DNA of 62,074 nucleotides, filler included, from 4 parts of 4 records of this genome joined end to end with filler, not necessarily neighbours in it; one strand, 5' to 3'; shown: positions 1-62,074, counted from the first letter of the whole stretch. A program made the numbers and translations. Notes: a model not told the origin generated them from the letters alone.

Positions 1-111
1 GTGCTGGCCGGGGCCATATTCGCGGCGGTTAACGGGCGATTTGGGGCGGCCCCAAATGTTTTCGCCCATGCGGCGGTCGATTTTGTACTTGGCAGACGTG
101 CGTTTGGTCAC
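1..111 (-). CDS. rpsD: 30S ribosomal protein S4, N-terminal part (truncated by window edge)
   Basis: Own translation from GTG at 111: [37 protein letters not shown], the alphaproteobacterial S4 N-terminus; SD AGGAAGGA upstream; missing from the ORF track. Confidence 0.95.
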
Positions 112-275
112 GGCTGATATCCTTCCTATAAATGCAGGCCTTGCGGCCAGAATGAAGGGCGTTGTCCTTTGGCATTGCACATGCGCGTGCATAACAATAC
201 CCGACAGGCGTCCCCTTGCGGGGGCCACCAACACCAATAGGGGGGGCTAATGGCGAATGCCCGCCCCGGTGTCAA
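112..275 (-). promoter_or_regulatory. rpsD promoter and structured 5' leader
   Basis: TTGACA on minus strand at 270-275; two GCAA-tetraloop hairpins (212-223, 137-148) and long-range complementarity 229-235/158-164. Confidence 0.55.
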
Positions 276-293
276 GCAGATTCGCCCCAGGCC

Positions 294-1367
294 CTAGGCC
301 GCTTTGTGCAGCAATATCGCGGCATCCGTGGCGCTTAGGCTGCGGCGCGCAAAACTGCCATAGCTGGTTGCGTCATGTTCCAGCAGCGGCTGCAGGGCAA
401 ACAGGCGCTGGCGATCTGCATCAGACAGGGTAGACAGGGCCGTGCTGGCGGGGTGAAAGCTTTCGCATTCCACGCCATTGGCCCAAACCACATGATGGGC
501 AGGCAACATCAGATGAATATATGTCACCTCGCGCAGGGCGCTATCCACCACAACCGTTTGGCCATTCACCAGATCGGCGGCGCGCACCAGCACCTCGGGG
601 GTGTTAAACAGCGCCCGGGCAGAGGGGCCAGTCACCAAAAGCCGGTGTTCGGGCGACAGCAGCAGTTCCTGATCTGGCCGTTCGATACCAAAGGCCCCTG
701 CCCGCACACGCACAGGGCGCAGGTTTGGCATGGCAAACAGCCGTGCCCCCGTCATGCGGCGCTGACCGATCCATAAGATATCTTGCGGGCCGCTGTCTTT
801 GGTTTGCACCTGCTGGCCCTCGCGCAGCGCCTCTACGGGGCGGGGGCCCTGCGGTGTTTGGATCATGGTGCCGGGGGTAAAACAAATCACCCCCCCGCTG
901 GCCGGGCCCATGGGGTTTGTGCGGGCCTGGTTGCCCAAATTGTGATGCACCACCCATAAATCGCGCATGCGCGGCGGCACCTGGCCCGAGAACATCACCA
1001 AGGGCTGCCCCCCATGGCCCACAGGTATCACCGTCAGCGTATAGGTTTTCAGCCCATCGCTGACGATAATGGCAGTGTCATCTGAAAGCATGGCAGCCTC
1101 GTCTGCTGCCTGTTGCCGCGCCAGCGTGTCGCCCATAGCAACCCCAACCAACCGGCGCACCGCACGCGCAGCGCGCTTGCGGCTATCTTCTTGCATGTCT
1201 GCATCTTCCAGCCGCAACATCGAGGCAGGCCCATCCACGCGGATAAGCTCGCCCCCCCACGACCAAGCAGCGCCCACTGTCAGAATATCAATTGGGGCGG
1301 CTTGAAAGCCGTCTAGTGCCGTTTGCGACCAAGAGATGACAAACGTGCCCCCACAGCCCGTTTTCAT
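294..1367 (-). CDS. Hint (Hedgehog/intein, BIL-type) domain protein
   Basis: ICFTPGTMIQTPQG Hint start, LSPEHRLL block, YIHLML...HHVVWANGVECESFHP end. Confidence 0.88.
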   Translation of the reverse strand: MKTGCGGTFVISWSQTALDGFQAAPIDILTVGAAWSWGGELIRVDGPASMLRLEDADMQEDSRKRAARAVRRLVGVAMGDTLARQQAADEAAMLSDDTAIIVSDGLKTYTLTVIPVGHGGQPLVMFSGQVPPRMRDLWVVHHNLGNQARTNPMGPASGGVICFTPGTMIQTPQGPRPVEALREGQQVQTKDSGPQDILWIGQRRMTGARLFAMPNLRPVRVRAGAFGIERPDQELLLSPEHRLLVTGPSARALFNTPEVLVRAADLVNGQTVVVDSALREVTYIHLMLPAHHVVWANGVECESFHPASTALSTLSDADRQRLFALQPLLEHDATSYGSFARRSLSATDAAILLHKAA

Positions 1368-1475
1368 ATCTTTGCCTGTCTGTCTGCCTCAATTTTTTTA
1401 TTACCCTTAGGTTAGCAGAACCGCGCTGACGGGAAAAGTGTTTTTGTGATCAACGATAAACCTTTGATTGCAGGG

Positions 1476-2177
1476 TCATACCGACAGATAGGCATCGCGA
1501 ATTTCAGGTTGGGCGTTCAGCTCGGCCAATGTGCCCACAAATTTCTGGCTGCCGCCCTCGATAATCACCGCGCAATCGGCCACCGCGCGGGCGAAATGCA
1601 GGTTTTGTTCGGATAGCAGCACAGTCAGCCCCTCGGCTTTCAGCTGTTGGATCACCCGCGCCATTTGTTCAACAATCACCGGCGCGATACCCTCGCTGGG
1701 CTCGTCCAGCAGCACAAAGCTGGGGTTGCCCATCAAGGTGCGCGCGATGGTCAACATCTGCTGTTCCCCCCCCGAAAGCGCCTTGCCGCGGTTTCCCCGC
1801 CGCTCGGCCAGGTTGGGGAAAAGATCAAACAGCATGTCTTGGGTCCATGTCACCGTGCCATCGCGCGGGGCCTGGCGGCCCACCTCTAGGTTTTCCAGCA
1901 CGGTCAGATCGGTGAAAATGCGCCGTTCTTCGGGCACATAGCCCAGGCCCAGCTTGGCCACGCGGTGGGCAGGCCAGCCGGTGATATCTTGGCCCTGAAA
2001 GGTGACTTGGCCAGATTTCGGCTGCACCAGCTGCATGATCGATTTCATTGTGGTGGTTTTGCCCGCCCCGTTTCGGCCAAGCAACGCCACCACCTGCCCG
2101 CGCGCCACCTGAAAGCTGAGATTGTTCAGCACATGGGCCTTGCCATAAAAGCTGTTGATATCGGCCAGCTCAAGCAT
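1476..2177 (-). CDS. Branched-chain-type ABC transporter ATPase (LivF-like)
   Basis: GRNGAGKTT Walker A, LSGGEQQM, LLDEPSEG; ATG at 2177 overlaps upstream stop. Confidence 0.93.
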   Translation of the reverse strand: MLELADINSFYGKAHVLNNLSFQVARGQVVALLGRNGAGKTTTMKSIMQLVQPKSGQVTFQGQDITGWPAHRVAKLGLGYVPEERRIFTDLTVLENLEVGRQAPRDGTVTWTQDMLFDLFPNLAERRGNRGKALSGGEQQMLTIARTLMGNPSFVLLDEPSEGIAPVIVEQMARVIQQLKAEGLTVLLSEQNLHFARAVADCAVIIEGGSQKFVGTLAELNAQPEIRDAYLSV

Positions 2178-2946
2178 CTTGCACCTCGTCAGAATTGAAC
2201 ACCGTGCCACCGCCCAAATACACCTCTTGCACCCGGGGGTCGGTGCGCACCTCGGCCACGCTGCCATTGGCGATCAGCTGCCCACGGTTGAGCACCATGA
2301 TGCGATGCGAATGGGCAAAAACCACATCCATATCATGTTCGGTAAACAGCACAGATACGCCGCGCTCGCGCACGATATCGGCGGTCAGCTGCATCAACCC
2401 CACGCGTTCACGCGGGGCCATGCCGGCGGTGGGCTCGTCCATCAACAGCACATCGGGGTCATGGGCCAGGGCGATGGCCAGTTCGAGCCTTTTGAGATCG
2501 CCATAGGCCAGCACCGCGCAATGGCGCTCGGCCTGATCGGCCATGCCCACCATCTGCAGCAGCGCCAGCGCCTCGGCGCGATACATGCGGTGGGCATAGG
2601 GCAAAACGCTAAACACTTGCCGATGATGTGACAGCAGCGCCATCTGCACGTTTTCGATCACCGTCATCGAGGAATAAGTCGCCGTAATCTGAAAGGTGCG
2701 CCCCACCCCCAGCCGCCAAATGCGCCGCGGCGACAGGCCGGTGATATTTTGCCCATTCAGATGCACCGTGCCCTTGCTGGGCGGCAACTGCCCCATCAGC
2801 ATGTTGAAACAAGTGCTTTTGCCGGCACCATTGGGCCCGATCAACGCCAGCAATTCGCCTTTGGCCAGGCTAAAGCTGACATCATCCACCGCCACAATGC
2901 CGCCAAAAGATTTGGTCAGGCCGCGGGTTTCCAAAACTGTGGTCAT
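2170..2946 (-). CDS. Branched-chain-type ABC transporter ATPase (LivG-like)
   Basis: GPNGAGKST, LAYGDLKRLE, MDEPTAGM, EHDMD. Confidence 0.93.
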   Translation of the reverse strand: MTTVLETRGLTKSFGGIVAVDDVSFSLAKGELLALIGPNGAGKSTCFNMLMGQLPPSKGTVHLNGQNITGLSPRRIWRLGVGRTFQITATYSSMTVIENVQMALLSHHRQVFSVLPYAHRMYRAEALALLQMVGMADQAERHCAVLAYGDLKRLELAIALAHDPDVLLMDEPTAGMAPRERVGLMQLTADIVRERGVSVLFTEHDMDVVFAHSHRIMVLNRGQLIANGSVAEVRTDPRVQEVYLGGGTVFNSDEVQDA

Positions 2947-4805
2947 TTCTGGTCCTCCGTCTGGCGCAACAGGCCCAGCCGCTCGCCCGCCTTGCGCAGC
3001 GAGCCCACGATGCCATCGGGCGCCAGAATAACCACGCCGATAATCAGCAGGCCCAAGGCCAAACGCCAATATTCAAAGCGCACCAGCACCTCTTCGACAC
3101 CCTTAAAGAAGGCGCCCCCCACCAGCCCGCCAGCCAGCGTTTTCACACCCCCCAAAAACACCACAATCAGCGCATCGAAACTGCGGGCGATTTCCAGCTC
3201 GTTCGGGAAAACACTGCCTTTTGAGAACACAAACAAGCCCCCCGCCAGCCCGGCGATCATACCGGCAAAGCCAAAGGCCAGCAGTTGCACGCGCTTGGTG
3301 TTGATGCCTGTGGCCTCGGCCTGGCGGGCGCTGTCGCGCGCGGCGCGCAACGCATAGCCAAAGGGCGAATGCGCCACATGGCGCAGCGCCAGCATACCGC
3401 CCACCGATAAAATCAGAGCAAAGTAGAAAAAGATCGTGGTGTCGTTTAGCCAATCAGCAGGCCAGATATTGACCAGCCCATCATCGCCGCCCGTCACATC
3501 GCCCCATTGGAACACCAAGCTCCAGATCAGCTGGGCAAAGGCCAGGGTAAGCATGGCAAAATACACCCCCGTCAGGCGCAAACACACCCAGCCAATCAGC
3601 AGCGCTGCCAGCCCCGCGCCGATGGGCGCCAAGACAAAGGCCAGCTCCATCGGTGATTGCGCATGCGTCACCATCAGCGCCGCCACATAGGCGCCACCGC
3701 CAAAATAGGCCGCATGCCCAAAGCTGACCAAGCCCCCCAAGCCCAGCAGAAAATGCAGCGAGGCGGCAAAGAGGCAAAAGATCAAAATATCGGTCGCCAA
3801 AACCTGCGAAAAGCTAGAGCCATAAAGCGGCAGCGCCGCCAAGGCCGCAACGCCCGCCGCCACCAGCAGCCGCACCTGCAGGCCTGCGGGTTTGATCGGG
3901 CGCTCTGGCTCGCCCACTTGGCCATGCTCGCCCGCCACCTCTTCGCGGCCAAACAGCCCATAAGGGCGGATCATCAGCACCAGCACCATCACCACAAACA
4001 TCAGCACCAATGTCGATTGCGGCAGATAGGTTACGCCAAAGACGTTCAGCACCGAGATAATCACCGCCGCCAGATAGGCGCCCGGCAGCGACCCCATGCC
4101 ACCAATTACCACCACCACGAACACGGCTGTCAGAATGTTGAAATCCATCATCAGATCAGCGCCACCTTTTGGCAGCTGCAGCGCCCCGCCCAAACCGGCC
4201 AACGCCGTGCCCAGCGCAAAAACGCCCGTAAACAGCCACGCCTGGTTTACGCCCAGGGCGCCCACCATCTCGCGGTCTTGGGTGGCGGCGCGCACCAAAA
4301 TGCCCAGCCGGGTTTTGGTGATCAGATACCAAAGGCCCAGCGCCACAAAGGGGGTGATAACCAGCAAGGCGATGTCATATTTGGGAATAGGCTCGCCCAG
4401 AATAAACACCACGCCGCGCAGCCCCGGGGCACGCGGGCCCAGCAGGTCTTCGGGGCCCCAGATCATCAGCGCCAGATCCTGGATTACCAAGATCACGCCA
4501 AATGTGGCCACCAGCTGAAACAGCTCGGGCGCGCGGTAGACAGGGCGCAAAACCAGCATTTCCACGATCATGCCCAACAGGCCCACAGCCAGGCCCGCCA
4601 GCAAAATGGCCCCCCAAAACCCAACAGCCCCCGGCAACACCTGCATCAAGGTGTAGCCCACATAGGCGCCAATCATATAAAACGATCCATGGGCAAAATT
4701 GACAATGCGGGTTACGCCAAAGATCAGGCTAAGCCCCGATGCCACCATGAAAAGGGCGCCCGCATTGGCAAGCCCTGTCAACAGCTGTGCGATGAACAGC
4801 CCCAT
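2943..4805 (-). CDS. Fused LivH-LivM-type ABC permease
   Basis: N-half GLSLIFGVTRIVNFAHG (LivH) and C-half GLVSFGHAAYFG (LivM) in one 620-aa hydrophobic ORF. Confidence 0.92.
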   Translation of the reverse strand: MGLFIAQLLTGLANAGALFMVASGLSLIFGVTRIVNFAHGSFYMIGAYVGYTLMQVLPGAVGFWGAILLAGLAVGLLGMIVEMLVLRPVYRAPELFQLVATFGVILVIQDLALMIWGPEDLLGPRAPGLRGVVFILGEPIPKYDIALLVITPFVALGLWYLITKTRLGILVRAATQDREMVGALGVNQAWLFTGVFALGTALAGLGGALQLPKGGADLMMDFNILTAVFVVVVIGGMGSLPGAYLAAVIISVLNVFGVTYLPQSTLVLMFVVMVLVLMIRPYGLFGREEVAGEHGQVGEPERPIKPAGLQVRLLVAAGVAALAALPLYGSSFSQVLATDILIFCLFAASLHFLLGLGGLVSFGHAAYFGGGAYVAALMVTHAQSPMELAFVLAPIGAGLAALLIGWVCLRLTGVYFAMLTLAFAQLIWSLVFQWGDVTGGDDGLVNIWPADWLNDTTIFFYFALILSVGGMLALRHVAHSPFGYALRAARDSARQAEATGINTKRVQLLAFGFAGMIAGLAGGLFVFSKGSVFPNELEIARSFDALIVVFLGGVKTLAGGLVGGAFFKGVEEVLVRFEYWRLALGLLIIGVVILAPDGIVGSLRKAGERLGLLRQTEDQK

Positions 4806-4831
4806 AATTCCCCCCAGTCAGGCAGGCGTGG

Positions 4832-4866
4832 AAAAAGAAAACAGCCCCCACAGCGCAGGGGCTGTT
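4832..4866 (-). terminator. Intra-operon hairpin with U-tract after the substrate-binding protein gene
   Basis: Minus strand AACAGCCCC-loop-GGGGCTGTT followed by TTCTTTTT. Confidence 0.6.
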
Positions 4867-4881
4867 GGCCTCTGGTTTGGA

Positions 4882-6093
4882 TCAGTCGGTTTGCGGGCGC
4901 AGGGTGCGCACCACATCATCCGAAGGCAGGTAGTTGGCGCCGTCTTTATAGACCCAATCCACCATCACGCCTTTACCATCTTGCACCGTGGTGCGGCCCA
5001 CATAGGCGCCCATGGTCGATTGATGATCGATCGCGCGATAGGTGATCTGGCCCATCGGGGTATCGACATTGAGGCCTTTGAACGCGGCGCGAATGGCATC
5101 GGTTTCTGTCGAGCCGGCTTTTGCCAGCACCGCGGCGATGGATTGCGCAGTCATATAGCCCACGATCGAGCCCAGGCGGGGGTAGTCATTCCAGCGGGCC
5201 TGATAGGCATCGACAAAGGTTTTGCCCGGCCCATCGGTGATGGCATACCAAGGATAGCCCGTCACAATCCAGCCTTCGGGGGCTTCGGCGCCCAGCGGAT
5301 CCAGGTATTCCGGCTCGCCCGACAGCAGCCCCAAAACCGTGCGGTTTTGGAACAGCCCACGGTCGCCCCCTTCGCGCACCAGCTTGGCCAAATCGGGGCC
5401 AAAGGTGACGTTGTAAATGGCATCGGGCTTGGCGCGTTCCAGCGCCTGCACCTCGGCACCGGCATCGATTTTGAACAGCGCGGGCCACTGTTCGGCCACG
5501 AATTCAGCATCGGGCTGCAGGCGCAGCAGGTTTTCCTTGAACGCGGCCACGGCATCTTTGCCATAGGCATAGTTTGGCGCGATGGTGGCATAGCGTTTTG
5601 CCCCGGTTTTCGCCGCCTCTTCCGCCAGCATCGCCGCCTGCATATAGGTCGAGCTGCGCAAGCGGAACGTATAGGCATTGCCCGACGCCCAGGTGATCGA
5701 ATCTGCCAGCGGTTCAGAGGCCAGATAGACATAGCCCTTTTCCGCCGCCAGCGAGGAAATGGCCAAGCCCACATTCGACAAGATCGTGCCCGTGATCATC
5801 ACCGCGCCATCGCGCGTCATCAGCTCTTCGGCGATCTTCACGGCCTCGCTGGGCTTGCCCTGATCGTCGCGGTAGATGAATTCAAGCGGGCGGCCCAACA
5901 CACCACCGGCTGCATTGATTTCCTCGAGCGCCAATTCGATGCCGTTTTTATACGGCTCGGCAAAGGCTGCCATGCGTTTATAATGGTTGATCTCGCCAAT
6001 TTTGATAGGATCAGCCGCGAAACTGGCCACAGGTGTCAGCGCCAGCGCCGCGGCCCCCATCAGGCCTTTTAGGAAAGTTTTCCGTTTCATCAT
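4882..6093 (-). CDS. ABC transporter substrate-binding protein (Liv/PBP type 1 family), candidate pyridine-carboxylate binder
   Basis: Signal peptide ending ASFA-ADPIKIG; EEINAAGGVLGRPLE..RDD motif; operon context. Confidence 0.9.
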   Translation of the reverse strand: MMKRKTFLKGLMGAAALALTPVASFAADPIKIGEINHYKRMAAFAEPYKNGIELALEEINAAGGVLGRPLEFIYRDDQGKPSEAVKIAEELMTRDGAVMITGTILSNVGLAISSLAAEKGYVYLASEPLADSITWASGNAYTFRLRSSTYMQAAMLAEEAAKTGAKRYATIAPNYAYGKDAVAAFKENLLRLQPDAEFVAEQWPALFKIDAGAEVQALERAKPDAIYNVTFGPDLAKLVREGGDRGLFQNRTVLGLLSGEPEYLDPLGAEAPEGWIVTGYPWYAITDGPGKTFVDAYQARWNDYPRLGSIVGYMTAQSIAAVLAKAGSTETDAIRAAFKGLNVDTPMGQITYRAIDHQSTMGAYVGRTTVQDGKGVMVDWVYKDGANYLPSDDVVRTLRPQTD

Positions 6094-6132
6094 TTTCCCT
6101 CTCTGTTGTCTCTGGTTGCTTTGCCCTTGGCC

Positions 6133-7200
6133 TTAATCCAGCTGGACAAATGTTGGCCTTTCCGGCTCTCCAAGGTCTTCTATTGCCTCGGCTTCTATTA
6201 AGTCGCGAATACGCTTGCGATACACATTTGGTGCCTTGTCGATGGCAATGCGGATCGGTTTGCGCTTTTGCGGTCGCTGCTCTTCAATATGGATGGCCTC
6301 TAACACCTCTTTATCTTCGGCAAAGGCCACCCGGAACATCGCATCCATCTGCGCCGACGCCTCGTGATCGCCCACAGCCGTGTTGCGCAGGTGCATCCAG
6401 TAATCGATGGTGTAATCTTCGGTCACGGGGGTGACGAAATGCAACGCAAAGATGCGCACGCCCTGATCGCGGTTTTCCTCGGGCAGGTTCAACGCGGCAT
6501 CGGCACTGCCAAAATCGATCACCGCGGTAGATGGCAGATGCAGGTAGTAGTAGTGCCAGCGATCAACATTGCCGCTGAACCCACCGAATTTCTGGAAAAA
6601 CCCAACCGGCGGCGCATTGCGTATCCACCGCCAGGCGGCGATCACCTTGCCGCTGGTTGAGACATGCACTGGCACATCCTCGGATGCCGCGCTGCCCAGC
6701 GTGGTGGGGTGCACGAAACTGACATGCGCAGGATCGACCAGGTTTTCAGCCACATTCAGGTAATGGCCCCGAATATGCAGCCCGTCGCCATGGTGCACAT
6801 GCCAGTTCGGATCAGAAAATTCAGGCATATCGAAAATTTTGCTGGTGTCAGCCTTGGCCGGGTCGCCCATCCACACCCATACAATGCCGTGGCGTTCTTG
6901 CACCGGGTAGGCATCGACATAGGCGCTTTTGGGCAGGTTGTCTTGGCCCGGCACACGCACGCATTTGCCATCGCGCCCAAAGGTCATGCCATGATAGCCG
7001 CATTGTATGGTGTCGCCGATCCGCTTGCCGCGCGACAGGGGCAGTAATTTATGCGGGCAGCGATCTTCCAGCGCCACCAAGGCACCATCGCTGGCGCGGA
7101 AGAAAACCAATGTCTCGCCCACGATCGTCAGCGCCCGCAGCGCCCCGTCAAAATCGCGCGACCACCCTGCGACATACCAGGCATTTTTCACAAAGCTCAT
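6133..7200 (-). CDS. Rieske non-heme iron oxygenase alpha subunit, VanA-like (putative O/N-demethylase)
   Basis: NAWYVAGW start, Rieske ligands CPH..CGYH, mononuclear Fe ENLVDPAHVSFVH and FAED. Confidence 0.88.
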   Translation of the reverse strand: MSFVKNAWYVAGWSRDFDGALRALTIVGETLVFFRASDGALVALEDRCPHKLLPLSRGKRIGDTIQCGYHGMTFGRDGKCVRVPGQDNLPKSAYVDAYPVQERHGIVWVWMGDPAKADTSKIFDMPEFSDPNWHVHHGDGLHIRGHYLNVAENLVDPAHVSFVHPTTLGSAASEDVPVHVSTSGKVIAAWRWIRNAPPVGFFQKFGGFSGNVDRWHYYYLHLPSTAVIDFGSADAALNLPEENRDQGVRIFALHFVTPVTEDYTIDYWMHLRNTAVGDHEASAQMDAMFRVAFAEDKEVLEAIHIEEQRPQKRKPIRIAIDKAPNVYRKRIRDLIEAEAIEDLGEPERPTFVQLD

Positions 7201-7265
7201 GGCGAACCTGCCCCTGCTGTCTGCGGGCAAACCACATTGCCCTAAGGTCAGTGGGCACCAAAATA

Positions 7266-7283
7266 TTGTTAGCTGTCAAACAA
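7266..7283. promoter_or_regulatory. Palindromic operator, copy A (putative MarR/NicR site)
   Basis: TTGTTAG-CTGT-CAAACAA between Rieske gene and marR; contains minus-strand TTGACA; similar copies at 15028 and 15154. Confidence 0.7.
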
Positions 7284-7365
7284 TTTTTTCAGGAAAGCAT
7301 CGGAAAGATGGACCAAGGGCAACTTTCGTGAAAAACTAACACCAAGCAGGGACCACAGGACCACA

Positions 7366-7788
7366 ATGACCGCAGCAGAGCAACACCCTTACCAGCTAGA
7401 AGACCAGATTGGCTTCAAATTGCGGCTGGCAAACCAGCGCCACCTTGAACTTTTTGCGCGCATGATGCCGCAGGTCACACCCACGCAATTTGCGATTCTT
7501 GCAAGGCTGCGCGAAACGGGCCCGATGTCGCAAAACCACCTGGGGCGGTTGGTGGGCATGGATGCCGCCACAACCAAGGGCGTGATTGACCGGCTGAAAA
7601 CCAAAGGGCTGGTTGAAAGCCGGCGCAACGAAACCGATATGCGCCGGCTTGATATTTCGCTCAGCCCGGAAGGTGCGGTTTTTGTGGAGAACGCGGTTGA
7701 AACCGCCCGCGATATCACCCAAGCGACCTTGCGCAACCTGACCCCGCGCGAACAAGAGCGGCTGCTGGCCCTGCTTGACAAGCTGTAA
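7366..7788 (+). CDS. MarR-family regulator (NicR-like)
   Basis: YQLEDQIGFKLRLANQRH, TPTQFAIL, SQNHLGRLVGMDAATTKGVIDRL, DMRR wHTH. Confidence 0.9.
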   Translation: MTAAEQHPYQLEDQIGFKLRLANQRHLELFARMMPQVTPTQFAILARLRETGPMSQNHLGRLVGMDAATTKGVIDRLKTKGLVESRRNETDMRRLDISLSPEGAVFVENAVETARDITQATLRNLTPREQERLLALLDKL

Positions 7789-7832
7789 ACGCCCCCGCGC
7801 GTTTTAGGGCGCGCCGGGGGTGGGCCGCGCCA

Positions 7833-8417
7833 TTAGCGCAGCCCGTCTTTACCTTCGGCTTCGGCATGGGTCAGCCCGCCCACACGCGGCAAGGGGCGGC
7901 CGCTGTCGGTTACGGCCACGGCCACCAATATCTCGTTTGCGCGCGGCGCATCGTTCATGCGCACTTCGACCCCGTCGAAATGGCTGCGCACGTAGGCTGC
8001 ATCTTTGTGGCCCAAGGGCACATCCAAATCTTGGCCCGGCCCACCCATCTTTTTCGAACTGGGCACCAGGGCTGCGCCTTTTTCCACCGCCTGCCGCAGG
8101 GGGGCGCCCAATTTGGGGTGCAAAATGGCGGCGGCATGTTCCAATTCGCCATTCTCGCCCACCATCGCCGCCTTGCCATAGCTTTCCGCCTGCTCGGGTG
8201 CGATGCCCAGCGCCGCCACGCATTTTTGGCCCAAAAGTCCGCCCAATTCGGCACCAATATCGCTGAGCAGCCCTAAATCTTGCTGGAAAACCCCGGCAAA
8301 GGGGTTTTTGATCACCGCCACGGCCACGGCCTTGCGGGTGGGGGGGCTGATCTGCTGGCCCATTTCCTGGTGGGTTTCTTCAACCCAGACCGCCAGCTTG
8401 CGAATCTCTGCGCTCAT
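7833..8417 (-). CDS. DUF1185 / 'amino acid synthesis' family protein
   Basis: AVIKNPFAG, SYGKAAMVGENGELEH, YVRSHFD, DAPRANE. Confidence 0.85.
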   Translation of the reverse strand: MSAEIRKLAVWVEETHQEMGQQISPPTRKAVAVAVIKNPFAGVFQQDLGLLSDIGAELGGLLGQKCVAALGIAPEQAESYGKAAMVGENGELEHAAAILHPKLGAPLRQAVEKGAALVPSSKKMGGPGQDLDVPLGHKDAAYVRSHFDGVEVRMNDAPRANEILVAVAVTDSGRPLPRVGGLTHAEAEGKDGLR

Positions 8418-9007
8418 CTTAAACCGTCCTCTCCCTTGATCTCGCTTGCGGCCAAACCACCGGCGCGGTTGTGCACGCGTGCACCGCTGGTCATGACCAA
8501 AATCACCGCCATTTCATGGGCACGCGGGGCATCGTTCAGCCCCACTTCGATGGCATCGAAATGGCTGCGCACATACGAGGCATCGATATGCGTCACCGGC
8601 ACATCCAGCCGCGTGCCCACGCCCCCCACCTTTTTGGTCGAGGGCACAATGGCCTTGGCCCCGCCCAGCACCTCGCGCATGGCATAGCCACCGGGCGCAT
8701 GCCACAGGGCGCCATGCTCGATCTCGCCTTCGGCCCCGATGATGGCGCCTTTTCCATAGCCCTGCACCAAGGCCACATCCCCCCCCATATCTGCCAACAG
8801 CCTTTTGGCCATATCCACGCCTAAGGGTTTCAGATCTTCCATAAAGGGCTGAATGTCTTCGACATAGGCGCCTGCAAACGGGTTTTCGATCACCGCCATC
8901 ACATAGCCCCGGCGCAAGGGCACGTTGGCCCGCGGTCCGCCCTCGTGGTAGATCTCTTCGATCGATGTCACCAATTTGCGGATTTTAACCTGTGGCATGG
9001 TGTGCAT
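8414..9007 (-). CDS. DUF1185 / 'amino acid synthesis' family protein (paralog)
   Basis: AVIENPFAG, GYGKGAIIGAEGEIEH, YVRSHFD, DAPRAHE; start may be 8998. Confidence 0.85.
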   Translation of the reverse strand: MHTMPQVKIRKLVTSIEEIYHEGGPRANVPLRRGYVMAVIENPFAGAYVEDIQPFMEDLKPLGVDMAKRLLADMGGDVALVQGYGKGAIIGAEGEIEHGALWHAPGGYAMREVLGGAKAIVPSTKKVGGVGTRLDVPVTHIDASYVRSHFDAIEVGLNDAPRAHEMAVILVMTSGARVHNRAGGLAASEIKGEDGLR

Positions 9008-9893
9008 ATCCTTCCGATAGTGGGGGTTTCATGGGCAGGCGTTGCATGGGCGCCTGCGCTGCGTCAAGGGGGGCGTCAAGGTGGGCGCCAATGATGCGTG
9101 TCTGCCCCTGTAGGCACAAAACCGCCCCCAAAATATGGCCTTGGGCGTGAAACTGGTGGGCCAGGGCCATGCCATTTGCCAGCGCTTCTGCGGCCTCGGC
9201 CGGGGCCAGCGGCCCCAGCCCGACCACCACCGGGCGGGTGCCCAAATCGCTGTCAGGCTGCACCACACAGGCCGGCTGGCGGGCAATGGCCGGATGGCCC
9301 GGCAGATCAACGGCATTGGCAATCAAGGTGGCGGCAACATCGGCGGCAGCGGCGGTTTTGGCCAGCACCGTCGCGCTATCGGCCACGCCCATCGACAAGC
9401 TGCGCCCGCCGCGCCCGCTGGTGGCAATGCCGCCCACGCCCATCGCGGCCTGCAGGGCAATGCGCCCCAGCCCATGCCCATCTAGCCCGGCCACGGCAAT
9501 ATCGAATTGGCCGCCCGGCGCCAGATACAGCGCGATATCGCCGCCATTGTTTACATAGGCGCGCTCGATCGGGGCGGATTGTGCGCGTAAGGCGTGCAAA
9601 ACCTGATCGGCCACAGCACCTGCAACCGCGGCCATGGGGGTGACAAAATGTGCGGGCGCAAACGGCAGGCAGGCCGCGCGCATGCGCTGGGCCACGGGGC
9701 CCTGCAAAGCGGGCCCAACCGGCTGGCGCAGCTGCGGCAATTCATCAACCAAACGCTGCAACAGCCCGGAAAAGCAGTGCTGCGCTGCGCGGTAGGCGGG
9801 CGCGCGCGCCCCATCGACACCGATCACCAAATCAATCGGGCCGTGCTGCAAATGCAAACGCCCCTCTGGCAGCAGGGCCGCAGTCGCGCTCAT
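8985..9893 (-). CDS. UPF0280 family protein (ApbE flavin-transferase superfamily)
   Basis: LHLQHGPIDL, TPMAAVAGAVAD, NNGGDIA, GIATSG, SLSMGVADSATV, ADVAATLIAN. Confidence 0.87.
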   Translation of the reverse strand: MSATAALLPEGRLHLQHGPIDLVIGVDGARAPAYRAAQHCFSGLLQRLVDELPQLRQPVGPALQGPVAQRMRAACLPFAPAHFVTPMAAVAGAVADQVLHALRAQSAPIERAYVNNGGDIALYLAPGGQFDIAVAGLDGHGLGRIALQAAMGVGGIATSGRGGRSLSMGVADSATVLAKTAAAADVAATLIANAVDLPGHPAIARQPACVVQPDSDLGTRPVVVGLGPLAPAEAAEALANGMALAHQFHAQGHILGAVLCLQGQTRIIGAHLDAPLDAAQAPMQRLPMKPPLSEGYAHHATG

Positions 9894-11389
9894 GCGCGCC
9901 CCTTTCGGGCATGAATGGCGCGGTGGCGATGATGGGAATGCGGGTCTGGCCCACCGCCCGGCAGCACCTTGCGAATATCAGGGTTAAGCACGCTTTCCAC
10001 CGGGCGCACATGGTCCATATGGCCGCCAAGTGCTGCGTAATCTTCGCTGCGCAGGGTAAATTCGATCGGCGCCACCAAGGCAGGCGTGGGCACATACCCG
10101 AACGCGTTGGTGGGCATTTCCAGCACATCCGCCATAAAGGTAATGCCGCCGCCCGGCCAAACATAGGCCTCGGCGCCACCGCAGCTGACATAGGTCAGCG
10201 CCTCTTTGACCGACCGGGTCAGGCGCACCGGGTTTTCTGTAACGCCGGCGCGCAGGCTGCCCCCTGCCCCGCCCATGAACACCACCGAACACAGCGAAGG
10301 TTCGCAGTTTTCCGCGATACGCTCGCAGGTGGCCAGCAGGGGGGCTGAAATTTCCGCAGGCTGGGGGTGCAGCGCCGCGTCCAGCACGAAATAGGCCCAT
10401 TGTTCGCCGGTGGTCGATACCATCAGCAGCCGCTGGCCTGGCCATGCCAATTTAGGGTCTGCCGGGCGCAAAATGGTCAGCGGGTCTTCGACATCGGTGC
10501 CCCCCCAGCCGGTGCCCGGCTCGGCCACCTGGAAATAGCGCCCCGGGGTCGAGCGGCGGCCATTGATGCGAATACCCGAGGGGCGCATGCCCAGCTGCTT
10601 GCCCGCCTCGTGTTCTGTTAGCACGCCGGTGATGTGATCATCCACCACGATCACCTCGTCAACATGGCCCTGCCATTGCTTGGCAAACATGCCAATCGTG
10701 GCAGACCCGCAGCCAACGCGCATCAGCTTTTCGGGCACGCCGTTGATAATGGGCGGCTGGCCTGCCTGCACCACAACCTGCGCGCCACCATCGATATGCA
10801 TTTCCACCGCATCGCGGTTGCACAGTTTCAACAGCGCATCGCAGGTCACACGGCCCTCTTTTTTCGAGCCCCCCGTCAGGTGTTCAACCCCGCCAAGCGA
10901 CAGCATTTTCGAGCCGTATTCCGAGGTCATGACATGGCCAATCGCCTCGCCATCCACCCGCACGACCGCGCGTTCGTGGCCAATAAAGCGATCGGTGTCG
11001 ATTTTCACCTTCACGCCGCAATAGCTGAAAATGCCCTCGGTCACGACGGTGACCATATCCACCCCATCGATGCTTTGCGACACGATAAACGGCGCGGGCT
11101 TGTAATCGGGGTAGGTGGTGCCAGCGCCCACCGCGGTGACAAAGGTGCGATGGCCCTGGATCACATCACCATCCCAGTCTTGGGCATCGCCCGCCTGGGG
11201 CAGAAATTCAACCGCTTGCGCGCCGCTTTCGATTACGGTCAGCGGATCCAGCCGCACCAATTGGCCATCGTGATTGGCATAGCGGTCGCAGGCGCCGGCC
11301 TTGCCTTGGGCGATGTAGCACATCACCGGGCAGGCATCGCAGCGTATCTTTTCCAGGTCGCGGCGTGTGGGGGTGCTGTCGTCAGGCAT
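9890..11389 (-). CDS. 6-hydroxynicotinate reductase-like Fe-S flavoprotein
   Basis: KIRCDACPVMC...GACDRYAN Cys cluster, GAGTTYPDYKPAPFIV, VTEGIFSYCG, RVGCGSAT, VDDHITG, GGAGGSLRAGV; next to Mo-hydroxylase and enamidase. Confidence 0.85.
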   Translation of the reverse strand: MPDDSTPTRRDLEKIRCDACPVMCYIAQGKAGACDRYANHDGQLVRLDPLTVIESGAQAVEFLPQAGDAQDWDGDVIQGHRTFVTAVGAGTTYPDYKPAPFIVSQSIDGVDMVTVVTEGIFSYCGVKVKIDTDRFIGHERAVVRVDGEAIGHVMTSEYGSKMLSLGGVEHLTGGSKKEGRVTCDALLKLCNRDAVEMHIDGGAQVVVQAGQPPIINGVPEKLMRVGCGSATIGMFAKQWQGHVDEVIVVDDHITGVLTEHEAGKQLGMRPSGIRINGRRSTPGRYFQVAEPGTGWGGTDVEDPLTILRPADPKLAWPGQRLLMVSTTGEQWAYFVLDAALHPQPAEISAPLLATCERIAENCEPSLCSVVFMGGAGGSLRAGVTENPVRLTRSVKEALTYVSCGGAEAYVWPGGGITFMADVLEMPTNAFGYVPTPALVAPIEFTLRSEDYAALGGHMDHVRPVESVLNPDIRKVLPGGGPDPHSHHRHRAIHARKGRA

Positions 11390-14162
11390 GACCAACCTCC
11401 TTTAAGGCGGCGCGCAGGCGCGCAGGCGTCACGGGCAGCTTGCGCAGCTGCGCCCCGGTGGCCCGGCCAATGGCATTCAAAATGGCCGGCGCGGTGGGGA
11501 TCAGCGCATGCTCGCCCAGCCCTTTGGCACCATAGGGGCCGTGGGCATCGGGCTCTTCGATGATCAAGGTTTCGATCGGGGGCACATCGCCAAATGTGGG
11601 CATCAGGTAATCATGCAGGTTTTCGGTGCGCCCGGGGAGATATTCCTCCATCAAGGCCATGCCCAGCCCCTGGGCCACGCCGCCCTGCACCTGCCCCTCT
11701 ACCAATAGCGGGTTGATCGCACAGCCCACATCATGGGCTGCCACGATCTGCAGCACACGGGTTGTGCCCAGTTTGGTATCCACCTCGACCATCGCCAGAT
11801 GCGCGGCATAGCCATATTGCGCATAGGGCGCGCCCTGGCCGTTTTCATCCAGCGGCAAGGTGGGCGGGTCATAGGTTTCTTGCACGCGCAGCACATAGCC
11901 TTCGGCATCAACGGGCAGATCGGCCAGGCGCAGCCTATGGGGGCCTGTGGCATCTTGCACCACCAGGTCCATACCTTGCCCCGTGCCCAGCACAATGCGG
12001 CTGTCATCGGCGGCATTCACCTGCGCCAGCAGCAGCCGGCGCAGCGCCTCGCCCGCCAGGCGGGCGGCATTTCCGGTGACAAATGTTTGCCGCGAGGCCG
12101 AGGTTTTGCCCGCATCAGGGGTGCGATCGGTATCGCCATCGATCACCGCAATCTGCGCCACATCCACCCCCAAAGCCCGGGCAAAAATTTGCGGGATCAC
12201 CGTGTTAGATCCTTGGCCGATATCCGCCGCCCCCTGGTGCAGCACCACCGTGCCATCGGCCCGCACCCCGGCCTTTATGGTCGAGGGGTTGGGCAGCGAG
12301 GTATTGCCACAGCCATACCAGCCCCCCGCCACGCCAACGCCACGCCGCAGCACGCCCGCCTGGGCGTTAAAGGCCTGCGCCTCGGCGTTCAGCCGCGCCC
12401 ATGCCGGGCGCAGCGCCTGCAAACAGGCCTTTATGCCAACACCTTGCTGAAACACCTGCCCGCAAATCGTGGGGGTGCCATTTGTCAGTGCATTCTTGAT
12501 GCGAAATTCCAGCGCGTCTTGGCCCAGCTTATCGGCCAGCGCGTCAAACAACACCTCTTGGGCCACCGCCGATTGCGGCACGCCAAAGCCGCGAAACGCG
12601 CCGGCGGGCGTGCCATTGGTATAAACACCCTGCGCCCGGGCGATATAATTGCGCAGCGCATAGGGCCCCGACGCATGGATAGGCACGCGGTTGGCCACCG
12701 TCGGCCCCCAGCTGGCATAAGCGCCGGTGTTGAACTGCCCCTCAAATGCAATCGCCGCAAGCGTGCCATCGGCCTGCGCCCCCACCTTTAGCGAAATTTG
12801 CGCCGGGTGGCGCTTGGTGGTCGAGGCCATGGTTTCCTGGCGCGAATAGGTGATGCGCACCGCCCGCCCCAGCCGCAAGGCCGCCAAGGCCACAAAGGGC
12901 TGGAACGAGATATCGATTTTCGAGCCAAACCCACCGCCCGTGGCCGATGGCAGCACGCGGATGCGATCCAGCGGCAAGGCCAAAATGGGCGCCAGCGCTT
13001 CTTTATCCATCACTGGGGCCTGGGTGCAGCCATAGATATGCAGCCGCCCATCCACCAGATCGGCCATGCCGGCCTCGGGCTCGATATAGCCATGCTCGAC
13101 ATAGGATGTTTCAAACTGGCCCTCGACCTGCACATCAGCCGCGGCCATCGCGCCATCGGCATCGCCGTGTTTTACAAAGCCCTGGCACAAAATATTGCCC
13201 TCGTGGCCCGGGTGCAGGCGGGGGGCATCGGGGGCAGTGGCGGTGGCCACATCTAAAACCGCGGGCTGCGGATCCCAGGTGATGGGGAATTGGCCCGCAT
13301 CAAACTGCGCCATCGCATCAGCCGGGCCCACCACGGCGGCCACGGCCTCGCCCTTAAAGCGCACGGTGTCGCTGGCAAAAACGGGCTGGTCGATAAACCC
13401 CGGGATCACCCCAAAGAGGTTGCGCCCGGGAATATCTGCCGCTGTCAGCACCAGCGCCACCCAAGGGTTGGCCGCCTGCCATGCCTGCAGATCGCCCAAG
13501 CGGAAGCGCGCATGGTGATGGGGGCTGCGGATGACCCGCAGCACCAGCGTATCGGCCGGGGCGATATCATCGCCAAACCGCTCGCGCCCGTCCAGCTTGG
13601 GCCGCCCATCGAGCCGCGCAATGGCCTGGCCCACATCGCCTGTGCTGGGCGGCTGTGGCGGCATGCCCCCCACGCCGGCATCGGCCACCGCATCGATGAT
13701 TTTGCGATAGCCCGTGCAGCGGCACAAAACCCCGCCCAGCGCATCCTCGACCTGCGCGGCGGTGGGGCTGGGCACGGCGCGCAACAGCGCCATGGCCGCC
13801 ACCATCATGCCCGGCGTGCAAATGCCGCATTGGGCCGCCTGATGGGCATGGAAACTATCGGCCAAACGCTGCGCCAGCGGATCATGCGCCACCAGCCCGG
13901 CTTGGGTTTCCACCGAGGCGCCGGCCACGCGGGCGGTGGGCATCAGGCAGGCGCAGACCGGGGCCCCATCGACCAGCACGGTGCAGGCACCACAATCGCC
14001 GGCATTGCAGCCGATTTTCACATCACGGCTGCCCAGCCTTTCGCGCAGCGACTGCGACAGCCGCTCGCCCGGGGGGGCACTGACCGCAACGCTTGCACCG
14101 TTCAGGCGAAATTCGGTGGCGCAAGGATCTGCGCCAAAGGGGGGGGTGGCATTATCTTTCAT
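11382..14162 (-). CDS. Xanthine-oxidase-family Mo-hydroxylase, fused 2x[2Fe-2S] + molybdopterin subunit (nicotinate dehydrogenase-like)
   Basis: GCNAGDCGACT, QCGICTPG, CRCTGY; GGGFGSK, AFRGFG, QVQGG, KGLGE catalytic Glu. Confidence 0.88.
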   Translation of the reverse strand: MKDNATPPFGADPCATEFRLNGASVAVSAPPGERLSQSLRERLGSRDVKIGCNAGDCGACTVLVDGAPVCACLMPTARVAGASVETQAGLVAHDPLAQRLADSFHAHQAAQCGICTPGMMVAAMALLRAVPSPTAAQVEDALGGVLCRCTGYRKIIDAVADAGVGGMPPQPPSTGDVGQAIARLDGRPKLDGRERFGDDIAPADTLVLRVIRSPHHHARFRLGDLQAWQAANPWVALVLTAADIPGRNLFGVIPGFIDQPVFASDTVRFKGEAVAAVVGPADAMAQFDAGQFPITWDPQPAVLDVATATAPDAPRLHPGHEGNILCQGFVKHGDADGAMAAADVQVEGQFETSYVEHGYIEPEAGMADLVDGRLHIYGCTQAPVMDKEALAPILALPLDRIRVLPSATGGGFGSKIDISFQPFVALAALRLGRAVRITYSRQETMASTTKRHPAQISLKVGAQADGTLAAIAFEGQFNTGAYASWGPTVANRVPIHASGPYALRNYIARAQGVYTNGTPAGAFRGFGVPQSAVAQEVLFDALADKLGQDALEFRIKNALTNGTPTICGQVFQQGVGIKACLQALRPAWARLNAEAQAFNAQAGVLRRGVGVAGGWYGCGNTSLPNPSTIKAGVRADGTVVLHQGAADIGQGSNTVIPQIFARALGVDVAQIAVIDGDTDRTPDAGKTSASRQTFVTGNAARLAGEALRRLLLAQVNAADDSRIVLGTGQGMDLVVQDATGPHRLRLADLPVDAEGYVLRVQETYDPPTLPLDENGQGAPYAQYGYAAHLAMVEVDTKLGTTRVLQIVAAHDVGCAINPLLVEGQVQGGVAQGLGMALMEEYLPGRTENLHDYLMPTFGDVPPIETLIIEEPDAHGPYGAKGLGEHALIPTAPAILNAIGRATGAQLRKLPVTPARLRAALKEVGHA

Positions 14163-14997
14163 TGGCGGCCTCGGCTGCTGTCATCAGGGCGCGCGATACC
14201 AATTCGCGCACCGCATCTAGGCGGTATTCGGCACTGCCGCGCACATCGGCAATGGGGGCCAGGCCCGTCAGCGGCGCCTGCGCCACACGTGCGGCAAATT
14301 CATCTGGGGCGGCACCCTGCAGCGCCGCCTCGAGCGCGCCCAAACGCTGCGCCACGGCCGAGCAGGCGCCAACAGCCACGCGGGCATCGGCCACGCGGCC
14401 CGCCTGCAGGCGAAGGATGGTGGCCACCATGGCGATGGAAATAACCAGATATTTGCGCGCGCCCAGCTTGGCAAAGGCGGCGCCGGTGCCCGGGGCCGCC
14501 CATGTATCGGGAATATCGATGGCTTGCAGCAATTCGCCGCTTTGCAACGCGGTTTGGCGCGCACCGGTCACAAACTGCGCCAAAGGCAGGCGGCGGGTGC
14601 CCGTGGCCGATACCAGCTGCACATGGGCATCCAATGTCAGCAGCGCAGGCATGCCATCGGCCGCAGGCGAGGCGTTGCACAGATTGCCCCCAATCGTGCC
14701 GGCGTTTTGAATTTGCACCGAACCCACCTCGCGCCCGGCGGCCTGCAGCCCGGCAAAGGCTGGCGGCAGATCGGCGTTTACAATCGCGCTCCAGCTGGTG
14801 GCGGCCCCAATGCGCCAGCCCCCATCGAGACGCGCAATGCCGCTAAACTGTGGCAGCCGGGTGATATCGAGCAGGTTTTGCGGCACCGGGCCATCGCCCC
14901 GCGCCGGATACCAATCGGTGCCCCCCGCAATAACACTGGCCCCCTGTGCCAACGCCTGAAATGCGTCTTCCACCCTGTCAGGACGGTGATATCCCAC
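14152..14997 (-). CDS. Mo-hydroxylase FAD-binding subunit
   Basis: YHRP start (GTG 14997), IAGGTDW, QIQNAGTIGGNLCNASPAAD, DVRGSAEYR. Confidence 0.9.
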   Translation of the reverse strand: MGYHRPDRVEDAFQALAQGASVIAGGTDWYPARGDGPVPQNLLDITRLPQFSGIARLDGGWRIGAATSWSAIVNADLPPAFAGLQAAGREVGSVQIQNAGTIGGNLCNASPAADGMPALLTLDAHVQLVSATGTRRLPLAQFVTGARQTALQSGELLQAIDIPDTWAAPGTGAAFAKLGARKYLVISIAMVATILRLQAGRVADARVAVGACSAVAQRLGALEAALQGAAPDEFAARVAQAPLTGLAPIADVRGSAEYRLDAVRELVSRALMTAAEAANER

Positions 14998-15027
14998 GCC
15001 AAATGCCCCCTGTCTGCCTGTTGCAAT

Positions 15028-15045
15028 TTGTTTGTGTACAAATAT
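15028..15045. promoter_or_regulatory. Palindromic operator, copy B
   Basis: TTGTTTG-TGTA-CAAATAT upstream of the Mo-hydroxylase operon; minus-strand TTGACA at 15067-15072. Confidence 0.65.
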
Positions 15046-15153
15046 CAAGCAGCCCAAGTGGGATTCTGTCAATTGCTTTCATCACCCACCCCGCACCTGG
15101 CATGCAAATCGCGCAGAATACCGCCTTGCAAAGGCTTGCCAGATCGAAATTTC

Positions 15154-15171
15154 ATGTTAGCGTTCAAATAA
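15154..15171. promoter_or_regulatory. Palindromic operator, copy C
   Basis: ATGTTAG-CGTT-CAAATAA overlapping candidate -10 TAGCGT (15158-15163; -35 TTGCCA 15136-15141) of the enamidase gene. Confidence 0.65.
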
Positions 15172-15188
15172 ATTTCAGGGAGAGCACC

Positions 15189-16382
15189 ATGGCAGATGCA
15201 GCCGCAAGCGAAAGCGCCTCGGGAAAATTGGTTATCCGCAACATTGGGCTGATGCTATCGGGCAAGATCGAAGACCCGATCTATGATGCCGATTGCCTGA
15301 TCGCGGTGGATGGCAAAATTACCCAATGGGGCCGCGAAAAAGATTTGGATACCGAGGGCGCAGATACGCTGATCGATGCCCATGGCACCACCTTGGCCCC
15401 CGGCCTGATCGACAGCCATATTCACCCGGTGGTGGGCGATTACACCCCCCGCCAGCAGCAATTGCACTGGATCGACAGCACATTGCACGGTGGTGTGACC
15501 ACGATGATTTCTGCCGGCGAGGTGCATATGCCAGGCCGGCCCAAAGACGTGGTCGGACTTAAGGCCATGGCGATTGCCTCGCAGCGCTGGTACGAAAATT
15601 TCCGCCCCTCGGGCGTAAAGGTGCACGCCGGCGCCCCGGTGATCGAACATGGCATGGTCGAGGAAGATTTCGCCGAGCTGGCAAAATCGGGTGTAAAACT
15701 GCTGGGCGAGGTGGGGCTGGGCACCGTCAAAGACGGAAAAACCGCCCGCCAGATGGTGGATTGGGCGCGTAAATATGGCATCCAAAGCACCATCCACACC
15801 GGCGGCCCCTCGATCCCCGGGTCAGGGCTGATCGATGCCGATATGGTGCTGGAAACCGGCACCGATGTGGTGGGCCATATCAACGGTGGGCATTCTGCCT
15901 TGCCCGATGATCAAATCGTGTGCCTGTGCGAAAATTGCAAAGCCGCGCTAGAGATTGTGCACAATGGCAACGAACGTGCCGCACTGCTAACGCTGAACAC
16001 CGCGCGCGAATTGGGCAAGCTGGATCAGCTGATTTTGGGCACCGACGGGCCTGCCGGATCGGGCGTGCAGCCCTTGGGCATTATGCGCATGGTGGCGATG
16101 CTGTCGGCCTTGGGCAATGTGCCGGCTGAAATTGCCTTTTGCTTTGCCAATGGCAATACGGCACGGCGGCGCAACCTGGATTGCGGGTTAATCGAGGCGG
16201 GGCGCAGCGCCGATTTTGTGCTGATGGATCAGGCCCAGCACGCGCCCGGCAAGCATATTTTAGACTCGGTCGCCCTGGGCAACTTGCCCGGTGTCGGCAT
16301 GACCATTATCGATGGTGTTGTGCGCAGCCAACGCAGCCGCAATACGCCCCCCGCCTGGCGGATACCCGAAATCATCGGCTAG
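15189..16382 (+). CDS. Enamidase (amidohydrolase family)
   Basis: PGLIDSHIHPVVGDYTPRQ, SAGEVH, GEVGLG, HTGGPS, GHINGG, GTDGPAGSG, SRNTPP. Confidence 0.88.
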   Translation: MADAAASESASGKLVIRNIGLMLSGKIEDPIYDADCLIAVDGKITQWGREKDLDTEGADTLIDAHGTTLAPGLIDSHIHPVVGDYTPRQQQLHWIDSTLHGGVTTMISAGEVHMPGRPKDVVGLKAMAIASQRWYENFRPSGVKVHAGAPVIEHGMVEEDFAELAKSGVKLLGEVGLGTVKDGKTARQMVDWARKYGIQSTIHTGGPSIPGSGLIDADMVLETGTDVVGHINGGHSALPDDQIVCLCENCKAALEIVHNGNERAALLTLNTARELGKLDQLILGTDGPAGSGVQPLGIMRMVAMLSALGNVPAEIAFCFANGNTARRRNLDCGLIEAGRSADFVLMDQAQHAPGKHILDSVALGNLPGVGMTIIDGVVRSQRSRNTPPAWRIPEIIG

Positions 16383-16419
16383 GCCCCAGGGCCCGTGGCC
16401 ATAACCTGTAAGGGCCTAT

Positions 16420-17929
16420 ATGACACGGCTTTTTTCTACGAAAAACAGGCCCTTGCATGCAGGCCCCTACCCTAGCGAAAAGCTGCGCCGCGGGCCTATG
16501 CCTGCGCTGCAGGCGATTGGCGCTGAAACCGCGGTGCCCTTTTGCCAGCCCGAGGCGCCCCATAGCCTGATCAATGCCATGACCGAGGCACAGGCCATGT
16601 TGGATATCTTGCGCAGCGGGGCTGCAAACCCTGCCCGCGCCACCATTCCAAACTGCCCACTGGAACGCGCCCAACATCTGAAATCTTTTGCCTATTTTTG
16701 CGATGCCGATATGGCGGGCATTTGTCAGCTTCCAGCAGATGCCCTGCGCGATGAGCCGCTGGAAAACCCCAATATCGGGCCTTTGGTGCAGCGTTTGCGC
16801 ACCGAACAGACAAAATCGCTTGCCGCAGGGATAGATCAGACCATGGCCGAGCTGCGCGAACAGCTTAGCGCGCCGGCCACCCCCATCGATGCCCACAGCC
16901 ATGCCTTGGTGCTGCTTTACGCCAACCCGCGCGCCCCCAAAAAGGGCGAGCCGGGCTATGACTGGATTGCCAATAGCGCCCGCCAACGCGCCTGTTTGCG
17001 CAGCGCGGAAACCGCGGTTGTCTTGGCAGAATATCTGCGCGTTTTGGGCTTTGAGGCCCGCGCGCATACCGGCGCTGCCAGCGATGTGGTGATGGCGCGC
17101 CTGGCGGTGGCGGCGGGGCTGGTAGACCACGACTTGCAAGCGCCGTGGCTGGGGGAAAACTATGGGCTGGCGGTGGTGACAACCACCATGCAGCTGGCCT
17201 GCGACCAGCCGCTGGCCCCCATGTCCACACAGCCGCGGTTTTGGCTGCACGGCGCAGGCTGGCAGCTGGGGCTGGCGGGCAGTGCCAAGGGCGGCCACAG
17301 CGCCGATCCTTACGCCAAACGCCCCTTTGCACTGGGCCCGCACCCGTTTGAAACCCTCAAGCGGGTGGATCACCCCACCACCTATATCGATGCCCCCAAT
17401 GTGGCGCGGGTGCCCAAACGCACCGATATGTTCGCCCGCGCCCAATTTGGCGATATGGGGCGCAAATTGCAAAAAGGCGCAGCAGGCGGGCGGTATGTGC
17501 GCAAACAGGCCCCCGCCTTGGCGCAGCGGCGTGCCTTGGGCGCGTTTGTGTTGCTGCAAGATGGGCCCGTGGCCCGCCCGGCCGCGCCCCACGACCCCGC
17601 CAAGATCGCCGACAATCTGAAAGCGGCCAGCTATTATCTGGGCCTTGATGCTGTTGGGCTGTCGCACTGCCCCGAATGGGCGTGGTATTCGCATGATGCC
17701 TTGGGCCAGCCCATTACGCCCCCCCATGATCAAGCCATCAGCATGATCGTCGATCAGGGCTATGAAACGATGGAGGGCGCCTCGGGCGATGATTGGATCA
17801 GCGTGGCGCAATCCATGCGCGCCTATTTGCGCTTTTCCATTCTGGGCGCGGTGATTGCTGCGCAAATCCGAAATTTGGGCTACAGCGCCCGCGCCCATAC
17901 GGTGATGGATGGCGAGGTGCTGCAACCGC
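16420..17929 (+). CDS. Catabolic B12-dependent reductive dehalogenase (NpRdhA/BhbA type), 3'-truncated at contig end
   Basis: RLFSTKNRPLHAGPYPSEKL N-terminus; duplicated cobalamin-domain motifs (LKSFAYFCDADMAGIC / LKAASYYLGLDAVGLS; LRVLGFEARAH / IRNLGYSARAH); GASGDDWISVAQSMRAY; no Tat signal. Confidence 0.87.
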
Positions 17930-18029
17930 NNNNNNNNNNNNNNNNNNNNNNNNNNNNNNNNNNNNNNNNNNNNTTAATTAATTAANNNNNNNNNNNNNNN
18001 NNNNNNNNNNNNNNNNNNNNNNNNNNNNN
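17930..18029. other. Artificial contig linker
   Basis: N-run + TTAATTAATTAA (stops in six frames) + N-run. Confidence 0.98.
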
Positions 18030-18030
18030 G

Positions 18031-20355
18031 GGCAAGATGGGCGCGCATGAGCTGAACTATAGTTCGGACATCGATATGATCGTGCTGTTTGATGAAACCC
18101 GATACGACCCGGATGATTTTTATGAGGCGCGCCAGTCGATGGTGCGCGCCACCCGAAACATGTGCGCTACGCTGAGCGATAAGACAGCCGATGGGTATGT
18201 GTTTCGCACCGATCTGCGTCTGCGCCCGGACCCTGCGGTCACACCGGTCTGCATGGCGATGGAAGCGGCCGAACGGTATTATGAAAGTCTGGGCCGGACA
18301 TGGGAACGCGCGGCTTACATCAAGGCGCGCCCCTGCGCCGGGGATATTGAGGCGGGGCATCGCTTTCTTAAGACGTTGAAGCCATTTGTGTGGCGGCGGC
18401 ATTTGGATTTTGCCGCCATTCAAGACGCCCATGATATGCGGCTGCGGATCCGAGAAAACAAAGGCACCGGTGGGGCACTGAACATTCCGGGTCACGATAT
18501 GAAACTGGGGCGGGGGGGCATTCGCGAAATCGAATTTTTCACCCAGACGCGGCAGTTGATTGCGGGCGGACGGGATCGGGATCTGCGTCTGCGTGGCACG
18601 GTCGAGGGGCTGGCGGCGCTGGCCTCTAAAGGGTGGGTGCCGGATGACGTTGCGGCGAAATTGAGTGACCACTATCGCGCCCATCGCGAGGTCGAGCATC
18701 GCATTCAGATGGTGCATGACGCCCAGACCCACAAGGTGCCCAAATCTGAGGAAGGCATAGAACGCATTGCCTGTTTGATGGGAGTGGATCGCCAAGAGCT
18801 GATGGCGGATCTGACCGAACGTCTGACCGAGGTGCACGAATTGACCGAAGGGTTCTTTGCCCCAGATGCCGGTCCTGTGGTCAAACCAGAGCCGATCAAG
18901 GTGGAATTTGACGCCTCTGTTTTGGCACGGTGGACAACGTACCCTGCGTTGCGATCCAGCCGAGGGGCGCAGATTTTTGAACGGTTGAAGCCTGAGTTGT
19001 TGTCGCGTTTGGCGCGGACGGCCAAACCTGAAGAGGCGCTGTTGGCGTTGGATGGGTTTTTGGCAGGTCTTCCGGCCGGGGTGCAGTTATTTTCCCTGTT
19101 CGAGGCCAACCCGCAATTGATTGATCTACTGATTGATATCGTTGGCACCTCGCATGCGCTGGCCAACCATCTGTCGCGCAATGCTTCGGTGTTTGACGCG
19201 GTGATCGGGGGGGCGTTTTTTGAGCCGTGGCAGGGTCTTGAGGCGTTGACCCAAGAGCTGAAAGAGTTGTTGGGTGCTGAAACCGATTACGAAACCCAAT
19301 TGGACACGGCGCGTCGGTGGACGAAAGAGTGGCATTTCCATATCGGGGTGCACCATCTGCGCGGATTGATCGACGCAGCAGATGCGGGGGCGCAGTATGC
19401 TGAACTGGCGCAAGCCGTGATCGATGCGATCCTGCCCATTGTCACCGATCAGTTCGCGCGTAAGCATGGGCCACCTCCCGGACGGGGGCTGGCTGTGCTT
19501 GGCATGGGGTCGTTGGGGGCGTCGCGGATCAATGCGATGTCTGATCTGGATATGATCGTGATCTATGATCCGCTGGATCAGGAAGGGTCGGAGGGTAAGC
19601 GCCCGCTGTCCACGCGCCCCTATTATGCGCGTCTGACGCAGGCGTTGATCACGGCACTAAGCGCGCCGATGTCTCAGGGGCGCTTATATGAAGTCGACAT
19701 GCGGCTGCGGCCCTCTGGCACCCAGGGGCCGGTGGCAACCAGTCTGGCCAGCTTTACCGCCTATCAGAGCGATCAGGCTTGGGTTTGGGAACATCTTGCG
19801 TTGACGAGGGCGCGGGTAGTCGCTGGTAATGCAGAGCTGGGTGACGATTTGGAACGTTTCCGCCAAGAAGTGTTGGCCAAGCCCAGAACGACCGGAAAGG
19901 TTCTGCGCGACGTTCAGGATATGCGCGACCGACTGTCGGCGGCAAAACACCCGGCAGGGGTGTTGGATGCCAAAACCGGGGCGGGGCGGATGATGGACAT
20001 CGAACTGGTCGCCCAAGCCGGTGCTTTGCTTGCAGGGCTTGCCGCACGGGATGTGCATGCGGGGCTGGCGGGGGCCGTCGCTGTTGGATGGTTGAATGTC
20101 GCGGACGCTCAAACGCTCAAGGACTGCTACGATCTATGCTGGTCTGTGCAAACTGCGGCGCGATTGCTGTCCGGCAAGGCGATTGAAGCAGATAAGATTG
20201 GCGAAGGTGGGGCCGCCTTTTTGTGCCGCACTACTGGGTATGACAAGATAGAAGACCTGCAAGCGGCGCTTGTGCAGAGCTATGACACCGCGGCAGCGGT
20301 GATCGCCAGGGTCATAGAGGAGGCCGCAGATGAACCAGACCAAGGACCCGATTGA
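18031..20355 (+). CDS. glnE: Glutamine synthetase adenylyltransferase, 5'-truncated
   Basis: GKMGAHELNYSSDID, FRTDLRLRPDP, KLGRGGIREIEF; second NT domain GSLGA..SDLD, YEVDMRLRPSG. Confidence 0.95.
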   Translation, partial: GKMGAHELNYSSDIDMIVLFDETRYDPDDFYEARQSMVRATRNMCATLSDKTADGYVFRTDLRLRPDPAVTPVCMAMEAAERYYESLGRTWERAAYIKARPCAGDIEAGHRFLKTLKPFVWRRHLDFAAIQDAHDMRLRIRENKGTGGALNIPGHDMKLGRGGIREIEFFTQTRQLIAGGRDRDLRLRGTVEGLAALASKGWVPDDVAAKLSDHYRAHREVEHRIQMVHDAQTHKVPKSEEGIERIACLMGVDRQELMADLTERLTEVHELTEGFFAPDAGPVVKPEPIKVEFDASVLARWTTYPALRSSRGAQIFERLKPELLSRLARTAKPEEALLALDGFLAGLPAGVQLFSLFEANPQLIDLLIDIVGTSHALANHLSRNASVFDAVIGGAFFEPWQGLEALTQELKELLGAETDYETQLDTARRWTKEWHFHIGVHHLRGLIDAADAGAQYAELAQAVIDAILPIVTDQFARKHGPPPGRGLAVLGMGSLGASRINAMSDLDMIVIYDPLDQEGSEGKRPLSTRPYYARLTQALITALSAPMSQGRLYEVDMRLRPSGTQGPVATSLASFTAYQSDQAWVWEHLALTRARVVAGNAELGDDLERFRQEVLAKPRTTGKVLRDVQDMRDRLSAAKHPAGVLDAKTGAGRMMDIELVAQAGALLAGLAARDVHAGLAGAVAVGWLNVADAQTLKDCYDLCWSVQTAARLLSGKAIEADKIGEGGAAFLCRTTGYDKIEDLQAALVQSYDTAAAVIARVIEEAADEPDQGPD

Positions 20356-20605
20356 TCCAAAGGGCCTCATGCTTGAGGCCTATCGGATCGAGGGAATCAA
20401 CGACTCTCAGTGCCGCAGCATATTCTTGGACTGGGCGCTGAGTCTGCCCGAAGGCGTACCCCAGCGCGATGCTATTGAAACACTGATTCAGCGCCATGCA
20501 GATGATGCGCCAGATCACCCGATGAGCGTTGTTTTAAAGGCTGGATTGACGACGATGACCGCCCCAAAGCGACGGGGTGGTTGGCGATCCCGTGAGCGCA
20601 ACTAG
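20330..20605 (+). CDS. Conserved hypothetical protein
   Basis: DPKGLMLEAYRIEGI...CRSIFLDWALS; SD GAGGAGG; overlaps glnE end. Confidence 0.75.
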   Translation: MNQTKDPIDPKGLMLEAYRIEGINDSQCRSIFLDWALSLPEGVPQRDAIETLIQRHADDAPDHPMSVVLKAGLTTMTAPKRRGGWRSRERN

Positions 20606-20731
20606 GACGCGAAAAAGGAAATCACCGCTAAATCGAGCGGAAATTGTCTAAAAGTTGCCCCAATTGGGCGGCAAACCTTGGATGTCAAAACAACGGGAAT
20701 GCGTCTCGGGGTTTGTTCAAGGAGAGAGACA

Positions 20732-21520
20732 ATGAAATCCATGCAAAAGATCCTACTTGCGGGTTTGGGGCTGGCTGTCTCGGCATGTACCGCCGTAGAC
20801 GTGCCAACCCGGAACGTTCCATTCGAGCAATTGCCAACATCGGCTGTATCCGCCCCTGTGGGATACCAATCCACAGAAGTGGGCCGGGCTTCGATTGATG
20901 CCACCTCTTTGGCGCCGATCTCGAGCGCCTCAGCCACTGCCAATGCAGCACCAGCGCAAAGCGGAGCCACAGCATTGGCCGCGCCTTTGCAATTACACCC
21001 GGGTCATGCGCCGGTAACGGTCAAATCCGTTTCGGTTTATGTGCCGCGTTCGCTAAAGGTGTCCGAGGCCAACCGGTACCTGCCACGTGGTGACATTGTC
21101 TGGCGCGAAGATCCAATCGGCGACCGTCACGCTCAGGTTCAGAAAATTGTTCAGGATGCTCTGTCAAAAGGGGTTGCTGGGTTGAATGGTCCAGTCGAAG
21201 TGAACTTGGCTGTTAATCTGGTTCGGTTCCATGCGTTGACCGAAAAGGCGCGTTACACCACGGGTGGCGTTCATTCGATCACCTTTGATCTGGCGCTGGT
21301 TGATCCAAAAACCGGTGAATTGCTGACAGAGCCCCGCCAAGTGCGCGCAGATCTGGATGCTTTTGGTGGCCAGCAGGCAATCAACGCGGTTGCCCATGGT
21401 CAGACCCAAAAAGTGCGCATTTCGAACCACTTGACCGAAGTGATCCGGCAGGAGCTGAGCAAGCCCGAGGGCTATGAAAATGCAAGTCTTGGCTTTTACC
21501 AGGTTTTGAATAACCTCTGA
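20732..21520 (+). CDS. Lipoprotein (DUF6778-like)
   Basis: Lipobox LAVSA-C; VSEANRYLPRGDIVWREDP, RFHALTEKARY; SD AAGGAG. Confidence 0.78.
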   Translation: MKSMQKILLAGLGLAVSACTAVDVPTRNVPFEQLPTSAVSAPVGYQSTEVGRASIDATSLAPISSASATANAAPAQSGATALAAPLQLHPGHAPVTVKSVSVYVPRSLKVSEANRYLPRGDIVWREDPIGDRHAQVQKIVQDALSKGVAGLNGPVEVNLAVNLVRFHALTEKARYTTGGVHSITFDLALVDPKTGELLTEPRQVRADLDAFGGQQAINAVAHGQTQKVRISNHLTEVIRQELSKPEGYENASLGFYQVLNNL

Positions 21521-21558
21521 GCCTTTCGCACAGCTGAGAATTTCCGTATGAGGGCGCT

Positions 21559-22770
21559 ATGACAGCGCCCTCATCTTCTTTTGCCCGCCCCACCGTTCGC
21601 ATGAAACCGAAAACCAATGCGCGTGCCGTGCGCTATGGTGCCCCTTGGGTTTATGCCAATGAAATCGTCACCGACCGCCGGACCAAAAATATTCCGGCTG
21701 GCGCATTGGCCGTGCTCGAGGATGAAAACCGCGCACTGTTGGGATTGGTGGCCTTTAACCCCGATTCCAAAATTATGTGCCGAATGCTGGATCGTAATCC
21801 CGAGGCCGAGCTGAATGTGGCGTGGTTTCAGACCCGCCTGCAGCGGGCGCTTGAGATGCGTGAACGGCTGTTTGATGCACCGTTCTATCGCTTGGTTCAT
21901 GCGGAATCCGACGGATTTCCCGGTGTGATCATCGACCGCTTTGGGGACGCCTGCGTGGTTCAGCCGAATGCGGCTTGGGCCGAAGTGCACCTAGAGGCGC
22001 TGACCGAAGCTTTGGTCGCGGTCACCGGGGTGACAACGGTTCTGAAAAATGCCTCGGGTCGGACCCGTGGGTTGGAAGGTCTGGATGACGTCAATGCGGT
22101 TCTGGTCGGCAGCGCGCCTGACGCCCCTGTGCCGGTGCCGATGAATGGTGCGACCTATATGGCCGACCTGACAGGTGGTCAGAAAACCGGCCTGTTTTAT
22201 GACCAGCGTCCGAACCACGCCTTTGCTGCGCGGTTGGTCGCGCCGGGTGCGCGGGTATTGGATGTGTTTTCCCATGTGGGCGGTTTTGGTTTGGCAATGC
22301 TGGCGAATGGAGCGGCCGAGGCGATTGCGGTTGACGGCTCTGCGCCAGCGCTTGCATTGGCTGCGCAGGGGGCTGAGGCGTCGGGCGTTGGCGATCGGTT
22401 TGCCACGCGTCAAGGTGATGCATTTGATGTGTTGTCTGCTTTGTCCGCTGAGGGCGAGACATTTGATGTGGTCATTTGTGATCCGCCTGCCTTTGCGCCT
22501 TCGAAACAGGCGCTTGAGGCTGGTTTGCGCGCCTATGAGCGGGTTGCACGTCTGTCGGCACAGTTGGTCAAGCCGGGTGGTTATCTGGGGCTGTGTTCCT
22601 GTTCTCATGCGGCGGACCTGAGCAAGTTCCGCACGGCGTCGGCGCGTGGCATTGGACGGGCTGGTAGGTCGGCGCAATTGCTGCACACCGGATATGCAGG
22701 CGCGGATCACCCGCAATTGCCGCAACTGGCCGAGAGCGGATACCTTAAAGCGGTGTTTTTCCGACTGTGA
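21559..22770 (+). CDS. RlmI-like SAM-dependent RNA methyltransferase (RSP_2647-like)
   Basis: PUA-like PWVYANEI, GQKTGLFYDQR, VLDVFSHVGGF, DPPAF, CSCS, YLK. Confidence 0.88.
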   Translation: MTAPSSSFARPTVRMKPKTNARAVRYGAPWVYANEIVTDRRTKNIPAGALAVLEDENRALLGLVAFNPDSKIMCRMLDRNPEAELNVAWFQTRLQRALEMRERLFDAPFYRLVHAESDGFPGVIIDRFGDACVVQPNAAWAEVHLEALTEALVAVTGVTTVLKNASGRTRGLEGLDDVNAVLVGSAPDAPVPVPMNGATYMADLTGGQKTGLFYDQRPNHAFAARLVAPGARVLDVFSHVGGFGLAMLANGAAEAIAVDGSAPALALAAQGAEASGVGDRFATRQGDAFDVLSALSAEGETFDVVICDPPAFAPSKQALEAGLRAYERVARLSAQLVKPGGYLGLCSCSHAADLSKFRTASARGIGRAGRSAQLLHTGYAGADHPQLPQLAESGYLKAVFFRL

Positions 22771-23306
22771 AGGTTGTTCTGGATACCTGCGTTCTGTTTC
22801 CGACGGTGATGCGCGAAATGCTGATGGGGGTGGCCGGTTTGGGCCACTTTACTCCGCTTTGGTCAACGCGGATCTTGGGGGAATGGGCGCGGGCAGCTGT
22901 TAAGCTAGGTCCTACTGGAACGATTCAGGCCGAGGCTGAGATTGCCTTGCTGCGTTCGGCTTGGCCTGCGGCTGAATTGCCGCCAGCCCCCGGGGTTGAG
23001 GCGCGGCTGTGGTTGCCGGACCCGGCGGATGTGCATGTTCTGGCAACGGCGATTTCGGGTTCTGCTGATCTGATCGTCACCCTGAACGCCAAGGATTTTC
23101 CCCGTCGCACCCTGTCTGAGGAAGGGTTGGATCGCATTGATCCCGATACCTTCCTTTGCAATTTTTGGCGTGACGACCCTATTGGCGTTGCCGCTGTCGG
23201 TGAAAAAGTGCTGGCCGAGGCGTGCCGATTGTCGGGGGATGCGTGGGATATGCGCCCGCTTTTGAAAAAGGCGCGCTTGCCACGACTGGCTAAGGCACTG
23301 GGTTAA
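22767..23306 (+). CDS. PIN-domain protein (RSP_2648-like)
   Basis: VVLDTCVL, LPDPADVHVLATA, IVTLNAKDF; GTGA overlap with methyltransferase. Confidence 0.85.
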   Translation: MKVVLDTCVLFPTVMREMLMGVAGLGHFTPLWSTRILGEWARAAVKLGPTGTIQAEAEIALLRSAWPAAELPPAPGVEARLWLPDPADVHVLATAISGSADLIVTLNAKDFPRRTLSEEGLDRIDPDTFLCNFWRDDPIGVAAVGEKVLAEACRLSGDAWDMRPLLKKARLPRLAKALG

Positions 23307-23657
23307 CCCTGCGTCTGCCACCGGGTTTCGAGGGTCTCCAAAGCGGCAATCCGTTCAGCGGTTTTGGGGTGGCTCATCAACCATGCAGGCGAAACACCGG
23401 CCCGACTTTGGGTCAGCTCTTCGAGTTTTAGGAACAGGCTCTTTTGTGGAGCGATGCCGATCCCGGCTTTGGTCAGCAAGGCGGCGGCATATTCGTCGGC
23501 CTCATATTCGTCCCCGCGGGACAGGCGCGCCATCAATAGCGAGGCGGTCATGTTGGCGATCCACACTCCGATAAAAGGAATGTAGCGTCCCAGAACCATT
23601 GCCAAGGCGGTGCGTAGGGCGTTCTGGCCGGAAAAGTCGATCATGCGGCGGCGCGAA
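23303..23657 (-). CDS. M48 metallopeptidase, C-terminal fragment
   Basis: SRGDEYEADEYA, WLMSHPKTAERI. Confidence 0.8.
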
Positions 23658-23757
23658 NNNNNNNNNNNNNNNNNNNNNNNNNNNNNNNNNNNNNNNNNNN
23701 NTTAATTAATTAANNNNNNNNNNNNNNNNNNNNNNNNNNNNNNNNNNNNNNNNNNNN
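23658..23757. other. Artificial contig linker
   Basis: N-TTAATTAATTAA-N. Confidence 0.98.
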
Positions 23758-24318
23758 AAAGCAGTTGTCTTCGATGATGGTTGGGCCGGCCTGCATGGGC
23801 TCAAGAACGCCACCGATGCCGACGCCACCCGAAAGGTGCACGTTTTTACCGATCTGCGCGCAGGAGCCAACGGTCGCCCATGTGTCAACCATGGTGCCTG
23901 TGTCGACATACGCGCCGAGGTTCACGAACGACGGCATCAGAACCACGCCGGGCGCGATATAAGCAGATTTACGGACAACGCAGTTTGGAACGGCGCGGAA
24001 CCCGGCCTCTTTCCACTGCTCGTCGCCCCAGCCGAGGAACTTGGAATCAACTTTGTCCCACCAGCCGCCGCCCTGTGGGCCGCCGGACTGCTGTTCCATG
24101 TCTTTGATGCGGAAGCCAAGCAGAACTGCTTTTTTGGCCCACTGGTTGACGTGCCAGCTGCCGTCGTCCTGTTTTTCCGCCACACGCAGGGTGCCGCTGT
24201 CCAGCGCCGCCAGCGTGGATTCAATCGCGTCGCGCTGTTCGCCGGTGGTTGCGGGCGTGATCGCGTCACGTGCCTCCCAAGCGGCTTCGATGGCGGTTTC
24301 GAGTTGTGCATTCGACAT
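23758..24318 (-). CDS. dapD: Tetrahydrodipicolinate N-succinyltransferase, 3'-truncated
   Basis: [48 protein letters not shown]. Confidence 0.96.
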
Positions 24319-24417
24319 GGATCAGCTCCCTAAAACTCTGGTCGTGTTGGAATGGCCTATAAGGCGCGCGGGGCCAATGCGCAATCCGACGCACGACCCG
24401 CGATTTGCGTCGTTTCC

Positions 24418-25335
24418 TTAGCCTGCGAAGGGATCAGGGGCGATATTGCCGCCACACACCAGCACAGCGACCCGTTCGCCGGGTTCCGGCACATAGGCCC
24501 CGGACATCAACGCGGCCAGCGCGGTGGCCCCAGCGGGTTCGACCAGTTGCCGCCGTTCCTGCCACAGGGCGTGTTGGGCGGCGGTTATGGCTGTATCGCT
24601 GACCAGCACCGAGTCCATCCCCTGAGCCAGCTCAAAACAGATGTCCCCGATCCGACGCGCACCCAGTGCATTGGCCGCCACGCCCGAGACATCCACATCA
24701 ACCGGCTGCCCAGCGGCAAGGGCGGCGTTGAGTGCACGGGAAGTTTCGGGTTCAACGGCGACCACCTTGCGTGCGCCTTGGAACCACGCCAGCGCCCCGG
24801 CGATCAGGCCACCGCCGCCCACCGCGACCAAAACGGTATCGGCTTGCAGGCCCTGGGCTTCCCACTCGGCAAAGCAGGTGCCTTGGCCCGCGACGGTGCC
24901 GGGGGCGTCATAGGCGTGGATTTGCATCGCGCCAGTTTCGATTTCATAGGTTTTGGCCAGCGTGAGCGCATTGGCGTATTCGCCGGGTACAACAGTCAAG
25001 TCTGCACCGATCCCTTGTATAAGAGAGATTTTGGAGGGGCCTGCCATTTCGGGGACAAAGATCGCGGCCTTGTGGCCGAGCGCCTTGGCGGCAAAGGCCA
25101 CCGCAGCGCCGTGGTTCCCACCCGAGGCGGCGACCAGTCCGGCAGGAGGGACATCGCAGCTAAGCAAGGTATTGAACGCACCGCGGGCTTTGAAGCTGCC
25201 GGTGTGTTGCATGTGCTCTAGTTTCAGCTCGATCGGGTAGCCCAGACCAAACCCGTCTGTGGTCAGGGTTGGGGTTTGGTGTGCATGGCCTGCGATTCGC
25301 TTTGCCGCTGCCTCTATTTCTGCCTTCCACTGCAT
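24418..25335 (-). CDS. Threonine/serine dehydratase (PLP)
   Basis: LKLEHMQHTGSFKARGA, SGGNHG, VGGGGL, VEPAGA, CGGN. Confidence 0.88.
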   Translation of the reverse strand: MQWKAEIEAAAKRIAGHAHQTPTLTTDGFGLGYPIELKLEHMQHTGSFKARGAFNTLLSCDVPPAGLVAASGGNHGAAVAFAAKALGHKAAIFVPEMAGPSKISLIQGIGADLTVVPGEYANALTLAKTYEIETGAMQIHAYDAPGTVAGQGTCFAEWEAQGLQADTVLVAVGGGGLIAGALAWFQGARKVVAVEPETSRALNAALAAGQPVDVDVSGVAANALGARRIGDICFELAQGMDSVLVSDTAITAAQHALWQERRQLVEPAGATALAALMSGAYVPEPGERVAVLVCGGNIAPDPFAG

Positions 25336-25415
25336 CGTCGCGTTCCTGTCACTGGTGTTGCAACGGCGAACCCTATAGCTGTTTGAAAAACACGCAAGCA
25401 GGGAACCCCCGAGCA

Positions 25416-26258
25416 ATGAAAGAAGACCGCCTGAGCCCCTTCCGCGATGCGGGCACTGACCGTTCAACCGCCCGCGACGTTCCAGATACGCCGCAAACCC
25501 GTTCACCAGCTTACAAGCTGGCCTTTGCGGACGAGGATTTCCTTTGCCGAGATGAATTGCGCCCGGTGCGCCTGCAGTTGGAGCTGCTGAAGCCCGAGCT
25601 GATGATGGCAGAGCAGGGAATCGCGTCAACAATTGTGATGTTTGGGGGCGCGCGCATTCCGGAGCCGTCTCAAAAGCATACGGCGCGGACGCAGACGCTT
25701 GCGGATCTGTCGCAATATTACGACGAAGCCCGCGAATTTGCGCGGCTGATGACGGAAAAATCCAAAGAGACCGGATGCCGGGACAACGTCATTGTCACCG
25801 GGGGTGGGCCCGGTGTGATGGAGGCGGGCAATCGTGGAGCGGTGGATGCGGGGGGCTGTTCGATAGGCTTGAACATCGTGCTACCGCATGAGCAGGCACC
25901 AAATTTATATGTCTCGCCCGAACTCAGCTTTAACTTTCACTACTTCGCGATTCGCAAGATGCACTTCTTGATGCGGGCGCGCGCGATCACCGTCTTTCCG
26001 GGCGGCTTTGGCACCTTGGATGAGATGTTCGAAGCGCTGACCCTGATTCAGACCGGCCGCATGGATCGGGTGCCGTTCCTGCTGTTTGGGCGCGCATTCT
26101 GGGAAAAAGTTGTCAATTGGGAGGCTTTGGCCGACGCAGGCACGATTTCCGAGCAGGATTTGGATCTGTTCCGGTTTGTGGACACCGCGCAAGAGGCGGT
26201 TGATCTGATCGAAAACTGGGGTCCGGCGCCGGCGCGCGAGGATATTCCGGGGCGCTGA
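25416..26258 (+). CDS. LOG family protein (nucleotide phosphoribohydrolase-like)
   Basis: TGGGPGVMEAGNRGA, FAIRKMHF, PGGFGTLDE. Confidence 0.9.
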   Translation: MKEDRLSPFRDAGTDRSTARDVPDTPQTRSPAYKLAFADEDFLCRDELRPVRLQLELLKPELMMAEQGIASTIVMFGGARIPEPSQKHTARTQTLADLSQYYDEAREFARLMTEKSKETGCRDNVIVTGGGPGVMEAGNRGAVDAGGCSIGLNIVLPHEQAPNLYVSPELSFNFHYFAIRKMHFLMRARAITVFPGGFGTLDEMFEALTLIQTGRMDRVPFLLFGRAFWEKVVNWEALADAGTISEQDLDLFRFVDTAQEAVDLIENWGPAPAREDIPGR

Positions 26259-26321
26259 CGCGCTGAAATAGGGAAAATGTGCTACACTCGGCCCCACCAT
26301 AGCTAATCAAGGGAGGGGTCG

Positions 26322-26609
26322 ATGTCTTATGTTACTGTGTCCACTTGGGCTTATGATGAAACGCTGGATGAGGCCGCACTGGTCGAAAGCGCTCAGGAAA
26401 AGATCAGCCAGATCAAGGCGATGGGGGCCAGTGGCGGATATCTGGTCCGGGTCAGCCCGAACGAGGGCATGATCGTGATGATCTATCCGGACGAAGGTAT
26501 CTGGAATCGGGTGCGCGATACGGTTTTGCACATGCGCGCCGAAACCCGACCTGAGATTGGTGGCACCCCCACGGGTGCCATGCACGGTCCGGCTGTTGTG
26601 TCTGTCTGA
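26322..26609 (+). CDS. Hypothetical protein (95 aa)
   Basis: SD GGGAGG; candidate extended -10 TGCTACACT upstream; coding-like composition. Confidence 0.7.
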   Translation: MSYVTVSTWAYDETLDEAALVESAQEKISQIKAMGASGGYLVRVSPNEGMIVMIYPDEGIWNRVRDTVLHMRAETRPEIGGTPTGAMHGPAVVSV

Positions 26610-26700
26610 CGTATTAATGCGCTGAAATCTATTGGCTCTCGGGGATCCAAAGGCGTGAAAATTGCACGCCTGTTGGAGGATCTCTGAGAGGAAAAAGAGA

Positions 26701-26910
26701 TCAGTTCAGTGTTGCAGGCAGAACACCCAGTTCGGTGCCTTGGGGCAATTTGGTCACGACCTGCGCGCCTTGCACGTCTTTGATACCATAGCCGAATCCA
26801 GCCAGACGGAATTTCCATTCGCGGGCGCTGAGGGCTTTGGAACGTTCTTCTTGCAGCAAGTCCAACAGTCCGCCTTCGATCATAGTGCCGCCGATATCTG
26901 CATGTGCCAT
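26701..26910 (-). CDS. Small hypothetical protein
   Basis: ERSKALSAREWKFRLAGFGYGIKD; SD GAGGA upstream. Confidence 0.7.
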   Translation of the reverse strand: MAHADIGGTMIEGGLLDLLQEERSKALSAREWKFRLAGFGYGIKDVQGAQVVTKLPQGTELGVLPATLN

Positions 26911-27066
26911 TTTGTTTTCCTCTCAATGTTTGTTTCTCATTTGGAAACTGACTGTTGATCGGGGCGGAAATTTACCGGAATTGTGGAAAATTTGAGGCAA
27001 GCGGGATGCTATGCCTGCGCCGCTTGGGCTGATATGGGTCTGCGCAACACACATCGAGAGGGTCAC

Positions 27067-28182
27067 ATGGATACGCCTAAACATACGCAGCCAAATCTGG
27101 GCGAGATGCTACACCTACGCGGCAATGCGTTGTCTAAGGGTGAACCGATTGCCCTGCCTTTGGTGCAGAGCAGCATGTTCCATCTCCCTGGAATGCCAGA
27201 GGATTATTCCAATTACGGGCGTGTTCACAATCCGACATGGGCGCAGTTGGAACATGTCTTGGCGCATCTCGAAGGCGCGCCTTGTCTTGCGTTTCCTTCG
27301 GGCATGAGTGCGATTTCGGCGGCCTTGTTTGCCACGTTGAAGGCGGGGCATCGGGTGTTGGTGCCGTCGGATGGATATTATGTGACGCGATTGTTGGCGG
27401 CGCAGTTTCTAGCGCAGTTGGGTGTGGAAGTGATTGAACGGCCCACACTGGGATTCGCAGAGGGTGGTTTCGAAGGAATCGATGTGGTGTTCATCGAAAG
27501 CCCGTCGAACCCCGGTTTGGATGTGATTGATTTGCGCGCTGTAGCGGCTGCTGTGCGGGCCGCTGGCGGCATCAGCATTGTGGATAATACCACCCTGACG
27601 CCCTTGGGGCAGCGACCCTTGGATTTGGGTGTTGATATCGTTGTTGCCTCGGACACCAAAGCGATGGGCGGGCATTCGGATGTTTTGATGGGCCACGTCG
27701 CGACGCGTGACCCGCACATTCTGCAACGAGTCGAGGATTGGCGCAAGATTTCAGGCAGCATCCCCGGTCCGCACGCCAGTTGGTTGTTGCACCGGGGCTT
27801 GGAAACGCTGGATGTGCGGTTTGACCGGATGTGCAGCTCGGCGCAGGTGATCGCGGAACGGTTGGCTGCGCACCCTGCGATCAAGCAAATTCGGTTCCCC
27901 GGTTTGCCGGGTGATGCGTCCCATGCCCTGTCCAAGGCGCAGACGTTGCGGTTTGGGTTCCTGATTTCGGTCACGTTGGAGAGCGAGGCGCAGGCGGACA
28001 CGTTTATCAACACTTGCCCATTGATTCGCCCGGCCACGTCGTTTGGGGGCGTTCATACCTCGGCCGAGCGGCGCGCACGGTGGGGCGACGCGGTTGACCC
28101 GGCATTTGTACGTTTGTCTGTGGGGTGCGAACCTGTCGAAGAGCTGTGGCAGGCCATCGATCAAGCGCTGAACGCGCTTTGA
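27067..28182 (+). CDS. Cystathionine gamma-lyase-like PLP enzyme
   Basis: YGRVHNPTW, FPSGMSA, ESPSNP, VDNT, SDTK PLP lysine, TSFGG, RLSVGCE. Confidence 0.88.
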   Translation: MDTPKHTQPNLGEMLHLRGNALSKGEPIALPLVQSSMFHLPGMPEDYSNYGRVHNPTWAQLEHVLAHLEGAPCLAFPSGMSAISAALFATLKAGHRVLVPSDGYYVTRLLAAQFLAQLGVEVIERPTLGFAEGGFEGIDVVFIESPSNPGLDVIDLRAVAAAVRAAGGISIVDNTTLTPLGQRPLDLGVDIVVASDTKAMGGHSDVLMGHVATRDPHILQRVEDWRKISGSIPGPHASWLLHRGLETLDVRFDRMCSSAQVIAERLAAHPAIKQIRFPGLPGDASHALSKAQTLRFGFLISVTLESEAQADTFINTCPLIRPATSFGGVHTSAERRARWGDAVDPAFVRLSVGCEPVEELWQAIDQALNAL

Positions 28183-28194
28183 GGTCATTCTTTT

Positions 28195-28229
28195 GCCTGA
28201 ACCGCAACGCATTTAGGTGCGGTTCAGGC
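28195..28229. terminator. Hairpin between convergent genes
   Basis: GCCTGAACCGCA / TGCGGTTCAGGC 12-bp inverted repeat. Confidence 0.55.
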
Positions 28230-28241
28230 TGACGCTTTGGG

Positions 28242-28628
28242 TTACTTTTTCTTCTGTTCGCGCAGTTCTTTGAACAGGAACATCGGGATGACGATGGCGG
28301 CGATTAGCGCGCCCAGCCAGACCAGCAAGGTCGCGGCCAACAGGTTCGACACGCCGCCAACGGTTAGGCCCGAGGCGATCATATCCGTAACCAACAGGCC
28401 AACAAAGGTTACAACCAGTGCCATTCCGCCCTTGAGAGCCGGCACGTTTTTCTCGCTGACTTTGGTCAACAGCGGTTCGGCGATCACCTGAACCAGTGTG
28501 AACACAACCACCACAACGATCATGGACAAGGGCGCAATCGCAAACCCATCCAGCAAGAGCGCGGCCAGCAGCAGGCCAACCGCGTTACCGATCAAGAGCG
28601 CGACAATCGACAGGATACGTCGGGACAT
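28242..28628 (-). CDS. 4-TM membrane protein (holin-4-like / YvlD-like family)
   Basis: Four hydrophobic segments, GNAVGLLLAA, basic C-terminus. Confidence 0.65.
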   Translation of the reverse strand: MSRRILSIVALLIGNAVGLLLAALLLDGFAIAPLSMIVVVVVFTLVQVIAEPLLTKVSEKNVPALKGGMALVVTFVGLLVTDMIASGLTVGGVSNLLAATLLVWLGALIAAIVIPMFLFKELREQKKK

Positions 28629-28708
28629 AGGATCAATTCCTTACATTCAAATCTAAGAGATATTGAATGCAACCTTAGCCCGAGTTTTCGTCGATTTCAT
28701 CCAGAAAA

Positions 28709-29893
28709 TCATAGGCCTGCTTCGGCTTCGATCTGTTTGCGCGACTTACGAGCCCGTTCGGTGGCTGATTTCAACTGACCACAGGCCGCCATAATGTCCT
28801 CGCCGCGCGGTGTGCGGATGGGCGAGGCAAAGCCTGCCTCGTGAATGATGTCGGCAAAGGCATGGATGCGGTTGCCCGAGCTGCGCTTGTACGGGGCGCC
28901 GGGCCATTCGTTGAACGGGATCAGGTTGATTTTGGCCGGAATGTTAAATTCCCGGATCAAGCTGATCAGGCGGTGCGCATCTGCTTTGGTGTCATTCACC
29001 CCGTCGAGCATCACGTACTCAAAGGTGATGCGTTCGGAATTGGACACGCGTGGATAATCAGCAAGGGCTTGCAGCAGTTCGCGTATGTTCCAGCGTTTGT
29101 TGATCGGAACCAGCTTATCACGGGTTTCATCGGTGGTGGCGTGGAACGAAATCGCGAGCAAACAGCCGATCTCATCCGCTGTGCGCGCGATTTCGGGCAC
29201 AACGCCTGAGGTCGACAAGGTGATGCGACGGCGGCTGAGCTGGATGCCTTCGGGGTCCATGGCGATCTTCATTGCGTCACGAACGTTGTCGAAATTATAG
29301 AGTGGCTCGCCCATGCCCATCAGAACGATGTTGCTGAGCAGGCGGGTTTCATCGGGGGCGCGTTTGCCGGGGGTTGGCCATTCATCCAGATCGTCACGCG
29401 CCATCATTACCTGACCGATGATTTCGGCCGAAGTGAGGTTGCGGACCAGTTTCTGAGTGCCGGTGTGGCAGAACGAGCAGGTCAATGTGCAGCCGACCTG
29501 AGACGAGATGCACAGCGTGCCGCGCCCGTCTTCGGGGATATAGACCACCTCGACCTCGTGGCCTCCTGCGATCCGCACCAGGTATTTGCGGGTGCCATCG
29601 CTGGACACTTGGCGCGAGACGACTTCGGGAATTTCGATCACAAATTTTTCGGCCAATTCGGCCCGAAACGCTTTGGACAGGTTGGTCATCTCTGCGAAAT
29701 CGCGTACGCCCCACTGATAGAGCCACTGCCAGATTTGCCCGACGCGCATTTTGGCCTGCTTTTCCGGCGTGCCGGTTGCAATCAGGGCTTCGCGCATTTG
29801 CGGACGGGTCATACCGACGATGTTCGTCGGCCCCTCGGGCAATTTGCGGGGGATTGTCATCACATCTTGCGTGATCGGCGCGTTGGCGGACAT
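28709..29893 (-). CDS. rlmN: 23S rRNA A2503 C2-methyltransferase (radical SAM)
   Basis: [33 protein letters not shown]. Confidence 0.97.
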
Positions 29894-29982
29894 ATCAAAG
29901 GACTCACTAAGCTGAGGGATGCGCCTCTATATAGGAGAACGCGCAAAGATCAAAAGATTTCGCGCGTTCTTATTTTTGGACA

Positions 29983-30366
29983 TTATTGAACGCTGGCCAT
30001 CAATTCGGCGATTCTGGCCCGCCCTAGCGTGATGAAACAGCTTTGAATTGCGATGCCGGTGCCCGAACCGCCGCCGAACGAGGCCCCCACCGCATCACAT
30101 TGAGCAGTGCGATAGGCGGCCCACGCGGTTTGGGCGGCGTCCAACGCAGGGCCGGCAACGTTGCGGCCAGTGACCTCATCGAGTTCGACGGCAGAGCCTT
30201 GGGCGATTTCAAGGGCGATGGCCATCGCGGCCTCGACCTGATCGGCGGCGGCCCCGACACAGGTGCCGATTTCGACCTGCGACCCGGCGGCGCTGCATTC
30301 AAGTGACGGGTCGGCTGTTCCGGTTGTTGGTGCAAGCAGCAGGGCGGCGCAGACGAGATATCGCAT
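29983..30366 (-). CDS. LprI/DUF1311-like secreted protein
   Basis: Signal peptide; AQTAWAAYRTAQC, GSGTG...C...R. Confidence 0.75.
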   Translation of the reverse strand: MRYLVCAALLLAPTTGTADPSLECSAAGSQVEIGTCVGAAADQVEAAMAIALEIAQGSAVELDEVTGRNVAGPALDAAQTAWAAYRTAQCDAVGASFGGGSGTGIAIQSCFITLGRARIAELMASVQ

Positions 30367-30878
30367 TATACTGGCTCCCCATATGCGTTGGCCTCGGGTT
30401 GTGAGGGGCGGGTCAGCCACCACAGGATCAAGATGCTGAGAGCCAATTGCAGGAGCGCTGCAGCGATTAACCCTGAAAGCCCAAGAAAGGCAGCGGGGCC
30501 GCGTAACACTTCGGGATCGTCAACGCGCCCTTCCATCAAGGCGAAAACGGCGACGCCTGAAAACAGAAACAGCATCATGGCGAAGGAAATGGCCAAGGGT
30601 AAAAGCAGATACCACCCAGGATATCCGACATCGTGCATGCGCCGCCACCCTGCTGCCAGCATGGGGAGCAGAGTCGCGAACTGAAACAGCGGAGTTAAGA
30701 ATTGCGAGGGTTCGCCAGTCTCAGGGTTTGTGCCAAACACAATGGCGTCGATGATCGACAAGAGCACCGCCCCGAGAAAAACAAACAAGACGAACCACCA
30801 GTATTCCGGACGCCGTGCCCGGCCGGAAAAGGTGACGTAATTGGAAAGGCAGGTCTTTATTGCAGTGGTAAAAGTCAT
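30366..30878 (-). CDS. DUF805 membrane protein
   Basis: FSGRARRPEYWWF, RRMHD, NAYG. Confidence 0.88.
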   Translation of the reverse strand: MTFTTAIKTCLSNYVTFSGRARRPEYWWFVLFVFLGAVLLSIIDAIVFGTNPETGEPSQFLTPLFQFATLLPMLAAGWRRMHDVGYPGWYLLLPLAISFAMMLFLFSGVAVFALMEGRVDDPEVLRGPAAFLGLSGLIAAALLQLALSILILWWLTRPSQPEANAYGEPV

Positions 30879-30933
30879 CTTAAACCTCGCGTTCTGGACT
30901 ATTACAGCCTGCCGCGCGCAACCCTAACCCGTC

Positions 30934-30972
30934 AAACAAAAACAGCCGGCGCTCTTTTCAGAGGCCGGCTGT
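30934..30972 (-). terminator. Rho-independent terminator
   Basis: ACAGCCGGC/GCCGGCTGT stem then U-tract on minus strand, downstream of 31000. Confidence 0.7.
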
Positions 30973-30999
30973 ATGAGGCAGGTGCAGAGAGGGGGGACC

Positions 31000-31566
31000 T
31001 TACTCGGCGGCCACTGCCTTGGGCTCCCAGGCGAAGGGCTGGAACATGCCATCCACCGGTGTTTCAAAAAGGGCATTTGTGTAGTTCGACAGGATCTTTT
31101 GGGCAAAGATCACCAGCAGATCCTGAAGCGCGCGGTCGTCATAGCCAGCGGCGCGGAAAGCGGCGAGATCCTCAGGAGCGGGGCGGCCATGGCTGTCGCG
31201 CAGCGCCAAAGTAAAGCTGCGCAGGGTTTCTAGTTTGGCGTCGTTCAGAGGGGTTTCATCGCGCAGGGCGTCGATGATGTCTTTGTCGACTTTCTCACGT
31301 AGCGCGATGCCAGTGTGGGCAGGCACGCAGTAGTGGCAGGTGTTGGCGACATTGACGGTCATCCAGATCACCGTGCGCTCGGCCGGTGTAAAACCGGTGG
31401 TCATCGCAAGGCGCGACAGTTCTTTGTAGGATTCCAGCAAGGCGGGGCTGGTGGCCATGACGCCATGCAGGTTTGGAATGGAACCAAAGGCTTTGACCGA
31501 CCCTTCGAGCAGGGGTTTGGCGGCGTCGGGAGCGGTGTCAACGGTGTGAATGATGGTCTGTGTCAT
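31000..31566 (-). CDS. Carboxymuconolactone decarboxylase / AhpD-like peroxidase
   Basis: IPNLHGVMATSP, NTCHYCVPAH (CxxC), LSNYTN. Confidence 0.87.
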   Translation of the reverse strand: MTQTIIHTVDTAPDAAKPLLEGSVKAFGSIPNLHGVMATSPALLESYKELSRLAMTTGFTPAERTVIWMTVNVANTCHYCVPAHTGIALREKVDKDIIDALRDETPLNDAKLETLRSFTLALRDSHGRPAPEDLAAFRAAGYDDRALQDLLVIFAQKILSNYTNALFETPVDGMFQPFAWEPKAVAAE

Positions 31567-31725
31567 GGGGCTGTCCTGTCTGGAATGTGTTGGCAGACAG
31601 CTATGACCGGGGGGCGCTGATAAAAACGGCGATCCGGGCAGAGATTACTGTGCAGCGATGCGCAGCATTTCACCGGCTTGTGATTTGGCGTGAGCCAAAG
31701 CGGCAGTCAGGGCGTATAAAACGCA

Positions 31726-31752
31726 AAAACCCCGGATCTGATCCGGGGTTTT
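31726..31752 (-). terminator. Rho-independent (bidirectional) terminator
   Basis: AAAACCCCGGAT-CTG-ATCCGGGGTTTT. Confidence 0.8.
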
Positions 31753-31771
31753 GTCTTGGTGAGAGCGGGCT

Positions 31772-32302
31772 TTAGCTGCCGCAGCGCTTTTGTGCATCCT
31801 CAAGTGCGGCGGTAAAGCCAAGCAGCGAGAACGTATCTTTGGTCTGTGTCCCACGCGACGAACGCGCGGTGAGCGTGGCAGAGGCCCCGCGTTTCATCGC
31901 AGTGATGATCTTAGCATCCTGCGCTTCGGTTGCGGGCCAAGCCCATTCGCCTTCGGAAATCAGTTCGAACTGGGTGCCGCCCACGTCAAGCGAAACGGTC
32001 GAGCCGGATGCAAAGGGATAACCGCCAGTGAATGTGACCTGCCCTTTGACGCCCGCCTTGGGGCGGAAAAAGACGAACAGCAAAATGTCGCTGCGTTTGG
32101 CTGCCACAACCCGGCCACCGCGTGTGTTCACGGTTTCCTTGGGGGCGGAAACGCTCCAGCATTCGGTTGGGTCGTCCTCGACAAAGACACTCCAATTGGT
32201 CTTTGCCGCAACCCGGTTTGTGCTTTGTGTTTGAGCGGACGCTGTTGCGGCCATTCCTGCAATGCACAGGCCCGCGATCGTGCGGAAAAGTATAGATACC
32301 AT
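31772..32302 (-). CDS. Invasion-associated locus B (IalB) family protein
   Basis: Signal peptide; WSVF...CW, AMKRG, DTFSLLGFTAA...C. Confidence 0.85.
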   Translation of the reverse strand: MVSILFRTIAGLCIAGMAATASAQTQSTNRVAAKTNWSVFVEDDPTECWSVSAPKETVNTRGGRVVAAKRSDILLFVFFRPKAGVKGQVTFTGGYPFASGSTVSLDVGGTQFELISEGEWAWPATEAQDAKIITAMKRGASATLTARSSRGTQTKDTFSLLGFTAALEDAQKRCGS

Positions 32303-32479
32303 GTGTCCAGCCTCCTAGACTGTCCTTAACCTCAATTCCCAAGGTGCGCCCGTGCGGGTCTTGCCAACCCATCTGTCTTGCGCATCCTATCGTTTGCCGA
32401 CATAGACATACTAATGCAATTTTCGCCATGGGCGAAAGGGCGATTGGCGGGAATTTGCCAAGAAATGGGGAGGGTTTTG

Positions 32480-33475
32480 ATGACACAACCGGTTCCAATG
32501 ACCGAAATCTGGCGCGGTCCGTTCCTTGAGAGCGTGCATTCAGGCCATGCGGTGATCTGTGATGATACCGGACAGATCGTGCGCAGCTGGGGCGATCCAC
32601 ACGCGACGGTGCTGCCGCGCAGTTCCTCGAAGATGGTGCAGGCGCTGCCACTGATTACATCGGGGGCCGCTGCAAAATACGGTCTAACGTCTGAACATTT
32701 GGCGCTGGCCTGCGCATCCCACAACGGTGCAGCGATTCACACGGATCGGGTCAAGACGTGGCTAGATCATCTGGGGCTAAGCGATGACGATTTCCGCTGT
32801 GGGCCACAAATGCCAAATGATCCGCCTGCGCGCGATGCGCTGATCATCGGTGATGACAGCCCTTGCCAGATGCACAACAACTGTTCCGGTAAGCATTCGG
32901 GGTTTTTGACCCTGAACCAGCATATGGGCGGCAATGCTGAGTATATCGAGGTGGACCACCCAGTGCAGCAGGCCTGTTTGGCGGCGTTCGAAGAGACGAC
33001 CGGCGAGACCAGCCCGGGCTATGGCATTGATGGCTGTTCGGCCCCCAATTACGCCAGTTCATTGCTGGGCATGGCGCGGTCGATGGCTTGGTTTGCATCA
33101 GCTGCGGATCGATCAGATCGACAGAGTGCCGCCGCCGAGCAATTGACCACCGCGATGATCAAGCACCCGGAATTGGTGGCGGGCGAAGGCCGGGCCTGTA
33201 CCGAATTGATGCGGGCGATGAACGGGCGGGTTGCGATCAAAACCGGCGCCGAGGCGTTTTTCATCGCGATCATTCCTGAAAAGCGGATGGGTGTTGCGTT
33301 GAAGATTGCCGATGGCACCACCCGCGCCAGCGAATGCGCCATTGCGGCGATTCTGGTTGAGCTGGGCGTGCTTGAGGCGGATCATCCAGCCACGCGCAAG
33401 GTCATGAATGCGCCGATCCTGAATCGCCGGGGCATTGATACCGGAATGATCAAGCCAGCCGCCGGGTTTATCTGA
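32480..33475 (+). CDS. L-asparaginase II (Rhizobium AnsA / class 3 type)
   Basis: RG..ESVHSG, RSSSK, CASH, NNCSGKH, DGC, KTGAE. Confidence 0.9.
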   Translation: MTQPVPMTEIWRGPFLESVHSGHAVICDDTGQIVRSWGDPHATVLPRSSSKMVQALPLITSGAAAKYGLTSEHLALACASHNGAAIHTDRVKTWLDHLGLSDDDFRCGPQMPNDPPARDALIIGDDSPCQMHNNCSGKHSGFLTLNQHMGGNAEYIEVDHPVQQACLAAFEETTGETSPGYGIDGCSAPNYASSLLGMARSMAWFASAADRSDRQSAAAEQLTTAMIKHPELVAGEGRACTELMRAMNGRVAIKTGAEAFFIAIIPEKRMGVALKIADGTTRASECAIAAILVELGVLEADHPATRKVMNAPILNRRGIDTGMIKPAAGFI

Positions 33476-33516
33476 CGGCTGGATTTTTCTGTTGGGGTGT
33501 AACGGGCTCAGGCGCG

Positions 33517-33831
33517 TTACATCTCCATGATTTCAGCGACTTCGACAGAGCCGTGACCGCTGACCACCATGGGGCAACCTTTGGCCATTTCTGTTGCTGC
33601 CCCCATGTCGGCGGCATTCACCACGGTGTATCCTGAAATTGGGTTTGCACCGCCGTCTGCCGCGACGCCCGAGGCGCTGACTGTTTGGGACATGCCAACG
33701 GGCGCGCCGGGGATTTCCAGCGCATCGGCCATGGTTTCAAACCACGCTTTCCATGCGGCCATGACTTCGGCGCCTTCTTCGGGGCTGTCCGGGGTTTTTC
33801 CGCCGTGATAGGCAAAAATGAACTGTGGCAT
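33517..33831 (-). CDS. YciI-like (DGPF) protein
   Basis: WKAWF, ISGYTVVNA, AKGCP, GSVEVAE. Confidence 0.75.
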   Translation of the reverse strand: MPQFIFAYHGGKTPDSPEEGAEVMAAWKAWFETMADALEIPGAPVGMSQTVSASGVAADGGANPISGYTVVNAADMGAATEMAKGCPMVVSGHGSVEVAEIMEM

Positions 33832-33857
33832 TGGTCATCCTCCGTGTTGGGTTGGGG

Positions 33858-34286
33858 TTAATTCAAGTGTGCGGACAGTTTGCGCAGGGCCGAGGTCCAG
33901 CCGGTCTCGTGACTTGCGCTGATCTCGTCATCGCCCAGTTCGCGGTGATCAATCAGCAGCCGGGATCCCGATTCGCTGGCCACCACGGAAAAGGTGACAT
34001 GGCTTTCCGTGCCGCGCTTGTCCTTGGGGTCGTGCCACCCCCAGGTAAAGCCGATGGATTTGGGCGGATCTACGTGGGTGACGTGGCCTGAGACCTTGAA
34101 TTGTTGGCCTTCGGCGTTCTGCATGATCGAATACCACGGACCAATGCGGGAAAAGTCGAGGGTGTGTTCAGGGACATGCATGCCTTCGGGCCCCCACCAT
34201 TTCAGCAGTTTGTCTGGGGCGCTGACCCAATCAAACAGCTTTTCGGGGCTGACGGAGAATTCGCGTTCTAAGCGCAGGTCGGTCAT
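33858..34286 (-). CDS. SRPBCC/AHSA1 domain protein
   Basis: LERE..PEKLF, WWGP, FTWGW, HETGWTSAL. Confidence 0.87.
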   Translation of the reverse strand: MTDLRLEREFSVSPEKLFDWVSAPDKLLKWWGPEGMHVPEHTLDFSRIGPWYSIMQNAEGQQFKVSGHVTHVDPPKSIGFTWGWHDPKDKRGTESHVTFSVVASESGSRLLIDHRELGDDEISASHETGWTSALRKLSAHLN

Positions 34287-34606
34287 GCATCGTCCTCTTC
34301 TAAAATAGCGGCTTCCAACCGATCGAGGCTGGATTCCCAAAATTCACGTTTTGAAATTGTCCAATTTGCAATGGCGCGCAGACCCTCGGGCTGGACTGTG
34401 TACAGGCGTTTGGTCCCGATGGCGCGCTGCCGGATAATGCCGGCCTCGCGCAGAACCTTGAGATGTCTAGATATCGCAGCCCCGGACATGCCACGCCCTT
34501 GGATCAGATCACCGGCGGGCAATTCCCCCTGTGCCATCAACTGTTCGACGATATCGAATCGCGTTGGGTCAGAGAGCGCTGAAAAGGCTGAGAGAAGGTG
34601 TGTCAT
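34283..34606 (-). CDS. ArsR/SmtB-family regulator
   Basis: FSALSDPTRFDIV, AISRHLKVLREAG, FWESSLDRL. Confidence 0.9.
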   Translation of the reverse strand: MTHLLSAFSALSDPTRFDIVEQLMAQGELPAGDLIQGRGMSGAAISRHLKVLREAGIIRQRAIGTKRLYTVQPEGLRAIANWTISKREFWESSLDRLEAAILEEDDA

Positions 34607-34613
34607 GAGAATC

Positions 34614-34635
34614 AATTTAACATATTTGTTAAATT
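34614..34635. promoter_or_regulatory. Putative ArsR operator
   Basis: Perfect 9-4-9 inverted repeat AATTTAACA-TATT-TGTTAAATT just upstream of the ArsR ATG. Confidence 0.72.
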
Positions 34636-34685
34636 AAGTACAGACCTGTAGCTCTCACAGGGTGAGAAGAGCAGCGGGGCAGGGT

Positions 34686-35444
34686 CTAAATCATGTCCCA
34701 CAAGAGTTTGATTGCGAGGATGAGTGAGGTCATAACCAACAGGGGTTTGATCAGGCGTGCGCCGATGCGCTGGGCCAGAACCGCGCCCAATCGCGCGCCA
34801 AAGATCTGTGCGACACCCATGATCAGACCAGTGATCCACCACGGTTCGGCGACAAAGGCAAAGGCCAGCAACGCGCCACTATTTGAGGCAAGGTTCAGCA
34901 ATTTGGTATGGGCGGTGGCCTTGAGCACGCCGTATCCAGCCAGCGACACAAAGGCGAGCATGTAAAAGCTGCCGGCACCGGGGCCCAGTAAGCCATCATA
35001 GGCCCCGCACAAAGGAACCATGGTCACGGCGAACATTGCGGGGGTCATGCGACGAACCCGATCTTGGTCACCGAGCCCCTTTTTGGTGGCAAAGAAGATC
35101 GCAATGCCGATCAGCAGGATTGGTAGGAAAATCCGAATGAAATCGGTCGGTAGATACGAAATCAGAAGCGCCCCGGCGATGGATGCGACACCAGCGATAA
35201 GTGCAGATTTCCATTGTTCGCGCAGGTTCACATGACCGCCACGGGCGTAAGACAAGGCTGCGGTTCCAGCGCCAAAGATCGCTTGGATTTTGTTGGTGGC
35301 AAGAGCCGTCACCGGGTTTGCACCCGCGATGATCAGCACAGGAAGGGTGATCAATCCGCCGCCACCAGCGATGGCATCCACAAAACCGGCCAAAAACCCC
35401 GCCGCGATGAGCAGCAGGAGAACCTCAACAGTGACTTCGAGCAT
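34686..35444 (-). CDS. TSUP/TauE-SafE family transporter (YfcA-like)
   Basis: AGFVDAIAGGGGLI, ATNK, YDGLLGPGAGSF, TKLLNLASN. Confidence 0.9.
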   Translation of the reverse strand: MLEVTVEVLLLLIAAGFLAGFVDAIAGGGGLITLPVLIIAGANPVTALATNKIQAIFGAGTAALSYARGGHVNLREQWKSALIAGVASIAGALLISYLPTDFIRIFLPILLIGIAIFFATKKGLGDQDRVRRMTPAMFAVTMVPLCGAYDGLLGPGAGSFYMLAFVSLAGYGVLKATAHTKLLNLASNSGALLAFAFVAEPWWITGLIMGVAQIFGARLGAVLAQRIGARLIKPLLVMTSLILAIKLLWDMI

Positions 35445-35447
35445 GGG

Positions 35448-36075
35448 TTATCCCTGAAATGCGTCGCGGGCGTAGCCCTGTACAAACAGCAATGCGCTGA
35501 GATCACCGTGGTTAATGCGCACCTCGCATTCAGCCGCGACCGAGGGTTTCGCGTGCAGGGCAACGCCTGTGCCCGCGCGTTTCAGCATACCCAGATCATT
35601 GGCCCCGTCGCCTACTGCAATCACGTCCGCCTCGGCGATCCCGAGCCGGGCGGTGATCTGTTCCAGCGCGTCGACCTTGGCCTGTTTACCCAAGATAGGA
35701 CGCCCAGCCTTGCCGGTCAGTTTGCCATCCGCCACCAAAAGGGTGTTGGCGCGGTTTTCGTCAAATCCCAATGTCGCGGCAACCGAAGCCGTGAAGGCAG
35801 TGAACCCGCCAGAGACAAGCGCGGCATAGCCATCGTTGGCTTTCATCGTGGCCAGCAGCGTCTTGCCGCCGGGCATCAGGGTAATGCGCTGGTCAAGCAC
35901 TTGTTGAATGACGCCTTCGTCCAACCCAGCGAGCAAGCCGACACGTTCGTCCAGCGCGCCTTCGAAATCCAGCTCGCCATTCATGGCACGGGCTGTGATG
36001 TCTTTGACCCGCGCGCCGACGCCAGCAACCTCAGCCAACTCGTCAATGCATTCCTGCTGGATCATGGTGCTGTCC
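35448..36075 (-). CDS. serB: Phosphoserine phosphatase, 5'-truncated
   Basis: DSTMIQQECIDE, AMNGELDF, VSGGF, GDGANDL. Confidence 0.93.
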
Positions 36076-36175
36076 NNNNNNNNNNNNNNNNNNNNNNNNN
36101 NNNNNNNNNNNNNNNNNNNTTAATTAATTAANNNNNNNNNNNNNNNNNNNNNNNNNNNNNNNNNNNNNNNNNNNN
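36076..36175. other. Artificial contig linker
   Basis: N-TTAATTAATTAA-N. Confidence 0.98.
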
Positions 36176-36176
36176 C

Positions 36177-36797
36177 CCCGGCGGGCTGCTGACCCAGGCC
36201 ATTCGTGTATCGGATGCGTTTTTGGAAAAGGGTGAAATCGTCTCGACCCGGGGGCGCAATGCCGATGATGGGGATCGCTATAATGCCACCCCTGGTGATT
36301 TGGCCGCTGGCAAGCCGATTGTGGTGTTGATCAATGGCGGCTCGGCCTCGGCCTCGGAGATTGTGGCGGGCGCGCTGAAAGACCACCGCCGCGCAATCAT
36401 TGTGGGCACGAAATCATTTGGCAAAGGTTCGGTGCAAACGGTTATGCCCCTGCGTGGCGATGGCGCGATGCGCCTGACCACCGCGCGCTATTACACGCCC
36501 TCGGGCCGTTCGATCCAGAATTTGGGCGTCTCGCCCGATATCGTGGTGGAACAGCCCCGCCGCGTGGCGCCAACCGAAGAAGACGACAGCGCCGCCGCCG
36601 CCCGCCGCACCCGCAGCGAGGCCGATTTGCGCGGGCGTTTGGAAAACGATTCGTTGTCCGAAGACGAGGTGCGCCAGATCGAAGAAGACCGCGCCCGCGC
36701 CGAGGCAGCCGCACAGCTGCGCCAGGACGATTATCAGCTGGCCTATGCCGTGGATATTCTAAAGGGCCTGACCGCGCTAAGCCCGAGCGCAGATTAA
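36177..36797 (+). CDS. ctpA: S41 C-terminal processing protease, 5'-truncated
   Basis: [36 protein letters not shown]. Confidence 0.92.
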
Positions 36798-36873
36798 TCT
36801 GCCCCCGCCACCGCTGGTACAAGGCGGTGGCGGGGTGATGAGTATTTCAAGCAAGATGAAGGAAGGGGCAGCC

Positions 36874-37362
36874 ATGGGGATGCAAGCCGAAGACATAGCC
36901 AAACTGCCCTATCGGCCCTGTGTGGGGGTGATGCTGGCCAATGCCCAAGGCGCCATATTCGTGGGCCAAAGGATAGATAGCGAGGTGCCGGCGTGGCAGA
37001 TGCCGCAGGGCGGGATTGATGCGGGCGAAGATGTGCGCGCGGCGGCTTTGCGGGAATTATGGGAAGAAACCGGGGTTGGTGCGGATCTGGTAGAGTTTGT
37101 GGCCGAAGCCGAAGATTGGGTGCGCTATGACCTGCCCCATGATCTGGTGCCACGGATCTGGAAAGGTAAATACCGCGGGCAAGAGCAGAAATGGGTGTTG
37201 TTGCGCTATCTTGGTGATGATGGGCAGATCAATATTGCCGGTGCGCACCCCGAGTTTTCCAGGTGGCGCTGGTTGGCCCCCGATGATGTGGTGGCCCAGA
37301 TCGTTCCGTTTAAACGCGGGGTTTACGAGCAGGCGCTGCGCGCCTTGCGGCCGTATTTATAG
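36874..37362 (+). CDS. rppH: RNA pyrophosphohydrolase
   Basis: [17 protein letters not shown], Nudix [18 protein letters not shown]. Confidence 0.93.
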
Positions 37363-37375
37363 GGGCGTGGGCGCG

Positions 37376-39901
37376 CTATTCGCGCGCCCGTAACACGCCA
37401 GCCGGGCGCGCGGCCAAGGGGCGCCAGGCAAAGGCCATGCCGGCCCCCAATGTTGCCAAGACGCCCCCCGCCAAAATGGCGATGGCGGATGGCCAGACCA
37501 CGCTGTAGCGGGTATCAAGCACGAAATGGCTGATGGCCCAACCGCCGGCGATGCCAGCCCCCAGGGCCACAACCGCGGCACCCAAGCCCAAGAGGGCTGC
37601 GCGCAGGGCAAAACTGCTGAGGATTTGCCGGCGTGTGGCGCCCAAGCTGCGCAGCACCGCGGCCTCGTAGCGGCGCGCGGGCTCGCCCGCGGCGGCGGCA
37701 CCGATCAACACCAAAAACCCGGTCAGCAGGGTGGCAGCGGCCCCCCAGCGGGTGGCGGCCGCGATGCCATCGAGCACGGTTGAGACCTGGGTGATCGCCT
37801 CGCGGACGCTGATGGCGGTGATATTGGGATAGGCGTTTGACACGCTGCCCAAGATCCGCGCCTCGGCGGTGGGGGCGGCATAGACCGTGGCGATAAAGCT
37901 GTGCGGCGCGCTGGCCAGGGCTGCCTGGTTCATGACGATCACAAAGCCCATACCGGCATTTGAGAAATCGACCGCGCGCAGCGAGGTGATGGTGGCGGTG
38001 ATCTCGCGCCCGAGGATATTGACGGTGATCGTATCGCCAAGCCCCACCCCCAGCTCGGCCGCCTCTTCGGCGGCAAAGCTGATTTGGGGCGGGCCCTGAT
38101 AACCCTCGGGCCACCATTGGCCGGCCACGATTGTGGTGCCTTTTGGCAGGGCATCGGCGTAAGAGATGCCACGATCGCCGCGCACCACCCAATGCTCGCC
38201 CGCCACCTCGAGCGCGGGGCGGTCGTTGATACGGGTCACAACACCGCGCAGCATCGGGGCGCTGTCCATGCGGGTGACATCGGGGTCGCTTTGCAGCTGT
38301 TGGGCGATGGCTGGCATTTGATCGCGCTGGATATCGAGGAAGAAATACGACGGCGCCACATCGGGCAGGTCGCGTGCGATGGCGCCGCGCAACGTGCCGT
38401 CGATTTGGCCCACTGCGGCCAGCACCGTAAGCCCGAGGCCCAGCGAGAGCACTACCGATGTGGCCTCGTCGCGGCGGGTGGCGATGGCGCCCAGGGCCCA
38501 GCGCAAGGTGGGGGTGCGGCTGGCGCTGCGGCTGTGGGCGGCCAGTTTGCGCAGGGCGATGGCGGCCAGTGCCAATAGTGCCAGCGCGGCCAGCAGCCCG
38601 GCGGCGGTCCACAGGGTAAGGGGCCAATTGCCCGAAAACCACCCCGCCGCGCCCACCAAAAGCGCAATCAGCGCCAGTGTGGCGGCCAAAAACACTGGCC
38701 GCGGCAGGGGCGAGGCGGCATTGCTGCCGTCACGAAACAGCGTGGCCGCGCGAATGTCTTCGGTGCGCGCCAGGGGCCAGAGGGTAAACAACAGCGCGGT
38801 CAATATGCCGTAAATCGCCGCCTCGATCAGGGGGGCAGGATGCAGGGCAAAGACCGAAGGCACCGGCAATTGTGCGGTGATCAAGGGCGCCAGGGCCAGC
38901 GGCACCAGCCCGCCCAGGGCTAGCCCAAGGCTGATGCCCACGATCGAAAGCGCCCCGATTTGCAGCATGTAGGTTTGGAAAATCATCCGGCGTTCAGCGC
39001 CGAGGCTGCGCAGGGTGGCAATAACGGTGGTTTTGCGCGCCAGATAGGCGCGCACGGCGGCCGACACACCCACGCCGCCCACCGCCAGCCCCGACAGGCC
39101 CACAAGGATCAGAAAGGCGCCCAGCCGATCGACAAACCGGGCCACACCCGGCGCGCCATTGCGGGCATCGCGCCAGCGCAGCCCGGCGTTTTCAAAGGCA
39201 CCCAGCGCCTCTGCCTTGAGCGCCTCTAGATCGGCATCTGGGGGCAGGACCAGCCGGTATTCGGTGGAAAACAGCGTGCCCGGCGCCAGCAGGCCGGTGC
39301 CGGCCAGGGCGCTGGTGGCCACCAAGGTGCGCGGGCCAAAGCCAAAGCCGCCACCGGCGTTATCGGGTTCGCGGGTGAGAATGGCGCCCAGCACGAATTG
39401 GCTGCCGCCCAGGGCGAATGTATCGCCCAGTTTCAGCCCCAGACGATCGGCCAGAATGGGGGCCATCACGGCGCCGGGCAGGCCATTTTGGCCCGCCAAT
39501 GCCTGATCGAGCGGGATGGCAGGCGCCAGGCCAACATCCCCCAGCAAGGGGTAGGCGCCATCGACCGATTTTACCTGCGTCAGGGCGCGTTCGGATTGGC
39601 CATCGCGGTTGACCACAGCCATCGAGCGGAAATCGGTTACTGCGGACAGATGCAGTGCGTGGCGTTCCATCCAGGTGCGTTCTTCGGGGGTGGCGAAGCG
39701 GTAGGTGAATTCCATCTCGACATCGCCGCCCAGCAATGTCGCGCCCTCGCGTTCCAAGCCTGCCTCGATGGCGGCACGCACCGAGCCTACGGCGGCAATC
39801 GCGGCGACGCCCAGTGACAGGCAGGCCAGAAACACCCAAAACCCCCGCAAGCCGCCGCGCAATTCGCGCGCGGCAAAGCGGGCTGCGATGGCCAGGCTCA
39901 T
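37376..39901 (-). CDS. FtsX-like ABC permease (YbbP-like)
   Basis: RELRGG start, LLGGD, duplicated permease domains, PSYFFLDIQ. Confidence 0.9.
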   Translation of the reverse strand: MSLAIAARFAARELRGGLRGFWVFLACLSLGVAAIAAVGSVRAAIEAGLEREGATLLGGDVEMEFTYRFATPEERTWMERHALHLSAVTDFRSMAVVNRDGQSERALTQVKSVDGAYPLLGDVGLAPAIPLDQALAGQNGLPGAVMAPILADRLGLKLGDTFALGGSQFVLGAILTREPDNAGGGFGFGPRTLVATSALAGTGLLAPGTLFSTEYRLVLPPDADLEALKAEALGAFENAGLRWRDARNGAPGVARFVDRLGAFLILVGLSGLAVGGVGVSAAVRAYLARKTTVIATLRSLGAERRMIFQTYMLQIGALSIVGISLGLALGGLVPLALAPLITAQLPVPSVFALHPAPLIEAAIYGILTALLFTLWPLARTEDIRAATLFRDGSNAASPLPRPVFLAATLALIALLVGAAGWFSGNWPLTLWTAAGLLAALALLALAAIALRKLAAHSRSASRTPTLRWALGAIATRRDEATSVVLSLGLGLTVLAAVGQIDGTLRGAIARDLPDVAPSYFFLDIQRDQMPAIAQQLQSDPDVTRMDSAPMLRGVVTRINDRPALEVAGEHWVVRGDRGISYADALPKGTTIVAGQWWPEGYQGPPQISFAAEEAAELGVGLGDTITVNILGREITATITSLRAVDFSNAGMGFVIVMNQAALASAPHSFIATVYAAPTAEARILGSVSNAYPNITAISVREAITQVSTVLDGIAAATRWGAAATLLTGFLVLIGAAAAGEPARRYEAAVLRSLGATRRQILSSFALRAALLGLGAAVVALGAGIAGGWAISHFVLDTRYSVVWPSAIAILAGGVLATLGAGMAFAWRPLAARPAGVLRARE

Positions 39902-40590
39902 GCGGCACCTGCCGCGGCAGGGGTTTCGATATGGCCATCGCGCAGGCGGATCACCCGGTCGCATCGGGCGGCCAATTCATTGGAATGGGTGACCAGCACC
40001 AAGGTGGCGCCGTGGCGATCGCGCAGATCAAAGAGCAAATCGATGATGGCCGCGCCTGTGCTGCCATCTAGGTTTCCTGTCGGCTCGTCAGCCAGCAGCA
40101 GCTTGGGGCGGGGGGCGGCGGCGCGGGCCAGTGCCACGCGCTGTTGCTCGCCCCCTGACATCTGCGCCGGATAGTGGCCCGCGCGATGGGCCAGCCCCAC
40201 GGCGTGCAGTTCTTCTTGCGCGCGGGCATGGGCATTGGGGTGGCCGGCCAGTTCAAGCGGCGTTGCCACGTTTTCCAGCGCGGTCAGGGTCGGGATCAGG
40301 TGAAAGGATTGAAACACCACCCCCATGGTGCCGCGGCGAAAGCGGGCCAGCTGATCTTCGCTCATCGGGCTGAGATCCTGGCCCAAAACCTGCACCTGCC
40401 CGCTGCTGGCGCGTTCCAGCCCCCCCATCAACATCAAAAGCGATGATTTCCCCGAACCGGACGGCCCAACAAGGCCCAAGGTTTCGCCGGGCAGGACATT
40501 CAGATTAATGTGATGTAGGATATCCACCCGACCGGCATTGCCATCTAGCGATAAAGACACATCTTTTAACGAAATAACGGGGGTGGTCAT
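39898..40590 (-). CDS. ABC ATPase (YbbA-like)
   Basis: GPSGSGKS, MSGGEQQRVA, ADEPTGNLD. Confidence 0.92.
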   Translation of the reverse strand: MTTPVISLKDVSLSLDGNAGRVDILHHINLNVLPGETLGLVGPSGSGKSSLLMLMGGLERASSGQVQVLGQDLSPMSEDQLARFRRGTMGVVFQSFHLIPTLTALENVATPLELAGHPNAHARAQEELHAVGLAHRAGHYPAQMSGGEQQRVALARAAAPRPKLLLADEPTGNLDGSTGAAIIDLLFDLRDRHGATLVLVTHSNELAARCDRVIRLRDGHIETPAAAGAA

Positions 40591-41293
40591 GACTGCAGGC
40601 CTTTCTAAACTCTTTGGTTCATATGGGGTGTTTGCGCGGTGGGGCAAGATGCTGGCGGCGTGTGTTTTTTTGTCGGGCCCTGCCATGGCGGGGGCGCATA
40701 GCACCACGGGGCCGGTTGTGGTGGCCTTTGGCGACAGCCTGACCCAAGGCTATGGGTTGTTCGAGGATGATGGCTTTGTGCCGCAGCTGCGCCGCTGGCT
40801 TGCGGAAAATGGTGCGCCGCCCTTGCGGGTGGTCAATGCCGGTGTCTCGGGCGATACCAGCGCGGGTGGTTTGTCGCGCATCGGCTGGACGCTGACCCCT
40901 GATGTTGATGCCATCATCGTGGCCTTGGGCGGCAATGATATGCTGCGCGGCATAGACCCGACTGTCACGCGTGCCAATATCGACGGTATTTTGGCGGCCG
41001 CCAAAGAGGCGCAAGTGCCGGCGCTGTTGGTGGGCCAGCAGGCGCCGGGTAATTTTGGCCCCGCCTATGCCGATGCGTTTAACGCGATTTGGCCCGATAT
41101 GGGGGCGAAATACGGGGTGCTTTGGGTGCCAAGCTTTTTCGTTGGGCTGGGCGATGCGCCCGACCCCGCCAGTATGCAGCCGCTTTTGCAGCCCGATGGT
41201 ATTCACCCAAATGCGACAGGGGTTGCGCGCATCGTCGAGGGGCTGGGCCCCTATGTTTTGCAGCTGTTAGCGCAGCTGCCAGAGGGCAGCTAG
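40589..41293 (+). CDS. SGNH arylesterase/thioesterase (TesA-like)
   Basis: FGDSLT, NAGVSGDT, LGGND, DGIHP; start uncertain. Confidence 0.88.
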   Translation: MTAGLSKLFGSYGVFARWGKMLAACVFLSGPAMAGAHSTTGPVVVAFGDSLTQGYGLFEDDGFVPQLRRWLAENGAPPLRVVNAGVSGDTSAGGLSRIGWTLTPDVDAIIVALGGNDMLRGIDPTVTRANIDGILAAAKEAQVPALLVGQQAPGNFGPAYADAFNAIWPDMGAKYGVLWVPSFFVGLGDAPDPASMQPLLQPDGIHPNATGVARIVEGLGPYVLQLLAQLPEGS

Positions 41294-42630
41294 GGGGCGG
41301 CCAGGGGGGTGGTGCCGTCGGCATGGGTGGTGGTGGCATCGGCCTCGGGGATGGGCAGGGTAATGATTGCCTCTGCCCCGCCTTCGGCCAGATTGCGCAT
41401 CAAGATACTGCCGCCCATAGCCTCGGCCTTGATGCGGGCGATAGACAGGCCCATGCCCGCACCAAAGGTGGTGCCGCTGGCGCGTTCTAGCCGCTCAAAG
41501 GGTTGAAAGGCCATGTCTGGGTCGGAATTGCCAAAGCCCCGGCCGTTGTCGCGCACGCTGATATGGCGGGTTTTGGGGCTGGCCTCGGCGGTGCTGATCC
41601 AGACATGGCTGCCATGGCCCGCATAGCGAATGGCATTTTCCACCACTTGGGCAATGCAATCTTGCAGCAAGCTTGCATCGGCCAGCACCTCTACATCCAG
41701 CCTTTCGGTGTGAATGACGATATGGTTTTGAATGGCCTCACGCTCGTAGGCTTCGATCACCCGGCCAACAACATTGGCCAGCACCACCGGTGCCCTGCCA
41801 ACGGGGGCACGGCGGGCGGCCAGATCGGCGAAATGCACGGTTTTTTCAACCGTGCCCAGCAGGTCGTTTCCGGCGGCGTTGATCTGGGTGGCATAGCCTG
41901 CCAATTGCACATCGCCACGTGACACCGCGGTGTGGCGAATAACATCGGCCAGCCCGATCACCCCGTTCAGCGGCGTGCGCAATTCGTGACTGATACCGGA
42001 TAAAAACACGGTTTTTGCGCGGTTCGATTGCTCGGCGTCGCGGCGGGCATGTTCAAGATGCTTGGCAAACCGCCCGGTGACGATGGCGAAATAGGCAACC
42101 TGATAGATCACGATGATAAAGGTCATGATCACCGAAAGCGGCGCCACATAGGTGCCGGCAACCTCGGCCCCGACATCGTAGGTTTCGATAATATCGACCC
42201 CCAGCATAAAGCGCACCATCCACAGCACCACGGGCAGTGCGGCCAGCACGATAATCATGCTCAAGTTGCGGTTGAGGTAAAACAGCAAAAACGGCAGCCC
42301 CGCCATGCCAAAGAAAATGACATCTAATTTGCTGTCTGGATGGGCCGAAAACGTGCTGATGAAAATCGCCACATTGGTGCTGATCAGCCATACCAGCGAG
42401 GCGCTAAACCACAGGCCGCGGCGAAACATGAAATAGGCAAAGGCAAAGCCGGTAAAGGCGGTCGAGGCGGCAAAGATACCAATCTTTGAGCCCAGCAAAA
42501 CAGCAATGACTGTCCAAACAGCTGTCCAGAACAGGCCCATATAAATAAGCATGTCTGAAACCGAACGCAGGCGCCGGCTGTTATGATGGGCAATACTTTC
42601 TTCGTGCACGTCTAAAAAACCTGAAACCAA
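41290..42630 (-). CDS. Membrane sensor histidine kinase (orphan)
   Basis: ~6 TM N-terminus; H-box SHELRTPLNG, ENAIRY, DNGRG, FQPFER, GMGLSI. Confidence 0.88.
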   Translation of the reverse strand: MVSGFLDVHEESIAHHNSRRLRSVSDMLIYMGLFWTAVWTVIAVLLGSKIGIFAASTAFTGFAFAYFMFRRGLWFSASLVWLISTNVAIFISTFSAHPDSKLDVIFFGMAGLPFLLFYLNRNLSMIIVLAALPVVLWMVRFMLGVDIIETYDVGAEVAGTYVAPLSVIMTFIIVIYQVAYFAIVTGRFAKHLEHARRDAEQSNRAKTVFLSGISHELRTPLNGVIGLADVIRHTAVSRGDVQLAGYATQINAAGNDLLGTVEKTVHFADLAARRAPVGRAPVVLANVVGRVIEAYEREAIQNHIVIHTERLDVEVLADASLLQDCIAQVVENAIRYAGHGSHVWISTAEASPKTRHISVRDNGRGFGNSDPDMAFQPFERLERASGTTFGAGMGLSIARIKAEAMGGSILMRNLAEGGAEAIITLPIPEADATTTHADGTTPLAAP

Positions 42631-42825
42631 TCACCTAAACTTAGATCCGCGCTGCACGGCGCTATGGTGGCAGTTTATCACTAACAAAAGCTTTGTGCAG
42701 GTTTTTCGGCCCTGTCCAGCCCTACCTTTCGTATAGGTGTGCCGCCAGCTTGATTTACGAAATGCCCCTTCACAAAGCCCGAATAATTCATATATATGTT
42801 TTGGAATGTGATTTGGAGAGCGATC

Positions 42826-43254
42826 ATGCCTGTCAAGCTAACCTGCCTAGACTGTGGTCAATTAAACCGCGTGCCAGATGACAAACTGGGCCATGGGGCC
42901 AAATGCGGCACCTGTGGGGCCGGTCTGATGCCCAGTAAACCGATCGAGGTGGATCTGGCCACGCTGGAAAAAGCGGCCCGCAACGATGGCGTGCCCCTGG
43001 TTGTCGATTTTTGGGCCCCGTGGTGTGGGCCCTGCCGCGCAATGGCGCCCGAGTTTTCAAAGGCCGCACAAGAGCTGGCCGGCAAGGCGCGGCTGGTCAA
43101 GCTGAACACTGATGCCCACCAGGCGGCGGGGGCGAAATACCAAATTCGCGGCATTCCCACAGTGGCAGCCTTTGCCGGTGGCCGTGAACGGGCGCGCCAA
43201 TCGGGGGCAATGCCCGCTGCAGCGCTTGTGAATTTTGTCAAATCGGCAGTGTAG
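42826..43254 (+). CDS. trxC: Thioredoxin 2 (zinc-finger type)
   Basis: CLDC...CGTC zinc motifs plus WCGPC. Confidence 0.92.
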   Translation: MPVKLTCLDCGQLNRVPDDKLGHGAKCGTCGAGLMPSKPIEVDLATLEKAARNDGVPLVVDFWAPWCGPCRAMAPEFSKAAQELAGKARLVKLNTDAHQAAGAKYQIRGIPTVAAFAGGRERARQSGAMPAAALVNFVKSAV

Positions 43255-43289
43255 GCTGCCCCTAAACTGACCTGTTGAAAGGAAAAAAG

Positions 43290-43493
43290 ATGACCCTAGA
43301 CCGTGCCGTGATGGTTTTTGCCGGGGTGATGACCCTGTTGTCGGTGGCGCTTACCCTGTGGGTATCGCCGCTGTTTATGTGGTTTACTGTGTTTATCGGG
43401 TTTAACATGATCCAATCGTCTTTTACCGGGTTTTGCCCGGCCGCGATTGTGTTTCGCAAATTGGGTGTGAAAACCGGCTGCGCCTTTCAATAA
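43290..43493 (+). CDS. DUF2892 / YgaP-like membrane protein
   Basis: Two TM segments, QSSFTGFCP. Confidence 0.85.
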   Translation: MTLDRAVMVFAGVMTLLSVALTLWVSPLFMWFTVFIGFNMIQSSFTGFCPAAIVFRKLGVKTGCAFQ

Positions 43494-43499
43494 GGCGCA

Positions 43500-43515
43500 T
43501 TAACCGGTTCTTTAC
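43500..43515. promoter_or_regulatory. Candidate CtrA box
   Basis: TTAA-CCGGTTC-TTTAC, one mismatch to TTAA-N7-TTAAC, 35 nt upstream of ATG 43551. Confidence 0.4.
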
Positions 43516-43550
43516 CAAGAGCTTGCAGCCTGCCTGAAAAGGGGCAGGCC

Positions 43551-44195
43551 ATGCGCTACGCTATTGTTATTATTTTGTGGCTCTGGCCCTTGGTGGCCCA
43601 GGCCGGCCCGTGGCCGCGCCAGCCGGGCCAGGTATATGCGGCCCTGTCCAGCAGCTATGCGCAAGGCCGGCAGTATCATGGGTTTTACACCGAATGGGGC
43701 ACGCCCAATGGCCTGACCATGGGCATGGATATCGGCGCCGATAGCCACGGGCGCACTGCCAAGCTGATCAGCTTTATACGCTGGCCCGTGGGCCAAGGCC
43801 GCACCAGCCTGCGCTATTCCTTGGATGCAGGGATTGGCCGGTTTGGCGACTTGGGCGTTGTGCGTTTTGGCGCTGCCATGGGGGCCGGTATGCCGGTCTT
43901 TGGGCGCGATAGTTGGTGGGTGCTGGATGGTCAGCTGCTGCGCCCGGCGGCGCATTCCGCCCCAGACAGCCAGGCACAGGCGCTGTGGGGGGTGCATGTT
44001 GGCCCGCGCCACAGCCTGATTTTGGCGCTACAGGCGGGCCAGGATATGCGCGGGCGCAGCCATGCCCGATTTGCCCCAAGCTGGGTGTTCAGCCTGGGCG
44101 CGCGCGGGGCCATGCGCCTAGAGCTGGGGCTGCTGCAGGGCCTGAATGGGCCGCGCAGCAGCGGGGTGAAAATTGCGCTATGGCAAAGCCGCTAG
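43551..44195 (+). CDS. Secreted/outer-membrane hypothetical protein
   Basis: Signal peptide AQA-GPWPR; alternating beta-strand pattern. Confidence 0.7.
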   Translation: MRYAIVIILWLWPLVAQAGPWPRQPGQVYAALSSSYAQGRQYHGFYTEWGTPNGLTMGMDIGADSHGRTAKLISFIRWPVGQGRTSLRYSLDAGIGRFGDLGVVRFGAAMGAGMPVFGRDSWWVLDGQLLRPAAHSAPDSQAQALWGVHVGPRHSLILALQAGQDMRGRSHARFAPSWVFSLGARGAMRLELGLLQGLNGPRSSGVKIALWQSR

Positions 44196-44198
44196 CGC

Positions 44199-46484
44199 CT
44201 AGTTATCGATGCGCACTGTCAGCGCCATTTCGCCAGAAACGGGTGCGCCAAAGCCCAGCGTCACCTGATCGCGCGCCGCACCCTGGGCGGTGGTGCAATG
44301 GGGCATATCGTGGCGCGTGGCCCCGGCCGCGGTAAGCTGCGGCGCCAGCGACACCAGTGCCTCGATGTTTTGCGCCCAGCCGCCAAAGGGCAATGGCCCG
44401 GCGCAATCTACCACCCATGTGCTGGCGGGGGTGTTTTGGCTGTGGCGAATAACCGCCGGGTTGCGGGTGCCCCGCTCGATCGAGTTAAACGCGTTGCCCT
44501 GCACTAAGATGTTGCGGAACCGTGCATAATTCAGGCTGGCAAAGCTGGTATCGACATGGTCAATCCGCTCGATATCGCCTTGGATCGCGCGGAAAATATT
44601 GCCCGTTATCGTCAGCCCGCTAATGAAATGCCCCTGCCCATAAGGCTTGACCACGATAAAGCGAAACCAGGGCGCCACACCAATTGTCTGGAAGATGTTG
44701 TTGGTGATGCTGAGCCCGGAAAAGGAAAACTCGTTGGCAAAATCTGGGTCGGGGTCGTGTTCGTTTGTCCATTCCACCGAACAATTATCGATATAATTGC
44801 CGGTCACGGTGGCGCGGTTGTGTGACGAGGTCAGCACCAGCCCCGCGGTGCGCACGCCTTCGGGTTCGTCATCGCCCTGAAACCAGTGATTGCCCAAAAT
44901 CAGGCTGCTGGTGCCGCCCAGCACCGCAAAATGGCGAAACTGCGTGATGCGGTTATCGCGCAGCTTTACATCATTGGCATTGGCATTCAGCGCAATGGTT
45001 GTGCGGGTCTGGGCGGGTTGGCCAGTTTCATTCGATAGAAACTGGCAGCGATCCACCAGCATGCCCTGGCAGCCGCGCCCCGGGCTGGTTAGCCCGCGAT
45101 CTTTGGGATCGGTGATAAAGCAATCGCGCAGCTGAAAAATCAGCCCCTCGGGTGCCATCAAAATGCCGCTGGCCCGGCCGCGGCACAAGAATTCGACATC
45201 CGAGATCGAGAATTTCGATAGTTTCTCGAAACCGCTGAAATCAAGAATATACTTGAACCGCGTAAAGGTGAATTCCTGCGTGCCCACCGCATCATAAAGC
45301 GGGGCCGACAACACCAGCCGGGCTTGGGCCACGTTTTTCTCGCGCACATAAACTTCGCGGCCCACGCCCGCCCCCTCGACCAACGCGCCCACGGCGATAT
45401 TTGCCACATTCGCCACATTGCTCAGCTCTAGCGGGGCGCTTTGGGAATAGGTGGCAAGGCTGGTGGCCACCTCGCTATCCCAATCTGCGCTGTTTTCCAC
45501 GTAGAACTGGCCATTGCGAATATGGCGGCGCTGGGCATATTCGGTGCGGTTGGCCACGGCCGCCTGCATATCGATCGGCGCGCGCAGATTGATGCGCCGC
45601 CCCCCCAGATCTAGCCCCTCGTGATCGGCATTGTTCAAAAGCGCCTGAAACGCCTTGCGAAAGGCCTGCACCTCATCGCCAAAGGCGGCAATATAGCTGG
45701 GCAGGTCGAAATTGCGGGTCAGCGACAAAAACGCGCTGTCAGGCATGATCACGGTGCCTTCGAATTCTACAGGGTTTTCGAAAGTAACGTTTTGGCCAAG
45801 AAAATATTGGCCGGCAGGCACCTTGACCACCCGCCCATCGGCCACGGCATCGGCGGCCTCGAAGGCGGCGCTATCATCTGTTGTGCCATCGCCCACAGCG
45901 CCATAATCGCGCACATCAACCCAGCCCAGCATGTCGCGCAGGAAGACGGCGGTGATATCTTCCACCTCGATGTCATCAATGCGCACCACCCCGCCATTTG
46001 GCCCCTCAAGCTGCAGGCCAATATGGGCCGCCACCGCCCCAAGCCCCAGCGCCATATCTACACCCGTGCGTGTGCCTGTGCCCAAAATGGCGCTGACTGT
46101 TACCTCTTGGCCATAGCTTTGCAGCGCCACCGCCGGGCCGGTTTTGGGGGCATCGGCCAGGGGCGCACCTTGGGCATCAAGCGGCAAGATCGAAACCCGC
46201 AGGCTGGGCATTGCGCCCGCCATGGCCTTGACCCGGGCCGAAACCCGCAGGTAGCAGCCAGGTAAAATGGGCGTGGTGGAAAAGCTGCGCAGCAATTGCG
46301 TGCTGCTGCTTTTGAGCAATTCCAGGCATCCGCCAAAATCTGGGTCGGCCGGCACAAAGGCTGCGTTGACCACATTCTCGTAGCTGGGCGTGCCCGCGGT
46401 GCCCGCCCCAGACGACCAGTTTTGCAGCCCCGCGCTGAATGGGGCGGGGGTAAATTGCAGACCTTCGGTAATTGCCTTGTTCAT
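44199..46484 (-). CDS. Pectate-lyase-3/GH28-related beta-helix protein with N-terminal carbohydrate-binding-like domain
   Basis: VDVRDYGAVGDGTTDDSAAF motif; Asn-rich beta-helix repeats (GNHWF, GNYID, NNIF, GNIF, GNAF); no signal peptide. Confidence 0.8.
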   Translation of the reverse strand: MNKAITEGLQFTPAPFSAGLQNWSSGAGTAGTPSYENVVNAAFVPADPDFGGCLELLKSSSTQLLRSFSTTPILPGCYLRVSARVKAMAGAMPSLRVSILPLDAQGAPLADAPKTGPAVALQSYGQEVTVSAILGTGTRTGVDMALGLGAVAAHIGLQLEGPNGGVVRIDDIEVEDITAVFLRDMLGWVDVRDYGAVGDGTTDDSAAFEAADAVADGRVVKVPAGQYFLGQNVTFENPVEFEGTVIMPDSAFLSLTRNFDLPSYIAAFGDEVQAFRKAFQALLNNADHEGLDLGGRRINLRAPIDMQAAVANRTEYAQRRHIRNGQFYVENSADWDSEVATSLATYSQSAPLELSNVANVANIAVGALVEGAGVGREVYVREKNVAQARLVLSAPLYDAVGTQEFTFTRFKYILDFSGFEKLSKFSISDVEFLCRGRASGILMAPEGLIFQLRDCFITDPKDRGLTSPGRGCQGMLVDRCQFLSNETGQPAQTRTTIALNANANDVKLRDNRITQFRHFAVLGGTSSLILGNHWFQGDDEPEGVRTAGLVLTSSHNRATVTGNYIDNCSVEWTNEHDPDPDFANEFSFSGLSITNNIFQTIGVAPWFRFIVVKPYGQGHFISGLTITGNIFRAIQGDIERIDHVDTSFASLNYARFRNILVQGNAFNSIERGTRNPAVIRHSQNTPASTWVVDCAGPLPFGGWAQNIEALVSLAPQLTAAGATRHDMPHCTTAQGAARDQVTLGFGAPVSGEMALTVRIDN

Positions 46485-46591
46485 TGCCAGTCCCTTTGTG
46501 CAGCCTGGCGGCACGGGGGCCGCCCAATGCGCTGGGGCCTAACAAAAAAAGGGTTAATGCGGCCTAGGCCCACCGTAACGGTGCCCTGCCA

Positions 46592-46993
46592 TCAGGCCGC
46601 CGCGCCCGGTGCCTTTAGCAGATGCACGGCATTGATAAGCCAGCCATCCGGGCCCTTGATCATTTGGTAGTCAAGCACATGCACTTGGCCTTGCTGGTCA
46701 ACCACTTGCACCCGCTGCCATAAGCTGCCGGAAATGCGGCGCAGTTCCAAAAACCGCAGCTTTGCCGGCCGCCAAACCATGGGGTAGCCTTGCCGCACCA
46801 TCTGGCCAAAATTTTCTGCTGTGCGAAAAATTTGCTGAATTGTGGGGCTGGCAAATTCAAAGGCGCGGTCGAAATCATCGGCCTGAAAGGCCGCGATTTG
46901 CTGGTTGATCGTGGCGGTAATGGCCGCACTGTCGGCCCGCAGGGGCAGAACGCTTGTAAAAAACAGCATAAATGCCAATGCCAGATGCCGCAT
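46592..46993 (-). CDS. DUF4864 secreted protein
   Basis: Signal peptide; QIAAFQADDF..AFEFASP, MVRQGYPMVWRP, WLINAV. Confidence 0.82.
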   Translation of the reverse strand: MRHLALAFMLFFTSVLPLRADSAAITATINQQIAAFQADDFDRAFEFASPTIQQIFRTAENFGQMVRQGYPMVWRPAKLRFLELRRISGSLWQRVQVVDQQGQVHVLDYQMIKGPDGWLINAVHLLKAPGAAA

Positions 46994-47046
46994 GATCACC
47001 TCCGCCCCAACAGTTAGGCCGGGGGGGAGGTTTGGCAAGGCCGGGC

Positions 47047-48621
47047 TTAGCCCAGTTCGCCGGCCAGCCCTTTGTCGATCAGCGCGATCGATTCCTGCAG
47101 GCCGTAAAGCGCGATAAAGCCGCCAAAGCGGGGGCCTTGGCTGGCGCCGAGCAACACTTCGTAAAGTGCCTTGAACCAATCGCGCAGCGGGTCAAACCGG
47201 TCGCGCCCGGCGGCATAGACCAGTGATTGCAGCGCCTCGTCCTCGACCGGGCCATCATAGGCCGCAAGCTGTGCGCGCAGATCTTGCAGCGCTTCGCGTT
47301 CCAGATCTGTGGGGGCGCGATAGGTTTTGCTGGGCTTCACGAAATCATTGTAATAGCGCACAGCAAACCCGGCGGCCTGATCTAGATCGGGGTGGGTTTC
47401 GGGGCTGGCCTGCGGGGCATAGCGGCGGATAAAGCCCCACATTTGGTCTTTATCTTCGGCTGATGATACGCTGGCCAGGTTCAGCAACATCGAGAAAGGC
47501 ACCACCATATGCGAGTTGGGCACCTGCCCGCCATGAATGTGCCACACCGGGTTGTTCAGCTGTGCTGTCTCGTCCTGGCCGGGAAAGGCGCGCAGCTGTT
47601 GGTGGTATTCATCCACCGCCTTGGGGATCACATCCCACCACAGCCGCTTGGCGGTTTTGGGTTTGAGATACATGAAATACGACAGGCTTTCGGTGGCCGC
47701 ATAGCTAAGCCATTCGTCGATTGTCAGGCCGTTGCCTTTTGATTTCGAGATCTTTTCGCCATTTTCATCCAAAAACAGCTCGTAGGTGAAATGCTCGGGC
47801 TTGCGCCCGCCCAAGATTTCACAGATCCGGTCATAGATGGGCGTGTTGGTGCTGTGGTCCTTGCCATACATCTCGAAATCAACATCCAGCGCCGCCCAGC
47901 GCGCGCCGAAATCGGGCTTCCATTGGAATTTCACATTGCCGCCCGTTACAGGCAGGGTCCATTCCCGCCCGTCTTCATCGTCAAAGGTGATGGTGCCATC
48001 CTTGGCATTGACCTCTTTCATCGGCACGTAAAGCACCCGGCCCGTTTCGGGGTGGATGGGCAAAAAGATCGAATAGGTGGCCGCGCGCTCGTCGCGTAGT
48101 GATTTCAGCATCACCGCCATGATCTGGTCATAGCGTTCTGTGGCGCGCAGCAGGGTTTCATCAAAGCGCCCGCTTTTGTAGTAATCGGTGGCCGAATAGA
48201 ATTCGTAGTCAAACCCAAACGTATCCAAAAAGCGGCGCAGCATGGCGTTGTTATGGCCGCCAAAACTGTCATGCGTGCCAAAAGGGTCGGGCACAGCCGT
48301 AAGCGGCATTTGCAGATTCGCCTGCAGCAATTCCGGGTTTGGCACGTTTTCGGGCACTTTACGCATGCCATCCATATCGTCGGAAAAGCAGATCAGCCGT
48401 GTCGGAATGTCGCTGATCACCTCAAAGGCGCGGCGTATCATCGTGGTGCGCAGCACCTCGCCAAAGGTGCCGATATGGGGCAGGCCCGACGGGCCATAGC
48501 CGGTTTCAAACAGCACATGGCCCTTTTCTGGCGGTGCTTTCTCGTAGCGTTTGACCAGCTTGCGCGCTTCTTCGAAAGGCCATGCTTTGGAAATGAGGGC
48601 GGCGTCGCGCAGGGTGGTCAT
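47047..48621 (-). CDS. lysS: Lysyl-tRNA synthetase, class I
   Basis: [14 protein letters not shown] (HIGH-like), KISKSKGN (KMSKS-like), GPRFG. Confidence 0.96.
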
Positions 48622-48737
48622 GCAGAAATACTCCATCGGTCCGCAGTGCCCCATGCACAGCAGACCGCCGCTTCCTATTGCGGCAGGGCCGCGCAGTCAA
48701 TATTCTGCACCGCAACATCATTGTTCAGGATAATTCC

Positions 48738-49163
48738 ATGACCGACGCAATACCCCACCCGCTTAGCCCACAAGATTGCCTTGTTGCGGTCATGATCGCC
48801 GTTTCGGCCTCGGATGAAGATATCCGCACCTCGGAGCTGGTAAAAATTCAGGCCACCGTGAACCATCTGCCGATTTTTGCAGCCTACGATATCGACCGCA
48901 TGAACCTGATTGCGCAAACCGTGTTTGACCTGTTTGCCGAAGAAGACGGGCTGGATGCGCTGTTTGGCCTGGTGCGGGAAAACCTGCCGACGCATCTGTT
49001 TGAAACCGCCTATGCCATGGCCTGCGATGTGGCCGCGGCCGATGGCACGCTGAATGACAGCGAATTGCGGCTATTGGAAGAAATCCGTTACGAGCTGGAA
49101 ATCGACCGGCTGCATGCCGCGGCCATCGAACGCGGGGCGCGGGCGCGGCACCTGTCGGAATAA
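48738..49163 (+). CDS. TerB-family protein
   Basis: MIAVSASD, ETAYAMACDVAAADG, AAIERGARAR. Confidence 0.83.
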   Translation: MTDAIPHPLSPQDCLVAVMIAVSASDEDIRTSELVKIQATVNHLPIFAAYDIDRMNLIAQTVFDLFAEEDGLDALFGLVRENLPTHLFETAYAMACDVAAADGTLNDSELRLLEEIRYELEIDRLHAAAIERGARARHLSE

Positions 49164-49180
49164 GCCTGCGCTGCAGGCCC

Positions 49181-49220
49181 GGGCAGGTGGGTTAAGGGCA
49201 GGTGGGTTAAGGGCAGGGGG
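49181..49220 (+). repeat. Tandem 15-bp G-rich repeat
   Basis: GGGCAGGTGGGTTAA x2 then GGGCAGG(GGG). Confidence 0.85.
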
Positions 49221-50738
49221 CTAGGCGTGAAAACGCTGGTCCCAATGCTCGATCAAGCGCGCTTGTAGCATTTTGGCACGCCCGTTCCAGGCACGCGCGC
49301 CGCGCGGGCGCTCTTTTTCCGCCTCGGGTATCGCGGCGCGCCTTTGGGTATTTGCGGCAAAGATCGCAAAAACCACGTCGCGACCGCCCTGGCATGTGGC
49401 AAAGCCTGCAAGGCTAGAGACAAAATTCAGCGTGCCGGTTTTCGCAGCCACCTGCACCGGGTGGTTGCGCTTGGGGCGGCCTTTTTCATCGCGCAGCAAA
49501 AACGGCTTCATCAACGGGCGCAGGTTTTGATCGGCATGGGCCTTTTGCAGCAGCGCCACCAAAGCCCGGGGGCTCAGGCGCGATGCATCGCCCAACCCGG
49601 AATGATCCACCAAATCAATGCCCCCAACCCCGGCGGCCTGTTCGGCCCAGCGGCTCATCTTTCTGGCCGATGCGGCCAGGTTGGGCATGCGGCTGCCATC
49701 CGCCTGGCTGCTGGCCAAACCGATCATTTCAGCGCTGAGGTTGGTCGAATATTTCAGCATCTCGCGCAGCAAATCGGCCAAGGGCGCGCTGCGCAGTTCG
49801 GCCAGTGTCGCTGGCGCAGTGGGCGCGCTGGTGGTTTCGGCCTCGGGGGGTAGCACAATACCATGGGCGCGCATCAGGGTGCGAAACACTTCGGCGGCAT
49901 AAAGCGCCGGGCGCCGCACCGGCAGCCAACGCCCCCCGCCATTGCCCAAGGCGCTGCGCGCCACTGTCCAGTGGTCTATGTTGCCACGGCGGCTGTAGGT
50001 ATATACGGGCGCGGTGCGCTCGGCCAGTTTCATACGCGCAATCTGCACGTCGGGCCGGTAGTTGAGCGAGCGGGCATCCATCGTGATGGCATAGCCGCTG
50101 CTGCTGCGCTTCCATTCAAAAAAGACGCGGTTGTAATTCAGCGCCATGCCGCTGATCGCCGGGTTATAGCCCACATGCTGGGGCTGGTCTTGGTCGATCT
50201 GTGCCGTTGTGGGCAGTGCACCGCCCCAAACCAAAAACCGCCCCCGAATTTCGCGCAGGCCCGTGGCCTTTACTTGGCGTGCCAATTCGGCCAGCCCCTC
50301 GGTGTCAAGGCTGGGATCGCCCCCGCCGACCAACACCAAATCGCCGTCGATCACACCGTTTTTCAGCGGTGTTGTGGCCATAACGCGGGTATGAAAGCGG
50401 TGCTTTGCCCCCAGCATATCCAGCGCATAAAGCGCGGTTATCGCCTTGGCCACGCTGGCAGGTGGCAGGGCCTTTTCGCCGCCGAATTCTTCTAAAATCT
50501 CGCCGGTTTTGGCATCGGCCACCGCATAGCAGACCTGCCCGCCCAAATTGGCGTTTTCGATGATTTGCACCGCCTGTGCCGTGGCTTTGGTGCTGGTGCT
50601 TGGCGCTATGCTGGCGGGCTGTGGGCGCAGCATGGGGCGCACCGATGCCTTGGGTGGGCGGGCGGCCGCAAACCCCGCGCAGCCGGCCCAAGCGGCAGCA
50701 GAGCAAAGCAGCAAACGACGGGACAAAGGCACACTCAT
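49221..50738 (-). CDS. dacB: D-Ala-D-Ala carboxypeptidase/endopeptidase PBP4
   Basis: PASVAK, GGGDP, STN, DHSGL, AKTGTL; Tat-like SRRLLL. Confidence 0.92.
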   Translation of the reverse strand: MSVPLSRRLLLCSAAAWAGCAGFAAARPPKASVRPMLRPQPASIAPSTSTKATAQAVQIIENANLGGQVCYAVADAKTGEILEEFGGEKALPPASVAKAITALYALDMLGAKHRFHTRVMATTPLKNGVIDGDLVLVGGGDPSLDTEGLAELARQVKATGLREIRGRFLVWGGALPTTAQIDQDQPQHVGYNPAISGMALNYNRVFFEWKRSSSGYAITMDARSLNYRPDVQIARMKLAERTAPVYTYSRRGNIDHWTVARSALGNGGGRWLPVRRPALYAAEVFRTLMRAHGIVLPPEAETTSAPTAPATLAELRSAPLADLLREMLKYSTNLSAEMIGLASSQADGSRMPNLAASARKMSRWAEQAAGVGGIDLVDHSGLGDASRLSPRALVALLQKAHADQNLRPLMKPFLLRDEKGRPKRNHPVQVAAKTGTLNFVSSLAGFATCQGGRDVVFAIFAANTQRRAAIPEAEKERPRGARAWNGRAKMLQARLIEHWDQRFHA

Positions 50739-50822
50739 GCCCGCACCCTAATTCTGCCAACCCCTATGGCACAAGGGGTGTTTTGGGCGAAATTTAGATA
50801 TGCCAAGCGCCCGCACACCCCC

Positions 50823-51443
50823 CTAGCCCCCTGCGCCCCAGCCGGTTTTTGCGCGCAGATCCGAAGACGAGATATCGCGCATGGGCACGTTCACAAAACA
50901 CCACCCCGGCGCCCCCCGGCGCGCCAGCAATTTTGCCGCACTGCTGGGCAGGCGCGCATGGCCGTACACTTGGGCCGCTTTCGATACTTGCCCCGAAATT
51001 TGTTGGCCAGGCCGGGCCAAAACACCCAAAGGCACGCGCTGCACGATATCTTGCCAGTTTTGCCAGCGGTGCAGCTGTGCCAGATTGTCAGCCCCCATCA
51101 GCCACAGGAAATGCACCCCCGGATAAAGCCGCTGCATGTGCCGCAGCGTATCGGCGGTAAAGCGCGCCTGCAGATGCCGCTCGATATCGCAGATTTTCAC
51201 CCGCGGGTGGCGCATAACCTGGCGCGCCTGTGCCATGCGCTGGGCCAAAGGTGCTGGGCCATGCGCCTTTAGCGGGTTGCCCGGTGTCACCAGCCACCAC
51301 ACCGCATCCAGCCCAAAACGGCGCAGCGCCTCGCGGGTGATATGGGCATGGCCCGCGTGGGCCGGGTCGAACGAGCCGCCCAACAAGCCGATGCGTTGGC
51401 CTTTTGTGGCAAAGGGCAGGGTATGGCGGGCAATAGGGCGCAT
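50823..51443 (-). CDS. nadD: Nicotinate-nucleotide adenylyltransferase
   Basis: GGSFDPAHAGH, PGNPLK, MGADN, ISSS. Confidence 0.93.
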   Translation of the reverse strand: MRPIARHTLPFATKGQRIGLLGGSFDPAHAGHAHITREALRRFGLDAVWWLVTPGNPLKAHGPAPLAQRMAQARQVMRHPRVKICDIERHLQARFTADTLRHMQRLYPGVHFLWLMGADNLAQLHRWQNWQDIVQRVPLGVLARPGQQISGQVSKAAQVYGHARLPSSAAKLLARRGAPGWCFVNVPMRDISSSDLRAKTGWGAGG

Positions 51444-51526
51444 ATAGGGGGCCTGTCCAACGTGGCGTTTATTCGCGCCGGACCCTGCCAGAAGGCGGGG
51501 GGGATGCAAACCTTTGTTTTCATCTG

Positions 51527-51548
51527 CCTGACATCTGTGCTTGTCAGG
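51527..51548. promoter_or_regulatory. Inverted repeat in nadD / pta divergent region
   Basis: CCTGACA-N8-TGTCAGG. Confidence 0.4.
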
Positions 51549-51613
51549 TTTGTCCTGGATGACAATGCGCATTTTTCGCGCTATGGCTGTATCACGGCCA
51601 GGAAAGGGCTGAG

Positions 51614-52999
51614 ATGGACCTAGAAAATCAGCTTTTTGACGAATTGCAGCTGGGCGCCACGCGCGAAATTCGCCGTTTGTGCACCCAAGATGATTTGCTG
51701 GCCTTTGCCAATATCTCGGGCAATCACAACCCCTTGCACCTATGGAACCGTGATGGCGATGGTGATGGCACCCCCGAGGCGCAGGTGCCGGGCATGTTTT
51801 TGGGCGCATTGATCTCGGCTGTGCTGGGCAATTTGCTGCCCGGGGCTGGCACCGTCTATCGCGCGCAAGATCTGCGGTTTCACCAGCCAGCGCAGGCCGG
51901 TGATGAATTGATCGCGCGGGTGACGGTGATGGCCAAATCGGCCGCGGATTGCGCCGTTACGTTGCAAACCGAAATTCGCCGGCCCCTCGATGATGCCTTG
52001 ATCGTGTCTGGCACGGCCATTGTTCAGCCGCCCCGGCGCAAGCTGAGCTATTCCAGCCAGGATGTGCCGGGCCTTTTGGTGCAGCGCCATCGGCATTTTG
52101 AAAAGCTTTTGGCCCAAGCAGAAAACCTGCCCCCCCTGGTGACAGCGGTGATTTGCCCGCATCAGCCACATGCGCTGAACGGGGCGTTGCTGGCGCAGCG
52201 CCATGGGTTGATTGCGCCGGTGCTGGTGGGCGACCCACAGGCCATTGCCCAAACAGCGCAGGCGCTGGGCGCCGATCTGGGCGGCACAGCCATTGTGGCC
52301 GCAGCCGATGATCTGGCCGCCGCCCGCGCAGCGGTGGGGCTTGTGCACCAGGGGCGTGCCGATGCGCTGATGAAGGGGCATATGCACACCGACACATTGC
52401 TGCGCGCGCTTTTAGATAAACAAGACGGCCTGCGCACCGGTGCGCGACTGACCCATGTTTTCGTGATGGATGTGCCCGGCCTGTCGCACCCGCTGTTGGT
52501 AACGGATGCGGCCATCAACATTGCCCCTGATCTGAAAACCAAGATGGATATCGTGCAAAATGCCATCGATCTGGCCCGCGCCATCGGGTTCGATCAGCCC
52601 AAGGTGGGCGTGCTGTCGGCGGTAGAAACGGTCAACCCCGATATCCCCTCGTCGATCGATGCCGCGCTTTTGTCGAAAATGGCCGAGCGCGGGCAGATCC
52701 GCGGTGGGCTGGTTGATGGGCCTTTGGCGATGGACAATGCCGTTGATCTGGCGGCTGCGCGCATCAAGGGGCTGGCAGGGGCGGTGGCCGGCCGCGCCGA
52801 GGTGCTGGTGGTGCCCAATTTGGATGCCGGAAACATGCTGGCCAAGCAGCTGACATATATCAGCCACGCCGAGGGCGCGGGGCTGGTTTTGGGGGCCAAG
52901 GTGCCGGTGATTTTGAATTCACGCGCCGATGATGATATGGCGCGGCTGGCCTCTTGCGCGGTGGCCGTGCTCTATCGGGCTGCGCAGAAAGGGCAATAA
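51614..52999 (+). CDS. Bifunctional MaoC-like (R)-enoyl-CoA hydratase / phosphate acyltransferase
   Basis: FANISGNHNPLH, LLPGAGTVY hot-dog domain; LMKGHMHT, DAAINIAP, DGPLAMDNA, AGNMLAK, SRAD. Confidence 0.9.
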   Translation: MDLENQLFDELQLGATREIRRLCTQDDLLAFANISGNHNPLHLWNRDGDGDGTPEAQVPGMFLGALISAVLGNLLPGAGTVYRAQDLRFHQPAQAGDELIARVTVMAKSAADCAVTLQTEIRRPLDDALIVSGTAIVQPPRRKLSYSSQDVPGLLVQRHRHFEKLLAQAENLPPLVTAVICPHQPHALNGALLAQRHGLIAPVLVGDPQAIAQTAQALGADLGGTAIVAAADDLAAARAAVGLVHQGRADALMKGHMHTDTLLRALLDKQDGLRTGARLTHVFVMDVPGLSHPLLVTDAAINIAPDLKTKMDIVQNAIDLARAIGFDQPKVGVLSAVETVNPDIPSSIDAALLSKMAERGQIRGGLVDGPLAMDNAVDLAAARIKGLAGAVAGRAEVLVVPNLDAGNMLAKQLTYISHAEGAGLVLGAKVPVILNSRADDDMARLASCAVAVLYRAAQKGQ

Positions 53000-53000
53000 C

Positions 53001-54179
53001 ATGGCGCATATTCTGGTGTTGAACGCGGGCAGTTCCTCGTTGAAATTTGGGCTGTTTACCGCTGAAAAGGCGCCGCAGCCCCTGGCCACAGGGCTGGTTG
53101 ATCGTATCGGCGGGCCCGCGCATATGCGCCTGCGCAGCCATGATGGCGGCGTTTTATGTGATGCCGCCGTGCCAGCTGCGCAAGCGGCCGATCATGCGGG
53201 CGCCTTGGCCGCGGCCTTTCACCATGTGGGGCAGCATTTTGCCCAGGCCCATATCGTTGCGGTGGGCCATCGCATTGTGCATGGCGGGCGCGATTTTGTG
53301 GCGCCTGTTGTGCTGGGGGCCAGCGAAATGCAGGCGCTTGCCGCTTTGGTGCCCTTTGCGCCCTTGCACCAGCCGCATAATCTGGCCGGTGTGCGCGCGG
53401 CTATGGCCTTGCTGCCCGATGCGGTGCAAATTGGCTGCTTTGACACGGCCTTTCACCGCCACCACCCGTTTGTAAACGATACCTTCGCCTTGCCGCGCGA
53501 CTATTACGAAAAGGGTGTGCGCCGCTATGGGTTTCACGGCCTAAGCTACGACTATATCGCCGGGGCCTTGGCAGACATGGCGCCCACATTGCACGCAGGC
53601 CGTGTGGTGGTGGCGCATTTGGGCAATGGCGCCTCGATGTGCGCGTTGCTGGCGGGGCGGTCTGTGGCCTCGTCGATGGGGTTTTCAGCGCTTGATGGCC
53701 TGCCCATGGGCACCCGTTCGGGGCAGATGGACCCTGGTGTGCTGCTGTATCTGATGGAGCAGGAAAACATGAGCGCGGCGCAGATCTCGGATCTGCTTTA
53801 TCGGCGCTCGGGCCTTTTGGGGCTGTCGGGTATCAGCCATGACATGCGCAGCCTTTTGGCATCGGATGCACCGCAGGCGCGCGAGGCGATCGATTATTTC
53901 TGCTTTCGTATCCGGCGCGAATTGGGCGGCTTGGCCGCCGCGCTGGAAGGGCTGGATGCGGTGGTGTTCACCGGGGGCATTGGCGAGAACGCAGCCGAGA
54001 TCCGCGCGCGCACCTGCGCTGGCATGGGCTGGATCGGCATCGAGCTGGACGCACCCGCCAACCAAGCGGGCGCAACCGTGATCAGCACACCGCTCAGCCG
54101 GGTGCGGGTGCTGTGTATTCCCACCAACGAAGAGCTGGTGATCGCCCGCGCCGCTGTGGCCCTTGCTGGGGCGGCCTAG
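53001..54179 (+). CDS. ackA: Acetate/propionate kinase
   Basis: LNAGSSSLK, GHRIVHGG, APLHQP, FDTAFH, YGFHGLSY, HLGNG, FTGGIGEN. Confidence 0.95.
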   Translation: MAHILVLNAGSSSLKFGLFTAEKAPQPLATGLVDRIGGPAHMRLRSHDGGVLCDAAVPAAQAADHAGALAAAFHHVGQHFAQAHIVAVGHRIVHGGRDFVAPVVLGASEMQALAALVPFAPLHQPHNLAGVRAAMALLPDAVQIGCFDTAFHRHHPFVNDTFALPRDYYEKGVRRYGFHGLSYDYIAGALADMAPTLHAGRVVVAHLGNGASMCALLAGRSVASSMGFSALDGLPMGTRSGQMDPGVLLYLMEQENMSAAQISDLLYRRSGLLGLSGISHDMRSLLASDAPQAREAIDYFCFRIRRELGGLAAALEGLDAVVFTGGIGENAAEIRARTCAGMGWIGIELDAPANQAGATVISTPLSRVRVLCIPTNEELVIARAAVALAGAA

Positions 54180-57100
54180 TAATCTTTTTCGAAATGCAAG
54201 CCAATGCCGGTATCGCCGCGCGAATCCACCCGCCCGCGCAAGGTAACATCTGGGCTTAGCTGCAGGTTCAGCTGCACCTCGGTTTCGCCCGCGCCCCGCA
54301 AGATCACATCGGAATAAAGCTGATCAGACAGGTATTTGCCGGCGCGTGCCTCGACCTGGCCATCGGTTGTTGTGTTTATGTCGAAATCATCCAGCGCCAA
54401 TTCCCGCCGCAGGTTGCCTGCCAGCCCATCGCCGCCGCCTGATAAACTGCGCAAAGCCGCCGCCAGCCGCACCGCCTGCAGGGGCGAGATTTGCGCCAGG
54501 TTTCGCCCAAATAACAGGCGGGCCAAAATCTCGTCCTGGGGCAGCTCGGGCGTGGCGCTAAGCTGCAATTCTGGTTTGGTGGCCACCCCCTGCAGGGCCA
54601 GCGTGATGCTGGTATCTTCGGTTTGGCTGGTGGCGGCAAAGCGAATGGTGGGGTCGAAACTGCCCTGCAGGTTTAAATTGCCCTCGGTCAGTGTCAGCCT
54701 GCGGCCCAGCACATCCAGCCGCCCGCGGATCAGCTGAAAACTGCCCTGCGGGGCGATTGCATCGCTTTGGCCCTGCAGGCGCAATTGGCCGCCCAGCTCG
54801 GCATCCAGCCCGCGGCCGCGCACAAAAATGCGGGCGGGCGCGTTAATTTGCATATCTATGCGGTAAATTGGGCCGGGCGCATCTGTGCGTGCGGTATCGC
54901 TTAGGCCCGCCCAAGTGCGGGTGCGCGCCACCTCGGATGGGGCATTGACGTGCACCAGCCCGGGCAAGCTGCCAAAACTGGGGCCGCTATTGGCTGCGAT
55001 AAACACATCTGTTTGCCCCAGTTGCAGTTGGCCACCCAGCACCGCACCGCCCGCCAATGGCCCGCGCAGCGCCAGCGTGCCATCTATAACCGTCTGATAA
55101 AGCGTAGGGTCACGCAGCACCGCTTGCACCAAACCCAGGCGCAGATCCGCAACATAGGGCGCCGCCATGCCCAGCTGCCCGCCAAGCGACACGCTGCCGC
55201 CATTGCCCAAAGCCCCCTGCACCGCCAGCTGTGCCTGCCCGCGCTGCAAGGTGATTTGGGCGTCGATCGCATCCAGCGACTGGCCCAGTTTCGGCAAAGA
55301 GAGGCGCGCGCCGGTGGTGCGCACCGTTCCCGCAACCGCGCTTAGGCGCAAGGGCCCCTCTAGGCGCAAATCATAATCTGCCATGCCGCTGATGCTGCGG
55401 GGGCGGATGCGCGCATTGACCAGCCCCAGCGGTGCCTGGCCCTGCAGCTGCAAGCTGGCAGTGCTGAAATCGCCGGCGATGCGGCCTTGCATTTGCGCAG
55501 CTGTGCCCGCGCGGGCACGGGCATTTGCGCTGATGTCCCAGCCGCCCTGCGGCTGTGGCGTGGCGCGGCCGGTCAGGGCAAGGCCGCCCGCCAATTCTGG
55601 GGCCAAAAAGCTGCCATCTTGCAGCTCTAGCTGCGCTTGCAGCGTGTCTTGGCCTTGGGGGGTTGCCGCTTGGGCCTGCATCTGCGCGGTCTTGATGTGC
55701 AAGGCACCCAGCCGCGGCGGGCCTTTGGGGGGGATGCTGGCTTGCAGCGCCAGGGTGCCTTGGCCTGCCAGCTGGCTGTCGATCATCGGCAGCCCCAGCG
55801 CCAGATCTTGGGTTTTGGCGTCAAGCTGCAGGGCCAGCGCGCCACTGGCAAGGCTGCCGCCTAGCTGCGCTGTGCCACGGGCCGCGCCGCGCAGCGGGCG
55901 GCCTGCCAGCGCCGAAAAAATGGCCAGATCAGGCGCGCTAAGCTGCGCTGTGGCCTCGGTGGTCAGGCTGCCCCGGGGCTGGGCCAGCTGCCCCTGCAGG
56001 CTGAGGGTGGTATCGCCCGCCAAGCTGGCCTGCCCGCTAAAGCCCCACATCTGTGTGGTGCCATCTGCCCGCAATGCAAGCTGCGCAGGCCCGTTCAAAC
56101 GCGGCTCGATCAGGCCCAAATCAGCGATTTCTGCGCGTAGCTGCAAGCGGCCGGCGCCATCGGGGGCCAGGGCGCCGCTGGCCTGCATCTGCCCGGTGCT
56201 GCTGCGCAGGCTTAGAGAGCGCAGATCGGTGCCACGGGTGCTGCGGGCCATATCCAGTTGCAGCGTGCTGGCGCCATCGCCCAGCAGCCCATCCAGCTGT
56301 GCCAGGCCGGTTTGCAGCGCCTGCGTTTGGCCCTCTAGGCTGATTTGGCCTGCCCCTGTCAGCGGGTTCAGCCGGCCCTCTAGCGCCAGTTCTGCCGCCC
56401 CGGCCAAGGGCCGTGCCAGCAGCGTGGCAAACCGCGACAGATCGCCCACCGCCGCGTGGCCCGAAAAGCCGATATCGGTGCCCGCGGTTGCGCTGAGCGT
56501 TGCAATATCAGCCTGCCCGCGAAGGCGGGCGTCACCCGCTTGCACCGCGATATTGCGCAGTGCCAGACCACCATCAGCTTGGGTGAAAAACACCAACTGC
56601 CCCGATAAACCCCGGCCCAGGGCCCGGGCCAAGCCCGGGTCTGGCGCCTGCAGCCCATCGGCTGTTAGGGCCAAAGTGCCGCCCATTTTGCCCTTACCCG
56701 TGCCCAAGCGGCCATTGGCGCGCAGCGCTACCGTTTCGGCGCCCCAGTCGGGCCGCTTTAGGGCGCGCAGCTGCGCATCGGCGCGCCAGCTGTCACCGGC
56801 GGCGCGGTCATACTCCAACGTCAGGGCGGCGCGGCCCAATTGGGTGCCGGGCTGCGCGAATGGCAGCGCGATCGGTGCCCCGTCGGGCGCTGCCGCTTGG
56901 GCATTGATCGACAGCCGTTCGGGCCACAACGCCCCATCCAGCTGGCCCTTTGCCTGCAGCGAAAGGGCGCGGGCCGACAGATCAAGCTGTTGCAGATCAA
57001 ACCCGCCCTGCGCACGGCGCTGTGCAGTGGCCTGCAACTGGGTGTTGGCGCCAAAAAACCCATGCAGGCGCGGGGCAAAAAACGGCCGTAAATCGCCGCT

Positions 57101-57946
57101 TATATCGGCTGTCATGCTGCGGTTGCCGGCCAGATCGGCGCGCATTTGCACGGCCCCCCCGAACTGGGTGGTGCCATCGGTGCCCAGGCTGAGATCGGCG
57201 CGAAAGCTGTCAATCGGCCCCTCGCCCTGCAGCGAGATTTGCAGGCTGGGGGCATCGGGCAGGCCCAGCGCGGTGGCGGCCAGCCCGCCTGCCGCCTCGT
57301 TCAGCGAGAGATCGAGCAGCAGGCGCCCGGTTTCGTTGCTGTAGCCGGCCTTTATCGCAAACTGGCCCTGTGGCCCTGACAGCCGGGTCAGCGATAGCTG
57401 GCTTTGCCCGGCGCCTGCGGCCAATTGCGCCGCGCCCTCGACGGCCAGTTGCAGGTCTTGGCCTGCCAGATCTACGCCCAGTGCCAATGTGCCGATTTTC
57501 AGCTGTGCAATTTGCAGCGCGACAGGCAGGTCGGGCAGGGCAAAGGGCGCGCGGGCTGCGGTATTATCCAATGCATGGCCTGCCTGCGGTGCCCGGCTCA
57601 GCGCCACGGTTTGCGCCGAAAGCTCGGCTATGTCCAGGCGCCCGCCCAGCAATGCGGCGCGGTTCCAATCCAGCACGATATCTTGCATCTGCAGCCAGGT
57701 GCCCGCCGCATCGCTGATGCGCAGCATATCGATTTCGGCGCGCCCGCTGAGCGCACCGCGAAACCCTTCGATTTCCACGTGCCGCCCGGCATCTGACAGC
57801 TGATCTTCGATGAAGGCTTGCAGCATGCCCCGATCGCGGGTGGTGGTGGTGCTTTGGGCGGTTTGCGCCGCCAGATCCAGCGGCAGTGCAGTTGCCAGTG
57901 CGAAACTGCAGGCCCAGGCCATATGTGCTGTGGCGCGGCGCATCAA
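54176..57946 (-). CDS. tamB: Translocation/assembly module TamB
   Basis: Long beta-rich protein; C-terminal DUF490 RGRGLDAELGG, PELPQDEIL, GKYL, EKDY. Confidence 0.9.
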   Translation of the reverse strand: MMRRATAHMAWACSFALATALPLDLAAQTAQSTTTTRDRGMLQAFIEDQLSDAGRHVEIEGFRGALSGRAEIDMLRISDAAGTWLQMQDIVLDWNRAALLGGRLDIAELSAQTVALSRAPQAGHALDNTAARAPFALPDLPVALQIAQLKIGTLALGVDLAGQDLQLAVEGAAQLAAGAGQSQLSLTRLSGPQGQFAIKAGYSNETGRLLLDLSLNEAAGGLAATALGLPDAPSLQISLQGEGPIDSFRADLSLGTDGTTQFGGAVQMRADLAGNRSMTADISGDLRPFFAPRLHGFFGANTQLQATAQRRAQGGFDLQQLDLSARALSLQAKGQLDGALWPERLSINAQAAAPDGAPIALPFAQPGTQLGRAALTLEYDRAAGDSWRADAQLRALKRPDWGAETVALRANGRLGTGKGKMGGTLALTADGLQAPDPGLARALGRGLSGQLVFFTQADGGLALRNIAVQAGDARLRGQADIATLSATAGTDIGFSGHAAVGDLSRFATLLARPLAGAAELALEGRLNPLTGAGQISLEGQTQALQTGLAQLDGLLGDGASTLQLDMARSTRGTDLRSLSLRSSTGQMQASGALAPDGAGRLQLRAEIADLGLIEPRLNGPAQLALRADGTTQMWGFSGQASLAGDTTLSLQGQLAQPRGSLTTEATAQLSAPDLAIFSALAGRPLRGAARGTAQLGGSLASGALALQLDAKTQDLALGLPMIDSQLAGQGTLALQASIPPKGPPRLGALHIKTAQMQAQAATPQGQDTLQAQLELQDGSFLAPELAGGLALTGRATPQPQGGWDISANARARAGTAAQMQGRIAGDFSTASLQLQGQAPLGLVNARIRPRSISGMADYDLRLEGPLRLSAVAGTVRTTGARLSLPKLGQSLDAIDAQITLQRGQAQLAVQGALGNGGSVSLGGQLGMAAPYVADLRLGLVQAVLRDPTLYQTVIDGTLALRGPLAGGAVLGGQLQLGQTDVFIAANSGPSFGSLPGLVHVNAPSEVARTRTWAGLSDTARTDAPGPIYRIDMQINAPARIFVRGRGLDAELGGQLRLQGQSDAIAPQGSFQLIRGRLDVLGRRLTLTEGNLNLQGSFDPTIRFAATSQTEDTSITLALQGVATKPELQLSATPELPQDEILARLLFGRNLAQISPLQAVRLAAALRSLSGGGDGLAGNLRRELALDDFDINTTTDGQVEARAGKYLSDQLYSDVILRGAGETEVQLNLQLSPDVTLRGRVDSRGDTGIGLHFEKDY

Positions 57947-59754
57947 AATGCCTGCCCGATGCCAATGTAGAACTGTAGCCCATCACCTGTGGTGCCGCTG
58001 ACCGGGCCTGCCAGATCTAGCCGAATAGGACCAAGCGTGGTGTCATAGCGCAGCCCTAGCCCGGCGCCGGCGTGCCATTGCCCACCGCCCGCGCCCCATT
58101 CACCCGCGCCGACAAAGCCTGCATCCCAAAAACCCACCATGCTGAAATTGCCGCGCAAAGGTTGGCGCAGTTCCAGCGATGTTGCCATAAAACTGCGCCC
58201 CCCGCTTTGGCCCAAACTGCCCTGCGCCACCCCAAGCGATTGGTAGGGGTGCCCGCGCACGGTGCCGCCGCCACCTGAGAAATACAAAAAGTTTGGCGGC
58301 ATATCGGCCAGGGCCTCGCCCATCACTGTGCCCAATTGCGCCCGCCCGGCAAAGACGGTGCCCGCCTGGCCCAGGGGCCAGTATCGGCGTGCATCCAGCC
58401 CGGCGCGCAGGCCACGCCCGGGGGTGCCCAGCTTGGCATAAGGTTCCAGCGTGGCAGATAAATAGCTGCCCGCGCTGGGCGACAGCAGGGTGTTGCGAAA
58501 CTCCCATGTCATGGACATGGGCAGGGCTGCCAAACTGAAATTGCGCCGCCCAAACACATCGCGGCTGCGCTGCGTGGACAGGGCCAGCCCAATTTCGGCG
58601 GTGCGGTTGTCGGTGATCACCCGTTGCATGCCGATGGCCAGTTTGGCGCTGTCGGTGCTGAAATCTGGCTCATTCAGCTGGTCAAGATCGCCGGTGATCC
58701 ACAAATGCGTATCTGGCCCAAAGCTGGCGGGCCGGTCGTAGCGCGTGTGCAGCTTGGCATCGGTGCCGCCGCTTTGCCCGCCGATGCCGGAAACCTCGCC
58801 CTCGATCCGCAGCCTTTCGGCGCCCCCCAAAAGGTTGCGATGCATCCAAAACCCACCCAGCCGCAGGCCTTCCATGCTGCTCAGCTCGGCGCCCAGGCCA
58901 AAGCGGCGGGGTTTTTGATCGACCAGATCTATCGCAATATCAAGGCGGTTGCCCACGCTTAGATCTTTGGCCTCGAGCAGGCGCACAGACTGAAAAGCGC
59001 CACTGCGGCGCAGCCGGCTTGCGGCTTTGTCCAGTGCTTGGGGGGAAAAGGCCTCGTTTTGGTAGAGGCCAGAAATTTTAAGCACACGCCGGGCGTTGAC
59101 GGCGCTATCTGGGTCGGGGGTGATGGTGCCCAGGCGCACGGGCGGGCCGCTATCGAAACGCACCATCAGGGCCAATTGCGCTGTCGCATGGTTTGCGGTG
59201 ATGCGCTGGGCGCTGACACGGGCCTTGGCAAAGCCCGCTTGCCGCCAAGCGGCGCGAATGTCTGCGATGGCTTGCTGCAAACTGGCCGCACCGGCTGGTG
59301 CGCCGGGGCGAAAGGCTGCGGGCATGGGGGTGCCGGGGGGCAGGGGGCCAATATCGGCGGTGCCAACCCGAAAGGCGGGCCCGGGCTGCACCGCGATGAT
59401 CACATCCTTGATGCTGCCTGGCGTGGCAAAAGGATCGATCAGCGCGGCCTCGGCCCCATCGATCTGGATCGAGACAGTCGCCCCATAGCGCGCCTGGGCA
59501 TAAAGCGCATCCAGCAGGTTTGAATACTCTTGCAAGGCCAGCGACAGCACGTCTTGGGGGGTGCTGACCCCATCGGCCTGCGCGCGCGTAAGCTGTGCTG
59601 CGGCCTCAAGCCCCGGGCGCAAGGCTGTGGCATCTGGGCCGCTTATGCGCAGCTCTACCCGCTCGAGCGCCTGCGCCAATTGCGGCTGGGCCTGTGCCAA
59701 CAAAACAATGCAAAGCGCCAGCCAGCGGCGCAGGGCCCAAAGCCGGGGTATCAT
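57943..59754 (-). CDS. tamA: Omp85-family TamA
   Basis: POTRA region, HRNLLGG, GGGGTVRGH, GLRY, GPIRLD, YIGIGQAF. Confidence 0.92.
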   Translation of the reverse strand: MIPRLWALRRWLALCIVLLAQAQPQLAQALERVELRISGPDATALRPGLEAAAQLTRAQADGVSTPQDVLSLALQEYSNLLDALYAQARYGATVSIQIDGAEAALIDPFATPGSIKDVIIAVQPGPAFRVGTADIGPLPPGTPMPAAFRPGAPAGAASLQQAIADIRAAWRQAGFAKARVSAQRITANHATAQLALMVRFDSGPPVRLGTITPDPDSAVNARRVLKISGLYQNEAFSPQALDKAASRLRRSGAFQSVRLLEAKDLSVGNRLDIAIDLVDQKPRRFGLGAELSSMEGLRLGGFWMHRNLLGGAERLRIEGEVSGIGGQSGGTDAKLHTRYDRPASFGPDTHLWITGDLDQLNEPDFSTDSAKLAIGMQRVITDNRTAEIGLALSTQRSRDVFGRRNFSLAALPMSMTWEFRNTLLSPSAGSYLSATLEPYAKLGTPGRGLRAGLDARRYWPLGQAGTVFAGRAQLGTVMGEALADMPPNFLYFSGGGGTVRGHPYQSLGVAQGSLGQSGGRSFMATSLELRQPLRGNFSMVGFWDAGFVGAGEWGAGGGQWHAGAGLGLRYDTTLGPIRLDLAGPVSGTTGDGLQFYIGIGQAF

Positions 59755-59859
59755 GGGCACAGATCTGGTTTGGTGTGGTGATGCATTTTAACCAATATAT
59801 GGGATTGCCTGCCAAGGCGCCACAGCTGCTGTGGATGTGTTGGCAAGGTTTCGCCAGCC

Positions 59860-60789
59860 CTAGGGCAAGACGTGCAGCCACATCCAAATGGTGATGATCG
59901 ACAGCGATGTTGCAAACAAAACCGAGCTGGCCGCAACCCGCCGCGCCTTGCCATACATCGAGGCAAAAACATAGGTGTTGATACCCGGCGCCATCGATGC
60001 GGTTAAAATCGCCGATCGCATGCCCGCGGTGCCCAAATCCAGCACCCGCGACAGCCCGTAGGTAATGGCCGGGTGCAGCACCAGCGCCACCGCGCAAACA
60101 AAGCCAATCACCTTTAAATCGCCCTCGGGGCGGTATTGCACCAACACCCCACCCATCCCGAACAAGGCCGCAGGCAGGGCCGAGCGCACGATCAAATCAA
60201 GTGCCCCGGTCATGGGGGTGGGCAGGGGCAGGCCGCTGAAATTTACGATGAAACCCAGGGTAATGCCAATGACCAGCGCGTTGCGAAACATCGCTTTTAG
60301 CACCTTGGCAGGCAGGGCGGCCACCGAGCTGCCCCTTGCGCGCACAATTTCCATCACGGTGATGCCCAGCCCATAGCAAAAGGGCGAATGCACGGCGACA
60401 ATGGCGTAATTGCCGCTCAGGGCCTCGGGGCCATAGGCGCGTTCGGTCAGGGGCAGCCCCAGCATAAGCGAGTTGGAAAACAGGCAGCAAAAGCCGATAG
60501 CCACGCTTTCCTCCCAGTCGCGGCCAAACACAAACCGCGCCCCAAACAGCCCCGCCATAAACCCGCAGGCGGCGCCGGTGTAAAACGACACCAGCAATGG
60601 CCAGTTGAATGCATCGCCCAGATCCATATTGGCAATGGCGCTAAACAGCAGGCACGGCATGGCGAAATGCTGGGTATAGCGCATCAGCCCATCAACGCCG
60701 CTTTCGGGAAAATATTTGCGCCAAACCGCCCAATAGCCAAAGCCGATCAACACAAAGACCGGCAAGATGACATCGATCAGCGCCTGCAT
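59860..60789 (-). CDS. AEC family transporter
   Basis: ILPVF, PCLLF, FSNSLMLGLP, ~10 TM. Confidence 0.88.
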   Translation of the reverse strand: MQALIDVILPVFVLIGFGYWAVWRKYFPESGVDGLMRYTQHFAMPCLLFSAIANMDLGDAFNWPLLVSFYTGAACGFMAGLFGARFVFGRDWEESVAIGFCCLFSNSLMLGLPLTERAYGPEALSGNYAIVAVHSPFCYGLGITVMEIVRARGSSVAALPAKVLKAMFRNALVIGITLGFIVNFSGLPLPTPMTGALDLIVRSALPAALFGMGGVLVQYRPEGDLKVIGFVCAVALVLHPAITYGLSRVLDLGTAGMRSAILTASMAPGINTYVFASMYGKARRVAASSVLFATSLSIITIWMWLHVLP

Positions 60790-61589
60790 CAGAGGGGGTA
60801 GCTTATGGTCATGCCGTCATAGGCGGGGGTGATATGGGCGGGTGTTTCCGCCTCGAGCGTGTCGTAATCAAGATCGATATGCATATTGGTCAGCACCGCC
60901 CGGCGCGGGGCCACCTGTGCGATCCAGTCCAGCGTTTGTGCCAGATGCGAATGGGTGGGGTGCGGTGTGCGGCGCAGCGCATCGACAATCCAGCAATCCA
61001 GCCCCTGCAGCACGGGCCATGCCGCATCGTAGATCTTGGCCACATCGGGCAGATAGGCCAGATCGCCCACGCGAAAGCCCAGCGCATCGATCGAGCCATG
61101 GTTTACCTTGAACGGGGTCAGGGTGATGTCGCCGCCCGCACCCGAAATCGTCACATCGCCCGCTATGGTGTGCATGTTCAAAATGGGCGGGTAGGGGCTG
61201 TCGTCGGGTTGGATAAAGGCGTAGCCAAACCGCGAAAACAGATCGTTTTGCGTATCGCCATCGGCCCAGACATGCAGGCGCTGTCGCATGTTGAACACGA
61301 TCATGCGCAGATCGTCGATACCATGCACATGATCGGCGTGCGAATGGGTCCATACCACGCCATCCAGCGTGCCCACATTGGCATCCAGCAATTGGCTGCG
61401 CAGGTCGGGTGTGGTGTCAATCAGCACCCGGGTGGTGCCCGCATCTGTGATACGCTCAACCAGCATCGAGCAGCGCCGGCGCTGGTTTTTGGGGTTGTTG
61501 GGGTCGCAGTCGCCCCAATGCCCGCCCAGCCGTGGCACCCCACCGGACGAGCCGCAGCCCAAAATTGTGAAACGCAGCTCTGGCATCAT
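60789..61589 (-). CDS. MBL-fold metallohydrolase (PhnP/YycJ-like)
   Basis: LGCGSSGGVP, THSHADHVHG, HPTH. Confidence 0.9.
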   Translation of the reverse strand: MMPELRFTILGCGSSGGVPRLGGHWGDCDPNNPKNQRRRCSMLVERITDAGTTRVLIDTTPDLRSQLLDANVGTLDGVVWTHSHADHVHGIDDLRMIVFNMRQRLHVWADGDTQNDLFSRFGYAFIQPDDSPYPPILNMHTIAGDVTISGAGGDITLTPFKVNHGSIDALGFRVGDLAYLPDVAKIYDAAWPVLQGLDCWIVDALRRTPHPTHSHLAQTLDWIAQVAPRRAVLTNMHIDLDYDTLEAETPAHITPAYDGMTISYPL

Positions 61590-62074
61590 GCAGCGGCCTT
61601 CCATGCAGCGGCTTTGGCAAACAGGCGGTTGAAATTCTGCTCAGTTTGGGCCGCGAAAGCGGCGAAATCCATACCGTAAAGTTCCGCAGCCAGCTGCGCG
61701 GTGTGCACGCTGTAGGCTGGTTCGTTGCGTTTGCCGCGATAGGGCTTGGGCGCCAGATAGGGCGCATCGGTTTCCACCAGCACGCGCTCGGGCGGGGCGG
61801 CGGCAAAAATATCGCGCACCTCGGTGGATTTGGGAAAGGTGGCAATGCCCGACATCGACAGGTAAAACCCCAGATCCAGCGCCGCGCGCGCTAGTTCGGG
61901 CCCCGAGGAATAGCAATGCATCACGCAGGAAAACGGGGCCTCTTTATGGCCCTGGCGCAGCAGCTGGGCCATATCGTCATCGGCGGCGCGGGAATGGATG
62001 ATCAGCGGCAGCCCGGTTTCTTGGGCGGCGCGAATATGCACATTCAGCGAGGTTTTCTGCACCTCGGCGCTGTC
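61586..62074 (-). CDS. tatD: TatD family nuclease, 5'-truncated
   Basis: IIHSRAA, MHCYS, ETDAPYLAP, RNEP. Confidence 0.92.
   Translation of the reverse strand, partial: DSAEVQKTSLNVHIRAAQETGLPLIIHSRAADDDMAQLLRQGHKEAPFSCVMHCYSSGPELARAALDLGFYLSMSGIATFPKSTEVRDIFAAAPPERVLVETDAPYLAPKPYRGKRNEPAYSVHTAQLAAELYGMDFAAFAAQTEQNFNRLFAKAAAWKAAA

Follow-up and report, generated by a model that had tools for sequence, protein, structure and literature searches.

What do a Rieske oxygenase and a reductive dehalogenase do in a gene cluster built around the breakdown of nicotinate (vitamin B3)? The locus occupies positions 1476-17928 of the window, the whole stretch of 62,074 nt that was analyzed, and lies at the end of a contig from a Lutimaribacter-like roseobacter. 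This carrier of the nic island is known solely from metagenome bins. The contig ends at an artificial join (17929-18030) made of N-runs flanking TTAATTAATTAA, and the glnE fragment past the join, in which the GlnE match begins at profile position 164, is unrelated DNA. Pfam and NCBIfam profile searches found the genes that an earlier reading of the DNA (here, the sequence-only reading) had listed. On the minus strand lie livF, livG, livHM, a substrate-binding protein (SBP) gene, the Rieske gene, two AA_synth genes, a UPF0280 gene, hnr, and the genes for an FeS-Mo subunit and an FAD subunit; the plus strand carries marR, the enamidase gene (ena), and an rdhA-like gene. The earlier reading had cast both the oxygenase and the dehalogenase as enzymes feeding substituted pyridines into the core route. 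We consider it probable, though far from certain, that the locus is a MarR-repressed reductive (Hnr/enamidase) nicotinate island with the Rieske oxygenase as an accessory and RdhA as a passenger.

The first core enzyme is an XDH-family molybdenum hydroxylase whose FAD, 2Fe-2S, and MoCo parts are encoded beside hnr and whose specificity for nicotinate is putative. Its FAD subunit (14152-14997; FAD_binding_5 and CO_deh_flav_C by Pfam) was given a GTG start at 14997 by alignment to the M-G-F-H-R-P starts of relatives, inside a listed open reading frame that extends to 15072. The partner is a fused [2Fe-2S] and molybdopterin subunit (11382-14162; Fer2, Fer2_2, Ald_Xan_dh_C, MoCoBD_1, and MoCoBD_2 by Pfam), a putative nicotinate 6-hydroxylase; every NCBIfam equivalog scores under its cut-off against this enzyme. 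Next comes a 501-aa homolog of 6-hydroxynicotinate reductase (Hnr; 9890-11395), which no Pfam or NCBIfam model matches and which is assigned by similarity to named proteins: sequences 80-99% identical to it bear the NCBI name 6-hydroxynicotinate reductase. Homology to Eubacterium barkeri Hnr is argued through the Bradyrhizobiaceae SG-6C paper (PMC3511419), which gives 42% identity for the Hnr of that strain's cluster; the window protein in turn shares 69-73% identity with other Bradyrhizobiaceae members. The operon continues with a UPF0280 family protein (8985-9893; NCBIfam NF003322, 354.9 bits, cut-off 290) and two AA_synth (PF06684/DUF1185) proteins, protein 2 (8414-9007; Pfam, 7e-69) and, as the final gene, protein 1 (7833-8417; Pfam, 1.6e-71). 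This Hnr-UPF0280-AA_synth module recurs across Alphaproteobacteria (80 Hnr loci; AA_synth in nearly all). The enamidase (1,4,5,6-tetrahydro-6-oxonicotinate amidohydrolase; 15189-16382) aligns over residues 13-395 to residues 3-385 of PDB 2VUN (E = 1.7e-108).

By homology, the hydroxylase would convert nicotinate to 6-hydroxynicotinate, Hnr would reduce it to tetrahydro-6-oxonicotinate together with the UPF0280 and AA_synth proteins to which it is always linked, and the enamidase would open the ring to give 2-formylglutarate and ammonia. The locus resembles those of E. barkeri (Ndh, Hnr, and enamidase), Azorhizobium caulinodans ORS571, and SG-6C, in that a molybdenum hydroxylase, a putative Hnr, and an enamidase are all present. 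It differs from E. barkeri in that the hydroxylase has two subunits (FAD and fused FeS-Mo); the E. barkeri enzyme, described by Alhapel et al. in 2006, reportedly has four. A further difference from these systems is that the window lacks genes for the aerobic fate of 2-formylglutarate. The core assignment of the sequence-only reading, a molybdenum hydroxylase, Hnr, and enamidase under MarR, holds, but this core is already known for Proteobacteria and is not new: PMC3511419 describes a proteobacterial cluster with a hydroxylase, Hnr, enamidase, an ABC transporter, and two unknown proteins. What departs from known Hnr clusters is that the importer operon begins with a Rieske oxygenase gene and that rdhA follows ena.

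The importer has four recognizable parts. The periplasmic SBP (4882-6093; Peripla_BP_6, 1.5e-65), a putative nicotinate SBP, matches PDB 3I45 (E = 8.6e-144) and is conserved next to Hnr clusters, and the fused LivH-LivM permease (2943-4805; BPD_transp_2 by Pfam in two stretches, 1e-70) has counterparts 51-93% identical beside Hnr in many Alphaproteobacteria. The LivG/UrtD-like ATPase (2170-3069) is recognized by Pfam ABC_tran and BCA_ABC_TP_C and by synteny in relatives; the LivF/UrtE-like ATPase (1476-2267; Pfam ABC_tran, 1.6e-32), last in the operon, is likewise syntenic in relatives, and its NCBIfam UrtE/LivF-like matches fall under the cut-offs. The true starts of the livG-like and livF-like genes each probably lie inside the listed open reading frame. 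A "putative nicotinate ABC transporter" is named for the Hnr cluster in PMC3511419, and homology suggests that the present importer takes up nicotinate. Outside Rhodobacteraceae, the same SBP and permease type occurs without a Rieske gene (80 Hnr loci), so this importer is not necessarily the carrier of the Rieske substrate.

The sequence-only reading placed one palindrome ahead of each of three operons arranged around marR. Three operator copies are indeed real, but they occupy only two divergent spacers, and none lies directly before rdhA. Operator A (7266-7283), an 18-bp pseudo-palindrome, sits in the spacer between the Rieske operon and marR. In the promoter of the hydroxylase-hnr operon, which has a conserved TTGACA at 15072-15067 on the minus strand, operator C (15028-15045) overlaps the -10/start region; operator B (15154-15171) precedes the enamidase start codon by 17-35 nt. 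A motif search with TGTTWGNNNNCAAAYA gave exactly three matches in the 62 kb (7267-7282, 15029-15044, and 15155-15170), compared with a mean of 0.02 in shuffled sequence, where 0 of 100 shuffles reached three; allowing one mismatch adds merely the reverse strands of two of the three sites. Because the pattern was derived from these same sites, independent support comes from conservation in relatives. Operator A is present in 13/13 of their MarR-Rieske (or MarR-SBP) spacers and operator B in all 15 relatives with the Ena-FAD spacer in the locus (L028, cut there, was left out). In the relatives examined, the operators keep equal promoter positions while the flanks diverge.

The likely ligand of these sites is a BpsR-type repressor of the MarR family (7366-7788; Pfam MarR, 3e-13; PDB 2NNN, 5.2e-34; BpsR 6PCP, 6e-22). 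BpsR contacts 6-hydroxynicotinate (6HNA) through Tyr15, His23, Arg26, and His32 (PMC6837509); in our alignment three of the four are kept, as Tyr9, Arg20, and His26, and His23 is replaced by Phe17. The protein shares with BpsR of Bordetella and with 2NNN-type regulators of nicotinate genes the MarR fold, the pocket residues Tyr15, Arg26, and His32, and a gene divergent from a nic operon. It differs from BpsR in the Phe residue, in an operator sequence specific to this roseobacter group, and in a putative target pathway that is reductive rather than the aerobic maleamate route. MarR probably binds operators A, B, and C, and 6-hydroxynicotinate is probably the effector that releases it. A MarR dimer on the three copies would cover marR, ena, and the Rieske-importer and hydroxylase-hnr operons, four transcription units in all. 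The operator together with the BpsR-like repressor is a ready handle for reporter assays.

How firmly is the Rieske gene (6133-7200; Rieske, 2e-20; VanA_C, 5.6e-47), first in the importer operon, attached to this island? Across 401 Rhodobacteraceae genomes, 24 of 26 carriers of an ortholog also have Hnr (odds ratio 27, p = 3.6e-10, with genomes counted without regard to kinship), and the ortholog is found in just 24 of the 139 Hnr genomes. At every examined locus with flanking DNA, the gene immediately precedes the SBP gene of the cluster, an order that persists over at least three layouts (MarR<>Rieske, Ena<>Rieske, and AA_synth-Rieske). An RNA-library contig spans livHM, the SBP gene, and the Rieske gene. 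The orthologs are 64-99% identical, with only the two most divergent (64-65%) outside a cluster, and most Rieske-bearing clusters with enough flank retain the molybdenum hydroxylase. The neighborhood survey therefore bears out the proposed link to the nic genes: the Rieske gene is a true, lineage-restricted accessory of a subset of Hnr clusters, tied to the SBP gene.

Its product is a Rieske non-heme-iron monooxygenase of the VanA/DdmC type, at most weakly similar to the characterized members. Among solved structures, two O-demethylases, DdmC and GdmA, are nearest; next come SxtT/GxtA, which are hydroxylases, and NdmA, an N-demethylase (PDB matches: DdmC, 4.6e-39; 7QWT, 3.6e-38; NdmA, 1e-18); the phmmer match to DdmC is full length at 137.6 bits. 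The metal motifs CPH..CGYH and DPAHVSFVH are intact and the VanA_C domain is present, so that the protein shares the Rieske plus VanA_C architecture and the CxH..CxxH and DxxHxxxxH motifs of VanA/DdmC, GdmA, and NdmA/B. The carboxylate ligand would be an aligned ED pair, placed by what we take to be the metal-ligand numbering of DdmC. In contrast to the VanA and NdmA systems, the gene is embedded in a nicotinate cluster and no VanB/NdmD-type reductase gene adjoins it. The window holds no VanB/PDR-type partner reductase, and the annotated Sulfitobacter pontiacus and Sagittula clusters hold none except a plant-type ferredoxin-NADP reductase (FNR). Where clusters do contain an FNR, its presence does not follow that of the Rieske gene (2/17 FNR loci), and PDR-like genes are present elsewhere in the genome bin.

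Demethylase chemistry is plausible for a VanA/DdmC-like enzyme of this sequence. The oxygenase would oxidatively strip the methyl group from a methylated nicotinate, and the product would enter the core route. The substrate that we favor is trigonelline or its hydroxylase-made 6-oxo form. The more specific proposal, that this is the first identified trigonelline demethylase, acting on trigonelline or on hydroxylase-made N-methyl-6-pyridone-3-carboxylate, is put forward tentatively. PMC10963276 states that plants and mammals have no known trigonelline demethylase, and our literature search found no bacterial one. N-methylpyridine carboxylates are known to be degraded in two ways, trigonelline by TgnAB and homarine by homABCD, and in each the ring is opened first and demethylation comes later (PMC13236597, PMC8269262); a demethylation-first route therefore lacks bacterial precedent.

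Could the enzyme instead hydroxylate a pyridine ring or side chain? It might then provide an O2-dependent, molybdenum-independent conversion of nicotinate to 6-hydroxynicotinate, or funnel picolinate, isonicotinate, or 6-methyl- or methoxy-nicotinate into the pathway. The synteny evidence applies equally to such a hydroxylase; the ring/methyl hydroxylases SxtT/GxtA and KshA are among the PDB matches, and TsaM is reportedly a ring/methyl hydroxylase member of the VanA family. The SBP, very close to 3I45 and of a type that also occurs without the Rieske gene, suggests that nicotinate itself is imported. However, retention of the molybdenum hydroxylase in most clusters means that a redundant 6-hydroxylase is not obviously needed, and the top-scoring solved relatives are demethylases. 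We regard hydroxylation as an unlikely role.

Still less probable is that the gene is a selfish or neutral passenger, with no role in pyridine metabolism, that spread with a plasmid-borne version of the cluster. Its presence in a minority of Hnr genomes would fit such a history, as would the plasmid carriers in Sulfitobacter, Sagittula, and Pseudosulfitobacter and the loss of the gene from L. degradans (L003), which retains operator A and the importer. Against this stand the maintained identity of the orthologs, an SBP-adjacent position that survives at least three cluster rearrangements, the confinement of copies outside a cluster to the two most divergent, and the intact metal ligands. We retain an accessory, candidate demethylase as the preferred reading of the Rieske gene.

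The position of RdhA is different. The RdhA that the sequence-only reading listed after the enamidase is cut short: the window carries only the 5' 503 codons of a self-sufficient RdhA-PDR fusion (16420-17928, plus strand; NpRdhA 4RAS/6ZY0, 3.5e-83), cut by the contig end before the Fe-S and reductase parts. A full ortholog in a relative (L001:1778-4975; 98% identical, 1065 aa) has a 4Fe-4S dicluster (Fer4_16/Fer4_7), DmmA-like_N, and Fer2, with a match to the phthalate dioxygenase reductase structure 2PIA (8.6e-55); the two 4Fe-4S motifs and the fused reductase are seen in this ortholog only, as the window copy ends earlier. Like BhbA, JtRdhA, Ros_A3X954, and NpRdhA, the protein has an RdhA domain with equivalents of NpRdhA S422/Y426/K488/R552 (S465 and Y469 in the window copy; K531 and R595 in the L001 copy) and 2x[4Fe-4S]. 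The C-terminal phthalate-dioxygenase-reductase-like FMN/NAD/2Fe-2S module of the L001 ortholog is shared with self-sufficient RdhAs, which are widespread in the Roseobacter group (PMC13101508). At six of the 12 pocket positions the protein departs from NpRdhA (F290M, K307G, F310Y, P311V, A419V, and N452V), and these six are common to all Rhodobacteraceae orthologs compared. The 12 active-site positions are essentially identical in 22/22 orthologs; the few variable ones do not separate Lutimaribacter, nor is its pocket distinguished from those of 19 unlinked orthologs.

The genomic distribution points the same way. RdhA occurs in 159 of the 401 Rhodobacteraceae genomes and is not associated with Hnr (61/139 Hnr-positive versus 98/262 Hnr-negative genomes, p = 0.24, kinship ignored). 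Adjacency to ena is confined to 4/80 Hnr loci and to 3 of the 31 genomes holding both genes, in Lutimaribacter alone and unlike other self-sufficient RdhAs; in the other 28 genomes the two are unlinked. None of 20 other RdhA loci has nic genes or any shared neighbor. A dedicated halopyridine dehalogenase of the nic regulon, as the sequence-only reading had proposed, is not supported, since neither recurrent synteny, co-occurrence, nor pocket divergence accompanies it.

A joint regulon, in which the Rieske enzyme demethylates trigonelline or homarine, RdhA dehalogenates halopyridine carboxylates such as 5-halo-6-hydroxynicotinate made by the molybdenum hydroxylase, and substituted marine pyridines so reach the Hnr route, is very doubtful. 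For it speak the position of rdhA, 38 nt downstream of ena with no terminator found in the gap, the predicted control of ena by operator B, an RNA-library contig bridging ena and rdhA, and adjacency kept in L001, L016, L002, and L003 (three to four Lutimaribacter species, 72-98% identity). Given that conserved adjacency, the short gap, and the bridging contig, rdhA may well be co-induced by nicotinate. The kept equivalents of S422, Y426, K488, and R552, which bind the hydroxyl group and serve catalysis (Ser and a Tyr-Lys/Arg proton relay), would fit an ortho-halo-hydroxy aromatic acid, and by analogy 5-halo-6-hydroxynicotinate is a chemically sensible substrate of that kind. There is also precedent in SG-6C, where Cch2, a 6-chloronicotinate chlorohydrolase, feeds 6-hydroxynicotinate into an Hnr-type pathway, a role shown experimentally (PMC3511419); for the window RdhA, such feeding is a proposal. 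Cch2, however, is a hydrolytic enzyme of the amidohydrolase superfamily acquired on an ICE, whereas this RdhA is a predicted B12 reductive dehalogenase. Against the joint regulon weigh the unlinked genomes and loci, the lack of association with Hnr, pocket residues that do not set Lutimaribacter apart from unlinked orthologs, a GC-rich hairpin between ena and rdhA in L002 and L003, and the finding that homABCD degrades homarine with its methyl group still in place (PMC13236597). In L. pacificus the order ena-TetR-RecO is kept but rdhA is absent, and the motif search of the 62 kb found no operator of rdhA's own. The relatives JtRdhA and Ros_A3X954 debrominate ortho-bromophenols (PMC10463259, PMC13101508), and the likeliest role of the window RdhA is that of a bromophenol-type debrominase transcribed by read-through from ena rather than of an enzyme that feeds pyridines into the route. 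As a bolder extension of the trigonelline proposal, read-through rdhA would add 5-halo-6-hydroxynicotinate as an entry point in Lutimaribacter.

What this locus adds to the known Hnr cluster is a firmly attached Rieske oxygenase, with RdhA a likely chance neighbor. Chance gene order most likely explains the ena-rdhA link, which spares effort on it and leaves the widespread roseobacter RdhA under bromophenol cycling. Trigonelline is a major phytoplankton metabolite, and a Rieske oxygenase locked to the nic cluster in cultivable roseobacters (carriers include Sulfitobacter pontiacus, Sagittula stellata E-37, and Pseudosulfitobacter) is a directly testable candidate demethylase. If the candidate proves true, it would establish a demethylation-first route by which an abundant phytoplankton betaine reaches the Hnr pathway, separate from TgnAB and homABCD, which open the ring.

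A single contig end supplies window positions 1-17,928. At 17929-18030, an artificial join places TTAATTAATTAA between N runs, the window being a concatenation of contigs, and the glnE gene beyond it is an unrelated fragment from another contig, truncated at its 5' end (its NCBIfam match begins at profile position 164). The ORF listing and the Pfam and NCBIfam searches confirmed every gene named in an earlier sequence-only reading. The importer operon, on the minus strand, comprises a VanA_C-type Rieske oxygenase gene (6133-7200; CPH..CGYH and DPAHVSFVH motifs) and genes for a Peripla_BP_6 binding protein (SBP), a fused LivH-LivM permease, and two ATPases. Just past it lies a gene for a Hint_2-domain protein (294-1367, minus strand; E 9e-55), with a homologue in the equivalent position in three related loci (L002, L003, and L018). 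The catabolic operon, also on the minus strand, encodes an FAD subunit, a fused 2Fe-2S/MoCo subunit, a 501-amino-acid protein (9890-11395), a UPF0280 protein, and two AA_synth (DUF1185) proteins; in the ORF listing its successive genes overlap by 4-23 nt, and footprinting in relatives places the start of the FAD gene at GTG 14997 rather than at the TTG of the listed ORF. The plus strand carries a MarR gene, an enamidase gene (PDB 2VUN, E 1.7e-108), and an RdhA-like frame. Homologues 80-99% identical to the 501-amino-acid protein carry the NCBI name 6-hydroxynicotinate reductase (Hnr). It matched no Pfam-A or NCBIfam model despite having over 8000 matching proteins in the database, many bearing the same name, so Hnr seems to be a family that no curated profile covers.

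The nicotinate pathway assigned to these genes in the sequence-only reading holds as a prediction, but it has already been described for Proteobacteria: PMC3511419 reports conservation of the Hnr cluster across this group, A. caulinodans ORS571 included. Using the Hnr protein as a query, with one genome per species, we identified 80 loci ranging from Rhodobacteraceae to Bradyrhizobium, Xanthobacteraceae, Dongia, and Inquilinus. In tblastn maps of these loci, Hnr-UPF0280-AA_synth is found in nearly all, and a similar SBP/fused-permease/ATPase importer, a MarR, and an enamidase usually lie near Hnr. The SBP closely resembles PDB 3I45 (E 8.6e-144), an entry that probably contains bound nicotinate, a point given no weight here. 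UPF0280 and one or two AA_synth genes (7833-9893 in the window) almost invariably trail hnr from Rhodobacteraceae to Bradyrhizobium, and they look like obligatory partners of Hnr. Among 401 evenly sampled Rhodobacteraceae genomes, Hnr is present in 139 and enamidase in 58; 82 of the 139 Hnr-positive genomes have no enamidase at E<=1e-80, and the five that were checked have none at 1e-5. Across the family sample, L131-L138 included, HyuA/HyuB (hydantoinase/oxoprolinase) genes adjoin the Mo hydroxylase on the Sagittula stellata E-37 plasmid (L147, 1985-5724) and in three other loci. Such genes may encode an ATP-dependent enzyme that opens the tetrahydro-6-oxonicotinate lactam and would replace enamidase.

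Variants of one 18-bp pseudo-palindrome form three promoter-proximal operators: A (7266-7283), C (15028-15045), and B (15154-15171). The pattern TGTTWGNNNNCAAAYA matches the 62 kb three times, at these operators only (shuffles average 0.02 matches and 0/100 reach 3), and allowing one mismatch adds solely the reverse strands of A and C; because the pattern was derived from the three sites, these counts are not independent, and it is footprinting in relatives that supplies independent support. Site A is present in all 13 MarR-Rieske (or MarR-SBP) spacers of relatives, which include Lutimaribacter, Lacimonas, Planktotalea, HTCC2083, Actibacterium, and metagenome bins. Site B is present in 15 of 15 relatives that have the Ena-FAD spacer, where the L028 locus ends, and the sequence flanking both sites diverges. 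A conserved TTGACAGAATCC, a -35 box, precedes site C in 14 of the 15 loci listed, L014 retaining TTGACAGA only. Across 1.78 Mb of relatives' loci, a shorter motif falls almost exclusively at these promoter positions, and its one-mismatch form lies approximately 245 nt upstream of hnr in nine Bradyrhizobium loci. The observation made from the sequence alone is confirmed, subject to two corrections: the rdhA gene is truncated, and the three operators are confined to two spacers. None of them stands in front of rdhA. Promoter and terminator scans returned 0 and 1 promoter-like matches, the level of shuffled sequence. Alignments relate the MarR protein to 2NNN (E 5e-34) and to BpsR, a repressor from Bordetella (6PCP, E 6e-22). 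It shares with BpsR three of the four residues that contact 6-hydroxynicotinate according to PMC6837509, whereas His23 is replaced by Phe. Given these alignments and the retained contacts, the likely control logic is a repressor acting on the three operators that would be released by 6-hydroxynicotinate.

The Rieske gene occurs in 13 of the 80 Hnr loci (L002, L004-L009, L011-L014, L028, and L043), and three further loci end before its position. In the 401 genomes, its orthologues (64-99% identity, 26 genomes) are separated by a clean gap from paralogues at 44% or less, and 24 of these 26 genomes encode Hnr (odds ratio 27, Fisher p 3.6e-10, kinship ignored). The two Hnr-less carriers, G365 and G307 (64-65% identity), also hold the sole copies outside a cluster. 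Wherever flanking DNA is available in the examined loci, the Rieske gene sits immediately upstream of the SBP gene of the cluster. This link is constant though the other surroundings vary: the window and its relatives have the layout MarR<>Rieske, L143 and L144 have Ena<>Rieske, L145 has Hnr-Rieske, and Sagittula and most of L131-L138 carry AA_synth-Rieske as part of the hnr operon. Because of this co-occurrence with Hnr and constant place upstream of the SBP gene, we conclude that roughly one in six Hnr clusters in the family carries the Rieske gene as a true accessory, and the linkage proposed from the sequence alone is borne out by the neighbourhood survey. An RNA-library contig (4276-7307) covers livHM, SBP, Rieske, and the spacer, though a contig alone is not proof of one transcript. 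In Lutimaribacter degradans (L003, 13592-14715), approximately 600-730 nt stand in place of the 1065-nt Rieske gene while MarR, operator A, and the importer are still present, an apparent loss of the gene. Cultured carriers with a plasmid-borne Rieske gene include Sulfitobacter pontiacus, Sulfitobacter spp., Pseudosulfitobacter, and Sagittula stellata E-37. The plasmids bearing the Rieske version of the whole nicotinate cluster (in S. pontiacus, S. stellata E-37, and Pseudosulfitobacter) measure 146-404 kb and one is typed conjugative; the cluster is therefore mobile.

The best solved relatives of the Rieske protein are the O-demethylases DdmC (E 4.6e-39) and 7QWT (E 3.6e-38; listed as GdmA in PMC12445004), followed by SxtT/GxtA and NdmA. 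Protein Atlas names for it are limited to the generic 'ring-hydroxylating dioxygenase'. The substrate of 7QWT/GdmA is presumably guaiacol. We favour the Rieske enzyme as a candidate N-demethylase of trigonelline or its 6-oxo derivative, because enzymes of its class catalyse reactions of this kind, the product would enter the pathway as its substrate, and, among methylated nicotinates, trigonelline is the obvious one to expect in seawater. In the bacterial routes known for trigonelline (TgnAB) and homarine (homABCD), ring opening comes first (PMC13236597 and PMC8269262), so demethylation first would be without precedent. PMC10963276 states that no trigonelline demethylase is known from plants or mammals. 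Our literature search, which covered few subscription journals, found no report of a Rieske gene in Hnr clusters, no bacterial trigonelline demethylase, and no data linking these genes to the growth of roseobacters on nicotinate or trigonelline. No VanB-type reductase gene lies near the Rieske gene. A plant-type ferredoxin-NADP reductase (FNR) gene is present in 17 of 96 Hnr loci, including Sulfitobacter and Sagittula clusters (e.g., L146, 5439-6245; L147, 9478-10305). These genes mostly adjoin enamidase, mostly without a Rieske gene, and there is none in the window's cluster. We rejected FNR as the missing Rieske reductase, as two of the 17 loci alone have a Rieske gene; it more likely serves Hnr, for which it is a likely low-potential electron source in aerobes.

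The rdhA gene is present as first read, but its frame, which starts 38 nt past the enamidase gene, is truncated by the contig end after 503 codons; the 3' part was inferred from a 98%-identical gene in the bin L001. That orthologue (1065 amino acids) has an RdhA domain, a 4Fe-4S dicluster, a DmmA-like/PDR-type reductase, and a 2Fe-2S domain, matching NpRdhA (E 3.8e-157) and phthalate dioxygenase reductase (E 8.6e-55). Because it joins RdhA and reductase domains, the enzyme is, by predicted architecture, of the self-sufficient BhbA/JtRdhA type. An orphan gene was rejected: the first homologue search gave only 62-63% matches because full-length proteins exceeded the length filter. When the NpRdhA active site, as described in PMC7565698, was projected onto alignments, S422, Y426, K488, and R552 were retained, the first two in the window copy and the last two in L001, whereas F290, K307, F310, P311, A419, and N452 were substituted. 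Those replacements are common to 22/22 Rhodobacteraceae orthologues, 19 of them unlinked to nicotinate genes. The few variable pocket positions (M/L at F290, V/A at P311, one Arg at K307) do not distinguish Lutimaribacter. Published relatives debrominate or deiodinate ortho-halophenols and are widespread in roseobacters, according to PMC10463259 and PMC13101508.

Could RdhA nonetheless be a dedicated pyridine enzyme of the nicotinate regulon, as initially proposed? The idea makes chemical sense, since 5-halo-6-hydroxynicotinate belongs to the ortho-halo-hydroxy acids. No terminator was found in the short ena-rdhA gap, the adjacency is maintained in four loci at 72-98% identity, and an RNA-library contig runs from 15178 to past 17928, from ena into rdhA; however, the gap contains a GC-rich hairpin in L002 and L003. 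We consider a dedicated pyridine role very unlikely. Across the family, rdhA is present in 159 of 401 genomes, comprising 61 of 139 with Hnr versus 98 of 262 without (p 0.24, kinship ignored). RdhA and enamidase are both present in 31 genomes and are adjacent only in G001, G058, and G003, all of the Lutimaribacter group. In 20 other genomes, crude gene calling over 6 kb each side of rdhA found no nicotinate gene and no neighbour common to more than two loci. Together with the undifferentiated pocket, these results leave the proposed link unsupported. The TetR gene downstream of rdhA was rejected as its own regulator: it is present in the three Lutimaribacter loci checked (L016 being too short) and in none of 20 other RdhA loci, and it also adjoins ena in Lutimaribacter pacificus, which lacks rdhA. 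There (L006, 3919-5040), the order is ena, a 590-bp gap, an 88%-identical TetR, and recO, with no rdhA remnant in the locus and no RdhA-domain match to the query genome-wide. TetR is thus a resident gene, and rdhA was gained or lost within the genus Lutimaribacter. In this species, transcription from the ena promoter probably continues into rdhA; in our reading, its product is not a dedicated pyridine enzyme.

Contigs 95-99% identical to window positions 1400-17928 occur in marine metatranscriptome libraries of three studies (runs X14-X17), and near-identical ones in 13 DNA runs of seven studies. RNA depth varies along the cluster in these contigs but gives no ranking of expression and was left aside, and uncovered stretches are uninformative. 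The organism, or a close relative of it, occurs widely in seawater samples. Taken together, the original interpretation stands in part: for its core, which was already known, and for the linkage (rather than the putative function) of the Rieske gene, but not for RdhA. Plasmid-borne clusters in cultured roseobacters mean that test strains exist, and the Rieske gene thus offers a candidate for a missing enzyme activity that is accessible in cultivable strains.
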